From Setoptus koraiensis (taxonomy: Eukaryota; Animalia; Arthropoda), in NCBI GenBank assembly GCA_048013815.1, contig CM106585.1:12090001-12154000 (forward strand): DNA of 64,000 nt, read 5' to 3'. Below, in pieces: positions 1 through 64,000 of the stretch. The position numbers and the translations under genes are program-made. Below the pieces are notes generated by a model. It was given only the letters and a program-made list of their open reading frames with translations, did no database searches and was not told the origin of the DNA. The first letter of the stretch is position 1. Each line of letters opens with the position of its first letter.

Positions 1-118
1 ACAGCAACAGCAACAGCAACAGCAACAACAACAGCAACAACAGCGGCAACAGCAACAACAACAGCAACAGCAACAGCAACAGCAACAACAACAGCAACAA
101 CAGCGGCAACAGCAACAA

Positions 119-160
<42 letters not shown>
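1..160. repeat. (ACAGCA/ACA)n microsatellite, truncated by the window edge
   Basis: Directly visible CAGCAA/CAA iterations from base 1 to 160. Confidence 0.95.
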
Positions 161-161
<1 letters not shown>

Positions 162-334
162 TAGAAATAAATGGGACACACGGATAACGTTATTTTAGTT
201 GTGGCGCTGCGCTCTCGGCGTGCATATCGGCTGGCCAGATATATATTGAGTGCTCTTGGCCAGTATCGGTAACCTTTCGACAGGCCAGTTTACTTTTGGA
301 TGCTCGACGGGCGCGCATTCTTTTCGCTTCCATC

Positions 335-430
335 GGCTTCGCTCGGCTTCTCAGGGCTTCTCAGGGCTTCTCAGAGCTTCGCAGGGCTTCGTTCGGCTTC
401 GTTCGGCTTCGTTCGGCTTCGTTCGACTTC
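335..430. repeat. 10-bp-period minisatellite (GGCTTCTCAG / GGCTTCGTTC variants)
   Basis: GGCTTC-type core recurs every 10 nt; explains the spurious ORFs at 250-707. Confidence 0.85.
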
Positions 431-1136
431 TGCCGGCCTCCCCGGCTTCTCGAGATTCTCTCTACGGCCACAGCCGGTCGCTTGTGTGTTGCGCAACAGC
501 GCAAACGAATGCAAACTAATTCAACAAACTAAATTAGGCACTCCGCTTACCTTGCCCGTTAAACGCTTCCTCTTCCTCTCCCTCGCACAGGCAGCCTCGC
601 ATTGCCTCATTATAGCCGCCTGGCGCTGTTGTTGGCGCTGTTGTTGTTGTTGTTGGTGTTGTTGCCGTCGTTGTTGTCGGTCGCGCCCGTGTTGTTGTTA
701 CTTTTAACCGCACTTTCTATATATATGCCTCCCCCCTCTCTCTCTCTCTCTCGCCTGGATTAGTCAGATTGGTGCCGATTGCGCTAATCATGGGAGCCAT
801 CGCTCTCCCGTCACACCGATGCCACCACGACCACCACGACCATGGTGACGGGTCGCACTTCCTAGTTCCTTTATGGTGCACTCAATCACTTGATTGCTGC
901 ACCACAGCCTGTGGTTTGCTGGGGCGACGGCGCCGCCAAGCGGCCGAGCACTCAACCAGAAACTCGTGACTTGCGGTGTTACACTCGCCAAATACGTGCT
1001 GCTCGGCACACCTGTTGTCGTTGTTGGTCGAAATGGGCTTATTCGAGCAGCCGTTGGGTGAGCAGTTGCATCTTTGGTGTTTTTGGTCGTATTTTTTTGG
1101 TCGCTCGATGGGCGCAATCTGCCGAAAGGAATCTAC

Positions 1137-1290
1137 CGTCGAAATTTCTGACTGTCGATATTTCCGATTGTCGATATTTCCGATTGTCGATATTTCTGAC
1201 TGTCGATATTTCTGACTGTCGATATTTCCGACTGTCGATATTTCCGACTGTCGATATTTCCGACTGTCGATATTTCCGACTGTCGATATT
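1137..1290. repeat. 16-bp minisatellite TGTCGATATTTCCGA(C/T), about 9-10 copies, with degenerate copies to ~1385
   Basis: TGTCGA starts at 1153, 1169, 1185, 1201 and onward (period 16). Confidence 0.9.
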
Positions 1291-2012
1291 TCGTACCTGC
1301 ACGCCCAGTCCGGAGCATTGTTCAAAGCTCGGCTTGTCGATATTTCGTCTGTCGAGATTGTGTACGTCGAGATTGTGTGCATCGAGACCGCGCCGATCCA
1401 GAGCGGTGGCCGTGCGTGCGAGCAGTTGCGAACGGGATGAACGGGATCCGCTGGCGAGCCGGTGTGCCCACTGACAGCTGTCAAAAGTCACAAACGACGG
1501 CACACACACACACACAAGTCAGATCATGTGTTCTCGACAACACCAGCAACAGCAACAACACCAGCAACAGCGGCAACAGCGGCAACAGCAACGACAGCAA
1601 CAACTACAGTCAGCTGATTAGAGTTGGCGGACGGCGAGAACCGTTATGGCTGGCTGTTGTTGGGCTGTTTCTGTTTCTATGGCAACGACTGACACAGTGC
1701 CGTCAAGACGATGCAGACGAAAAGAGCAGAAAAAACGGTGTAGCTGTAACTGTTGTTGTTGTTGTTGTTGTTGTTGCAGCTTGTTGTGTCTCAACAATGC
1801 CTCTGAATTGTCCACCGGCATTACATCATCATCATCATCATCGTCGTCATCACCATCATCGTCATAGTCGTCGTCATGTTATCCGCGTGACTCGCACTGG
1901 CAAGCTCGCCCAGTCATTTCGTCTGGGTGTCTAATTACTGCCGGGATCATTGACTCTTGATAACAACAACTACAACCTGTTTTTTGGCTCACTTTGTCCG
2001 TTGTCTGTCCCT

Positions 2013-2058
<46 letters not shown>

Positions 2059-2580
2059 ATGTTGTGTTGTGTTGTGCCGGCACAACTCTTTCTCCGACCG
2101 TCCGTCTCTCTGTTGTGCAACAAAATCTCCTCGACATGACATAATCTCTCTGTCTCTCTTATATAATCGTCTGCCTGTTCGTCTCACCTGTGTGGCTCGC
2201 CGAAATTGGCCGACATGGTCCAGTTGCATGTGTGTGTGCTGTCGCTGTTACGTATCGGTGTTGCATGCCAGCCAATTATCGGTGTAGCATGGCTGCACCG
2301 CAACTAGGTAGCGCCACTGCGCAAACTATGTTTAGTTTATTGGCGCCTAATAATAATTAATTACAACCAACCAACCGCCCGCTAATTATGCAATCAGCTA
2401 ATCATGACTAGCGAGCGCAATCAATTAACTGCGCTCTCCCGTGTGCCGTTCGACTTGTTCATGTTAATTCTCGTTCTGTCTCCATCAATCTCATAACCTA
2501 ATCTAATAACCGTAATTCTCATAATTCTTATGATTCCCATAATTCCCGTAATTCTTATCTAATTGTCGTCGCCTCATCAG

Positions 2581-2805
2581 TGCTGTAGTGGCGCAAAGTG
2601 TGGGCATGTTCATAGGGTCCACCTTCAAGGATTTGGAGCTGTCCATTACGATAGCCGCGCTATACTCCACTTCCACCATGCTGTTCGGCGGCTTCTACTC
2701 CTCCACAATTCCGCCCTGGCTCAGCTGGCTTCGTTATGGCTCCGTCGTGTATTACGGCTACCTCAACATGCAAATAATAGAGCTGGGATCGTCGCCGCCC
2801 CTCTC
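2581..2805 (+). CDS. ABCG-family half transporter, penultimate coding exon (ABC2 membrane domain); upstream exons not identified in the window
   Basis: Translation AVVAQSVGMFIGSTFKDLELSITIAALYSTSTMLFGGFYSSTIPPWLSWLRYGSVVYYGYLNMQIIELGSSPPL matches the ABCG TM3-TM5 pattern (AQSxGxFxG, LFGG, IPPWLSWLRY). Acceptor CATCAG ends at 2580; donor GTAAGT at 2806. Confidence 0.85.
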
Positions 2806-3003
2806 GTAAGTACCCGCAATCAAGCCGATTGAATTGATTAATTAATTGGCTGATCGTGCTCGAATCGGAGCAGAAATAGCGCCCCCGCCAGAATGACCAA
2901 AGTGACCGAAGTGACCGAAGTGACCAATCCAATCTAACCAACATCTCTGCTAATATCTGAATATTTCACGTGCAATAATCAATTAATCGCTAAACGGAAA
3001 TAG

Positions 3004-3385
3004 GTGCGCGCTGAAAAACTCGAAATACCCCTCGTGCCTGGTGTCGCAGTCGAGCTCGCTGGTGGGCCCCCAAAATGGCCAGCAACAATCGCACATGATT
3101 GGCCACCAGGAGGCCACCATCAACCAAACTGCCATTGTGTACGGCAACTCTGCCGGCCTGACCACATCGTCGCTGGCCGGAAACCAGTTGGCCGCCGGCA
3201 ACCAGCTACAACTGGCCGCGCCACACTACATATCGAGCAGTGACATTTTGGTCGGTCTGGACCCCATGAGTCCCAACGAAATCCCCTATTCCGTGTGGCT
3301 CAACACCCTGTGCCTGATCGCCTTCTTGCTGGCGTTCCGCATTGCTGGCTATCTCATACTAAGGATCTATCACAAACCGAGCTGA
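3004..3385 (+). CDS. ABCG-family half transporter, last coding exon
   Basis: Acceptor TAG at 3001-3003 joins in frame (phase 2) to give S-CALKNSKYPSCL...WLNTLCLIAFLLAFRIAGYLILRIYHKPS*, a typical ABCG C-terminal helix (FRxxGYLxLR). Confidence 0.85.
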
Positions 3386-3502
3386 TTGGAAAGTTCCCAT
3401 TCTGTTCGGAAAATTCCCATCCTGATTGGAAAATTTACATTCTGTTCGGAAAATTCCCATTCTGATTGGAAAATTTACATTCTGTTCGGAAAATTCCCAT
3501 TC
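3383..3502. repeat. 20-bp tandem repeat (two alternating variants, 40-bp higher-order unit) at the start of the ABCG 3' UTR
   Basis: GGAAA core at 3388, 3408, 3428, 3448, 3468 and 3488. Confidence 0.85.
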
Positions 3503-4175
3503 GGGCCCCCTCGGGTGATATGGTGCCCATTTAACATATACACATTTCCATATTATCCCCATATTTTGATATATTATTATCGAAATTTCACATCAGCAAC
3601 AAATTATCGGTTACGAGCACGCCGGTCAAGCGGCTAAAACAACTTAGCCAAAGTTGACCATCAGATGGCACTTGATCGATGGTGCAAAAACGCTAGAAAA
3701 CACTGCCGGAAACACTGCACAGATTTAGTTTTTCCACACTCTGTCTGTAATATTTCTTATTGTAACATATATATTTGTACATTGTCATATTGATGAGCTC
3801 TGACAAGCACTCTCGGCGCACTCATCGGCTCCTAATTATCGGCATCGGCTCGCAATTATCGGCATCGGTGTGCGTGTGTGTGTGTGTGTGTCTGCAAAGC
3901 CATTAAGAAAAATCAACCGAACCACCTAACTAAGCTAATCAATTGGAGCGCAAATTATATTATTTACGAATCATCATGTCAACATGGTCATGTCATATCA
4001 TTGCATTTTATACATATTTATAGATTGTAATTTACACGCAAAGATAATGTATCGCTCGCTCGCGCAAACAAACAAATCTCTTGCTATAAATCAATATTGT
4101 CTTCTCTCATCATCACCTCTATTTGGCGCTGGCAGCCAGCTATAGACGCCAATAAGTGTTGAGCTGTGTCAAGTT

Positions 4176-4202
4176 GTGACGTAACTGGGCCAGTTACGTC
4201 AC
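4176..4202. promoter_or_regulatory. Perfect 27-bp palindrome carrying two inverted TGACGTAA (CRE/PAR-type bZIP) sites
   Basis: GTGACGTAACTGG-G-CCAGTTACGTCAC: 13-bp arms with a 1-nt spacer. A regulatory function is inferred. Confidence 0.5.
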
Positions 4203-4367
4203 TCGGGACCCATTCGAATTTCGACACAAATCACATTCCAATGTCAGTCAGGTCACGATACGAATCGTGTTGTTGTCCGCCGCGAGGTCGCGCCCTCGAA
4301 ACTCGCAACACTCTCTTCCTTTGTGGGTCCTGTCCAGTTTTGTGGCTCTCGCCGGCACTTTTAAGCA

Positions 4368-4432
4368 GTTTTCGGCAATTTTCGGACGTTTTCGGACGTT
4401 TTCGGACGTTTTCGGACGTTTTCGGACGTTTT
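4368..4432. repeat. 10-bp tandem repeat TTTTCGGACG
   Basis: Five near-perfect copies plus degenerate flanks. Confidence 0.9.
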
Positions 4433-6047
4433 CGCCCGATGGTGTCGGCGCTCTCGGCCATGTTCGGCCTCATTTGCATGCGTTTTGATTTGATTTTCGG
4501 CCGGGGCCCCAGTCTCGGCGCCACTGGTCGGCGCTGATTTAATTTCAGTTAATTTATATTCACAGTGTGAACATAACATTGCAGGCGCTGGCTGTTCCGG
4601 CCGCGACCCACAAGCCGTCGGGCTCGCCGTTGATCAGAACAGAGGCTCGCAATATTTCTAGAATTCGTGAATATTTTCTCACATTCTAATTCTCCATTTT
4701 CTGGTACCAGCTAGCGGTTCTTTCGAAGCAGCCAGCGGCAGCGCTATCGTGAGCTGGCCAACTGTTCGAGATGAATCGGCCCATTAATTGCCCGGTATGG
4801 GTACACAGCGTGGGCGCGCCACAAGAGGCCCCTGTCGCACTTGGGGTGTTTTCGTGCGAATCGCTGCGTTTTTTACCCCAGATGATTTATTTAATGCTCG
4901 TGCGAACGAACGGATCGAACGGAGAATGGGCGCCGTTTCGACGTATCGCATCGCTGCGCTTTTTGCCCACTATTTATTATTTGCCATCATGATGATGATG
5001 GCGGCACAGTGTATAATCGAGTTGCACAATGTAGTTGTCTGAGTCGGCTCACGGAGGGCGCTAACAACTTGGACAAAATCAGTGAGGCGCAAAATCACCG
5101 CCAGCTCGTGCGGCCACGTGTATCACGGGGAGTTTATATCGGCTGTTGGCCGTATGACTATATCTAATGGTAAATATCAAATGAGAACTATATCCAAAAC
5201 AAGTGGCAACGGCGCTAATATCGCCGCCAGTGTTAACCAAATGGCAGCCATCAATTTGTTATCGCATGCAAATATAAAATATGTGAGCACAGTGTTACGC
5301 AACAATCAGACAACACCAAAGAGTGACTCGAGTCGGCAGTGTTGCATTACATTATTGCCTGGCTGTTGGCTGGCAAATGCAAATTAACGCCAGAGGGCCC
5401 CTCGTCGCCGACACGATGGTATCTGTGTAATGCGTGTACGGGCGATTATCCGATTGCAGCAGACAACAGCGACATTAGAAGCGTGAAGATGACTCATTGC
5501 GTCATAAATGAGGTGCACAGGTCTACACAGTGTGTAAAGAAATCATATCTCCATTTCTGCGAATGCGCTCGCCTGAGCAGTGATCCAGAGCAGAGTGCGG
5601 GCCTCACACTGTGAGGTTAAACGGGCCCCAGTTGGCCCAACGAATCGGGAGTGACCGCGTGCACCGTCGCTAGGTGTCGCGCGCGCGCTCCCAACGATCA
5701 CGATAATCGGGACGGATCCGCGCCTCGTTCCGCCTCCGTCGGACGCCCGCAAACAGGGCCGCGTCCTAACTGTGAGTGTCGGGCCGCCAAATGAGGGTGT
5801 ACAGGTGCCCGGTCAACCCCGGTCGCCACCGTCAACTGTCGGCCCGCTGACGGTGGCGACATTTCTACTAGAAATGGTGATCGGGCCAAGAAATTTTCTA
5901 GGCCCGATCGCTAGTGCCCATAGTGGTAATTGGTTCGTTGCAATTACGCAGAGTATCGCGGGAAGGCGAAAAATGCCCCAAAGTTTCGAGCGAACGTCTC
6001 GAGCCCCGATCGCCTCTGGCCGATACCCGCGGCGAGAGCCGCCTGGC

Positions 6048-6128
6048 GGCCATTTTTCGGCTCGACGGCGGGCCATTTTTCGGCTCGACGGCGGGCCATT
6101 TTTCGGCTCGACGGCGGGCCATTTTTCG
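6048..6128. repeat. 23-bp tandem repeat GGCCATTTTTCGGCTCGACGGCG x3.5
   Basis: Units start at 6048, 6071, 6094 and 6117. Confidence 0.9.
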
Positions 6129-8563
6129 GGGTCGAGAGCTGCATCGGCACGAAAATGCTCGAAAACTCTCGAAATTTCCCCGAAATTCCAGGCAACTTTG
6201 TGGGCCGTCGGAGCTCCGTTGCGTCGGGGTTCCGTTGCGTCGTCGCGCGTGCAGGTGGTTACAAGTGACAGTGGTGAGTCACGATGGGCCGCCCGCGCCA
6301 GCTGACACAGGCAGCTCCGGCGTGGGCGCTATGCGCCGCATATATATTGTGTCATATATATATTGTGTCGTATATATATATTGTTGCGTTCGAAGGAGCG
6401 GCCCCCAATAATCGTCAGTGTGGGGCGAAATTTTTTGAAACACTTGAGACGATGACTCACATCGTTGGGCAGCTCGTGGCAGCCAAGTGGCCAAGTGCGC
6501 GTGCCGAGTCGTTATCAGATGGCTCTGGCGCTGCTACCGCTGCTGCAGTAATCAGTATATCAGCTGTGGGGCCCCCGTTTGACAGTGCGAGATTAGTATT
6601 AGGTAAGTTATTAGTGTCGCCGCTGAACGCGCATAACAATTGTCAATTGACGCATGCAACTACTTCCGATTCAGGGCACAGTGCCCGGCAGCGGTATTGC
6701 GTAACGCGACGGCGGCGGTTGTGCCGTTGTTGCCGCTGTTGTTGCTGTTGCCGTTGTTGCCGCTGTTGTTGCTGTTGCCGTTGTTGCCGTTGTTGTTGGT
6801 GCCGTTGGTGCTGCTGTTGTGAGCGCACCAACAACGACAACAACAACCAATGACATTGCTTGATGGCGCTAAATGTAGGCCATTATGTAGGCCGCCTAGT
6901 TATATATCTGTTTATATGAGTTGCTTGCGTTGCGTCATGCAGCACAACGCATCGGGGCCCCGCCAGCGACAATCGGCCCAGATGAGTCAGTCTTCTGTTT
7001 GATCTCTTTGGCTTTCTTCTTGCGCCCCCCCCCCCCATCACCCCGTATTATCTGGCCCCGCCATATACTCGCCATATATCTATAATAGTATCGCACGGGC
7101 CAAAGGAAGTGGATGCAATTCATTCAGCTTTGGCGCCCCCCCCCCCCGGATAACGGTTGTTTGCTTGCGTAATGACGCGCTCACGTACGCGTACCATTGC
7201 AAAGTGCAAAATGGGCCCGCTGAGGGCGCGCGCGGGGTGTTGCGCAACATCAGCGGCCGACTCACGAGCGGGCAAAGGGGCCCCGTGATACGAGGCCCGA
7301 CGAATCGGAATGAAACGAAATGAGATGAATCGAGTCGAGCCGAATCGCATTGACTGGATGGCTTTGGGAGGCGGCCGAAGGGGGCGAATTGCGCCAGATA
7401 AACGGCCCGCCCGCTCTTGACCACCGCGCCGTTGGTCGGTCCAGTGGCTTATTGGCCAACAAGCCAATGCGGACCGACCAATGCGGCTGCGGCGGAGGCG
7501 CCGGGCCGCATCTGGCTTTTGGCCCGCACACTGGCCCGGCGTAGCCCGAAAGACAGATGCGTAGGAGTGATAATGTATTAAATATAACGCGCGCACAATG
7601 ACACTAATGCTTCCGCCGACGATAGTTGCCCAGATACACACTTGGGCGCACCGGGCCAACATGTCGGCCGATGAGTCATCGTGCAGATAATCCATGGCGC
7701 ACGCGGGCTGGCCGACGCGCACACTGCGCCATTGGGGCCCCGTGCACGTACTGGCTCCAGCGGCACCTCAGAGACAATTCGAAGAGAGCAGCGTCGAAGC
7801 CTCGAACCGGCAACTTGCGAGCTCCTTCGAACCAGCGCCGAGTCGCAACCGGGCCCCAATCGATGTTTGGATGTTTGTTTGGCGGGGGGGGGGGGCGACT
7901 GTGCCCGTGCCAGCTGAGCCGTGCCACTGTGCGGCCGGTGCTGGCCGGAATCGTGAATGGCGCCGCTGACGGGACCCAATGAATGCGGCCACTTGTTCGA
8001 ATCGTCTCTGGGCGCCGTTTCCGCTCGCGCGGCCACACAAACGCGCCCTGTCCGTTGGGCCCAATTGTCGCCGGCACATCATTTGATGGGCGTGCCGGCC
8101 GGCCAGTTGTGCCTCAAACTTGTGGCTTTCGGCCCCCGACACACAGTCGACCGATCGCGATTGATGTCACGCGATATGACGAGGCCCGGCGAACTGGCGC
8201 GGACGGCCCGAGGCGGACTACGGCCGCTCGGACAAGAGCCGCCGAGATTGGCGCCGAGTGTTGTGCTCGCCGGGCGCCGATTGTTGTGCTCGCCAGGCGC
8301 AAAGTTTCACGCACAGCCAGCATAACAATCGGGTTTTGAGTTGCAATTTGCGCATTTTGCTCGCCGCACTATTTTTGTGCATGCCGGCCCGCTCGATATG
8401 TCGGCGCTGACGCTTTTTGTGAGCCCTTTGTGTGGGGCCCCTCGGCTCGAGAGTCTCGAGGCTTTTGTGTCGAGAGGCTGCGAAAATGTGCGCGCACACA
8501 AACTGCCTATGGCACGCCAGAGAGTCATACAGCACGACAATGCCGATTGACAATGGCTACAAC

Positions 8564-8637
8564 AAGTGCGGGCCCCCAACAGCAAGCCGAGCAAGTGAGG
8601 CCCCCAACAGCAAGCCGAGCAAGTGGGGCCCCCGAAC
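8564..8637. repeat. About 28-bp tandem repeat containing GGCCCCCAACAGCAAGCCGAGCAAGTG
   Basis: AAGTG starts at 8564, 8593 and 8621. Confidence 0.8.
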
Positions 8638-9597
8638 AAGCAGCTAAACAAGTGTCGGCGGGCTGACACTGTGAGTGCGCCAACGATTGTTGTTGTTGTT
8701 GCTGCTATTCAAATGACAGCTCACTGACAGCTGACGACGCTCAGCTGACGGTGAGTGGCCGGCGTAGAGACGGACAATGTCATGATTGTGCCATTGTTGC
8801 ACGCACAATGGTCGCAATGCTGGCGAATTTGAATTTATCGCCAGCAATTCATTAGTGTGTGCGTGTGTGCGTGTGTGTGTTGGCACTTGTATCCGATGAC
8901 GTTCATTGGCTTCACGGGCCCCCGCCCCCGCGCGCTCTAAATGCGACAATATCCATTCTGTTGCGTGTTCCAGATACAGCCAATGAGCAGATTGGCGCCC
9001 AGATACAAGCAATGCGCAGATTGGCGCCCAGATAGAGGCCAATCGGCCTGTGAATTATGCGCTCGTTTGAATGTCACTTTGCGCAGCGCCATTCAATATC
9101 AGCGATCATTATCACTGGCCACAATCACTGGTGGAGCCCCACTGTGGTCATCTCGATAATAAACTTGTTAAGTCGGCATCGGCGTGATTGGGGGGGGGGG
9201 CCAATTCCGGCGCGCCCATTCACATTCAAATCGAGCACGACAAGCCAATTGCTCGTGGAGGCCCGGCGATCAATTAATGTGAACGCTACTAATTGCTACT
9301 GATTGCCGTGATTCGGGCCGCTTCTGCTGGCGCTGGCCAGCGCATTTCGCGGATCGAAAAAGAAAAAAATGCAAAACGCCAATGGATGCGCGAAATGTCG
9401 ACCGCTTCGAACGAGGCCAAGTCGAAATTGCACCAACAATAACAGTGATTGCGCCGCACGAATGGAAAAATTGCCCTGCTCAGTGGGCGCCCAGCAGACA
9501 CGCCACTTACCAACACTCAATGCGCGCTCGCGCGCCGCGGCCCGCGGATCCGCGCGGCTCAATTAGCCAGCCGGGGGCCCCGACGCGCAACGCTGCG

Positions 9598-9720
9598 CAG
9601 CTTGCCAGCAACATCCCAGCAGCTTGCCAGCAACTTGCCAGCAACTTGCCAGCAACACGGCACAGTAACATGGCACGGTAACATGGCACGGTAACATGGC
9701 ACGGTAACATGGCACAGTAA
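9598..9720. repeat. Two adjacent arrays: 11-bp GCAACTTGCCA and 13-bp GTAACATGGCACG
   Basis: Directly visible; GTAACA at 9665, 9678, 9691 and 9704. Confidence 0.85.
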
Positions 9721-10130
9721 TCTCCTATAATAAGCTGACCAATGGCTGCCTGGCAAGACAGCAGCGTGCTTGCCAGTCTCATTATCAGGCACGCCAATCA
9801 ATGCTTGCGGTGTGTACACTGTTCGGGGGCCCCCGCGAACGGTTGAGTGAAATCAATGGGCCCCAATTGCACAGTTTGAGGCGAGCGAGATTAGATGAAT
9901 TTTCAGAGCGCGCCAACACACACCAGCGCGCAGCCGGAGCCTCATTTGTTACATCATCATCATCATGACATTGGATAGAGATAAAACTGACTGGCAAGAT
10001 TGCCACTCGTGCTCGGGCCCCGATAACGCAACGCCGGGCCGCGCATTGGCGGTGGCATCATCAATTTGGCTAGACAGCCATTTGCCGACTGCCACTCAGC
10101 GTGCCCAGGCAGCCAGTTACAGGCTCGTTT

Positions 10131-10165
<35 letters not shown>

Positions 10166-12140
10166 AGACGATATTTGTTGCGTAATGCCGGCCAAGATCA
10201 AGATTGCGACGTCTTGTTGCGCAAGAATGTGTTCCGGTCAAACAGGTCAGCCGGCCGGCGGGCTTATCTAAGCCGGATCAGGCGGATCAGCGGTCGGCGG
10301 CGACGCGCCGGAAGCGGGCGCCGCCAGACGCTCGCTCGCGTTCGAGTGGCGCCACAAATAACGCGCATAGCGGCCACGCCAATGATATCGCATCATCCGA
10401 GGGCCTGTTTGCGCGTGCAAACGCGTGCAAATGGCCGCTGCACGCGCGCCAGTCGATGCGCGGATCAAATCTGTTTGTGTCAATTGATGATCTGCCCGTC
10501 AACGCTATTATTAACTGCAAATATTCCCATTTCCAGCTGTAATCTAATCTTTAATCGCTGGCGCGAGCCGTGCCCGAGTCCGCCGAAGCCGGCCCATGCA
10601 GCAGGCAACGGGACGCCCGCTCTTGTGCCACTGCGGCCCATCAGGCGACCCGAGAAAGCGGCCCGCGAAAGCAGCGCCTAGCGTCGCCAAAGTTAACCAT
10701 CGTCCAACTCAGGGTACCTCGTCGTCAGGATACCTGTCCGACGAGAATGACGCCGCTCCAATTTAATTCCGACGCGCCAATCAATTTCGCCGGCGCCCAC
10801 ACCCACCCGATGACTCACCCGCACGCCCCCCTCTCCGGCCGGCACGCGCACCCTATCGTTGTGTATATATATACATATACCGTCTCACCTAATATATATA
10901 TATATTGTTGGGGGCCCCAGGAGTTTGCACGAGCAGCGTGCGCTATAGCGCACATTGTTGCGCAGTGCGCACGTAGTCGTTGCGTCATCCAATACGCGCA
11001 AGCGCGTGCCATCCATTAGTCACTGGTGGCCAGTGCCAGAACTAACTGTCACTGCAACTAACTCGCTGTTGCGATAATCGAAACCGATAGCGCTAATGCA
11101 CTAGCCTGTGCTAGCCGAGCTGTGTAGCACGTGCTGCACGTGTTGGCCGTGCAGCGCGTGCACAGCGTGCAAGTTACACACACGGTGTGTACACACACAA
11201 CATTTCAAACAGTGTGCAAGCTGCGAAACCATTGGCACAAAACGACACCATGGCTGGTGGTGCAACAACCGCGTTCACGTGAATGGCGCAGCCAGTTGAC
11301 CAGCCGAGTAGCCAAACTGGGCTGGTCTGTAGACGAGCGGGCCCTCTTTGCTGAAATACAACAGGGCGCCACCTATGTCTGGTGTTTTATCCGGCCCAGT
11401 TGTTTTTGGTGCAGCCAATGTGTGCAAGCAACGCAAATAATGTATCTGTTTGAGTGTATTATCCAGCCAGCCAACGTGGGGTCCTCATTTGAAGTTGGCA
11501 GATCGCTCGATACGCACCGAATCAATTGCATCATTGCGTCATTTTCGTCGCCGCTGTGTTACGTAATCAACAACTGACTATTAATTGGTTTAGAGTAATT
11601 GGCGCACTTTTGTTAGTGACTTGAATATCCAATAGGTTATTAATTGTGTGTTGCTCGCTGTCGACAAAACGCCAGCTCGCCAACCAGCTTGCCAACAAAC
11701 AAGCGCCCAAGCAGCGAGTTGTCGCTGATTAGCGGACAAAATCGTCAAGTGATACCAGCGCAACTCATCAATTATTTCTCGATTTGTGCGCCACCAGTCA
11801 GCTCGCCATCAAGTCGCCCCATCGTCGGGGCACCCAACTTACAAATCAGTGCGTCAATTAATCATTTCGAGCAGCACCATCCAGCGAAACAATTTGCTTC
11901 GAGGCGCGGCGCGCAAACCAGCGAAAATAAACTAAACTGACACGCACTATATTGGCAATTCGGCGAAATGCGAACAGCATCATCGTTTCGTCGCTGGAGC
12001 AACCCGAACAATTGGCAGTGATTTATAATTGGCAGAGATTTCAATTGCGATTTCGGGCCGCCGACTGTTCGCCGCAAATCAAAGCTGCAGAGATAAGATA
12101 TCGCGGGCAGCGAGATTTCTCGAGCGCGATTCACATCGAT

Positions 12141-12340
12141 ACACGAAAATACACGCGCAACACACGAAAATACACACGAAAATACACACGAAAATACACA
12201 CGAAAATAAACACGAAAATACACACGAAAATACACACGAAAATACACGAAAATATACGCGAAACACACGAAAACATACGCGAAATTCGCGAAGAGAGATA
12301 CACGAAGATATACGAAATACACGAGAAATACACGAAAAAT
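12141..12340. repeat. About 12-bp ACACACGAAAAT array just upstream of the Ror start codon
   Basis: Directly visible and degenerating 3'-ward; source of the RKYT/TKIH spurious ORFs. Confidence 0.85.
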
Positions 12341-12454
12341 CGAGAAGCGGACGCACCGCGAAGTGATGCCATCAACAAGACAGTGAGATAAGCGAAAAAT
12401 GAGCGAGATCACCTCAAGGCAACCAAAGCAACCAATAGCATAATTTCAGCAGCC

Positions 12455-12545
12455 ATGATCATCAACTTTGCGCGGGCCCGCTCGCGCAACCCGATGGCCA
12501 TCCTGGCGATCGTGCTCGTCACTGTGACCGCGGGCCGCAGGACAG
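12455..12545 (+). CDS. Ror: Ror receptor tyrosine kinase-like, coding exon 1 (signal peptide)
   Basis: ATG at 12455 gives MIINFARARSRNPMAILAIVLVTVTAGRRT (basic N-region plus hydrophobic core). Strong donor CAG|GTGAGT at 12546, phase 1, matching the next exon. Confidence 0.65.
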
Positions 12546-15500
12546 GTGAGTCGCCCATTCAACTCGAGGGCCTCAATTGGGGCGCACTTTGAGAGCGATT
12601 TTTTTCACAACATACAAGAGATAATCCGCTAATAAGAGACAATCTGTACACGGACTTCGGACGTGCGACATGCAGCCGGTTCGGTGTGACCGATTCGCTA
12701 AGCGAATGACTTTTCCGCGGTCGGATAATACTGATTATATTGTATATTATGATGAAGATCCCTCGGGCGCCCAATTAGCATGCTTACTCGGCCGCTCTAC
12801 CTGACGCGAGTGCCGGCCGACAGAGAAAATCGTCGAGCCATCGAGCTCGATCGCATCGGGGGCCGCTGCAGTTGGACGTTTCCGAAAACCTATCGCCGGT
12901 CGGAGGGGAAAGAGCGGCCCAAAACTAGGGACGAAATGCAATTTCGGGCCCCAGCGCGGCCCGTGTTTTTATGCAAATTTCTAATTGCGTGTGGGATAAC
13001 TATTTATTCAAAACACAACAAGTTGATTGGTTTTGCCGGCAGCGATCGCTTAAGAGCGCTAGTGGTTATAAATCACTTTCACTCCAACTGCCGCTCGCGC
13101 GTCATCATAATTATCGCGCTGATCGTTATCGGGGCCATCCAGATCGGACGTGTCGATAGCAATTACTGGGGCGCCCCACTCAAGCACAATCATGCGCTCA
13201 AGCAGCGCGGCTAATGTTACGTAAATCGTTATTGTGACGCTGCCGGCGTCGTCGTCATAATAACGATGGCGGCGGCATCGCGATGCGATGATCGCGTGGA
13301 AAAGTTTGATCTAAACTTTGGCCCACTGGCGAGCTCACTCCAGCCAGTAAGTTACTGGCGAGCTCACTGCCAGCGAGTCACTGGCGAGCTGCCAGCTCGG
13401 GGGCCCCTCACACTATCATAGTTTACAGTGTGGGGCCGCTCGGAGTTCTTTGCACTGGCGAGTTCACAGTGTGGCACGGCGCTTGGAATTTCCGCCTGAA
13501 AGGGGCCAACTGGGCCCAGATTGCGCCTCGCTCTCAGTGCCCGTCAATGGAGCCCGGTGGCTGGCAGCAAATAAATGCAGCAGCGGCAGGCGGAGATTGG
13601 ATTAGGCGAGCGAAGGAATTTTCGGCGATGTTCTGGCGCGCGAAAACATCGCCTCGGCTCGCCTACAAAACAACAGACAGATATAGAGAGTGTATAGATA
13701 TGGCGAGAATTTTCTAGCGTTCGCGCAATCTGCCAGTGACAGATTCTGCCAAATCACTTTGGCTGCCCGTTATAATCGACGGCTCGCTGCAGCCGTCCGA
13801 CGGGACGGCGCCCGGATCACGGGGGCGCCGGCGACACTGTCGTCGCGCGACTCGTCGCTCGACTCGCATCGCGGGCCACGATTGTCGGACGCGGGCCTCG
13901 ATGGTCGGACGCGCGCCTCGATTGTCGGGCAGCGCGAGGCCCGCGCTCGTCAGAGGCCGCCATTATCGCATGATTAATCTGTCGATACAAGGAAAAAACT
14001 AATCTCCGAGCCGCACCAGCGATACCCAAGCCGGATATTGCCCAATCCGGCGAACAGACGGCGACGATGTTTTGCGATTTCGCTGGCCCCGAAACTTCGC
14101 TGGCCCCGAAATTTCGCTGGCCTCCGAATTTGCTGCAAATTTGGCAGAAAATTGGCAAATTCGCGCTCGCGCTGCCGCTCATCACGATCTGGCAACTGTT
14201 CGGCTGGCTGGCTGGCTGTTATTATGTAATGATGATGATGATGATTTGAACAACTAGCAATTTACAACAACAACAACGTCGGCCAGCAACTAAGCCCAGC
14301 GGCTTGCCAGCCGCACACTTATCTGGCGAGATGCGGCTGCAAATGTTGCGATTATGATCCATCGCGCTAGTATCCATCGGCCGCTTGCATACACTTGTTA
14401 TGCGTTGGCCGCACGCGCCAGATGGGCCCCGATTAGGCCCACGTTCAGCGCCCGCTTCTGACGACCTCTGGCACGTTGCTGCGTTAGATCCGCTCGACAG
14501 TGCCGCGCCGGGCCGGAGGAGCCGCGCCGGGCCAGTGCAGCTGGGTATCGCGACGCGTCGTCGGCCTGCTCGGCCCCAAAGTTGGGGCCGGCCGAACGCC
14601 TAGTGCCAGCGCCCACGGCAGAGCAGAAATGGGGCCAATTCTTTATGGTGTGTGTCGGCTCGCGGCTGCGTGTGCGTGGCTGAGCTCGCCGTTGAACCTT
14701 TATTGTTGCAGTGGCACGAATAAATAACTGGCTGAATACTTAACACTTCCATATTTATGCGCCATTTTGTAAACAAATGCGACGGATAAAAAGTTTTATT
14801 ATTATAGTTTTCGGGCCGGCTCACGGCCAGCCGCACTGCGGGGCCTCGGTAGTGCGCGGTCGGTAGCCGCGAGCTGCCACCAGCAACAACGTGCCGCTTG
14901 CATGGTACGCGCGACCGAGGCGAGCAGCCTCGAAATGTATCCAAATGCCAGATCGCTGGATCGCTGGGTCGCGCACCGAGGGCGCAACGTGCTCGGCACG
15001 CGCATAGGTGCACCCGCACAAGCGAGCACGCTGATTGATTGTGCCCGACACACTCGGCCCCACGCTCGCCGGCGCGGTATCGCCGGCGCGGTATCGCCGG
15101 CCCGGCATCGCGGACACGATGATATCGGGCCCGTTGCGGCGCGCCTCGATTTTGCGCGTGCAAACTTTGCACGCGCAAACCTGGCATCGTTTGTTCGTGT
15201 ATCGCGCTTGTTTGTACGGACTGGCCCCCGAACGCAAGGCTCGAGTGTTTGCGCAATATTGGGCGCTTCCGTCAGCGGCGCTCATTATCGCGCCCTCAGC
15301 GCCTCACTGTTTTACATGGCGGCAGGTTCGGCTCGACTCGCCAATGGGCGATTGTGTTATAGAGATCGCTCGCTTCGAAGTTCGCCAACTCCTGCGCTGC
15401 GTACCGTGCAAATTGCACGTGTCAGCGACCTGCCGCGGTCGCCCCCATCAACGAAACAGTCGGATATTGCGGCAGCGATGATGCAATCATTGATACAAGT

Positions 15501-17755
15501 GCCCGGCTAACCGTTACATAATCGGCCGTTGCACGACAATATATAATTGATATCGCGCGGCACGCTGAGCTGCAAACAGCTCCAAATCGCAGTTCAGTGC
15601 AGGTCGGCTTGTCGGGCCTCAGTTGCGCCAATTGCGGCAATTGCGCGAATTAGACCGAATTGATAGACCAATTGATGGACTGTAAATAAACAACCGGCCA
15701 GCAGTGCGCCGGCATTTCAGTGCGTCAGTGAGGCCAGATCTTTGCTCGATGATTGATAGTTTCATTTGGCTCGATCGGTCGTTTTATCCGGCTTGATTGG
15801 CCGTTTTATCCGGCTTGATTGGTGGCCGCTCAAACGTGGGCCCGCAGCGCGCATAATCCCGAGCTGGGCTCACTCGCGCGACCCGCACCGTGCTCAGGTG
15901 TGAACCGGGGCCCGCTCGTGCCGCTGCGTCGCGGCCCGACAGGTGCTGACATATGTGGGCCGGGCGGGCCGGCAATATGATGTAATCTCCCGTATCATGC
16001 TGGCAGTATGTACGAACGCGGCCGTGCACACAACAAACGTATATACAAATGTACAACTGTAATACCCGACAGCCGCTGCTAATATAGCGGTGCCAACATG
16101 GTGAATGTTGAACATGGCCGATATTATATCGGCTGGGGCCCGCCGCGGACGAGCCGCAATATTGAGCCGAGGTATAAATTGCGCGCGTTGAGTCAATAAT
16201 ACCCGCGCCGCACAGCCAGCTATGTACTGCGGGCTATGTAGGCCAGCGCAAACAAATGGGGCCCGCACACTGCCCTTGACGACACTGGCTGGCGGCGCAC
16301 GTCGGCAGGGGCCCCATCGGATCGAGAGATCTGACGATGGAACGCAGTCACTCGATGGTTAGATCTCTATCGTGGCCGCCCGAAACCGACACCGAGAACA
16401 AAGTCGAAACAAAAAGCAGCGCCCGCAGTTCGCCGGGCCCCACTTGTGAGTTGCCAGCGAGGGGCCCCACACTGAATCAGTGTGTTTGCACTGATTTGTT
16501 AAGCGCCCGGCACACGCACACACACACACACACCAACACACCAACGCACACGTAAAATTGCTCCGTCGGCCGACCGGCCGAGATTAACTCTTTTTGTTGT
16601 AGTTGTTTGTGGTGCGTGCTCTGCTGGGGCCGGCCACCGTGGGCCCCGGCAGCCGCATCTGGGCTGGGGCCCAGCGCGCGCCTGCATGCTCGTGGCTGGG
16701 CCGGGCCTCGTTCTTCGGGGCTCGCTCGTTGCAAACGAGGCTTCAAAGAACGAGCCCCAAAGAACGAGCCCCAAAGAACGAGCCCCAGAGAAAGAGTCGG
16801 CGAGGGCGCGGAATTCGCGCTAGATTAGACTAGATTGGCGGCGCTGGCTCGCCAGCCAATATTGGCCACATCCATACAACTGTTGTATTACAACACTATC
16901 TGGCGGTGGTATATTGGCGCTGTTCGGCTATACACCAGTTGTATTGTAGATATACGTGTGCATATATATATATATACATGAGCGCGGATATTTGTCCTTG
17001 GGCCCCAAGTCGCGAACGCGCGCCAAGGGCGCAATGTAATTGCCAATCCAAAATAAACATTTTTATCGCCGGGCCCGTCTGGGCCTGGCACACAATTACC
17101 CCAATCGGGTGGCGCAAAGCGGCGAGGTGTGCGGTGCGGATATATTGGTTTCGCAAGCATCCAATATAACTAATATCACCAATTACAGGGTACGGTGACG
17201 CGCATAGCGAGGTATATATGTCCGACTTGATATACTTGGCCAGTGGCCAAGTTGCCCGGCTTGGCATAAACAACAAGCCAACGCCGGCAAGACTAATCGG
17301 CCCTAATGTCCCTCTATTATCCCCTAATCTGGCCACTGTTGGGCCCCACTCGGGCCAGTGGCCCGATTTACCAATTTGCACAACCGGCAGCCAGTAAATA
17401 TACTCCGGCTATCGTGCAAAGGGCCCCCAATATAACATAATACTATATATACATATATATTCCTCGACTCTATCGATACAAAATCTTCGTCATGCAATGA
17501 AGTGTTTTTTATTACTCTGCAACGTAGCGCAGTTTTATTGGGTCAGACACGTGCAATTTAACGTGTCGGGTCGTATCTGTATGCACAGCCTATTAAATAA
17601 TTTTCCCCGTCTCCCTCTCTCTCTCTCTCTCTCCCATTTTCTCCCTGTTTGCCGATCAATCTTTGCGCGGCGCTGCCTACCTAATTACACCGGTGCCTCT
17701 CAACCGGTACCTACCTAAATCACACGCCGGCCCGACGCTGATTACGCGCAACTAG

Positions 17756-19015
17756 ACGCCACTATCGCTGCCAGTACGAGCCCGACGGGCGCCGCAAACC
17801 GGGCACAGAGCGGCTCCGACAGAGCGAGGCCAGTCAGGGACACTGCCAGCGCCGTCCCGCAGGCAGACTGGTGGCGCCCGCCGGCGCCCGCGCTCCAATG
17901 GGGCCCTGCTCGTGGGCCGGATTTCGGCGGCGGCACGCAAGCGGATAAGAATGAGAAAATTGCCGACAGTGAGCCAAATGGTTTAATTAAGTTTGCCCTT
18001 CCCCTGCCACAAACAACCCAATACAAATTTGCCGGCCAGCGGCACCTGTTCCGGTGCCAGGTAGTGTGGTCAGCTGGCGCGGTCGCACAGCCCTGGCCGG
18101 CGCTGCAAATCGAGTGGCTCAAGGATGGGGCCCCTCTGGACAGCGTCTACAAGAACGTGCGCCGGATTAACGTGGAACAGCAGCAGCAGCGAGGCGCTAG
18201 CGTCAACGCCAGCCATAATAATAATGATAATAATAACGGCAACAACAACACCAACGACAACAACGCCAACATCGGTCATCGCAATAGACGTCACAACAGC
18301 GCAATATCCACTGGTCATTGGGGCCCCGAACGAGCCAGCTTCGGCGGGCATCATTATCGTGGCCAGCACAAGCACACTCAATATGCTAATGAGCGGCCAT
18401 CCGATGACGCGACAAATAACAACTACCATAAATCGCCCTTGTTGCCAATTAATGGGCCCCAGCCGCACGGCGCCAGCACGCTCGTAACAAGTGGCGACAG
18501 CTTGACCGGGCCCCGGCATTCGGGCGACGCTTGGCAGGGGGCCGCACACGAGCGACACGCACGCAATGAGCGCGACAATGAGGTCGCGAAAGTCGCTAGG
18601 TGCCGGCGCCATCAATACGCCGCATACGATACGGGCGCAACAACCAACGATGGCGGCGCCACCGCAGCGCCCGCCACCGAGGACAGGGGGCGCAGCAACA
18701 AGCGACACGCTCACAATAGCGGCGCCCACAATAGCGGCGCCCACAATAACGGGCGCCAGATAATGAAGCAGCGCGCCAGCGGCGGCCAAACCAACAACCA
18801 CAGATTAGTGGAAATCAAGAATATACTGGACAGGGCCAAAGGCAAACTGACCTCTAGGCTGCGCATTCAAGAGCTGCAAGTGGCCGACTCGGGCCACTAC
18901 GAGTGCCTGGCGCGCCTACAAGTTGCGCCCCAAAGCGCTGACGCAATTAATGCGCCTAACGAGCCGCAGTATGGCGCCAGCATACAGTCGACGGGCGCCC
19001 TGGTGGTGAGGCCAA
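17756..19015 (+). CDS. Ror: Ror coding exon 2 (Ig-like domain with a large insertion)
   Basis: Open frame from acceptor TAG (17753-55, phase 1). Ig motifs FRCQV, IEWLKDG and SRLRIQELQVADSGHYECLA...STGALVVRP match the ROR Ig domain. Donor GTAAGT at 19016. Confidence 0.85.
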
Positions 19016-19304
19016 GTAAGTACATACTAATCATTTCGTGATTGCCCGCACAAGCCCGACATGTCGCAATATATCGTCGGGCATGTGCGCGGAATAGGTC
19101 GGGACATGTCGGGACGTGTCGGCGGGGCCCCAGCGGGCCGGCAACACATAATGCTGCGACAAATGGCCGGCCCGGTCGCATGCAGCGCCCGGTTGCACGC
19201 TGTGACTCACAGCCTGGCGCCCATTATATGTGTTGCCATAATAATATTTAGTGGCCGGCATAATCAATTTGGGGCCCGCAGCGAGCTACGGGGGCCCGCC
19301 GGTA

Positions 19305-19416
19305 CATTCGGGCCGACATAGTCCGGCCGGCACATTCGGGCCGACATAGTCCGGCCGGCACATTCGGGCCGACATAGTCCGGCCGACTCATTCGGGCCGA
19401 CACGTTCGGGCCGACA
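19305..19416. repeat. 28-bp tandem repeat CATTCGGGCCGACATAGTCCGGCCGGCA x4
   Basis: Units start at 19305, 19333, 19361 and 19389. Confidence 0.9.
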
Positions 19417-19816
19417 TATCCCGGCGCGCATATCCCGGCGCGCTTTTGCCGGCGCACAGCTGAGGGGGCGAAACTGGTGCCAGATTGATTGCTTTCGACT
19501 CGTACTAACTATCATTCACTTGCTCTTGTAACCCTTGCTCTTTCGCTGTGTCTCTTCCACTGGGCGCATTGTCGCTTTGTCGCACCCCCGGCGCTGGTGG
19601 GCACTTTTGGCGCTGCGCCATTGGGGACCCAAACGCACGCATTGCCGCAATTGGCGAATATACTCAACAAATAAATTATCCATTCTCTCAATGGCCAACA
19701 ACAACGACACCAACAACGACAACAACGACGCCAACAACGACAAAAACGACACCAACGACAACAACGGCAACAACGACAACAACAATAATAATAACCATCA
19801 CAATGACGTCATGCAG

Positions 19817-19889
19817 AGCGGCCCATTGTCAGTGGGCAGCCGGACAACAGCAACAGCGCCAGAGAGGAGCAGCGCGGATCTGAAGTCAA
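19817..19889 (+). CDS. Ror: Ror coding exon 3 (73-nt linker exon)
   Basis: First AG after TACTAAC (19503-09); donor GTGAGT at 19890. Phase 1 in and phase 2 out reconciles exon 2 with the 30633 acceptor (KRPIVSGQPDNSNSAREEQRGSEV-N). No homology support. Confidence 0.55.
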
Positions 19890-22483
19890 GTGAGTAGAAT
19901 TGTCGGTCGGTCGGTCGGCCGGCCCGGGCTCGATGGCAGCGTCCGGGCGGCGACCGAGATTATATTTTGGCGTATGCACTTTCGCTCGGCCCACCACCAA
20001 GTGGCGGGCCTCTCCAGTCGGGGCTTTCGACGGCGCCAAGAGCGACGCCCGCGACGTCTGAGAGTCGCAGGCCGAGACGCTCGGGGCGACTTTGCGGCGA
20101 GCTCGCCGGCCTCAGTTTGTTTAGTTGTCTGGGTTCTTGGCGGGGGGGGGGGGCGCCCAAGTGGCAGCGCAACAAAAACAATCATTTGCACAGCTAACAA
20201 GGTGCCCGTTTGCCGGCGCGCCGGCGGCTCTCTTGATTGGTCGGGCGCCCCAATTGGCCGGGCCGGGCTCGGCTCGGCTGGGCGAGAGTGGGGCCCGCCA
20301 ATTGCCCATTGAGTGCTCGCCTGGCGGCGCGTCGCCCACTCAATGTGCCTTGCGGTGTCTTGCGTCTGGCGGCCAGACTGGCGGCAAGACTGGCAAGTGC
20401 TCATTAAGTGGGCAACACATGTTATCACGGCATGTAACAAACTGGCCCCACATTTGCCGGCCAATTACAATTGCGCCAAATGTACCCCGGCAAGAAATGG
20501 AAAGAATCATAGACTTGGCGCGCTTGTCGCCTCGCGCCACCCGAACAATGTTAACACCGGCAAATAGGTGCGGCTAGCGGGGCCCCGCGGCCGCTCGCCA
20601 CAAGCTCGCCGGGCGACAATGCGGCCAGCTGCAACAATCATTAAATTAAGCATTTCCATTTACTGTCTAACCGGTGGCGACATTTCGCCGGCAGCGGCAG
20701 CCGAGCGAAGTGTCGCGTGGGCGCTTGTTTCGGCGCGCCCGCTATCATTAAATTTCATTTAAATATCATTAAAATTGGCACCGGAATAGCCGGCAATAAC
20801 TGGCAACATCGGCGGTATTTCGGTTAGGGCTGGTTACGCAGACACAGTTATGTAACAGTGATACGAAAAAGGAAAGGTTGTTGCGTAACTCTCGTCTCGG
20901 GCGCATCGTTAGCGCGTTGCTCGTGCTGCACTTGCCGGGCAGCCCGCGCATTCGCGACTGCGCCCGCCACACAGTTCCACTATGATAGTTGGGGCTCGCA
21001 CCGAATATCCGCCCGCACCGGGTCGCAGCGAGTCGCGGGTGCGGCTGGCGCGATATGAGCCGGCCGTGCGATGTGAGCCTGGCCAACGCAGCGCCGACGA
21101 GCTCAAGTGCCGGGCGCCGCCGATAATCAGCGGCTGATTGCGGCCCGTGGCGGCCCCGCGGGACGGACCCGCACCGCGCTTGTTGTGTGGCGCGGATTAT
21201 GACGCTAATGAATGGGCCTATAAGCGATTGCGGTCGGTTGTTGCCGGTGTTGTCGTTTTTGGCGTTGTTGTGGTGGCCGTTGTTGCTGCTGTCGGCGCCG
21301 TTGTTGCTGGTGCGGCCGCTGCCGCTGCCGGCGACAGCCACTAGATAGCGGCCAATTGATTAGATATGCAAATATCGATGCGCTGATGACCCCAAACGGG
21401 CGCAAAATCCATTTATCACGCCGCCGCCAGGGGTGAGTGGGGCCTGGGCACGATGCAGCAGTCCACATTTGTGTCACTTTTGTAACTACTTGTCGGGCGC
21501 TGTTTATTATCGGTTATTGTCGGTTAGGGGCGCCGACACTCGAGTGCCCGTGCCCGTGCACAGTGTCGGATATTTGGTCGTTTTTTTTCTCTGTGTTGGC
21601 GAGCGCCACTTGACGCCTCGACGACGTTTCCAATTCGACACAATCGACAATGAGTTTCGCCACGTGATCATTACGCGCTTACTTTCAGAGTGCGTTGTTG
21701 TTGCGTTGCGAGCGCGTTATTTTGCGCACCGACTGGCCGCCCTCAAGCGGACAGGCGGACACCCGCCACCGATCGGGCCGAATGGGGCGCGTCCCTGGCC
21801 AAGCTCAACTGTCAGGCGACTCGGCGAGCGGCCGAGCGCGACCGCCGCACTTTGGCCGGCTCCGCAAACAGCCTGTGAGCCGCTCGCCAGCTGCGACTCA
21901 CAGTCTGCAGGGGACCAGCGGGGCCCCGCAAAGTGCAGCCTTGGCCCGGCCGAGACGCTGGCCACTTCGGCGAGCCTGTCTCTTGCGCGGCCGGAAACGG
22001 GTCGGCGTGGGCGAGCGCGACTTTCGAAATTGAACTATCCTTCGCTGCTGTTTATTTGTTTGCGCAGCGTGTGTGTGTCCAATGATGACGATTTGTCTCT
22101 GCTGAGAACGGTATCAGCGGCGAGCTGGCCAACAAACACACCCAACGCCCACATCACTGAACAGTGTAACGTGTTATAACGTGCGTTACGTAACAGCGAC
22201 GCACAAACAGCAGCACGTGTTATTACGCGGCAACGGACACACGCCCGCGCGCCGGCCATTAGCCGGCGGCGGAAATAAATTTATTTCGTTTTGGCGAGCT
22301 AGATATATCTGTGCGCGGGCGAATCGTTGGCTATAGCGGCTACTCGCTTGCGACTCCGGCCTGATGGGCACTTTATCACAGCAGCGGCTCATCCGTGTTT
22401 TATGCCGTATCAACTTACCGATCTGGCCGGCCGGGCCACCAGCCCACTGTCACGTACTGCTGCGGCCGATTTCGGCCAGTCCA

Positions 22484-22571
22484 TTTGGGTCTGTTTGGGT
22501 CTTTTTGGGTCTTTTTTGGTCTGTTTGGGCCCGTTTGGGTCCGTTTGGGTCCGTTTGGGCCCGTTTGGGTC
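22484..22571. repeat. 10-bp TTTGGGTCCG-type array
   Basis: Directly visible. Confidence 0.8.
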
Positions 22572-22927
22572 CGGCGGTCGGGCTGCGGCGCTAACGCTGC
22601 AACGGTCGAGCGGTCGCCCGCAGCCTGTGAGGCCGGCCTCACAGGCTTGCGGCCCAATCTGGCCCCAATAAAAGTCGCCGGCCCACCGGCGGGCGAGAGG
22701 ATGCGCCCTCCGCGACGCAGGCGCCATCCCGTTTCGGTCTGGCCGCCCGGTTTGTGTGCCATGTATCGTGTCGGGCCGCTTGTTGTGGGGCCGCGTGTGA
22801 GCTCGTGAAAAACACGTTCCAAATACCGAAACGATGCTTGCGAGCACACTGACACAAACAAAGCCCAGCCCAGCAAAGCGATTAAATGCGCCTAGCGAGC
22901 GCTGGCAGCGCTGAAAAGTCGCTCGGC

Positions 22928-23044
22928 TATTTCTAGCTATTTCTGGCCTCTCTTTTTAGCACTTTCTGGCCTCTCTCTTTAGCTCTTTCTGGCCTCTCTT
23001 TTAAGCTCTTTCTGGCCTCTCTTTTTAGATGTTTCTGGCCTTTC
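22928..23044. repeat. About 20-bp TTTCTGGCCTCTCTTTTAGC-type array
   Basis: About five imperfect copies visible. Confidence 0.8.
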
Positions 23045-25403
23045 TTTTCAGCGAAATGGGCTCCCCATTTAAGGCAAACCTCACATCTATCATTATATTA
23101 TTTATGCGGCGTTGCGAGCGGCGTCTGTTGCTGGAGTCAGTCGCCAGAGTGTGTCGCTATAGTTGCTCGCCAAAGTCCGTTACCGCAGTCTGTTACTGGA
23201 GGCTGGCGTCTCGGCGAGGCGATGATTTACATTTATCGTGGCGCCCCTCACAACTTTGTTAGGCGAGCCGGGGCCCCAAGTCAAGGGCGATGTAAAGCCG
23301 AGCTATGTGGCCGTTTACTATTCTATTTACATATCGTCGTCGCGACCATACAAACTGACAATTGTCGAGCGCGACGTCGCCGGCGCAAATCAGCCCAATG
23401 CACGCGCCGAGGTGCGGCCACGGGCCTCTGTCGCGCAATCCTCTGCCGGAAGAGCCCGCTGTGTGTCTGTCTGTCTAGCTGGCTGGCACCGTCGGTGTGG
23501 GGCCCGCGCTCGCCCGCGTCCGGCCCGCACAGGCCGGTTGGGTGGGCCGTGTGGCCGAGCGTTTGATTTGTTTGGCCAATCATTTGCTAGCCGGCTCATT
23601 GCCCCGCCGACATGTGCAGTCGCATGCAGCCTCATGCAGTCGCATGGGGCCCCACAGATACTCAAAGTCCGATTAAACGGCGCTGCAGTTGGCTGTTGGC
23701 CTCGGCGCCGCTTTTGGGGCTCCGTGGCGCACGAGGGCTCAACTGTGGCGATCGGCCGCGGTCGCACAATTACGCAACTCTGGCCCTTGTGTCGATTATG
23801 CTCATTAAGCGGAGTGTTGCAATAAACATGTTTACAGCTCTTACTGTCTACATGGGCATGTATGGGTGCTTGTGGGTGCATGTATGGGTGCTTGTGGGTG
23901 CATGTATGGGTATATTTGGCGAGTATAAGCGAGTATATATGCAAGTGTATAACGAGCGAGTGTATGTACGCGAGACCGGTTATTATGCAATAACACGATA
24001 ACAGTAATAATGGCAATAATAACAGACAATAATATCTGCTAGCAAACATTGTCATATAATCAGTTCAGTTTGCTCATCATTATGCACAACTAGTGTCAGA
24101 CTAGACAACTAAACTCGTGACACGAGTAGTGTGACACTAGGCAACGCGTGTTTTGCCACACCAGCGCGTGCTGACCGCAGCCCGATAAACAAGTGCAAAT
24201 AAACACTCTCGTTTGGGGCCCACATCAGCTGACTGCTCTCGCTAGCTTGTCAATTGGCCAATTGACCGTCAGTTGAGTCAGTAGAGTCAGTTGAGTCAGT
24301 TGAGTCAGTTGGTCAGTTGGTCAGTTGGTCAGCCGGTCAGCGCCACCCTATCGGGCATTTCCAACAAAGCAGCGAGCCGTTCCGCTAACAACTTTGTTTT
24401 TATGCCAAAACAAACAGTCAGTGGAACGGCTCACAATTGAAAAATTGCCTCGTCGTAGCCGAGTTTTTGCAGCCTTCGGAATCCGAAGGGTTCAAATTTA
24501 AACGAGCCACAGTGAAATTGGCGTCCAATTAGCGCTGACTTTACGGCTGGCTTGACAAGCCAATGATAATCGTAATATAACGATCAAGACGAAATAATAA
24601 CAATTTTGCACGCACAAGCGCGTTTGCCCGTCGCCCGTCGCCCGCTGCCCGTGACGTGCGAAAGCCGGAAATGCGCCGACGGGCCCCCGAAATCGAGCCG
24701 AGTCGACAGAAATAGAGCGCCCCGTTTGTGTGTTGCAGCTCGACGGGCCGGTCACATCGTGCGGGGCCAACACTGCGTGCCGCGTGCAATGTAATGAGCT
24801 CGTACCCGTTATTTGGGCCAATTGGGCCATCCGCTAATTACTGCGCTCGAATGGCCAGCTCGTTGCCACTGGTCACACCGGTCGGCCAAAGGTGCGGCGG
24901 CCGTCGGGCGCTCGTCACGAGCCAAGAAACTGGAAACTAGCGTCTGGCATCCAGATGAGAGGCTTTTTGTTTGGCCAGGGGCCCATAATAAGCTATCAAA
25001 TCCGAGAATCGGGCCCAAAATAAACTATCCAATCCGATCTTTGCCGATCCGGCCCGAGCCGGCCCGATCCGATCGGCCCTATAGGGCTAATATGTTAATC
25101 ATGTAAGTGATTATAACTATAATCCACTTTAAGCTGCTTTCGTTGGCTCGCCGGCGCGATTGACATCGAGCGGATCAATTACCGGCCCGATGCTCGGGCT
25201 CGATATCACGCTGGCTGAATGTTGTGATGTCCGTTGGCAAGTTGTGAATGAATCACAAGTCGCCCCGGACAGTCTCGGCGCGTCTTACGCAGACTGTATA
25301 ATACGCAGACTGTTAAAGAGACTGTTTGCAGACAAACAAAAAGATTGATTGCGAGATAATGAAACCGCGCTGCCAAGCTGCAGAGAACTCGGCCAGCCGC
25401 TGG

Positions 25404-25563
25404 CGAAGATTCTTCGGCAGCGGCGAAGAATCTTCGCCGCCCAATAGGCTGAATGATTAATTAATTAAGCTGCCAGTCACACGGCGCCAACTTCAACTTG
25501 TCACACACGTCGTCTTACGTAAGCGGCCTACGTAAGCGGCAATCAGGCAAATATATATAAATA
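25404..25563 (+). promoter_or_regulatory. Promoter-like motif cluster inside Ror intron 3
   Basis: Palindromes CGAAGA-T-TCTTCG (25404-16) and GCGGCGAAGA-A-TCTTCGCCGC (25420-40), CTTACGTAAG (25514-23) and TATAAATAG (25556-64). Activity is inferred. Confidence 0.35.
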
Positions 25564-28500
25564 GAGGCAACACTTCAGAGCTCGCAACCAGCCTAATACC
25601 ATTAAGTTAATAGGCAGCGCGTGACACGCTGGCCAGTGTCATGCCAGCGACGGCCCCGATGCGATAAGACAAAATAAATAAAAATAAATAAAATAAAGCA
25701 ATATAATATACGCAATATAATGATGCCAACAAGCGGGCGCTGTCGTTGCAGCGAGTCGCCCACGCCGCCTCGGCCTATCGTTGCCGGGCATCGCGACACA
25801 CAAACACGAAGCGAGCAAACTGATAATTGGCGACTCACCTGAGCGACTCGATTTGCTGAGTGCTCGCGTGATTGTGACAGTTGCGATCGTCGATTTTCCT
25901 TTCTTTTCTGGCCGCGTTCGCCCCTCACGACGGCAGAATGGGCAAAACTCAGCAAAACGGGATCGCCTCGCGACGCGAAACGAGATCGCTCCGAGATGCC
26001 CGGCACAATGCCCCGGAAGCCCGACTGGCGGCCAAAGAGCGGCCCGCCGAGGCCGGCCCGATCTTCTTTCGGTCGCCTGGCGCGAGTGAGCGTTGGGGCG
26101 GGATTAGGGCCGAGTCGATTGTGCGGTCGGGCGACTTCCTACGCCAGCGCCCGCTGCGCAACCACGGGAGCGGGCGCGCGGTCGGCGGGGCCCCAGGTTA
26201 TCGCAATACTTATCAATCATGGGCCCCGAAAGAAAAGGGAGAAAGGAGGCGAAGAGAAAAAACTATTAACGGCTGTTTCAGAATGCCATCGCACACAAAC
26301 AGTAAAAGGGGGAATTATTCTATTAAAAGTCACACACACACACACAATAGAGAATGGGAATTCTCGGAATTGACAAATACCGAGCCAGCCGAAATCCAAC
26401 GGTCGCGCGCACACAACCATCATCGTGTGCACTGGCCCCACAATCGCCACGAGCTCGTGGCGAGCTCGTGGCAAGCTCGTGGCAACGCATTGTCGTGTGG
26501 CGTATAGCGGGCGCCGCGTCAGTCGCGGCGTGTTATTGTTGCGCCCCCGTTTAGCCGATGATATTGCTACCTGGGCGAGAGTTGCCCATGAATATATATG
26601 AGTTGGCCGACGAGCCAAGGCAACAACGACACAATCTTATGCATAACATATGATATATCCGTACCACATGCTGCGAAAAATACCCAGATCGCATGCCGCT
26701 GCCAGTGCCGTCGACTATTAACTGGCTCGATGGGCTTCATTGGCGAGCTTGCATCATTTTTCACCATTCGCCATTCGCAGCAGCAGCGGCAGCCAATGGA
26801 CGGGCCCCAGTTGCATATAAAATTAATATTAAAATTGGTGAAATGTCAGGCTGTATCCAGTTGAAAACAAAGCGCACGAAGGTAACGCGGCCCCTGGCGC
26901 CGTATTGCGTTCTTAGCAACGCGACAGGGGCGCCATCGAATGCGCAGTTTCGGCTCACCAGAGGCCGAGCTGCCAGAGATTGCCGGTCCGGCCGACGCTC
27001 ATAATTTTCGCCGCCAGATTGTAATTGATTTCGTTGCCACTGGCACGCGTTGGCGCGTCCGCGGATCGCGTCGCCGGGCACGTGCATACGGCAACACAGC
27101 GGCCAGAGGGGCAATTATGTTATTATGTCGATCAATAGCGCCGCTGCGGGCCGGCGGGCCGGCCGGCCGGTCATCTGTCACTCGACTCGAGTGACTCGAC
27201 GCACCGCCGGCGATGCTCGCCGAGCCAAATATCACTCGAGCTAATGTGTCGCCAGAAATTTGTCGTCGCAAATTGCTACTCGCAATACCGGCGACAGACG
27301 GGCCGCCAGCGATTGGCGAGACACGGGCGAGACATCGGCCAGGCGTTGGCTAGACACGGGCGAGACAAGGCGACATCCGGGCCCCATGAGGGCCAAATGG
27401 GGGCCGAATGGGGGCCGACTGGGGGCCGAGTGTCGGCGAAAATGCGCAATGTGACGCTTATTTATTTGCGCGTTTGCGATGGCCGCGGTGTTTGTTTGTC
27501 GCCGGCCCATCGATTACGATTGCACTTGGGCCTGTCAAACGATCGTCGCCAATCGCCGGGCCGCCAATCAAATCGCGCCCGCCGAGAGCGGCCCGAATGA
27601 AGTGCGCGACGGAGCGGCAATTATCGCGCACATCGGGCGACACCGTGATATATAATGTCGGCCATATTTATGTATCGGCTGTCACTTGTCGGATGACGCA
27701 CGGGCCCAATTAGCCCGGCGCGATGCCGCACCGAGTGCCCGCGCGGCCGATCGACCGATTGACGTTGAGCCCGCCCATACATAATAATATAATATAATTT
27801 GGGCGGCCAATTATCGCACGCGGGCCCCCATTGTTTGGCAGTGCAATTTTTATTTCACCTAGCCACTGGCCACTGGCCAAATAGTCGCCGGCCAGTTAAT
27901 ATTTGCCCGGCCAGCTCGGACAATAATAACAGTAATAACAGTAATGATAATAATAATAATGGGCGGTCAATTGATTGAGCAACGGGCCGGCGCCGGCTGA
28001 CTCACTTGTCGGACGGCGAGCGGTTATTGCGTCATCTGCGGGCCACTTGCCATTAGCGCAATCATTCGGCCCACTATAACTTATACAACTCGGCAACTCG
28101 GCAACTCGCACTAGCCCGAGCCTATTTTGGCGACACGGGCCGGACCGGCTCGCCGAGTGGCCAAAGTGGCCCGACGCAAGTGCGGAAATATTGCCAGACA
28201 AGTGGGCACGGGCATAACGCGCAAACAAGTGGCGCCCACTATTCCGTCGCGCCATAATGTAATTCTAACTGTCTTGGCGCTGCCAGCGGCTGCGTGTGTC
28301 TAGCCGAAATCCATTAGCAATTAAGTGGAGTTTGTATGCCAGTGGCGGATCGGTTGTTGCCGCCGTTGTCGTTGTCGCCGTTGTCGTTGCTGTCGCCGTT
28401 GTCGTTGTTGTTGTTGTTGTTGTTGTTGTTGTCGGCGTTGTGTCACGATGACATAAGCATGAGCGTTTCGCAATTGCCTGCATTGTGACCGTGCGGCGGT

Positions 28501-28756
28501 CGTTAGCGGCCGCCAGTCACTTAGTCGCCACTACCGGTCAACCGAGGCCCAGTTTGTATTGTCGGCGCTACGTGCGCGTTGCGTAATACGCGCTACGTAA
28601 GCAGCGCGCGGCGTGTGGCGACAAAACAGACGGACAGACAGCGGCAATCTGTCATTCAATGTTGTGTTGTGGCGTCTCGATATTGGGCCCGACACTGGGC
28701 GCTCCCAGTCGCTGTTCGGGCCGGCAGTCGAGCGGCTCGGACAGGCCGCACGGGCC

Positions 28757-28963
28757 GCACAACTCGCACAACTCGCACAACTCGCACAACTCGCACAACT
28801 CGCACAACTCGCACAACTCGCACAACTCGCACAACTCGCACAACTCGCACAACTCGCACAACTCGCACAACTCGCACAACTCGCACAACTCGCACAACTC
28901 GCACAACTCGCACAACTCGCACAACTCGCACAACTCGCACAACTCGCACAACTCGCACAACTC
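28757..28963. repeat. Perfect 9-bp tandem array (GCACAACTC)x23
   Basis: 207 nt equals 23 identical units; produces the TTR/QLA/HNS/ELC/VVR spurious ORFs. Confidence 0.95.
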
Positions 28964-30632
28964 CGTCACTCCCTTGCCCCCTCGGTCCGTTGGTCGCCAG
29001 GGTTGGCGTGCGGCCCGCATGGTGCGCGCCCGACCTTGCCCGGCGACTTTCGTCGGCGTGGCCAGTGCGCCGATTTCGTCGCACCGCCTTGTGGCGCAAT
29101 CGGCAAAGTGAGGGCTCGCGGGCGCCCGAGAAGGAGGCCCGAGAAAGACTCGCCGGCGCTCGCACGGCTCGCACGCCTCGCAACAGAACAGACGCCAGAA
29201 CAACAATTCGTCGTCGGATACGTTTGCAGTCGTAATGAAAATTCAGTTGGAAAATTGATAGCCCGACGCGGGCTCGCATGGCCACACGACATGGCTGGCT
29301 GGCCGGCCGGCCGTAATAATGGGCCCGTCGTCGGACAATTGGCGGATTGTGTGGTGCGCAGATTGTGCTATATATAGCCGGCTGTCCGGCGACCGGGCGC
29401 CCTCTGATGCGGCCTGTCTCGCCGGACGCCAGCCCGCGAGCCCGTTTCAAAAAGTAATGGGCCGCTGCAGCTCCACGAGCGCCATAAAATAGCGGCCAAA
29501 ATGGAGCCTCGCTAACGAAGCGGGCGCAGCCAGCCGCCATCTGGCCGGCCAAGTTGCGGGCCGGCCAGATAGCGGCAGGATGTGGCTGGCGAGCTCGCGA
29601 TCCGGACACGATGCGGCGCGAGCGCGCGATCCGGCGACGATGCGGCGCGAGCGCGCGATTGATGGCGCGCCGTCCGGCCGGCCCGACAACAAGACGAACG
29701 AGGCCAGCCGAGATGAAATATCTCAGATAACAGCAACAACAATGGGCCAACCACAAAATTGCTTCTGGGCTGCCGAGGGGGGATGGGGGCGCAACGCGAA
29801 AGCGTGACCAGAGGATAATCGATGGCCCGCTGTTTGGGTGTGCGAGCTGGCGGGTTTGTGCCAGCGCCGGATCATCTCGCCCGTGTGGCCCCATTGTCAT
29901 TGTTGTCGTGACTCGCGACTCGTGACGCTGCCCGCCCTTCGGGCGCCGCTGTCCGTGGAGCGCTGTCCGTGGAGCGCTGCCCGGTGCTTTTGTTGTGCGC
30001 CCGAGACCCGCTGGCCGGATCTCGCGAGTCGCGCCGACGGCACGCACAAGCCGAAAGGAAGTTGGCGACTCACCGGCCGACAATTGGGCCAAAGTAACGG
30101 TTTTGTTGGCGCGACCAGCTCGCCAGATCACGGTAATCTGGCCATATCACGCTCGCAGCGAGCTCGCTGCGGCTGAGCGTCGGCGGGCGGGCGAGCGCGC
30201 CGGCCCGGCTAGGCGGTGCCCGTGGGCCGGCTCTCGTGTTATAGATATTGAGTGCACAAAATATAAGGTGCACCGACTCGGTATTGCCGAGTGCAAGGTG
30301 TACCGAGTGCAAGGTATAATAAAGGCATATAAATAATAAATAAGTAAATAGTGGACGCTCTGGTCATTGTCGCCGAACGAGCGGCTTTGTTGGCCGCTTC
30401 GGGTCTCTTTTTGTCCCAATACCGATCACAATCGTAGTAGCAATTTTATTGGTGCCGTTGCTAGCGTTGCGCTGTCAGGGCGCCGCGAATCACCACGACA
30501 ACGACGTCGGATAATCAACTCTGGCCCCCATCTAACTCTATTACTAACTCATCTGTCTGATTTACTCGCCCCCATTCATCTCCCATCGATGTCTTTGTGC
30601 GCTATCTGTGAAATTGTCGCAACCACTCGCAG

Positions 30633-31374
30633 CCACTCAAGCCGAGCGAGCCAACAGCAGCAACAACAGCAGCAACAACAAGCAACAACGACCACTGCGA
30701 ACGCCGAAGCAGCCACAACAAACGCCGAGGCGGCACCAAGCAGCGGGCCGGAATCCGCGCTGTCCTCGTATGAGCAGCCAACGGTGAACTCTTTTACAAT
30801 TGGCACATTAAATGATGCCAGCGGCCAGCAGCGACGCAATAAACAAGAGCAACAGCAAAACAGCAACAACAGCAGCAACAGCAGCAACAGCGACAACAAC
30901 AACAACGACAACAACGACAACAACAACAGCAGCAACGGCAACGATTCGCATGCGGACTCGCGCAATTGGGGCGACGCCAATCAATCGGTCGCGCTGTCGG
31001 AAGCGCATCTAATGTCGGGCCGGCCCGCCACCGATCTGGCGCAGTGGGCCGACCTGACGGGCGACGCCGACCAACAGGGCGCCAACACGGACGATCTAAT
31101 GGGCGCAGAGGCCAGCATTGAGTTCATTGGCGCAGGCGAGGGCACGTCGGGCTCGCTCGAGCCGACAGACTCGCCGGACTCGATGCACGCGCTAGATTCA
31201 AATGCAAATGAACAACAGCATCATCTATTCATGGACATGGGGGGCCCCAGTCTATCAATAACGGGCTTGCAATATCAGCCCTCGTGTCAAGTGTATGTCG
31301 GTCAGGCGTGTCGCCAGCATCTCGCCAACAAGACCATCTATTCGCCTGACAGTTATTACGTGGCCCAAATGGAG
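30633..31374 (+). CDS. Ror: Ror coding exon 4 (Q/N/T-rich linker plus start of the Frizzled-type CRD)
   Basis: TACTAAC at 30542-48 and first downstream AG at 30631-32. Ends SCQVYVGQACRQHLANKTIYSPDSYYVAQME (cf. ROR CQPYRGIACARFIGNRTVY). Donor GAG|GTAAGT at 31375. An alternative in-frame acceptor exists at 30478. Confidence 0.75.
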
Positions 31375-31734
31375 GTAAGTTGAGCTGCTGCTCGTGCATT
31401 GGTTACGTAATACATACATATGATTATTATTATATTTTGCTAGTGATATCGTGCTCGAGCTAACACTCGTAACATCATACATATATGTATTATGTAACCA
31501 ATTGTCGGCATTGTAGCGCGTCTCTAGATTAGAACCAATGATGCCACGTATTGCGTCCGATGTCTCAACTCTGTTCTCTGTTTGTCGCCCCAATTTGCCC
31601 AACTCTTGCGTCGCCGCGCGCCCTTGCCCGTCACAATGTCACACAATGCGCCGCACACACACACACAATCCGGCCCGTTGGTTGACGCGCGATGGCGCAC
31701 ACCCACGGCCACCGCCACGCCTGGAATCAATCAG

Positions 31735-31875
31735 GAGAAAATGTCACTCATGCTGCAAGCGATCGCCGGCAGCCAACGGATATCGGTTCATTGTCACAAG
31801 TACGCCGTGCCAATGCTCTGCTACAACGTCTTTCAGCCGTGCGATATTAAAAACGGCCAAATAACAAGCCGACAG
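31735..31875 (+). CDS. Ror: Ror coding exon 5 (CRD middle)
   Basis: EKMSLMLQAIAGSQRISVHCHKYAVPMLCYNVFQPCDIKNGQITSRQ fits the CRD C-x8-C-x6-C spacing. CAG acceptor, CAG|GTGAGT donor, phase 0/0. Confidence 0.85.
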
Positions 31876-31938
31876 GTGAGTCGCTAGCGGCACTTGTGTC
31901 TCTGCAAACACTTGCCACTTGGCCCCCGACGCGACCCG

Positions 31939-32050
31939 TTGCGAGGCGACCCATTGCGACGCGATCCATTGCGACGCGATCCATTGCGACGCGATCCATT
32001 GCGACGCGATCCATTGCGACGCGATCCAGCGCGATACGATCCAGCGCGAT
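31939..32050. repeat. 15-bp GCGACGCGATCCATT array
   Basis: About seven copies visible. Confidence 0.85.
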
Positions 32051-32599
32051 ATGATGCAGCGGGCGTCCAGTGAGGCCCCGATATGATCCGGCAAGATCGA
32101 GCCGATCGGCGACAGCCAAGACAGTGCGCGAGCTTGGCCTCGTTGGCCCGACGTTGCGTCATTTCGTTGCAGCGGCAGCGGCAGCAGCAGCAGCAGCATC
32201 ATTTAGAGTGCTGATAGGCAAGTGTCGATAGATTAATATAACTGCCAGCGAGTGTCACTCAAGTGGCCAGTGGCACGTAGCACGCGCCCAGTCGAGCGCC
32301 AGATTATATCAGATCAGATGCGAACTGATCAAATCTAATCTAATCTATCGGGGGGTTCCAAGTCAGCGCGCCAGTGTCGCACCAGTGCGACTTGGCCGAA
32401 CAGGCCAAGTCCGACAGGGGGCCAGCTTACCTGTAATCACAGTGTGTGCGCCACTCAATTACTTTATTATAACTAACTAACGGCCATACTTACCATTGCC
32501 GGCAAGCACACACACACTGACACTCGAAATCACTTATCTTATCCCACTCATTTCAATTCTCGTTGGCCCCCATTCCCGTTCCATTGATATGACCGATAG

Positions 32600-35500
32600 A
32601 TTTGCCGAGACGAGTGCGAAATACTCGAATGGATCATGTGCAAGAGCGAGTTCGAGCTGGCAAGACAGCACCACAGCAACACGATATCGGTGTCGGTGTC
32701 GGAAGGCAACTTGGCGCCCATGTCTAGCGACTCAGATTCTTATCCGGGCGGCGCGCAAACAACTCCGACGACGCTCGTGCCCAAGTGCTCGACGCTGCCC
32801 AAAGTGGGCACCCCTCAAGCGGACACTTGCAATAGATTGGGCCTGTATCAGCGAGTGGCGCACGGCCAGCCGCCCGACATGCCGTCAGCTGTCCAATTTG
32901 ACAGCGGCGGCAAGCGATTGAGCGGCATCAACAACAACAACTACCACGGCAACAACAACAACAACAACTATGGCAGCAGCAACAACAATAGCAACAGCAA
33001 CAACTATGCCAGCAGCAGCAACAACAACAACAAGACCGAGAGGCCCGGCAGGCGCTTCAGCAGCGAGCGCTTCTGGAGGGCCCTCCTAGATGGCAGCGCC
33101 TCCATTCCGGCCAGCTGGGGCATGGTGCCCACCGTCGCGGACAGGCTAGAGCTGCACGAGTCGCACGGGCCGCTCGTGCAGGGCCACACTTGCTTCAACG
33201 GGCTGGGCGTGTCGTACCGGGGCGAGGCGAGCGTCACCCAGGACAGGCAAGTGTGTGCCCATTGGCACGAAATTCTTCACTTTTGGCGCCAGCAGTCAGC
33301 GTCAATTGGCGCCCAGGTCGCGGCAGCGGATCAGCGGCAAATGGCCAACGTAACCATGGAAACGAAAGCCGCACAACAATCCGTCGCCAATCGAAACGAA
33401 TTGCAGCCCGAATTCGAGTTCGAGCGACACCCCGAACTCTTCGGGGGCCACAACTACTGCCGAAATCCCGGCCACCTAGAGCGCCAACCCTGGTGCTACG
33501 TGCTGCTGCCAGCGCAACCAATTGTGCTGACCGGAAGTGCCAACGAACAGTCAGCACAGCAATTTAATGGTGGCCTGGTGTATGTGAGAAAATTGTGCCA
33601 ATTGCAGCGATGCTATCACTATTTCTGGCTGTATCTGTTGGCGCCTAGCGTGGGCGCAATTTTCTTTCTTGTAGCAATACTTTTATTGATAGTGAGATTA
33701 GTTAGACAGAAACAATTGAAAAAGGTTACCGGTCGCCATCATCATCTGACCAGCAGCAACAAGACGGGCGACATGAACAAATCAACGTACAAATTGATCG
33801 ACATTAGCCAAGAGAAGAGTTTTCTCATGAATTACAACGGCAGCAGTGGCACGCTGAAACAACAACACAGCGGCGAGGCCAACAGGCCGTCGCCGTTACC
33901 TGTTCAGACGCCCGCAAATGAGTCGCCCGCCAAGCAGCAGCAACCTACGACAACAACAACAGCGGAACGTCAGTCGACGAGCTCCGGCCCGAGATTTGCC
34001 TCTATAAAGCAAATTTACACTCACGATTACAATCGCAACGATCACGACAACGCCCTCATGCGATTCAATACGAAAAGTAGCACCGGAAGTGGCGCAACCG
34101 CCGCCAAAAACAATGCACCGCTCAACGAAGATCTGCACCACAGTGATCAGCACAACAGTGTACAGCAGAGAAAATCTGGCGGCCCCAAACCGAACACACC
34201 CACGCAGGTCACCACCATACAATACAACCTGAGGAGTCTAGACGGACAGGTGCGCTGCATGAAAATGACCTGTCCCTCGATAGAGCCGATAGAGCCGCAA
34301 CAGCCGCCCGTCGACAGTTCACCTGTTGTTGCGGGGGCCAGCGACGGCGACAATAGTGGCGCTCGTAACATGACCGCCGTTATGTCGCCAACAAAACACA
34401 CGCCGACAAACTGTTCGTCGTCGCTTATTTCGTCCTCAAATAATTCGTCGCTGGTTTGTTTGTCGCCCACGCAACGCTCCAACAACAACAACAACAACAA
34501 CAACAAACAGAGCCTACAACCGTCGAGCCTTTGTCACACGACGCCAACAAGCACCGCGGCCATGGTGTCGGAATCGGCTACCATGAATGGCCTGTTTGAG
34601 CTTGAGTCAGCCGCCACACCGACCCCAACAACGCCAATACCGGCATCGCTGGACGATATTCACCTGTTGGAATTGCTGTACGACGGTCAGCACAGTTCGG
34701 TGTATTTGGCCGCCGTGAGCGCGTCGCCAGTCGACACACAACATCATTCAACAACAACTGGCCAGAATAATAATAATAAATATCTGGCTGTCAGAATGCT
34801 GAAATTTGCGGAGACGCCGCCGGCAGACGGTGCAGCCGAATTGTCGACAGGAAATTTTGGTGGTGGTGCGATGAAAACATCAAAGTCTATATTCAATCAG
34901 CACACCAAACAGCTTTTAGACACCAATGACACCGATGACGCCCTCATGAGCATGAGCTGGGCACCTAGCGATCAAACAAACAAACAACAGGATGACCAAT
35001 TGACACAATCGATTGTTAGCAACTTCCACAGGGAGGCCCAGCTGCTGAACAGTGGATTGAATCACGACAATCTCATAAATTTCATTGGTATGCTGTACGG
35101 GGATCAGGCCGACGACACACAGACAGGCGTAATTGATCAACAATCGGACAGGCCATGCCCAATTCTGTTGTACGACATGTCCAATCACACACTTGACCTC
35201 ACCCAATGGCTGATGGCGCGACGCGCCCGACTAATCAATCATTACGATGAGCCAAAAATCAATCAACAGCACCACGCCAGGTCGGCCAACAACGGCGAGT
35301 TTGAGGCCACAATCAATGGCGAATTGCTGATGATAGCCAAACAAATAGCGGCCGGAATGCAATATTTGCATGACAACAATTATATTCATCGCGATCTGGC
35401 AACCAGAAATTGTTTCTTGGACAATTCAGACAGTTTGCACGTAAAATTGGCCGTGTTCAACATGGCCAGCGAACAATTGCGCAACAACAACAACAACACT

Positions 35501-36640
35501 GATAGTATTGTTTTCAATGATTTAATTAGACCGCAATACATGGACAATTACTTCAAAATTCCGTCTAGGCACTCGATATTGCCGTTGAGTTGGATGCCGC
35601 TAGAGTCAATTTTGTTCTCAAAATATTCCAAAACGTCCGACGTTTGGTCCTATGGTTGTGTTCTGTATGAGCTGTTTAGCTTGGGCGAGCGAGCCTATTT
35701 TGGTTACACGAGCAAACAAATTATCGACGCCATCAGGTCACATTTGATGCCGCCTAAGCCGATTCAGTGTCCAAAAAAGATTTATGACCTAATGTGCAAA
35801 TGTTTGGCCGATCTGCCCAATTCAAGGCCGTCGTTCAAGCAAATAGGTCACGAGCTGGACGACGACAGTCTACTGTTCATGTGCCACATTGTCAAGTCGC
35901 CAATGTCGACACAATCACAGCAACAGCCACAACAACACCAGAGTCCATCGGTGAAGCCGAATAAAATTAATGAGCAACCGGCTCACGTTATGCCCATGTC
36001 GAAATCAATATTCATGATGGGTCCGCACCAACACACGAGAACGCACCATTTAAATCAGCGTCTGAAATCGTCTGTGTCCGCAAGTCAGTTCCAACATCAA
36101 CTGCAACAACCACAACAAGTACCTCTACTTCAATCGCAACCACAACAAGTACCTGCTCTACTTCAATCGCAACCAAAGCAACCACCAGTCTACGACATAC
36201 CACACCATGGGCCTCCCTCATTTCCCCCGCCGCCTCTTCCCTGTGACGCAATGTTGACGCGAACGAGTCAACATTGCGCTGTCACGCCAACCGAATGTGA
36301 CATTGATAGATTGTATAAGGAGACCACAGCGGGTGTCTTAGCACAATGTAAGCAGTTCCAAGACAACGACTATCAGTATGGTCAGTATTGTCAGAATGAT
36401 AATTTGTTGTATGATTTGCATGACACAATTGATAATCAATTCAATAGCGACCATGCCGGTCATGATCAATTTGATGATAATTTGAGCCTAGATTCGACAG
36501 GAGCAATGAATCAGGCCTCATCGGTAGCCTCGTCATTCAGACCAGTAACAGCACTAAAAGAGTATTACGGCAGAAATATTTGGCCAAAACAAACCCAGAC
36601 GCTGTTGCAACAAGAAACAACAACAACTAATGCAATCTAA
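32600..36640 (+). CDS. Ror: Ror coding exon 6 (CRD end, kringle, TM helix, degenerate tyrosine-kinase domain, Q/P-rich tail)
   Basis: ICRDECEILE (CRD); CFNGLGVSYRG...HPELFGGHNYCRNPG...PWCY (ROR-type kringle); YLLAPSVGAIFFLVAILLLIV (TM); HRDLATRNC, WMPLES and SDVWSYG (TK subdomains). Acceptor TAG at 32597-99. Confidence 0.92.
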   Translation: MCRDECEILEWIMCKSEFELARQHHSNTISVSVSEGNLAPMSSDSDSYPGGAQTTPTTLVPKCSTLPKVGTPQADTCNRLGLYQRVAHGQPPDMPSAVQFDSGGKRLSGINNNNYHGNNNNNNYGSSNNNSNSNNYASSSNNNNKTERPGRRFSSERFWRALLDGSASIPASWGMVPTVADRLELHESHGPLVQGHTCFNGLGVSYRGEASVTQDRQVCAHWHEILHFWRQQSASIGAQVAAADQRQMANVTMETKAAQQSVANRNELQPEFEFERHPELFGGHNYCRNPGHLERQPWCYVLLPAQPIVLTGSANEQSAQQFNGGLVYVRKLCQLQRCYHYFWLYLLAPSVGAIFFLVAILLLIVRLVRQKQLKKVTGRHHHLTSSNKTGDMNKSTYKLIDISQEKSFLMNYNGSSGTLKQQHSGEANRPSPLPVQTPANESPAKQQQPTTTTTAERQSTSSGPRFASIKQIYTHDYNRNDHDNALMRFNTKSSTGSGATAAKNNAPLNEDLHHSDQHNSVQQRKSGGPKPNTPTQVTTIQYNLRSLDGQVRCMKMTCPSIEPIEPQQPPVDSSPVVAGASDGDNSGARNMTAVMSPTKHTPTNCSSSLISSSNNSSLVCLSPTQRSNNNNNNNNKQSLQPSSLCHTTPTSTAAMVSESATMNGLFELESAATPTPTTPIPASLDDIHLLELLYDGQHSSVYLAAVSASPVDTQHHSTTTGQNNNNKYLAVRMLKFAETPPADGAAELSTGNFGGGAMKTSKSIFNQHTKQLLDTNDTDDALMSMSWAPSDQTNKQQDDQLTQSIVSNFHREAQLLNSGLNHDNLINFIGMLYGDQADDTQTGVIDQQSDRPCPILLYDMSNHTLDLTQWLMARRARLINHYDEPKINQQHHARSANNGEFEATINGELLMIAKQIAAGMQYLHDNNYIHRDLATRNCFLDNSDSLHVKLAVFNMASEQLRNNNNNTDSIVFNDLIRPQYMDNYFKIPSRHSILPLSWMPLESILFSKYSKTSDVWSYGCVLYELFSLGERAYFGYTSKQIIDAIRSHLMPPKPIQCPKKIYDLMCKCLADLPNSRPSFKQIGHELDDDSLLFMCHIVKSPMSTQSQQQPQQHQSPSVKPNKINEQPAHVMPMSKSIFMMGPHQHTRTHHLNQRLKSSVSASQFQHQLQQPQQVPLLQSQPQQVPALLQSQPKQPPVYDIPHHGPPSFPPPPLPCDAMLTRTSQHCAVTPTECDIDRLYKETTAGVLAQCKQFQDNDYQYGQYCQNDNLLYDLHDTIDNQFNSDHAGHDQFDDNLSLDSTGAMNQASSVASSFRPVTALKEYYGRNIWPKQTQTLLQQETTTTNAI

Positions 36641-37383
36641 ACTTCATAGATAGGATAAAAACAGAAAGAAGTGCAACCCACTATTCGACTTCCCTTCCGG
36701 AAGTGCCAAAACAAGACAAAGCAAAGATAATAATTTGATATGTAATAATATTGTGTTGAAACTGTGATTCAGTTACTAGTGTTTTTATACAACCAGAACA
36801 ATACAAATAAACAGTTATGTAACTCCTGAAAGCGCCCCGAGCCACAAACGGCATTTTTCAACAGGCCTAAACCGAAGCTTCTGACAGAATCAAGTGGGAT
36901 ATCCGTATTGTTTTCAACTTCGTAACTGTTGCATGTGCTAGAGATGCTCGCATCGTCAACTATGAACAAGTATTGGCGATTTTGATCGAACAAGACTGGA
37001 CGATTCACTTTTTCTCAACAAGGTCTTGCTTTCAATCCATCAAAGATCCTATTGTTTATCCGTGTTCTTTTGGTCCATGGGGAACTTATTTTTCTGCACC
37101 GAGTTTTGTTTTGTTTTTTCACCTACTCCAAAAAAATCCGCAAGGGCGGCGCTATTCTAACAGAGCAGCTGTCAAATGATTGATTACTCACCGAGCTGTT
37201 TCAATGAAATGAATTTTTACTCCCCTTCGTTGACAAATTAACTGATATCTAGACCGTAACAACATATATTCCTCACAAAATTAGCCAACTGCCAACATTC
37301 GGTCCACAGTTGATCAAGTACCAGAATACTCCTCCCTGAATATTTTGTAACTGTTTCGTCATCGATATATCTCACAACAATCA

Positions 37384-37701
37384 ATGATGAAATTCACAAC
37401 TGTCGAAGACGGTAAACATTTGGAATATCTGGAGTCAATTGCATCGACGGAGCCCTGTGGCAGACTGATTTTGTTGTTCTACGCATCACTGGACAAAGAA
37501 ACTGGCAAGTCGTGGTGTAGTGATTGTCGCGATCTGGATCCCGTCCTTCAATCACTGGCCAGCAACGAGCTCGAAAAAGAAGATTTAACCCTGGCGAAAA
37601 TCTACGTGGGCCAAAGGCAAGATTGGAGAGATCAGAACAATTACTTTAGAACATGTGATTATAAAATCACTGCTGTGCCCACTTTGGTAAACACAAAAAC
37701 T
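37384..37701 (+). CDS. TXNDC17: Thioredoxin domain-containing protein 17 (TRP14), exon 1
   Basis: SWCSDC active site and the YVGQRQDW...VPTL motif; donor GTCAGT at 37702. Confidence 0.88.
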
Positions 37702-37823
37702 GTCAGTAGGAGAAGAACCAGCCTAACTGCCGTGGTGTTATTATTAGCATTATATCAATGACTTATCTGTATCTTTGATATTCTTCCTCTCTTTTATCCG
37801 TTTGTTCTCATACATACACACAG

Positions 37824-37892
37824 AATCAGCGATTGGTAGAATCGGAGTGTTTGGATAGGGAAAGGGTGAAAAACTTTCTGGCCACTACCTGA
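37824..37892 (+). CDS. TXNDC17: TXNDC17 exon 2
   Basis: CAG acceptor; NQRLVESECLDRERVKNFLATT* matches the conserved QKLVESEC C-terminus. Confidence 0.85.
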   Translation, partial: NQRLVESECLDRERVKNFLATT

Positions 37893-38275
37893 TCCAGCGT
37901 GCTCCTGCCCGATACTCAAAAAAGTTACAAGCCCACAACTGCAACCAACTCTCAGAACAATTATGAGCCGTGTGAGGAACCAAGAAATTTTTCATTTGAT
38001 TGCAACAAATCTTGCCAAAAAATTGTTTGCTTTGGTATGAAATAGCGCGTTTCCAGAAAAAGAGAAAAGTTCGAGATTTAAACCTCGCGCTAAATTCTTG
38101 CTCTGATCCGCGATCTAAAAATATTTCTTCTCACAAATGTGGACCAAGAAATAAATTCATAAACAAAACAAATCACGCTTTATCGCTAGAGATCTCTCAA
38201 TATATTGGCAATACTTAAAACTCCATCTCATTATTGTCAACTGTGTAATAACTGTCAATCAGGCAAGTAGATAAT

Positions 38276-38620
38276 ATGAATGCCCCAAACTCCTTTGAGT
38301 CATTTCTCTTGTTCGATGGAGAAAGTAAAATTGTCATGGAGAAGGACACAAAAGTCCCGAATGCGTGCATATTTACAGTCAACAAGGAAGACCACACATT
38401 GGGCAACATGATCAGGATGCAACTACTCAAGGATCCAAAAGTGCTATTCGCCGGCTACAAGGTACCACATCCCCTAGAGCACAAATTTGTTCTTCGACTG
38501 CAAACATCAGCTGGCTATACTCCCATCGAAGCTTTATCGAACGCTATCAACGATTTAACCAGTGAGATATCCCTTCTGGAGGAGAGATTCAAGGAGGCAG
38601 TGGATACGGGTTTAGATTAG
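38276..38620 (+). CDS. POLR2J: RNA polymerase II subunit RPB11, intronless
   Basis: MNAPxxFESFLLF...NKEDHTLGN...[13 protein letters not shown] signature. Confidence 0.97.
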
Positions 38621-38782
38621 AGCAGATGTGCTATTGATATGAGGACTGATTTTTAATAGTATAATACATACACATCAGAGTCTATAAGGTGTATATAGGT
38701 ATAGGTGTAAACTCATTTGTTGGTACACAATTATATACATAAATGTAATTAATTTTTTTCTTATCACAATGATGAATTAAAG

Positions 38783-39832
38783 CTACTCTCCTAGCTTTAT
38801 TTTTTTGACAACACTGCCTGAGTTGAGAGCGCTGCTACCACTCGCGGCACTCATACTACTACTAGCACTGCTCCCACTACTTCCGCTGCTTGCACAACTT
38901 CCACTGCTCCCACTGCTCCCACTACTACCGCTACTTCCGCCACCTCCTGAATAGCTATTGCCGATTGTGTTGGCGTGGGGTTTTATAACGTGTGATCTAT
39001 ATTTTGTGGGGCTATCTTGAATTATTTTAGTAAATTCCCTAGCTAATGCATCTATAAGTTCTAAAGTCGCTGAATCATCGACATGCTCCCACCAGTCTTT
39101 CTTGCCAGTCTTATCATGTGATTGTGCTATCTCTAACTTAGACCACTTGAGGGCCACATGGATACAAACGCAAGCTACAATGGACGGTTTATAAAGTAGG
39201 CATAGTGTAGTTAATTGCAAGCTTAATGTTGCAAAATTGTAGGCCACATGTGTGAGTTCCTTACCAAGGCCACCGGCCTTAACAAGCTGACAATGTGTGA
39301 TTATTGAGGCATGTGGGTGGTCAAGTTTCATTTCAAAACCTAATGTTTGTAATAGAAGATTCTCATTTGCTACAAGCTTCTGAGCCGTCTCTAGATACTC
39401 TTTGCTTTGGGGGTCTGGTCTAGCCAATAATTCAACAGTGGGAGAGTGAGCTGATAGATTTTCAGCAGTTCTAGTTTTTAGATGTACAATATAAGCTGTA
39501 TTTATAATGTGCTCTAATCTTTTTGGCATCTCCTCTACCTTGGCGGCCAGGAATAGTGAACATGTGGCTATGTCAACCTTGGGAAATTTCTGGAATGAGT
39601 GAAACATGTAAAATCTGTGCATGTAAACAATTGCCGTATTCATACAACATTGGGATAGTTTGAGCTCGCGGCCCATCTCTATAATAAAGTTGGCGGCCCA
39701 TTGACGATCACTAAGTTCTTTGTCATATGTGTAGCCCCTACGTATCGATGGTGTGTTATTGAGTTGTTCCCTGGTGAATATCCATCTGTTCTGCCTTTCT
39801 TTCTCGAATGGAAGATGTTTTGGGGCATTCAT
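38783..39832 (-). CDS. CCNT: Cyclin T (P-TEFb), intronless CDS, short C-terminus
   Basis: RWIFTREQLNNTPS...NTAIVYMHRFYMFHSF...LFLAAKVEE...LLQTLGF cyclin-T boxes. ATG at 39832 follows TACTGACCACTAG, a 5' UTR acceptor. Confidence 0.93.
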   Translation of the reverse strand: MNAPKHLPFEKERQNRWIFTREQLNNTPSIRRGYTYDKELSDRQWAANFIIEMGRELKLSQCCMNTAIVYMHRFYMFHSFQKFPKVDIATCSLFLAAKVEEMPKRLEHIINTAYIVHLKTRTAENLSAHSPTVELLARPDPQSKEYLETAQKLVANENLLLQTLGFEMKLDHPHASIITHCQLVKAGGLGKELTHVAYNFATLSLQLTTLCLLYKPSIVACVCIHVALKWSKLEIAQSHDKTGKKDWWEHVDDSATLELIDALAREFTKIIQDSPTKYRSHVIKPHANTIGNSYSGGGGSSGSSGSSGSSGSCASSGSSGSSASSSMSAASGSSALNSGSVVKKIKLGE

Positions 39833-41643
39833 GGTCACTAGTGGTCAGTAGCTTGAATGACAATAATACGAGTAACGAGACCAGGATTTCTTATTTACTA
39901 TAATATTGACAAATATCTAGCTAACTGATAGAGCGTGACTTGGTGTTGTTTATAATTTTATCTTTCTTGGTCCGCACTTGTGAGTAGAAATGTTTTTAGT
40001 CCGCAGATCAGGGCGAGAAGGCGCGAGTTTTGAATCTCAATTTTTCTTCTTTTTTTTTCGTGCCAATTCGTCCAATTAAAATCTCTTAATAAAGGATTTA
40101 TCGGCCGAATATGTTGTGAGGAAATGGAAGATTTCCTGGTTTCTCACCTGACCATGCCAGCTTACCAGAGTGTAAGAATTTGTCTAAGCGTTGGTACCGG
40201 TTTTAACAGGTTTAAGCTGTACACGTGTAGATCAGCTGCTTGATAGTGCATTGTTTGTCGGTCGCTCGTGTGTGCGTGCGTGCAAACAAACAAAAGGGTC
40301 AATGAGATTAGGACACAGGTGATTTTCCACATTACTTCATGAAAAATAATAGATTGCGCCTGTTGCCTCCAAAGTAATTAAATTAACCACTCATAATATT
40401 GTCAATGGAATTTCAGTCTCTCTAGAGGGATGCAAATCGATAATTTTGCCGGTTTCCCGATAGATGATCATTTTGGTCGTTGTCCAGGTCGCAACTCACC
40501 CGCTCAGATTACTGGAGTTCGCTCGTGCAACCGAAATAGGCACTCGTTTGCATAAACTAACAACTGACCAGAAAAACTATAACCAGGAGTCTAAAGATCG
40601 GACGTTTTGAAATATGCTCATCTCATCAGTAACCGGTTAAAGACGATGCTAGAGGTGAGTAGCAAGTCATCAATTATACTACTGCTGTATTTTTGCAAGC
40701 CGGCAGCTTACTCCGTGCTTCTAAGTCCATAGAGATTCATCGTCACATCGTTTTATCTCTCTATTTCGGTTTCATTCGCGGGTACAGTAGTACCGGCTGA
40801 TTATTCGCAAGTGCAGTAGTACCAACTGATTATTTACAACTACCGTTTACTGCACAGATTCTATTTTTCGACGCTCGTAGCTCGATTTGATGGAACGCCA
40901 CATGGAATTTGGCACTGGGTGAAGCATAAGTTTTGGAAGAAAAACTTACTGAGTTTCATGGCAGAACGATGTCTAAACTTTTACCCTACTTAGTAATCAA
41001 CTACGCACACAGTTAATGAGAAAGAAAAACGTATGTCTGTGATGAGAAGAAACTGCACAGCTTTCGCAAAGAAGTTATGAATCACTCAATGTTTATCTTT
41101 CCACAATTGTTATTGCTTCATCCTAGCCGACATGTAACAGTTATGTCACAATAACCTAAGCCACTGTTGTCGCATTTCTACGTAAACAACACCATTGCTA
41201 CAAATACTCATTGATTTAATCCAAGCTAGTCATGTGCCTGTTACTTTTTATCTCTGGCCACCTCTAATTTATCTATCATTTGCTATTAGTCCAACGACAA
41301 CAACATTAGGAATCTGCATTTGTGTCAAACAAGTTGTTTTATTTATGGAAAGCAAACCATCATCTTGTTGTGAGCTCCACTTTACTTGACTCAGAAAGAA
41401 AAAGCAAAAACGAAACGCAGACAGTAAAAAGAGTTTAACTATCAACCTCGAGCTGATTCAGCAAAACCTAGTCTTGGGGATTTTTTTATTCATTCAATGT
41501 AGCTCTTTTTCTGAACTACATTGATCTTTCCAGCCATTATTGCCAGCTAGTACCATGATTTTAATCTACCCATCAAACAGATATTTAAATAAAAAGAAAC
41601 CTTGATAGTGTACATTAGAGGATTGTCCCCAACAATTTTTCAC

Positions 41644-43086
41644 ATGGACTTGGTTTTTAGACATGGTTTGGTTCAGAGCATCATCAGGCATAAAATTGGA
41701 TATTTTCCTAGATCTAGATTCCTTTCGAACACCCCTTTAGAATCATCTATGAACGCGATTTACAACTATAATCGTCAACTGGATCATTTGATTAAAAAAA
41801 AGAGAGATGACGACACCTATAGAGTCTTTCGGAAGGTCCGTCGATTTAGTGATAAATTTCCATTTGGAACTGAACAAGGTCGAAATGTTATAATTTGGTG
41901 CAGTAATGATTATTTTGGTATGAGCAGCCACTATGGCGTCAGAGATGCAATAATACAAGCACTGAATAAATATGGGGCAGGTAGTGGTGGTACCCGGAAC
42001 ATTGCTGGTAATAGTCCTTTACACGAGAACTTAGAAGCCGAATTGGCAGATTTGCATGAAAAAGAAGCAGCACTTTTATTCTCATCGTGTTACGTCGCCA
42101 ATGATTCAACATTGTTCACGCTGGCCAAATTATTGCCTGGTTGCGAAATATTCTCAGACGCTGGCAACCACGCTTCAATGATTCAAGGTATAAGAAACTC
42201 AGGCGCCAAGAAGCACATATTCAAAACATTTGATCCAATTGATCTAGAGGAGCAACTCCAAAAAGTCCCAATATCTACACCGAAAATCGTTGCCTTTGAG
42301 ACAGTCCACTCTATGACTGGCGATGTTAGTCCTGTGGAGAAAATGTGTGACATATCTCATAAATATGGAGGTCTTACTTTTGTCGATGAGGTCCACGCAG
42401 TGGGACTGTATGGTGAGAGAGGGGCTGGAATTGCTCAACGTGAAAATTGCATGGAAAAACTGGATATTGTTTCGGGAACTCTTGGTAAGGCCTACGGTAA
42501 TTGTGGCGGCTATATAGCTTCAAATGCAAACTTGGTCGATGTTGTGAGGAGTTACGCAGCCGGTTTCATATTCACGACTAGCTTGCCACCAACAGTTGTT
42601 TGCGGCGCAACAGAGTCAGTGAGAATTCTCAAGGGCGAAGAGGGACGCAGACTTAGACAGATGCAACAGGCAAATGTTTTTCACATGAAGAGAAGCTTGA
42701 CAGCGGCAGGTCTTCCACATCTACCAAGTAGAAGTCATATCATTCCGATACCGATTGGGGATGCGGCTAAATGTGCTCAAGTTTCTGGTGATCTTCTTGA
42801 ACAAGGGCACTATATACAATCAATAAATTATCCGACCGTCCCCAAAGGCACTGAACGACTGCGCGTATCCATCACACCTTTCCATAATGAACGCATGATT
42901 GACGAGCTTGTCGACAGGCTGGTTATAATATGGAAGGCTCATGGACTGAATTTCCTGCCTACAGTAGAGTTAGTTGGAAAAAGCTTCCTTAATAGTGGGA
43001 AGCAGGACAACGTGGCCACAAGTGACCCAATGTGGTGCCTCCACTGCCATCAAGAAATGGAGCTCGACATGTGGGCCTTTCGCTAA
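41644..43086 (+). CDS. ALAS: 5-aminolevulinate synthase, mitochondrial, intronless CDS
   Basis: WCSNDY, GAGSGGTRNI, DEVHAVGLYG and the SGTLGKAYG PLP-lysine motif. First ATG at 41644; the frame is open from 41602. Confidence 0.95.
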   Translation: MDLVFRHGLVQSIIRHKIGYFPRSRFLSNTPLESSMNAIYNYNRQLDHLIKKKRDDDTYRVFRKVRRFSDKFPFGTEQGRNVIIWCSNDYFGMSSHYGVRDAIIQALNKYGAGSGGTRNIAGNSPLHENLEAELADLHEKEAALLFSSCYVANDSTLFTLAKLLPGCEIFSDAGNHASMIQGIRNSGAKKHIFKTFDPIDLEEQLQKVPISTPKIVAFETVHSMTGDVSPVEKMCDISHKYGGLTFVDEVHAVGLYGERGAGIAQRENCMEKLDIVSGTLGKAYGNCGGYIASNANLVDVVRSYAAGFIFTTSLPPTVVCGATESVRILKGEEGRRLRQMQQANVFHMKRSLTAAGLPHLPSRSHIIPIPIGDAAKCAQVSGDLLEQGHYIQSINYPTVPKGTERLRVSITPFHNERMIDELVDRLVIIWKAHGLNFLPTVELVGKSFLNSGKQDNVATSDPMWCLHCHQEMELDMWAFR

Positions 43087-43219
43087 GTGACATGTGTGCA
43101 ATAATTTGTTAAGTTAATTAGACATTTATAATGAAGATGTATTTTAATAAAAGAGCATATCTATCAAATATTTATTACTGGTTCAGTACTTTACATATGA
43201 ATTTGTTTACATGAGACTT

Positions 43220-45436
43220 TTAATCTACCTCCTCCATTTTGTTTACATCTGCGTCGCCCTCAGCTGAGGCTGCAGGTGCGTCTGCGGGCATCTCAACTTC
43301 AGGTTCAGCTACATCTTCCTCGTCAATTCCCAGACCGAGCTTGATCATTCGGTGGATTCTAGAAGCATGGGTCTCAGGCTCTTCGAGAGAGAATCCTGAG
43401 CACAGGAGCGATGTTTCGAATAAGAGCATCACAAGATCCTTCACTGATTTGTCATTCTTGTCAGCTTCAGCTCGTACTCTGATACGTTCTATGATGGGAT
43501 GGTCTGGATTGATTTCCAAGTTTTTCTTGGCAGACATATAACTCATGGTGCTAGCGTCTCGCAGAGCTTGGGCTTTCATGATACGCTCCATATTAGCCGA
43601 CCATCCGTATTGACCAGTGACGATACAGCATGGTGATGAGACCAATCTGTTTGATACTGTGACCTTTTCAACTTTGCCAGAGAGAATCTCCTTGACAACC
43701 TTGCACAAGTTTTCGAATTTCTTTACATCTTCCTCACGTTTCTTCTTCTCTTCCTCGTCTTCGGGTAGCTCGAGACCTTCCTTGGTAACTGAGACCAATT
43801 GCTTGCCATCAAACTCTTTGAGCTGTTGTACACAGTACTCGTCGATTGGCTCAGTCATATAGACAACTTCGAAACCACGCTTCTTGACCCTTTCGACGAA
43901 AGCCGAATTAGCGACGACCTCTCTTGACTCACCAGTGATGAAATAAATATGGTTTTGGTTCTCTTTCATTCTGGAAACATAGTCCTTCAATGAGCAGGCC
44001 TGTTCTCCGGACGCAGATGTGTGGAAACGCAGAAGCTCAGCCAACTTATTGCGGTTTTGAGTATCTTCGTGGATGCCTAATTTGATGTTCTTGCCAAAGT
44101 GCTCGTAGAATTTCTCATATAGTTCTTTGTTGTCAGCCAATTCCTCGAATAGCTGTAGGCATTTCTTGACCAGGTTCTTGCGGATAACTTTGAGAATCTT
44201 GTTTTGTTGCAGCATTTCACGGGAGATGTTCAATGGTAGATCCTCTGAATCAACGACACCCTTGATGAAGTTGAGGTATTCGGGCACGAGGTCCTCGCAG
44301 TTTTCCATGATAAATACGCGTCTGACGTAGAGCTTGATGCTATTCTTCTGTCGGCGGTTTTCAAATAGATCGAATGGAGCACGTTTGGGAATAAATAGTA
44401 AAGCTCTGAATTCGAGCTGACCTTCTACAGAAAAGTGCTTGACGGCAAGATGATCCTCCCAGTCATTAGTCAGACTTTTGTAGAATTCGCCGTATTCTGC
44501 CTCTGTGATATCATCGGCGTTTCTCATCCAAATGGGTTTAGTTTTGTTGAGCTCATCTTCATCCATGTATTTCTCTTTGATTGTTTTCTTTTTCTTCTTC
44601 TTTTTGTCTTTATCTTCGTCCTCATCAACATCTTCCAACTTGGGCTCATCATCGTCTACCTTCTCTTCACCGTCTTCTCCCTCTTTCTTTTCGTCTTTCT
44701 TTTCATCCTTCTTTTCCTCCTCCTCCTCCTCGTCATCAGACACCTCCTTTTCTCGCTCCTTCTCTACGTAGAGTTTGATTGGGTAGCCAATAAATTGAGA
44801 ATGCTTCTTGATGACATCTTTGATTCGGCGCTCTTCGAGGAAATCGGTTTGATCCTCTTTAAGGTGCATGATGATTTTGGTACCACGACCCAGTGGTTCG
44901 CTGTAGTCTTGACGAACTGTGAAAGAACCACCAGCGGATGACTCCCAGGCGTATTGAACATCGTCGTTGTGCTTAGAGATAACTACAACACGGTCGGCGA
45001 CCAGATAGATGGAGTAGAAACCCACACCAAACTGACCAATCATGGAGATGTCAGCACCGGAGTTGAGGGCTTCCATAAAGGCTTTGGTTCCTGATTTGGC
45101 GATGGTACCAAGGTTGTTAATCAAGTCACGCTTTGTCATACCAACACCTGTGTCGACGATGGTTAGGGTGCGCTCCTCTTTGTTTGGGATGATTTTGATG
45201 TGTAGGTCTTTGCATGAATCGAGCTGGCTTGGGTCGGTGAGACTGGCATAGCGAATTTTGTCGAGAGCATCACTAGAGTTTGATACTAGCTCACGAAGGA
45301 AAATTTCTTTGTTTGAGTAGAAGGTGTTGATGATAAGACTCATTAACTGGGCAATTTCCGCTTGGAAGGCGAATGATTCGGCCTTGGCATCCCCAACGGG
45401 AACGTCGCCGGCGTTAGCAGTTTGAACATCAGCCAT
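43220..45436 (-). CDS. Hsp83: Cytosolic Hsp90 (Hsp83), intronless
   Basis: [33 protein letters not shown], charged linker and C-terminal MEEVD. Confidence 0.99.
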
Positions 45437-45648
45437 TTTTACTGTATAATTCTATCAACTATTTCAAAGAGGTACAACGGATATTATAAGAGTTATTGCG
45501 TAGGTATGCTTGACAATGAATACTGTTTCTGGTTGGAATAATTTATTTTCTGTAGACTTTTAGGTAGTTTTAGATGCGATCTGGCGAAACTTTTAACTTC
45601 AACTGAACACAGAGAGCATAGCGCGTCAAGCATTTAAATTGATGTGAG

Positions 45649-45916
45649 CGAACTTTCTAGAATAGAACGGCCAACGAACCAGAACCCATGCAATTCAATG
45701 CAACACACAAACAGACACACAGGCACACGCACTCAACCACTGTTCGATAGGCGTATAGTGTACACACGCACAGACGAACGCACGCTTTATCTCTATACCT
45801 TGCGCATGCATGCTTTTTCTAGAAACGGCTGCCATGAGGAATATTCTCGAAGAAATTGTCCAATGCACACGCAGCGGCACACAAGCGTGCTTTCAAGCAT
45901 CCTTCCAGAATATTCC
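45649..45916. promoter_or_regulatory. Heat-shock element cluster between Hsp90 and dUTPase
   Basis: Three perfect three-unit nGAAn arrays: cGAAc-tTTCt-aGAAt (45649-63), gGAAt-aTTCt-cGAAg (45838-52), cTTCc-aGAAt-aTTCc (45902-16); plus a two-unit site at 45816-25. Confidence 0.85.
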
Positions 45917-46258
45917 TCGTGCTGGCCGTCTCTAGAAAAAAAGAAAGAGCATGCATTCTGAATCGAATTTTTCACCGCGCACAACCAAGAGCGATTACAG
46001 CTCCCATGTTGGGGAGACGGGAGTTGTAAAGTTCAGAATTGGCGCAAACCACATGGTCATTGTTTGGGTTCGGCCAACTCTATGACTCACCATGATTAGT
46101 TTCATCACGGTGCCCGAACCAACCCTTTACCCAATCTCTACTGCCATTCTCACTTTCCATCTCTACTCACAATCATATAAACCTGGCGAAACCCCCTTTC
46201 TTAACTATTGTATCTATTGTAACTACTTTTAACACTGTAATTATTCGCAAGAATCACG

Positions 46259-46702
46259 ATGAGTTCTATGAAGCAGAGAGTCCTACTATTTAAAAAGTTA
46301 TCCGACCAAGCTACCATACCTTCCAGAGGCTCAAATTTTTCTGTCGGCTATGATCTACATAGTGCAGAACAGAAGGAGGTTCCACCAAGAGGCAAGGCCA
46401 TGATAAGCACAGGCCTGCAGATGAAACTACCCGAGGGTTGCTATGGCAGAGTGGCACCACGGTCGGGACTTGCATGGAAACATTCGATTGACGTTGGTGC
46501 TGGTGTAATCGATCCTGACTATCGTGGCGAGTTACGCGTGATTTTATTCAATCTAGGCGATGAAACATTCCAAGTGAACAAAGGTGATAGAATTGCCCAG
46601 TTAATTTGTGAACAGGCCCTAATACCTGAAGTACAGGAAGTTACAGGATCGCTTGATGAAACAGAACGTGGCTCAAACGGATTCGGATCAACCGGAGTTT
46701 AA
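46259..46702 (+). CDS. DUT: dUTP pyrophosphatase (trimeric dUTPase), intronless
   Basis: [32 protein letters not shown] and [10 protein letters not shown] motifs; TATAAA at 46176-81. Confidence 0.98.
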
Positions 46703-46750
46703 TATTAATGAATGACTTCATCTTTTAGTGAGTTCAATAAAGGCGTGGCT

Positions 46751-47032
46751 CTATCTTCCATCCATGAAGTTTTTTAGGTGAGCCTTAATGGCAGCTTCGC
46801 GCTCATCCACTGGGGGCAAATAGGGCTTACTCTGTGTCTTTATTCTCTGCCTCTCTACATACAACCAGAATTTTTTGCAGTTCCTATAATTTTCAAATTC
46901 ATCAACGCATTGATCGGACTTGTAATGATTTTTCTCTAGACAACTCTGCGACAAAGAGGCCTCCTTCCAACACGGGTTCCGCTCTGGGTCCATGATCGAT
47001 GGCTTCTTTTTGAGTGGATTTGGACTAGACAT
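46751..47032 (-). CDS. CHCHD7: Twin CX9C protein CHCHD7/COX23-like
   Basis: NPC-x9-C...C-x9-C followed by the FW...R...PYLPP..ER motif. Confidence 0.85.
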   Translation of the reverse strand: MSSPNPLKKKPSIMDPERNPCWKEASLSQSCLEKNHYKSDQCVDEFENYRNCKKFWLYVERQRIKTQSKPYLPPVDEREAAIKAHLKNFMDGR

Positions 47033-47185
47033 AGCTAGGGATTAGACAGCCAAGGTCATCCAAAAAGATTTGCCATTCATAATCACATGAATATCACATT
47101 TTTTTCTTCCTATTTCTTCTCAATAAACGTGTTTGTTTGTTATTGTTTTTGAACGCGAAATTTGAAAATGGTGAAAATTTCGTGG

Positions 47186-47204
47186 ATATTCACGACGTGA
47201 ATAT
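47186..47204. promoter_or_regulatory. Perfect palindrome ATATTCACG-A-CGTGAATAT in the CHCHD7/PMPCA bidirectional promoter
   Basis: 9-bp arms with a 1-nt spacer, near the middle of the 349-bp head-to-head gap. Function is inferred. Confidence 0.45.
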
Positions 47205-47381
47205 GTGCATTCTGAGGCATACACAAGCGCTGAATTGTGCGTGTGGGCAGGGGTTTGGTAGGAGAAGTTAGATCACACCCTGTAGGTTCAGCAAACTTTT
47301 CTGGACATGTGTTTAAGAGAGTAAATTTATCTTGTTAGACATTTTACCGACAAGCTCTGGAACAGTTATTATCATATCACA

Positions 47382-48965
47382 ATGAGCTGTCTAAAACACC
47401 GAGCCATGTTTCGCCTTCTTCAGATTAAGAGCGGACCTAGATTAGCACTGGCCAATTTTCAGAGGTCTTACCATCAGCTGACTCCAGAAGAAATTTGTAA
47501 TGTATCTTTGAAGACACCACTCCCAGGCTTCCCTAGAATAATTTACGCCCAACCAAAACATGCATCAGATGCAGAAACAAAAGTGACAATAATGGACAAT
47601 GGCTTACGAGTTGCGTCAGAGAAGAAATTCGGTCAGTATTGCATTGCCGGCGTTGCTATAAATTCGGGTTCACGTTATGAGGTTGCGTACCCTGCTGGCG
47701 TATCTCATTTTATCGAAAGACTGGCATTTAAATCCACACAGATTTATAAGAACAGAGAACACATCCTGGAAGAATTATCAAAATGTGGTGGTACACTGGA
47801 TTGTCAAGGCTCTAGGGATACCCTCATTTACGCTGTTTCTGTTGACAACAAATATCTAGAGCACGCCGTCGAGTTGTTGGGTGAGACTGTTCTCAGACCA
47901 AACCTCACAGAAGAAGAAGTTCTCGACACATCTCACAGATTGGACTATGAGCTCCAAGACATAGCCTTAGACCCCGAGCGAAAGATGCAATTATGTGAAA
48001 TGATACACGCGGCAGCTTACAGACAGAATACTCTCGGATTGCCAAAAGTTTGTCCCAAAGAGAATCTTGATAAAATAAAGAGAGATATGTTATTCACTTA
48101 TATGAAAAATAATCACACCCCGGAGAGGATGGTACTAGCCGGAGTTGGCGTGGAACACGATCGTCTAGTAGAATTCGCTCAAAAACATTTTGTCGACAAA
48201 CCAGCCAGATGGGTTAGTGAACCAAGCCTAGTGTTATCATATCCATCCAGCGTTGACAAATCTATTGCTCAATACACGGGTGGTATGAATGCCATCGAAG
48301 CAGATCTATCAAACGTCAGTCTGGGCCCGACGTCGATGCCAAATCTAGCCCATTTTCAACTTGGCTTTGAGGTATGCTCTCATTTAGAACTGGACGAATT
48401 CGTTGTAGTTTGCGTAATGAACATGCTGATGGGCGGAGGTGGCTCCTTCTCAGCCGGTGGGCCAGGCAAAGGTATGTTTACTAGATTGTTCACGAATGTA
48501 TTAAATCGCCACCATTGGATACAAAATTCTGCGGCACACAACTTTTCCTATGACGATACTGGTATATTCTACATACATTCAAGCTCAGAGCCAAGCCAGC
48601 TTAAAGATTTAGTTGATATTGTTGTATCAGAAACACTCGATATTGCTCATGGTAAAATGGAGCAAGAGGAGTTAGCTCGAGCCAAAAAGCAATTGATTTC
48701 CATGTTATGGTTGAATTTAGAAGTAAGACCCGTTGTGTTTGAAGACATAGCCAGGCAAGTATTGGCCAGTGGATTCCGCAATCAGCCTAAACATTTGATT
48801 AGTAAGATAGAGAAAGTAACTGAGGAGGATATCAGACGAGTAGCCCATAAGATGTTGATGAAAACCCCGGCCGTTGCCTGTCTGGGCAACCTAAAACAAA
48901 TGCCCTCATTAGATTACATAGTGTCTAGGTTTAATGTTGTTACAAGTCATTGTTGTCGTTTGTAA
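47382..48965 (+). CDS. PMPCA: Mitochondrial processing peptidase alpha subunit, intronless
   Basis: NGLRVASE...SGSRYE...GVSHFIERLAF and the glycine-rich loop GGGGSFSAGGPGKGM. Confidence 0.97.
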   Translation: MSCLKHRAMFRLLQIKSGPRLALANFQRSYHQLTPEEICNVSLKTPLPGFPRIIYAQPKHASDAETKVTIMDNGLRVASEKKFGQYCIAGVAINSGSRYEVAYPAGVSHFIERLAFKSTQIYKNREHILEELSKCGGTLDCQGSRDTLIYAVSVDNKYLEHAVELLGETVLRPNLTEEEVLDTSHRLDYELQDIALDPERKMQLCEMIHAAAYRQNTLGLPKVCPKENLDKIKRDMLFTYMKNNHTPERMVLAGVGVEHDRLVEFAQKHFVDKPARWVSEPSLVLSYPSSVDKSIAQYTGGMNAIEADLSNVSLGPTSMPNLAHFQLGFEVCSHLELDEFVVVCVMNMLMGGGGSFSAGGPGKGMFTRLFTNVLNRHHWIQNSAAHNFSYDDTGIFYIHSSSEPSQLKDLVDIVVSETLDIAHGKMEQEELARAKKQLISMLWLNLEVRPVVFEDIARQVLASGFRNQPKHLISKIEKVTEEDIRRVAHKMLMKTPAVACLGNLKQMPSLDYIVSRFNVVTSHCCRL

Positions 48966-49206
48966 ATTGTTAGAGATGGACATCTCTAATTAGCACAATT
49001 ACAAAACATTTAATAAAACACACCAAATACAGACAGCAATCGATATATCGGACTCGATAACAACATTGGCAAAGACGACGTTGATTGGACAAATTCAATT
49101 GACCTCATTGATCCTGTTTAGGGTGTGTGCGTGTGCGTGCGCGTCTTTGCGTGTGTTTGCTTTTGTTTGTAATTAGTGATGATGATTCGCCTTCTTAAAT
49201 AACAAT

Positions 49207-49487
49207 CTAATCACCAGTCATCATTTCCATGAATTCATCGAAATCAACTGTTCCGGAGCCGTCTGTATCAATTTCGGCGATCATTTCGTCGAGCTCATCG
49301 TTTGTTAGTTTGTCGTCCAACGCGCGAAGAATTTCTCTAAGTGCACTTGTTGGTATATATCCATTTCCTTCTTTGTCGTACATGCGGAAAGCCTCGCGAA
49401 GCTCCTCTTGCATTGCCTCGGTATCTTCCTCGACCAAGAATTTAGCTGTCAGAGTCAAGAATTCATCGAACTCTACCTCGCCGGAGC
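49207..49487 (-). CDS. TnC: Troponin C, exon 2
   Basis: [45 protein letters not shown]...[20 protein letters not shown]; CAG acceptor, phase 1. Confidence 0.92.
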
Positions 49488-49600
49488 CTGTTATAGGTTT
49501 ACGTGGAAGGTTGTATTGAGATTTCGACTCGAGTTAGAATAAATGTTGGTCAGCAATCTTAGTGTTGGTATCTATCAGCTTTGGTCTGCTCCCAACTTAC

Positions 49601-49781
49601 CGTCGGCATCTATCTCTTTTATAAGCGCCTGTAGCTCTTTTTCCTCGAAACTCTGGCCTAAAGTTCTCAAGATGGTAGACACCATGTTGGTGTGGATGCA
49701 ACCGCGTTTTTCACGGTCGAACATATCAAACGCTTTTCTAAGCATCTGAACTTGTTCTTTTGTTAATTCTTCGACTGACAT
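49601..49781 (-). CDS. TnC: Troponin C, exon 1
   Basis: MSVEELTKEQVQMLRKAFDMFD...EIDAD; donor GTAAGT; 113-bp intron. Confidence 0.92.
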
Positions 49782-50627
49782 ATTTGCTGATAAATTTTTG
49801 TTTTTATTTACTTCCTGCTATTAGATTAGATCAACACTACGAGCGCTAGGTTTCCTCTGGCGGTCTAAGGTTGATTTGGTTGGAAAAATTATCGATGATA
49901 GATAGTTAAATTCGGATATAAAAGATACAATAATAATAATAATAAAAAGATAAGTTGAAGATTGCACAGTAAAGTAGGTGTAGAGGATAACGAAGGAATT
50001 TATTTATTTACTGGGAACAATTCATCACCTGGAGATTTATTATCGATGAGAATCCTTGATGTGTTACGACAGAAATTCTTTCGTTAATTTTTTGTTCTCA
50101 AATCAAGACTAAAGCTAATTAAACGATGACGACCTCAACATAGCTCGCTCGCGTCTAGTTGTTCTTGGGCGTTATCGCATAGCGAATTCTTTCTTTGCTC
50201 TAGTTCCAGTCATTATCATAGTCCGTCATATTATCATAGCGCAAGCAGCAGTAGTACAAGCGTCCCAGTAGATAGCAAGTAGATAAGTTTCGTGCCTCAG
50301 CAAGAATGGAATTTGAGTTTGCCATTCTTTGAGATTATACGATACGGTTGTCACTATATCAGCGTCGAGACTTGGTAGGAATGAAGACATGGAACATAGC
50401 TAGCTTCGAAGATGTTTGTGTGCTTCTGTTTCAGTTATAAAGCAGCTAACTATGTGGCAAATATCCAAAAAAGGCGATACTTATAATAGCTACGACAGCG
50501 AGCACTAACTTAACTTAACTTATGAGCAACAAAGTTTGGCTTCCTGCCAAGATTATTGCGCCTAGGCGCCAATATGTAAATAGACGCCTAGACTCGACAC
50601 ACACGCACACGAATGGAATAACACATT

Positions 50628-50637
50628 CCATATATGG
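50628..50637. promoter_or_regulatory. Perfect CArG box CCATATATGG (SRF consensus) between troponin C and the titin-like gene
   Basis: Exact CC(A/T)6GG match 190 bp upstream of the titin-like ATG. Confidence 0.55.
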
Positions 50638-50826
50638 ACGATGAGAGAGGAAAAAACGGTCTAACCAGGACAGACACAACTAGAAAATTGTTGACACTGC
50701 TAATGTGACCCAGTAACAGAGTTAGAAATTCATTATTTACAACCAGTGTAACCAGTGTTGGAATTATACATTGAACTATATTGAGCAAGCCCGGCGGCTA
50801 CGACAAACCGACAGGCAGCAGAAGAA

Positions 50827-53800
50827 ATGGACTATTGTCGTTTGACACCTGTCGAAGATGGACACTATCAAATAGAGCACTTTTACAGCGGGGATAGAGC
50901 CCATTCGCCCCAAACGATATCAGCATATCAACAGCACCAACACCAGCAATTATTTAATACATTTGAGGACGATGCCGAGCATCAGAATTGTCGCGTTGAG
51001 TGCTTCCATTATAGAGAGCCCCTAGCGGCGGGTTCGCGAAGCATAACAATAGACATTGATCATATGTGCCCAGAACATTCTGGCCTATATACCGTGCGTG
51101 TGAGTAAATGCTCGTGCAGAGAAGCCCATGCAGATTCTCTCCATTTGGAGCCGCTACCAAAATTGCAACAAATAGAATGGAATGAAACAAAGGTACATTC
51201 GGACTCACAATCCGAGCAAACCTACCAGAGGCCCGTATTTACACAACAAATATACCCAGAGAGCATATATGCGCAAGAGAATGACACTGTGGAATTTCAA
51301 TGTCACCTCATACCTATAGATGACCCATCGCTAAAGGTGGAATGGTTCGTGAATAACAAAGCATTGCAAAATGGTTCACGCTTTTTGTCAGAGCATGAAT
51401 TTGGCTTAGTCCGATTGAGAATTAAACATTTGAATTTTGAAGATTCTGGCCTCTATGAATGTCGGGCCAGAAATCATGCAGGCGAGGCCATCTCGTCGGC
51501 TGTGCTGCGTGTTGAATCACGCGAAAACGTCCAATCCGAATCATTACATCCCATAGGTTTGGAGAAAATAAGACAATTGGAGGAACACAAGGAGCTGGTA
51601 TACACAGAAGAGTACAAGGTAGAGCAGGCTCCCAAATTTTTGACACACATACAGCCGGATTATGATGAAAAACAAGAGGGCGACGCACTTCATTTTGAGT
51701 GCCGCTTGGCCCCATTGAGTGATCCAGACCTCAAAATTGAATGGTATTTCAATGGACGGCCACTGATGACGGGATCTCGTGTGCACACATTTGACGATTT
51801 TAGTTTTGTCATGTTGGATATAGATTACCTATATACGCGTGACACAGGTGAATATATGTGCAGAGCAACAAACAAATATGGTCAAGACATGACTCAGGCT
51901 GTGGTGCGCGTCAAACCTGACAAAAAGGTTGTGTGCGAAAGCCAACTAGAAAAACCCTTGTCTGCCGATAGATTACGCCAGTTGGAATATTCTGAGGTTC
52001 CTGAGAAATTGGTCATTGCAAAGCCCGACCAACCGGCCCGTTTTATCACACCAATCATTGTAAAGCCAGGCCACTCATTACAAGAGGGTGATACGGTTCA
52101 TATGGAGTGTCATGTGTCCCCAGCTACAGATGGTCTGTTGGAAGTAGAATGGTTTCACGATGGCAGCCCGTTAATTAGTGGTCATCGCTTTAGACCTGTA
52201 TACGAGTTTGGTTACGTGGCGTTGAGCATTCACCACGTGTACCCAGAAGATTCTGGCCTATACACGGTTCGTGCCAGCCATCGAGAATTAAACCAAATGG
52301 CTGAGCTGAGCGTCACGATCCATGTTGATGGCCTTAGTAATGTACAGACTGATTCACTACATCTAGAAGCACTACCCAAATTGCAACAACTAGAATCGGG
52401 TGTCCAAGTTCATCCAGACCCGCAACGTGAACAAACCTATCAGAGACCAGTATTTACACAACAAGTATCCCCAGATAGCATATATGCTCAAGAGAACGAC
52501 ACAGTGGAATTTCAATGTCACCTCATACCTATAGAGGATCCATCGCTCAAGGTAGAATGGTTTGTAGATAATGTGCCCTTACAAACTGGTTCACGTTTCA
52601 TGTCCGAGCATGAATTTGGCTTAGTGCGCCTTAGGATTACTCATTTGAATTTTGAAGATTCTGGCGTTTACCAGTGCCGTGCCGAAAATAATGCAGGCGA
52701 GGCTGTTTCTACTGCAGTGCTGCGGGTTGAGCCCCGCGAAAATGTACAATCCGAATCATTACATCCCATAGGCTTGGAGAAAATACGACAACTAGAGCAA
52801 CCAAAAGAGTTGGAGTATGCCGAGGAGCAAAAGATAGAGCAGGCTCCGAAATTCTTGACGCACATACAGCCGGATTATGTTGAAAAACAAGAAGGCGACT
52901 CTGTTCATTTCGAGTGTCGCTTAGCGCCTCTGGGCGATCCAGACCTCAAAACCGAGTGGTATTTTAACGGACGGCCACTTGTTACTGGATCTCGTATTCA
53001 CACGCTCGATGATTTTGGTTTTGTTTTGTTCGATATAGATTACCTATATCCGCGCGACACAGGTGAATATATGTGCAGAGCAACAAACAAGTACGGACAG
53101 GACATCACCTCAGTTGTCGTGCGCGTAAAACCTGATAAAAATGTTGTGTGTGAGAGCCAACTAGAGAAACCCTTGTCTGCCGATAGACTGCGTCAGTTGG
53201 AATATCCTGACGTTCCTGAGGAGTTGGTCATCGAAAAGCCTGACCATCCGGCCCGTTTTGTCACACCAATCATTGTTAAACCCGGCTTTGAATTGCAAGA
53301 GGGTGACACTGTTCATATGGAATGTCATGTAGCCCCGGCTACCGATGGCCTTTTAGATGTGGAATGGTTCCACAATGACAGGCCACTAATTAGTGGCCAC
53401 CGCTTTAGACCTATCTACGAGTTTGGCTATGTAGCGTTGGACATTTTGTACGTGTACCCAGAGGACAGTGGCGAATATAGGTGTGTTGCCACAAACAAAA
53501 TGGGACAAGATGTCACTAGCACGGTGTTGACTGTGCACGGAAAACAGTCCATTATATACAAATCCCAATTGCCTAAAGAGATGGAGCATGGCGTGGATAA
53601 AATAATTCAAATGGAAGCGAGCTGGAATCGCACCCCTGACGCTGAGGAACCCGAAGCGGCGCTTGAAAAAATGGCCCCTCAGTTTGTGCTGAAACCAAAG
53701 CCGGTGGTTGCCTTCGAGGGCTCTTGTGCCAGATTTTGCTGTCGTATAATCGGCCATCCGAGGCCACGGCTGATCTGGGTAGTCAATGGCCAGACTGTTG

Positions 53801-55788
53801 TGACAGGCAGCCGATACAAGCTAACCTACGATGGAATGTATCATTTAGACATACTGAAATGTCGCCTAACCGACCAAGGCAAGATAGAGGTTTATGCGCG
53901 AAACATAGCAGGCGAGTGCTTTTGTACTACTCAATTGGTTGTGCAGCATCGTGTGGACGATTATAGGAACGTTCTTAAAAATTCTCCCAGGCCCTGGTAT
54001 GATGAACAATCGCTGAAAGTTTATCAGCGACAACGATCCCAAGAGGAGGAACCGCAAGAGGAGGAGCCCTCACACCAGCACCGTCAAGTGAGGCAGGCAC
54101 CATCAGAGACTTTTGTCATTGGCAAGGTCACACAGGTTGAGCTTATAGAAGACGATGATCAGCACCACCAACAGCAACTGGAGCTCGAGAAACAACAACT
54201 ACTACAGCAGCAGCAACAACAACAACAACTGCAGCAACAACAGCAGATCGTGCACGAGCAGCGTCAGATAGGACAGACAACATCTGAGACTGCAGTACAT
54301 GTCAAGGAGGTGCAGCAAGAGCAGCAGGAGCCCCAACAACAACAACTACAGTGGCAGCAACAACTACAGAAGGAGAAACAAGAGGAGCACAAGAAACTAC
54401 AGCGTCAACAGCAACTACAACAGCAACAACAAAAACAGCAACAACAGCAGGAAAAACACCACGAGCAACTACAGTGGCAGCAACAACTACAGAAGGAGAA
54501 ACAAGAGGAGCACCAGAAACTACAGCGGCAACAACAACTACAACAGCAACAACAAAAGCAACAACAACAACAATTACAGCAAGAAAAACACCAGGAGCAC
54601 CTACATTGGCAGCAGCAACTACAGAGGGAAAAACAACAGGAGCAACAGCAACTACTACAGCAACAACAACTGCTACGGCAGCAACAACAACTACAGCAAC
54701 AACAACTACTACAGCAGGAAAAACACCAGGAGCAACTGCATTGGCAGCAACAACTGCAGCTGGAAAAACAACAGGAGCAACAGCAACTACTACAGCGACA
54801 ACAGCAACTGCAACAGCAAAAAGAATTAGAGCAGCAACAGCAACTACAACAACAGCAACAACTACGGCAACAACAACAACAACTACAGCAGCAAAGGGAC
54901 CTAGAGCAGCAACAAAAACTACAACAGCAACAACAACTACAGCAACAACAACAACTACATCAACAACAACAACTACAACAGCAAAGAGAACTGGAGCAGC
55001 AACAGAAACTACAACAGGAACAACTGCAACAACAACAAAAACGACGACAACAACAGATTTTGCAGCAACAGCAGCTTTTGCAGCAGCAGCAACGCCAGAT
55101 GAGACAGGCGACGCCAGAAAGTGTTGTTCACGGCAAGGAGATACACTCACATACGACCAAACAAACACAATTAGAACGGAGGGAGAATCAAGAAATCACT
55201 AGGCATATAATAGAAAAAGAGACCATAGAACAGGAGCACAAGGGCATCACGCAAGAGCGCGTAGTGTTGTGCGAGCCCTCTTTACCCAGGCCCCTCGTAG
55301 GCAAAGCAGTGGAAGCATCAAGCAAATCATATGGTAATGCGAGCGCTTTGACAACTGGGCCCCAGCAGAAGCCTAGCGCTACGTGGGGCGGCACGAAAAC
55401 GATAACAACCGTCTGTCAGAGTGCCAGCCAGAAACAGCAGATAAGTAAACAACAACAAGAGGCAGCACAGCAGCAGCAGCAGCCTATTCCGCCGGAGTTT
55501 ATCAGAAAAATTCAGCCCTGTAGGGCGTTCGATGGACAAAGCGCACAGTTTGTATGCAGCTTCATTGGGGAACCCAAGCCCACTATTACGTGGTACCGCG
55601 AAAGTAAACCCATTAAGCCTTCGAATCTATACCATATAACGACTGATGAGGCAAGTGGGGAAAACAGTTCCGTGCTGACCATCACCCGGGTTACCTATCT
55701 GGATAATACCGTATATACAGTGAAAGCGGAAAACATAGGAGGCAGCGCCAAGAGTTCGGCCAATTTGATAGTATCGCCACTGAGTTGA
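50827..55788 (+). CDS. sls: Single-exon sallimus/kettin-like mini-titin: 8 I-set Ig domains plus a long Gln-rich segment (orthology versus paralogy uncertain)
   Basis: Repeated PxF...C...W...DSGxYxC Ig modules with kettin-type linkers (GLEKIRQLE, ADRLRQLE) and a KNSPRPWYD motif; AATAAA at 55814-19. Confidence 0.85.
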   Translation: MDYCRLTPVEDGHYQIEHFYSGDRAHSPQTISAYQQHQHQQLFNTFEDDAEHQNCRVECFHYREPLAAGSRSITIDIDHMCPEHSGLYTVRVSKCSCREAHADSLHLEPLPKLQQIEWNETKVHSDSQSEQTYQRPVFTQQIYPESIYAQENDTVEFQCHLIPIDDPSLKVEWFVNNKALQNGSRFLSEHEFGLVRLRIKHLNFEDSGLYECRARNHAGEAISSAVLRVESRENVQSESLHPIGLEKIRQLEEHKELVYTEEYKVEQAPKFLTHIQPDYDEKQEGDALHFECRLAPLSDPDLKIEWYFNGRPLMTGSRVHTFDDFSFVMLDIDYLYTRDTGEYMCRATNKYGQDMTQAVVRVKPDKKVVCESQLEKPLSADRLRQLEYSEVPEKLVIAKPDQPARFITPIIVKPGHSLQEGDTVHMECHVSPATDGLLEVEWFHDGSPLISGHRFRPVYEFGYVALSIHHVYPEDSGLYTVRASHRELNQMAELSVTIHVDGLSNVQTDSLHLEALPKLQQLESGVQVHPDPQREQTYQRPVFTQQVSPDSIYAQENDTVEFQCHLIPIEDPSLKVEWFVDNVPLQTGSRFMSEHEFGLVRLRITHLNFEDSGVYQCRAENNAGEAVSTAVLRVEPRENVQSESLHPIGLEKIRQLEQPKELEYAEEQKIEQAPKFLTHIQPDYVEKQEGDSVHFECRLAPLGDPDLKTEWYFNGRPLVTGSRIHTLDDFGFVLFDIDYLYPRDTGEYMCRATNKYGQDITSVVVRVKPDKNVVCESQLEKPLSADRLRQLEYPDVPEELVIEKPDHPARFVTPIIVKPGFELQEGDTVHMECHVAPATDGLLDVEWFHNDRPLISGHRFRPIYEFGYVALDILYVYPEDSGEYRCVATNKMGQDVTSTVLTVHGKQSIIYKSQLPKEMEHGVDKIIQMEASWNRTPDAEEPEAALEKMAPQFVLKPKPVVAFEGSCARFCCRIIGHPRPRLIWVVNGQTVVTGSRYKLTYDGMYHLDILKCRLTDQGKIEVYARNIAGECFCTTQLVVQHRVDDYRNVLKNSPRPWYDEQSLKVYQRQRSQEEEPQEEEPSHQHRQVRQAPSETFVIGKVTQVELIEDDDQHHQQQLELEKQQLLQQQQQQQQLQQQQQIVHEQRQIGQTTSETAVHVKEVQQEQQEPQQQQLQWQQQLQKEKQEEHKKLQRQQQLQQQQQKQQQQQEKHHEQLQWQQQLQKEKQEEHQKLQRQQQLQQQQQKQQQQQLQQEKHQEHLHWQQQLQREKQQEQQQLLQQQQLLRQQQQLQQQQLLQQEKHQEQLHWQQQLQLEKQQEQQQLLQRQQQLQQQKELEQQQQLQQQQQLRQQQQQLQQQRDLEQQQKLQQQQQLQQQQQLHQQQQLQQQRELEQQQKLQQEQLQQQQKRRQQQILQQQQLLQQQQRQMRQATPESVVHGKEIHSHTTKQTQLERRENQEITRHIIEKETIEQEHKGITQERVVLCEPSLPRPLVGKAVEASSKSYGNASALTTGPQQKPSATWGGTKTITTVCQSASQKQQISKQQQEAAQQQQQPIPPEFIRKIQPCRAFDGQSAQFVCSFIGEPKPTITWYRESKPIKPSNLYHITTDEASGENSSVLTITRVTYLDNTVYTVKAENIGGSAKSSANLIVSPLS

Positions 55789-56162
55789 GAGAAAGAAAGA
55801 AAGAAGAAATAATAATAAAACCTATTTGTGCAGTTGCACAAGAAAGAAATTTACCCCGCGAGACTCGTTGTCAAATTAGAATTATGTAATAGACTCCAGA
55901 GAGAGACAAACACGTACCGTTGTCGCACCGTCTGTCGAGCCCCGTCATATAATATAATACATATGTGTAAGACGGTATACGGCAATTGCATAAGAGAATC
56001 GTAAATTATACCAGCTCCACGAGTGTCGCAACGGCTGTCTCGGTAACGCATCGAGGAAATTCGATTTTCTCGCGTAATGAAAGCCAATAAAAACAACTTA
56101 GAGACGGCTTAATATATTTCGCCTATTTCGCGCTGTCGTCTAACACGCGCCTTTCAGACATA

Positions 56163-57300
56163 GACGCGACATTTCATCAAATGGATGCCCTTGAAAATGT
56201 GCGATAGCACCTATATCATGTTCGAAAATAGAAGGAATAGAAGGGGCCCCACGATTACGCTCGCTCGCTCACACTGAATTGACAAGTAATATTTGCCGTG
56301 GCGCGCCGAGCCGCGCGCGAGTCGAATTTCGCAGATAATTGAAACGGTGTACATGTAAAGTTAATATATTGACGGCGCCACTGACGACAACATGTACATT
56401 GTCGACATTGAGAGGCCCACGCTTGCCTTGGCAGTCCGGTGTTTGGCAGCTCGTTTGCGCAATCGTCCCTTCCATCTGAGCGAGCTCGTTGACAGCAAAT
56501 AGAAATGCACCAGAATTGGCCGTCAATTTTGGCTCCCAATTTTGGCTGCCATGTATTACATGTACGCGTAGGCTGCTGTGCGCCATTAGGCCAATCTAGC
56601 GACGGATCTAGATGCGATCTATAGAGATGTCCTTGGTCAGCCAATCAAATAATAATCCATCCATGTACATGTACATTGTGTACATTGTGCACATTGTGTT
56701 TGTTGTTCATATAGGCCTCCAGTCGGCCAGTCAGGCGGTATTGGCGATATTTCGCCGGCCAACTCTTTCGTGACGACGAAATAATTGAAACGGTGGCCGT
56801 GAATTTGAGTGATATCGTTGTCGCCGGAGAGCCTATATATACGCTAAATGTACACGTATTGCGATCGTTCGATTGGCTGACCAAGGACAACTCTTTAGAT
56901 TGCATTTAGTGTAATGTTCACTTAATGCCTCGCAAACACGTACACGTACATCGAGCCGAAATTGGCGTTCAATTCTGGCGACGAGCTCGCTCAAATGGAA
57001 GAGATGATTGCCCAAACGAGCCAGCAGACACTGCATGAAAGCGAATCTGGCCCTTTCATCGCGCAATCCGTCAATATAAATGTCGCGCTGCAGATAACGC
57101 CGGAATTATACGTCTAGATACTACAACTACGTATACACACAGTTACTTCAATTATCTGCGAAATTTGACTCGCGGCGCGCCGGATAACGCGGCGCCCTGT
57201 CTGTCAAACATGGGCTCAACGAGCCCCGCTATTTCAATTCTCGAACATAATATAGGTTCGTCCGCACTTTCAAGGGCATCTAGATGATGAAATTTCGCCT
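56163..57300. mobile_element. Non-autonomous foldback/MITE-like element with long imperfect terminal inverted repeats
   Basis: 56165-56240 aligns in reverse complement to 57226-57298 (ATTTCATC..GATGCCCTTGAAA..GTGCG..ACCTATAT.ATGTTCGA). 56317-56343 aligns to 57147-57173 (GCGAGTC.AATTTCGCAGATAATTGAA). No transposase ORF; TSD unclear. Confidence 0.6.
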
Positions 57301-57463
57301 ACATGTTCGTGTAAACAGAAGCGTAATTTATTTATCTGTCTGAAGGTTGCATCCGTTTTCCTTGTGAACGAAGGGCAGCGAATTTTGCTCCCTCATTGTG
57401 CGGTAGACAGCTATTAGAGGGGTGTAGTTTATGATTTTCTCGTGCAATTACATTCTGTTGTAC

Positions 57464-57537
57464 CTGTCGTTTTGTGTCTGTCGTTTTGTGTCTGACGTTG
57501 TGTGCCTGTCGTTTTGTGTCCGTCGTTTTGTGTCTGT
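57464..57537. repeat. About 14-bp TGTCGTTTTGTGTC array
   Basis: About five imperfect copies. Confidence 0.75.
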
Positions 57538-59458
57538 CGGTTCGACAGACACGAGAACGTCATGTTTTATTCTATTGTATCTGTTACATAATTTTTATTT
57601 GACAGGTCTCCAAGGGAAGAAAAGTTTCTTTGTGCAATGGCACAAAGAAACTTTCAATAATAATATTCCCTTATTCAACTCCGGCGCGCCAATCTCCAAA
57701 AAGTCTAGCAAAATCGATAACACGTGACATAATTTTAAATAACAGCATATAATAAATAAATGCACTCACACAATTTGTATATCAATAATGATTACATGCT
57801 TGCCCAAAACGCTCGCCTGTCTGACCAGTTCTCAGAACCGGATGTCAGTGCAACGATGTTAGTGTGCTCGTGTAATCTATTATTGCCAAGTGAGCAATGC
57901 CAACAAAGTAACGACTTCCGAACCAGTTGCTGCGGCATGTATGGTTGACTGGGTGCTAGGGGAGGGGGGATCTCAATCTGTTATTCTATTATTCTTATTT
58001 CTTTTTCTGTCTGACTATCTTGGTCTCTTGGTCCGTATTAGGTGCATTGGGTACTCTGAGAGGGCAGCTGTATTGGGGCCCCAGATGCGCAGGCGCGAAT
58101 GAAGCAATTGCAACACGTACTTGTACGAGTTTGCAACTAGTGGTTGCGCTGAATCTTTGTTTTGGTAGCAAATCGTGGTCAGCGCGCACCTATACACACG
58201 CCCCCACTGTTTGGCAAGCTTCTCTGTGGCAATCCCATGCTTGCTCACACTATAGAAATTTGTTCCTTAGACTGTCCGTAGCTGATTGCGTAATTGATTG
58301 CGCCAGCCCCCGAGCCCAATAAATAGCGAGACGATCCGCGAAATTCATCATTCTGGTTTAGGGTCGGTAACGAGTCAACATCCAGTATATGAATATTATT
58401 ACAGTTTATTTAAGTTAACATTTGCTATTGAATTGTTTACTTGTGAGATTTTAGTTGAGTTTAGCTGAAGTTATAAACAGCGTGCGGATATAAGTATATA
58501 TATATATATATTGCATCATATTGATGTCAATACATAATAAAAACGCTAGGTAAGTATTCATACCTCACCATTTCTAACCAAAAACAGACACAGATAGAAT
58601 ATCTCATGACATTGATGAATCGGAACAGCAACCAGGCGAGTCATTAGTTGCTACACCATCGTACACATACATTGCATAAGGATAAATCCCAGAGAATATC
58701 AGTCACACTATCAACCCTTGACACTAACATCCAGTTACTTTTGCAATCGGATTTCATCAGAGAGTGTTCTCGACATCGTCACAACTAGAAAACATTCTGA
58801 GGGAACATAGCACACATACTCACATAACATAATCACTCTCTCAAACTAACTAACAAACATTAATCATATATCAATTACATGATAATCTCTCCCATTCATT
58901 ACCAAATTATCATCCATACATAACCCAATTACAACAAAATCAACACAAAGACAACTGCTGACATTCATCTTAAATAATTAGATCAATGTCGAGTGGCGCC
59001 AACAAAAAGTTGTGATTCTCTCTTTTTTGCAGCTTATCTTGATTTCAATTGGCATTCTTATTAGTTTACCAATTGATTCACTATTTGCACTAGTTTACTT
59101 ATCAAACAGTGCGCTAATTACCACACTATCAGACTATATAAACCAACAACTTTGAGTGATTGGATACAACTTATTACAACACATCAACACAGTGGCGAGT
59201 GAAAGAGATAGAAATCAACAACACTATCAGTTGGAGCATCTTTGTCAAACTACTGATTATTGTTACAGTTACTCCCTAATACAGTTACTTTTTTGATTTG
59301 CTCGTTGCACCATCTCCGATATTATAAGTTACTTTAACTAACTTTATTGTTACCATTCTAACAAAACCATTTGTTGCTGCGCGCAATCAATATTGAATTA
59401 ACGTTACTTTTCAGTCTTGTTCTGAAGTTTTATTTTGCCTGAACGAATTCTCATCAAA

Positions 59459-60463
59459 ATGGCGCTGTCAAGACGCTCTCAAGCAATATACCAATGTTTC
59501 ATTATATTTACAAACATCTTAATCTCTGCGAGCATTTATCCAACTGTTGGTCAACCGGTCACCGGACGTGGTTCAGGATATGGTGCACAGGGTGAAGAGT
59601 TACCTGGTTCGTCGGATGAAGGCATCTATCGAGGTAAAATTGTGTCGGGCTCAAATGGAACCGACAATAGAAAAGAGCGGTTAGATACTATACGTGACTT
59701 CATCCTCATGAATCAAAGAGCGCCAATTAGCGGTCGAAAGCTATTACCAAACCATAATCAAAACAAAAGAGGTGATCCGTATACTGTTATTGATTGTAAT
59801 CCTGATCAAGTTCAAGCATTCCTGGATTATGTAACTACTGCTCCTGAAATGTCTAATAATAATGATTTGTATAATGTAATGTTAGAAAGATGCGCGTTGA
59901 CTGCCACAGAAAAAGGTGTGTTGACTGATTTCATTACCAGCACTGAATTGACAGGCTTGCAAGACAATGTAGCTCCTATGGAAAAGCTACTGTTCAATTC
60001 AAGAATTTCTAAGCGATCAGCTAAGGGTCAGGGAGAAATGTTGATAGGTACCGATCGAACCGACGACGCAAGAAAATCGTTGAACCCGCTGCAATATAAT
60101 TACTTCGTTCTTGGACAGGCTATTTCAGACGAGCTGTCACAGATACTAGCGAAGCAGGATGACAAAGCTAACCGGGATTCATCTAAAACCGAGCGCATAC
60201 ACAACGTGAAGCGTAGTGATTCGACGTATCCCATTAATCCGTACCAGGACAGAGCAAATTTCACGAAGGACGGAGTTTACGTTGAAAACAGTTTTCTGAG
60301 AGCTTTAATCGACAAGAGAAACAGTGTACCGCAATTGAGCATTGTCAACCCGCTCGACGTTCTACGAAAGAAAGCTTTGCTCGATTTTTTACAAAGAGAG
60401 CGAAGAAGACAAGAGCAGACTCAGATTGAATACAATAGAGAGCTGCTCAAGCAAATTGGATAA
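59459..60463 (+). CDS. Dh44: CRF-like diuretic hormone (DH44) prepropeptide
   Basis: Signal peptide after ATG 59459; KR-NSVPQLSIVNPLDVLR...NRELLKQI-G* matches the DH44 SLSIVNPLDVLR...NR..L motif with an amidation Gly. A 5' UTR intron (58550-59414, AG|GTAAGT ... TTTTCAG) is likely. Confidence 0.93.
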   Translation: MALSRRSQAIYQCFIIFTNILISASIYPTVGQPVTGRGSGYGAQGEELPGSSDEGIYRGKIVSGSNGTDNRKERLDTIRDFILMNQRAPISGRKLLPNHNQNKRGDPYTVIDCNPDQVQAFLDYVTTAPEMSNNNDLYNVMLERCALTATEKGVLTDFITSTELTGLQDNVAPMEKLLFNSRISKRSAKGQGEMLIGTDRTDDARKSLNPLQYNYFVLGQAISDELSQILAKQDDKANRDSSKTERIHNVKRSDSTYPINPYQDRANFTKDGVYVENSFLRALIDKRNSVPQLSIVNPLDVLRKKALLDFLQRERRRQEQTQIEYNRELLKQIG

Positions 60464-61194
60464 ATCATCCAATCATGCATCGACATAAAACTAGAGAACA
60501 TCTAGTCAACTCTCACAAATCTGTGAGAAAACCATCATTTATTTCAGCATAGATTGAACATACATTTTAGCTCGAGGCAAGTATATCAACAGTTGAATAA
60601 CACATTTTAAATGCGCTCATAAAACCAATGTCAAACGGGAACTTGCGTTAAAAGTTTCAACAATCGGAAGTGAAGCTAGGTTTGAATTTCTGATACTATT
60701 ATCACAAGCCAGAATAAATGAACAGCAAGAGTTAATTCAGTGTTGAATTATCAGAGAGGACTAGGTTACCGCTGGAAGGATCAATCGGAGCTCATTTTTG
60801 ACAGGTTGATCAAGTTTGGAAGAAAAAATATTTAAACTATCGATATCATTTAGATAAACTTCAGTATTAGCATAGATGAATCACAAAAGGAGACAAAAAA
60901 TACTGCCATGGTCTAAGAAATGGAACAAAAAAATACATTTAAACAATAAACAGCCAAAAGCTACAAAGGAAAGAAAATATCTCATACATTAAAAAACTGT
61001 TGCTATTGACACAAAAGTTTTGGAAAGTGCTTATTTAGACTATTCACAGCACTATTCAAGACATCTGAACCAAAATTTTGGAAGATATTTATCATAAACG
61101 ATTATTCGATTGAATACACAGATAATGTTTCAGTTAAAAATAAAATAAGTCATTTGGTTGAGCGCATCTCATTGAGCGATATTTGGCTTTGTTC

Positions 61195-61436
61195 TCAATC
61201 CCATTCATTTATATCTTGATAATCATTGTAACTGCTATTTGAATCACCCACACTATCTATTTCACTGTCCTCATCCTCATCCACATCATCGCTTTCTTCA
61301 TCTTCTCTGTCGTCAAGAAAAGACATTTCATCCTCTGCCTTGGTATCATCCACGCATAGGAAGCTCTCATTGCTTGAGAGTTCTTCTTCGGTATTTCCAT
61401 CGAAATCATCAGATTCCATAGATGAGGTTGCATTAC
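61195..61436 (-). CDS. RNF8-like RING protein, exon 2 (acidic tail)
   Basis: Acceptor CTCTCTGTTTTCAACAG, phase 1; continues in frame as SNATSSMESDD...NEWD*. Confidence 0.75.
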
Positions 61437-61530
61437 CTGTTGAAAACAGAGAGTAGTTGATTATTAGCTAAATTCTATCAGAGTTTGAACATTGTTTGGT
61501 ATCTCACGTAAGTTGCTTGGTATTACTTAC

Positions 61531-63076
61531 TAGACTCATCTACATCACTACAAGTTGATTGCTCGCTGGATGAAGACAAATTGTATGAAGTCGCAAATTC
61601 ACTTTCATCAGTATCCTCACTATATGTGGTATCACTTTCTGTGACATCACTTGCATCAGTGTCGTCACTTTCATCTGTATCAACACTTGCATCAGCTTCA
61701 TCAAAAAGGTCTGGGTTGAATCGATTGTAGAAGCTACTCTCATGACTTTCATCTTCAGCATCGTGATCATCACTTTCCAATGATTCCATTTCATCGTCAT
61801 CATCATCTTCGCCACCGTCGTCATCATCATCTTCGTCACCGTCGTCATCATCCTCATCATCATCTTCGTCCTCGTCATTATCCTCGTCATCATCTTCGTC
61901 CTCGTCATCATCTCCGTAAATCGACCTTCCCCTATCGAGATCTTCTTCAATCCAAATATCTTCATCGCTTGATGACGATGATATTACCGACGATTGTAAG
62001 AAGGAATTGGAAGAATCTACTGCTACCCTTACTCGACCGAACAAATTTAATGTTGGACGCAAATCCGGACCCTCAGTCTGATCTTGGTGTCTACTTAGAC
62101 CATTGATGCCCTCTTGGGCTTGCTTCTCCTCATCCAGAACTCGCTTAGATTCGGAATCAGTGCGCGAATCTTGAAACTGTTTACTTGACTTTGAAATTAT
62201 CTTGCAAATAATATTCTTTAGAGATAGATTCTCTGTCGTGGATATGACTGGTTTCCTACAGGTTGGACAAGCCGAATTTCTATGAAGCCATTGATAGATG
62301 CAATATTTGCAGAAAGTATGGGAGCAATTGACGATGATTGGATTTATATAAACATCACGACATATAAGACAAGTGAGATCCGTTTCAAATAGATGCTCGA
62401 TATTGCTATGATATATGTCAAGAGCCCGAGCTTCAGCTCTCTCATTTTGTAACTTTTCTTCCTTATCTCTCATCTCTTGTTCGAGTTTGATTTGACTCTT
62501 GGAGGGTTTAATTTTCAATGCATGTGTAGTGGCGATCCTATTTATTATGGATCGATTTTTTTGGCGTGAAGTTTTACGTATTTGTGTATTGTCCGAGGTT
62601 TTCGCAGGTATCGATCTGAGAGGGCTTGCTTTTCCTTTTTTCTTCCTTTTTGTTGAGCCTGAATTGGTAGCTCGGGTATGATTGTGCTTGTGGTTCGTGT
62701 ATGTTGTCGTGGTGTGGCCAGTGTTTGGTAGATTAGGTTGATTGTTGGCATCTTTTTGGCCGCTTGTAAGTTGAATATAACCATTCTTTGGTTGGCCGGT
62801 CTGTTTGACAGAATGATTTCCATTAATTACTCTTTTTGAGTTTCTCCTGTTTATCTGACGATTTTGAGGTTGGTTTTGAGCAGCGTTGCGTGAATTGGTC
62901 GTTGAATGTATGAAATCTCTAGAATCGATGGCATTATCCCTGGACTTGTAACGCCTAGAACGGGTATTATTGGTCAAGACGGACGTATCCAAAATATCCA
63001 TGGACGTGACAGGCACTGCCACGGCGGTTGCCGTCCTTAGACGTTTTCGATCACGGCTAGCGTTACGAGAGCTCAT
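61531..63076 (-). CDS. C3HC4 RING E3 ligase with an RNF8-like RING, exon 1
   Basis: LTCLICRDVYINPIIVNCSHTFCKYCIYQWLHRNSACPTCRK...NLSLKNII resembles the RNF8 RING and post-RING helix. Donor GTAAGT at 61530. First ATG at 63076; the frame is open from 63208. Confidence 0.82.
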
Positions 63077-64000
63077 CTCTGGGATGCAAGAGAGATTATT
63101 TTGAATAATATCAGTAGTTGATGTCCGATATGAGATAATTGCACTAAGATTGAGGTTTTGGTGATCTTGATAACTTGATACTTGTATGTGTGTGCTTGAC
63201 ACAGTCAATTGATTGGTTGGGGTTTATCTGGGTTTATATGCACAGTGTTGGTCTCCCTTCGAGGACAATAATACTCTCCTGATAATTGATTATATATGGT
63301 ACATTGTCGGCCAGCCTAGTGCCGAAGGAGCCGAATTGAGTTGCGCTGAAGAGATAGCTTGAATTGATTTTATATTTGATCGATATTTGGTACGCTATTG
63401 AATGCAACAAGCACTGTAAAATTGATGGTAGGTGAATAAATGATAATAATTGTTTGGTCTCAATACACAGTCTTGGTGCGGTGTGGTCATTCAGCGAGAC
63501 TAGAGCAAATCTTGTTTTCTCAAAATTACAAAATCACTGGTGATAATGATTGTTCTAGTTTCAAGATGGGTATTTTCAGTTATAGAGAATTTTATGCGCC
63601 CGATGGGCATGCGCAATGGACACGTGGATTGTGTGCCTAGAGCAAGCAAACAAAACGAGAGAAAGGGGGCAACCATTTACACTTTACACTGCACTTTACA
63701 TTATCCCTCACGAGTTTACAGCTGACAAGTGAGCAAGCATCACCATTCAGCTGTGCACGGGGAAAAGCACACAAGAAATATTCAACCTCTCTGCTTGATC
63801 ATAATCTCTCTGGTTCACGATATACCCTGAACTCGGACAAATCCCGTTGACACATCCACTCATTTGAGACGAGCGACTCAAATCCGAGAGCTCAGGTTCT
63901 GGAGGTTTGAGCGTAAATTAAAACAAAAAACGAATCGTCATCGTCTTGGCAAATTAGGCTTGATAAGGCCGGACAGGTCAGGGTGGCTACTTGGGATGTG

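Follow-up and report, generated by a model that had tools for sequence, protein, structure and literature searches.

The usual view of the animal 3′ splice site is that of a compact unit, with the branch point, pyrimidine tract, and AG lying within about 40 nt, and distant branch points are regarded as rare, regulated exceptions. The DNA analyzed here, a 64-kb stretch (referred to as the window) from an eriophyoid (gall or rust) mite, a member of an intron-poor animal lineage, contains predicted acceptors preceded by long stretches lacking any AG dinucleotide. The question is whether these stretches are genuine features of the introns and, if so, what they say about how the splice site is chosen. 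The long AG-exclusion zones are real, AG-specific, and not the product of chance. Judging from the sequence, they are likely explained by distant branch points combined with selection of the first AG, an arrangement that would be usual in the longer introns of this mite and its relatives.

We defined an AG-exclusion zone as the AG-free stretch directly before an acceptor AG, and only acceptors placed independently of AG content were counted as evidence. A long AG-free stretch alone proves nothing, because many of the long gaps in the window are tandem repeats without an exon (e.g., 1914-2221, present as the original prediction had cautioned, and 28756-28963). Gaps between successive AGs in the window have a median of 10 nt; 31 of 3,443 measure at least 100 nt and 18 at least 150 nt. 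Exons were searched one by one, and the window open reading frames had no exact copy in the protein collection. Three matching sequencing runs turned up, all of DNA and none of RNA; contigs from reads over 29700-33700 were DNA of the same species with no joints, and two of the data sets appear to be identical. The pooled set comprises 21 acceptors from the window and its relatives, with 16 zones of at least 66 nt and 5 short ones.

The original prediction listed seven AG-free lengths, all of which are exact and all of which end in AG: 163 nt (acceptor at 2580), 81 nt (3003), 165 nt (17755), 331 nt (19816), 152 nt (30632), 200 nt (31734), and 91 nt (32599). Its lengths for TXNDC17 (74 nt), the Dh44 5′ untranslated region (UTR) candidate (84 nt), and TnC (38 nt) are likewise correct. 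Acceptor placement fared less evenly. Reading frame and homology fix 2580, 3003, 31734, and 32599, as well as the TXNDC17 acceptor at 37823; the remaining three have no independent anchor, with 17755 and 30632 confined to an interval only and 19816 having phase logic and a GTGAGT donor as its sole support. The branch-like motifs stand where they had been placed (TACTAAC at 19503 and 30542, ATCTAAC at 2932, and CACTGAC at 32515), except that AACTAAC, given as 59337, begins at 59336.

Two anchored acceptors belong to an ABCG gene on the + strand. The first closes a zone of 163 nt (2416-2580 including the acceptor AG) and is fixed by frame and homology, with ABCG homology beginning at residue 2 of the exon. 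This exon, exon A (2581-2805; GTAAGT donor at 2806), encodes the TM5 region of an ABC2_membrane domain (Pfam PF01061, E = 3e-9) and aligns to ABCG1 residues 534-596. Within the zone, CAATTAAC at 2422-2429 is a candidate branch site, whose branch A would be 152 nt away from the AG. A 9-nt repeat also occurs in this zone. The second acceptor ends a 198-nt intron (2806-3003) with a zone of 81 nt (2921-3003) and carries ATCTAAC at 2932-2938, 66 nt from the AG. The last ABCG exon (3004-3385, stop codon TGA at 3383-3385), which encodes the loop cysteines and TM6, had no PDB match and was therefore anchored by frame and via relatives: 3003 is the only in-phase AG beyond the last in-frame stop, and the junction reads PPLS/CALKNSKYPSC, compared with GPPIT/CAIKNSRFPSC in a relative without the intron.

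Orthologous ABCG introns retain the large zone even though their sequence is not conserved. At the first acceptor, the zone measures 163 nt in the window, 121 nt in L006, 144 nt in L007, and 159 nt in L011; at the second, it measures 81 nt in the window, 84 nt in L006, and 67 and 71 nt in L007 and L010, respectively, the second intron having been lost from L011 and L012. The introns are 46 to 51% identical over the alignment, compared with 78 to 86% for the exon, and the acceptor-proximal sequence shows no conservation. The sole conserved block is branch-site-like and occupies the zone's 5′ edge, 94 to 152 nt upstream (CTAACTAAC / CAATTAACT). Of its versions, CAATTAACT is common to the window and L006, and an exact 15-mer, ACTTTCTAACTAACC, is common to L007 and L011 at 115 to 152 nt from the AG. 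Composition-preserving shuffles of the four ABCG zones gave P values of 0.007, 0.02, 0.006, and 0.003.

A Ror gene, also on the + strand, provides the remaining long zones of the original list. Its Ig exon (17756-19015, donor at 19016) has a candidate acceptor confined to the interval from 17719 to about 17950; the zone of 165 nt (17589-17755) holds a (CT)n tract from 21 nt in and no YTAAC. A candidate microexon of 73 nt (19817-19889, GTGAGT donor), whose phases are compatible with the Ig exon donor on one side and the exon at 30633 on the other, follows a candidate zone of 331 nt (19484-19816) that is partly tandem repeat (9/12-nt) and includes TACTAAC at 19503-19509. The zone of 152 nt before the candidate acceptor at 30632 (30479-30632, interval only) contains ATCTAAC at 30530 and TACTAAC at 30542; the copies at 19503 and 30542 are the only two of TACTAAC on the + strand of the 64 kb. 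Three Ror exons tile human ROR2 cysteine-rich domain (CRD) residues 6-27, 45-76, and 84-116, represented by the C-terminal end of exon 30633-31374, exon 31735-31875, and exon 32600-36640, which begins at ROR2 residue 84 (junction 83/84). Between the first two lies a 360-nt intron (31375-31734) with a zone of 200 nt (31533-31734), anchored by ROR2 homology, in which a pyrimidine tract begins 28 nt in and YTAAC is missing. The following intron, of 724 nt (31876-32599), has a zone of 91 nt (32507-32599) with CACTGAC at 32515-32521, 79 nt from the AG. This acceptor is fixed by frame and ROR2: its AG forms part of a TAG in frame, and the Fz-domain residues ICRDEC come directly after.

Strong motifs that break a simple first-AG rule also occur in the Ror introns. 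At 32471-32481, AACTAACTAAC precedes by 26 nt an AG (32506) that is unable to serve as the productive acceptor; an AG at 31516, inside the intron, comes after the CTAAC at 31459. Five Ror relatives (L001-L005), with 42 to 49% identity in the kinase domain, offered neither a CRD exon that could be recognized nor an orthologous acceptor that could be anchored; their unanchored candidate zones measure 47 to 119 nt.

Other introns of the window are shorter or less firmly placed. The TXNDC17 intron (37702-37823, + strand, 122 nt) is AG-free over its last 74 nt (37748-37821), with the pyrimidine tract in mid-zone and ACACACAG as its last bases; a word-based search found no TXNDC17 relatives. The TnC intron (49488-49600, − strand, 113 nt; acceptor G at 49488) had been called conventional, and it is, with a zone of 38 nt and CTAAC at 49537-49533, 46 nt from the AG. 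An unanchored candidate acceptor in the Dh44 5′ UTR (59329-59414, + strand, G at 59414) has a zone of 84 nt with TTTAACTAAC at its 5′ edge.

Taken together, zone size tracks intron size. Introns of at least 360 nt nearly always have zones of 91 to 331 nt (11 of 12 examined), the exception being a 1-kb intron of one relative with a zone of only 41 nt. In the window and relatives, introns of 80 to 125 nt have ordinary zones of 25 to 74 nt. The original prediction, which extended the pattern to every placed 3′ splice site, holds for nearly all the long introns examined and fails for short ones. Zones at anchored acceptors measure 163 and 200 nt, plus 81, 91, and 74 nt, in the window and 121, 144, 159, 129, and 128 nt in relatives. 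The long zones span unrelated genes (ABCG, Ror, and a DDC-like gene) and several taxa.

The exclusion is confined to the zones and centers on AG. In the intron sequence immediately preceding the zones, AG density is 0.03 to 0.13 per nt and gaps are mostly 0 to 60 nt; from this density, 6 to 11 AGs are predicted in each zone, and none is observed. Among the 16 dinucleotides, the AG exclusion ranks longest or second longest at every window acceptor. The zones are also G-poor (5 to 21% G), and AT-rich L006 excludes other dinucleotides with G over longer stretches than AG.

YTAAC occurs in 10 of the 16 zones of at least 66 nt, against about 3 expected (P of about 7.5e-5), and where present in a long zone it always falls within the first 4 to 38%. 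The motif is missing from the other six, including those before 17755, 31734, 32599, and L011 6203; a branch-like motif far upstream, as originally proposed, is present in most long zones but not in all. In short zones, YTAAC lies 22 to 46 nt from the AG in four of five cases. The best pyrimidine tract begins 0 to 81 nt past the zone edge, near the 5′ edge of each zone, which bears out the earlier claim that the tract follows the branch-like motif; the last 20 nt are not pyrimidine-rich, and the pyrimidine fraction over −3 to −22 is 0.40 to 0.70, again as claimed. Over the whole window, CTAAC and CTGAC are not followed by a significantly long AG-free distance (rank 147 of 556 pentamers). All seven long CTAAC/CTGAC cases on the + strand sit upstream of putative acceptors.

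These observations suggest a mechanism in which the introns left in this lineage would combine strong GTRAGT donors with a yeast-like YTAAC branch site, often in tandem as in CTAACTAAC, and a pyrimidine tract directly after it. In short introns, this putative module would lie 22 to 46 nt from the 3′ splice site; in longer ones, it would be displaced to about 65 to 300 nt upstream. A distant module would lead both to long AG-exclusion zones and to acceptors without an adjacent pyrimidine tract. We infer that YTAAC serves as the branch point and that the first splicing step would proceed independently of the AG; recognition of the intron probably takes place far upstream, after which the splicing machinery would cut at the first AG it meets. 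The missing AG-adjacent pyrimidine tract fits a U2AF35-independent first step, of which it is not proof. The genes for U2AF1, U2AF2, SF1, and SLU7, whose divergence might underlie the altered recognition originally proposed, lie outside the window.

Alternatively, the branch points may be proximal (15 to 45 nt from the AG), with the zones kept for some other reason, such as redundant branch points, a wide second-step search, or sites where pyrimidine- or CA-tract proteins bind between the exon and a regulatory element. We consider this unlikely. It draws on a weaker YTRAT 18 to 36 nt from the AG of the ABCG acceptor in four of four taxa, on another YTRAT at −17 before acceptor 3003, on the six long zones without YTAAC, and on CA-rich runs inside the zones of 31734, 32599, and 37823. 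However, YTRAY has a frequency of 7.5 per kb, so chance hits are expected in AT-rich sequence, and the acceptor-proximal sequence is neither conserved nor pyrimidine-rich. Proximal branching also leaves unexplained why YTAAC marks the zone edge in 10 of 16 cases and why the sole conserved ABCG block lies so far upstream.

That the zones instead mark gene-specific regulated exons, like the PTB-controlled distant-branch-point exons of vertebrates, and are not lineage-wide seems very improbable. In its favor, distant branch points in vertebrates are a mark of alternatively spliced exons (PMC1431707), Ror and ABCG may themselves be under regulation, and the decoy-like AACTAACTAAC with its AG (32471-32506) could yield an unproductive isoform. 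Against this, long zones occur at nearly every intron of at least 360 nt, in unrelated genes and several taxa, and the affected exons encode indispensable domain parts (TM5-TM6, the CRD, and the PLP fold). It is more improbable still that acceptors were simply chosen at the ends of chance or tandem-repeat AG-free stretches in repeat-rich, G-poor DNA, a reading that can cite the 18 window gaps of at least 150 nt, the unanchored 19816, 17755, and 30632, the repeats before 19816 and 2580, and the lack of window-wide CTAAC enrichment, but that is rejected for the anchored acceptors, since five are fixed regardless of AG content, zone length has persisted at orthologous sites across four taxa whose introns are unalignable, AG density is normal directly upstream, and shuffling rejects a chance origin of the long zones.

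Distant branch points with first-AG choice have well-described vertebrate counterparts, including alpha-tropomyosin exon 3, PTB exon 11, and GABBR1 exon 23 (PMC1431707). As in the mite, those exons adjoin an extended AG-free zone with normal AG frequency further upstream, zone length is kept in orthologues even where they are unalignable, and the first downstream AG is the 3′ splice site. AGs within about 12 to 15 nt of the branch site are bypassed in both; the examples from this mite and its relatives are the TnC intron, L006 intron 2, and an L011 microexon. The two differ in prevalence: 1.24% of human exons have zones of at least 100 nt and 0.25% of at least 150 nt (Gooding et al. 2006, PMC1431707), and an estimated 1 in 160 to 400 human introns has a distant branch point (PMC1431707). 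In humans, the arrangement is rare and associated with regulated alternative exons, whereas in the mite and its relatives long zones are usual in constitutive introns of at least 360 nt (11 of 12 examined), in several unrelated genes. In addition, the candidate branch motif of the mite is a strict, yeast-like YTAAC.

Intron-poor eukaryotes converge on strong 3′ intron structure (Irimia and Roy 2008, PMC2483917), and eriophyoids have undergone massive intron loss (PMC7738191; Floracarus preprint). The mite shares with them this loss and a strong branch-site consensus. In Yarrowia, Trichomonas, Giardia, and several yeasts, however, the branch-point-to-AG distance is short and fixed at 2 to 10 nt (PMC2483917), whereas the spacing proposed for the mite is long and variable. 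Among the papers searched, none joins eriophyoids or mites with the branch point, and those on the Aculops and Floracarus genomes are silent on 3′ splice sites. We tentatively suggest, at somewhat less than even confidence, that eriophyoids as a lineage have displaced the branch module by tens to hundreds of bases from the 3′ splice site and adopted a yeast-like first-AG rule without U2AF65-U2AF35 tract reading, which would make them the first animal group with a distant default in longer introns. Such a change would probably be tied to massive intron loss and possibly to altered U2AF1, SF1, or second-step factors.

If true, the compact 3′ splice-site arrangement is not obligatory in Metazoa, and extreme intron loss is linked to yeast-like 3′ splice-site choice with long spacing, the opposite of the convergence in other intron-poor eukaryotes. 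Gene finders trained on an AG-adjacent pyrimidine tract would misplace acceptors in such genomes, and a rule of YTAAC followed by the first AG could improve their annotation. Such introns would also be a naturally occurring model in which to study the search for a distant AG during the second catalytic step.

Saccharomyces cerevisiae resembles the mite in being intron-poor, in its strong GTRAGT-like donor and near-invariant (T)ACTAAC-like branch site, in needing no AG-adjacent pyrimidine tract, and in its variable branch-point-to-AG distance (Irimia and Roy 2008, PMC2483917). The mite differs in being an animal and in its inferred distances, which have a median of about 80 to 90 nt, reach about 300 nt, and exceed those usual in yeast. 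Where this distance is long in yeast, folding of the RNA usually brings the two sites closer. In the mite, by contrast, RNA structure bridging the branch site and AG showed no excess over dinucleotide shuffles in seven of eight segments (minimum free energy z scores of −0.7 to +1.0), the exception being the zone before 17755 (z = −3.1).

The question was whether acceptors placed blind to AG content are preceded by long AG-free runs; each acceptor is named here by the position of its G, and the AG-free run directly upstream is termed its zone. Homology searches were made exon by exon rather than on joined spliced models. ABCG exon A (2581-2805, + strand) carries Pfam ABC2_membrane, with ABCG1 residues 534-596 aligned from the second residue of the exon, and ends in phase 2 at a GTAAGT donor (2806). 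For the last exon (3004-3385, + strand), at the 3' end of the gene, the last in-frame stop leaves the frame open from 2987, and 3003 is the sole AG between that stop and the conserved cysteines; across this junction, marked by a slash, an intron-less relative reads GPPIT/CAIKNSRFPSC and the window PPLS/CALKNSKYPSC. Three Ror exons, searched separately against the PDB, tile the human ROR2 CRD with a junction at 83/84: the end of exon 30633-31374 aligns to CRD residues 6-27, exon 31735-31875 to residues 45-76, and the start of exon 32600-36640 to residues 84-116 (all + strand). An in-frame TAG includes the acceptor AG at 32599, and AGs upstream of it therefore cannot serve. The TXNDC17 junction at 37823 reads ...VNTKT/NQRLVESECL.... 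Candidate acceptors 17755 and 30632 are confined to an interval only, and 19816 has phase as its sole support: from the best Ig-exon donor (GTAAGT at 19016, phase 1), an open microexon of 73 nt, itself followed by a GTGAGT donor, supplies exactly the phase that the open frame at 30634 requires.

The original prediction reported long AG-exclusion zones with distal branch-like motifs at each placed 3' splice site. An AG is present at every position it named, the AG-free lengths it gave are exact, and its motif positions are correct except that of the Dh44 AACTAAC, which is off by one base. Its description of the pyrimidine tract also held: the tract comes after the zone edge, and pyrimidine content in the final 20 nt upstream of the AG is at background level. 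As it had cautioned, many long AG-free gaps are tandem repeats with no exon behind them. The median AG gap in the window is 10 nt, and 14 gaps of at least 150 nt occur in its GC-rich, repeat-laden left half; because background gaps and tandem repeats also give such runs, a long AG-free run alone is no evidence. Immediately upstream of the zones, the same introns contain 0.03-0.13 AGs per nt, a density that predicts 6-11 AGs per zone against 0 observed, and at each site AG is the longest or second-longest exclusion among the 16 dinucleotides. Conservative shuffles, in which every zone retained its own G-poor composition, gave P ≤0.007 for 2580, 31734, 17755, 30632, and 19816; zones of 74-91 nt, taken singly, were not significant. 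Among human exons, zones of at least 80, 100, and 150 nt occur in 3.4%, 1.24%, and 0.25%, respectively (PMC1431707). Zones of at least 81 nt precede four of the six anchored acceptors in the window, and zones of at least 163 nt precede two, far beyond the expectation from this human benchmark.

A full HMMER search with ABCG exon A retrieved the orthologous exon in three further taxa. Amino-acid identity to the window is 100% for relative locus L006 (86% at the nucleotide level), 77% for L007, L009, and L010, and 78% for L011 and L012. The zone of the first ABCG acceptor measures 163 nt in the window, 121 nt in L006, 144 nt in L007, and 159 nt in L011. The second intron, with zones of 81 nt (window), 84 nt (L006), and 67/71 nt (L007/L010), is retained in the window, L006, and L007 and has been precisely lost at L011 1281-1285 and L012 1999-2003, where the reading frame is contiguous. 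The ABCG introns are unalignable among taxa (46-51% identity over the alignment), and their sole conserved block lies at the 5' edge of the zone: an exact 15-mer, ACTTTCTAACTAACC, is common to L007 and L011 at 115-152 nt from the AG, and CAATTAACT is common to the window (152 nt from the AG) and L006 (94 nt). In L007, the latter sequence also precedes a conventional acceptor by 36 nt.

L011 also has two further genes, one for GTP cyclohydrolase I and one DDC-like, the exons of which were anchored singly on PDB chains. Zones of 25-46 nt end their short introns (80-110 nt), most of which have CTAAC or TTAAC 14-41 nt from the AG; in introns of 950 and 510 nt, the zones reach 129 and 128 nt, the second of these starting right at ATTAACTAACC. 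The HWQIPLG stretch of the DDC-like decarboxylase is encoded by a 23-nt microexon, CACTGGCAAATCCCGCTCGGCAG (L011 about 5060-5040, minus strand), flanked by two introns of ~80 nt, with CTAAC ~34 nt before its acceptor.

When the window and its relatives were pooled (21 acceptors), 16 zones were at least 66 nt long. YTAAC is present in 10 of these 16, where about 3 would be expected (P about 7.5e-5), and absent from the other 6; in 10/10 cases, the most distal copy falls within the first 4-38% of the zone. Among the five short zones, four carry YTAAC at a distance of 22-46 nt from the AG. Zone length follows intron length, at 25-84 nt for introns of 80-200 nt and 91-331 nt for 11 of the 12 introns that measure at least 360 nt or are evidently large. 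The exception is L007 5749 (41 nt).

The classical distant-branch-point layout is the simplest interpretation, with putative branch points proposed from motif and position. A strong YTAAC branch site and its pyrimidine tract would be recognized independently, and the first AG downstream would become the 3' splice site, with AGs a few bases from the branch site being skipped. An AG near the branch-site motif is indeed bypassed at the TnC intron, L006 intron 2, and the L011 microexon. RNA structure that would shorten the distance from branch site to AG showed no excess. In 4/4 taxa, the ABCG acceptor is also preceded, at 18-36 nt, by weaker YTRAT motifs. The tandem yeast-like branch motif AACTAACTAAC (32471-32481) lies upstream of the AG-free zone and is followed 26 nt later by an AG (32506) that, as an acceptor, would lengthen the exon by 93 in-frame nt, closing with TAG; this AG may serve as a decoy or as an alternative 3' splice site that is unproductive. 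Likewise, CTAAC at 31459 precedes an AG at 31516 that cannot be a productive acceptor. Since strong motifs at both places precede nonproductive AGs, context beyond the pentamer must matter.

With respect to taxonomic placement, the Hsp90 ORF shares 87% identity across its full length with that of the eriophyoid mite Fragariocoptes setiger, compared to 76-79% for other arthropods, and the genome is therefore assigned to the eriophyoids; ~30 environmental sequences show 83-98% Hsp90 identity. The Setoptus koraiensis assembly comprises 47 Mb in two chromosomes (PMC11920263). Genes in the right half of the window are mostly intronless (Hsp90, ALAS, dUTPase, MPP-alpha, RPB11, and a cyclin), and intron-containing genes are few. 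Composition shifts sharply at about 34000-36000, from GC 51-61% with dense tandem repeats (ABCG and Ror introns) on the left to GC 38-47% with compact intronless genes on the right. Vertebrate distant-branch-point exons match the mite layout in every sequence feature but, unlike it, are rare and regulatory (PMC1431707). Yeast is alike in motif strength and first-AG choice, whereas other intron-poor eukaryotes converged on short fixed spacing, the opposite of the mite layout (PMC2483917). Accessible eriophyoid genome papers describe intron loss and leave 3' splice sites unmentioned.

Several minor features were also observed. An A/C-rich zone of 138 nt free of AG (58812-58950) starts at AAACTAACTAAC (58844) and runs to the AG at 58950, about 460 nt upstream of the candidate Dh44 5' UTR acceptor (59414), with no coding frame after it; it may mark a further untranslated exon. 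At 17956-18900, inside one Ror exon, ~230 low-complexity residues (N-, Q-, and H-rich) split the Ig domain, of which just the two halves of the I-set domain are recognizable. The Ror genes of the relatives L001, L003, and L005 have the Ig exon and the Kringle-kinase exon with no recognizable Fz/CRD exon between them, unlike Ror in the window. Contigs at about 5x from X1, the main DNA run examined (genome about 200x), match 31783-31848 (the Ror CRD exon) and 33451-33501 (a later stretch) at ~85% identity and then continue into different sequence; their source is either a second, related organism present in the sample or a copy that has diverged.
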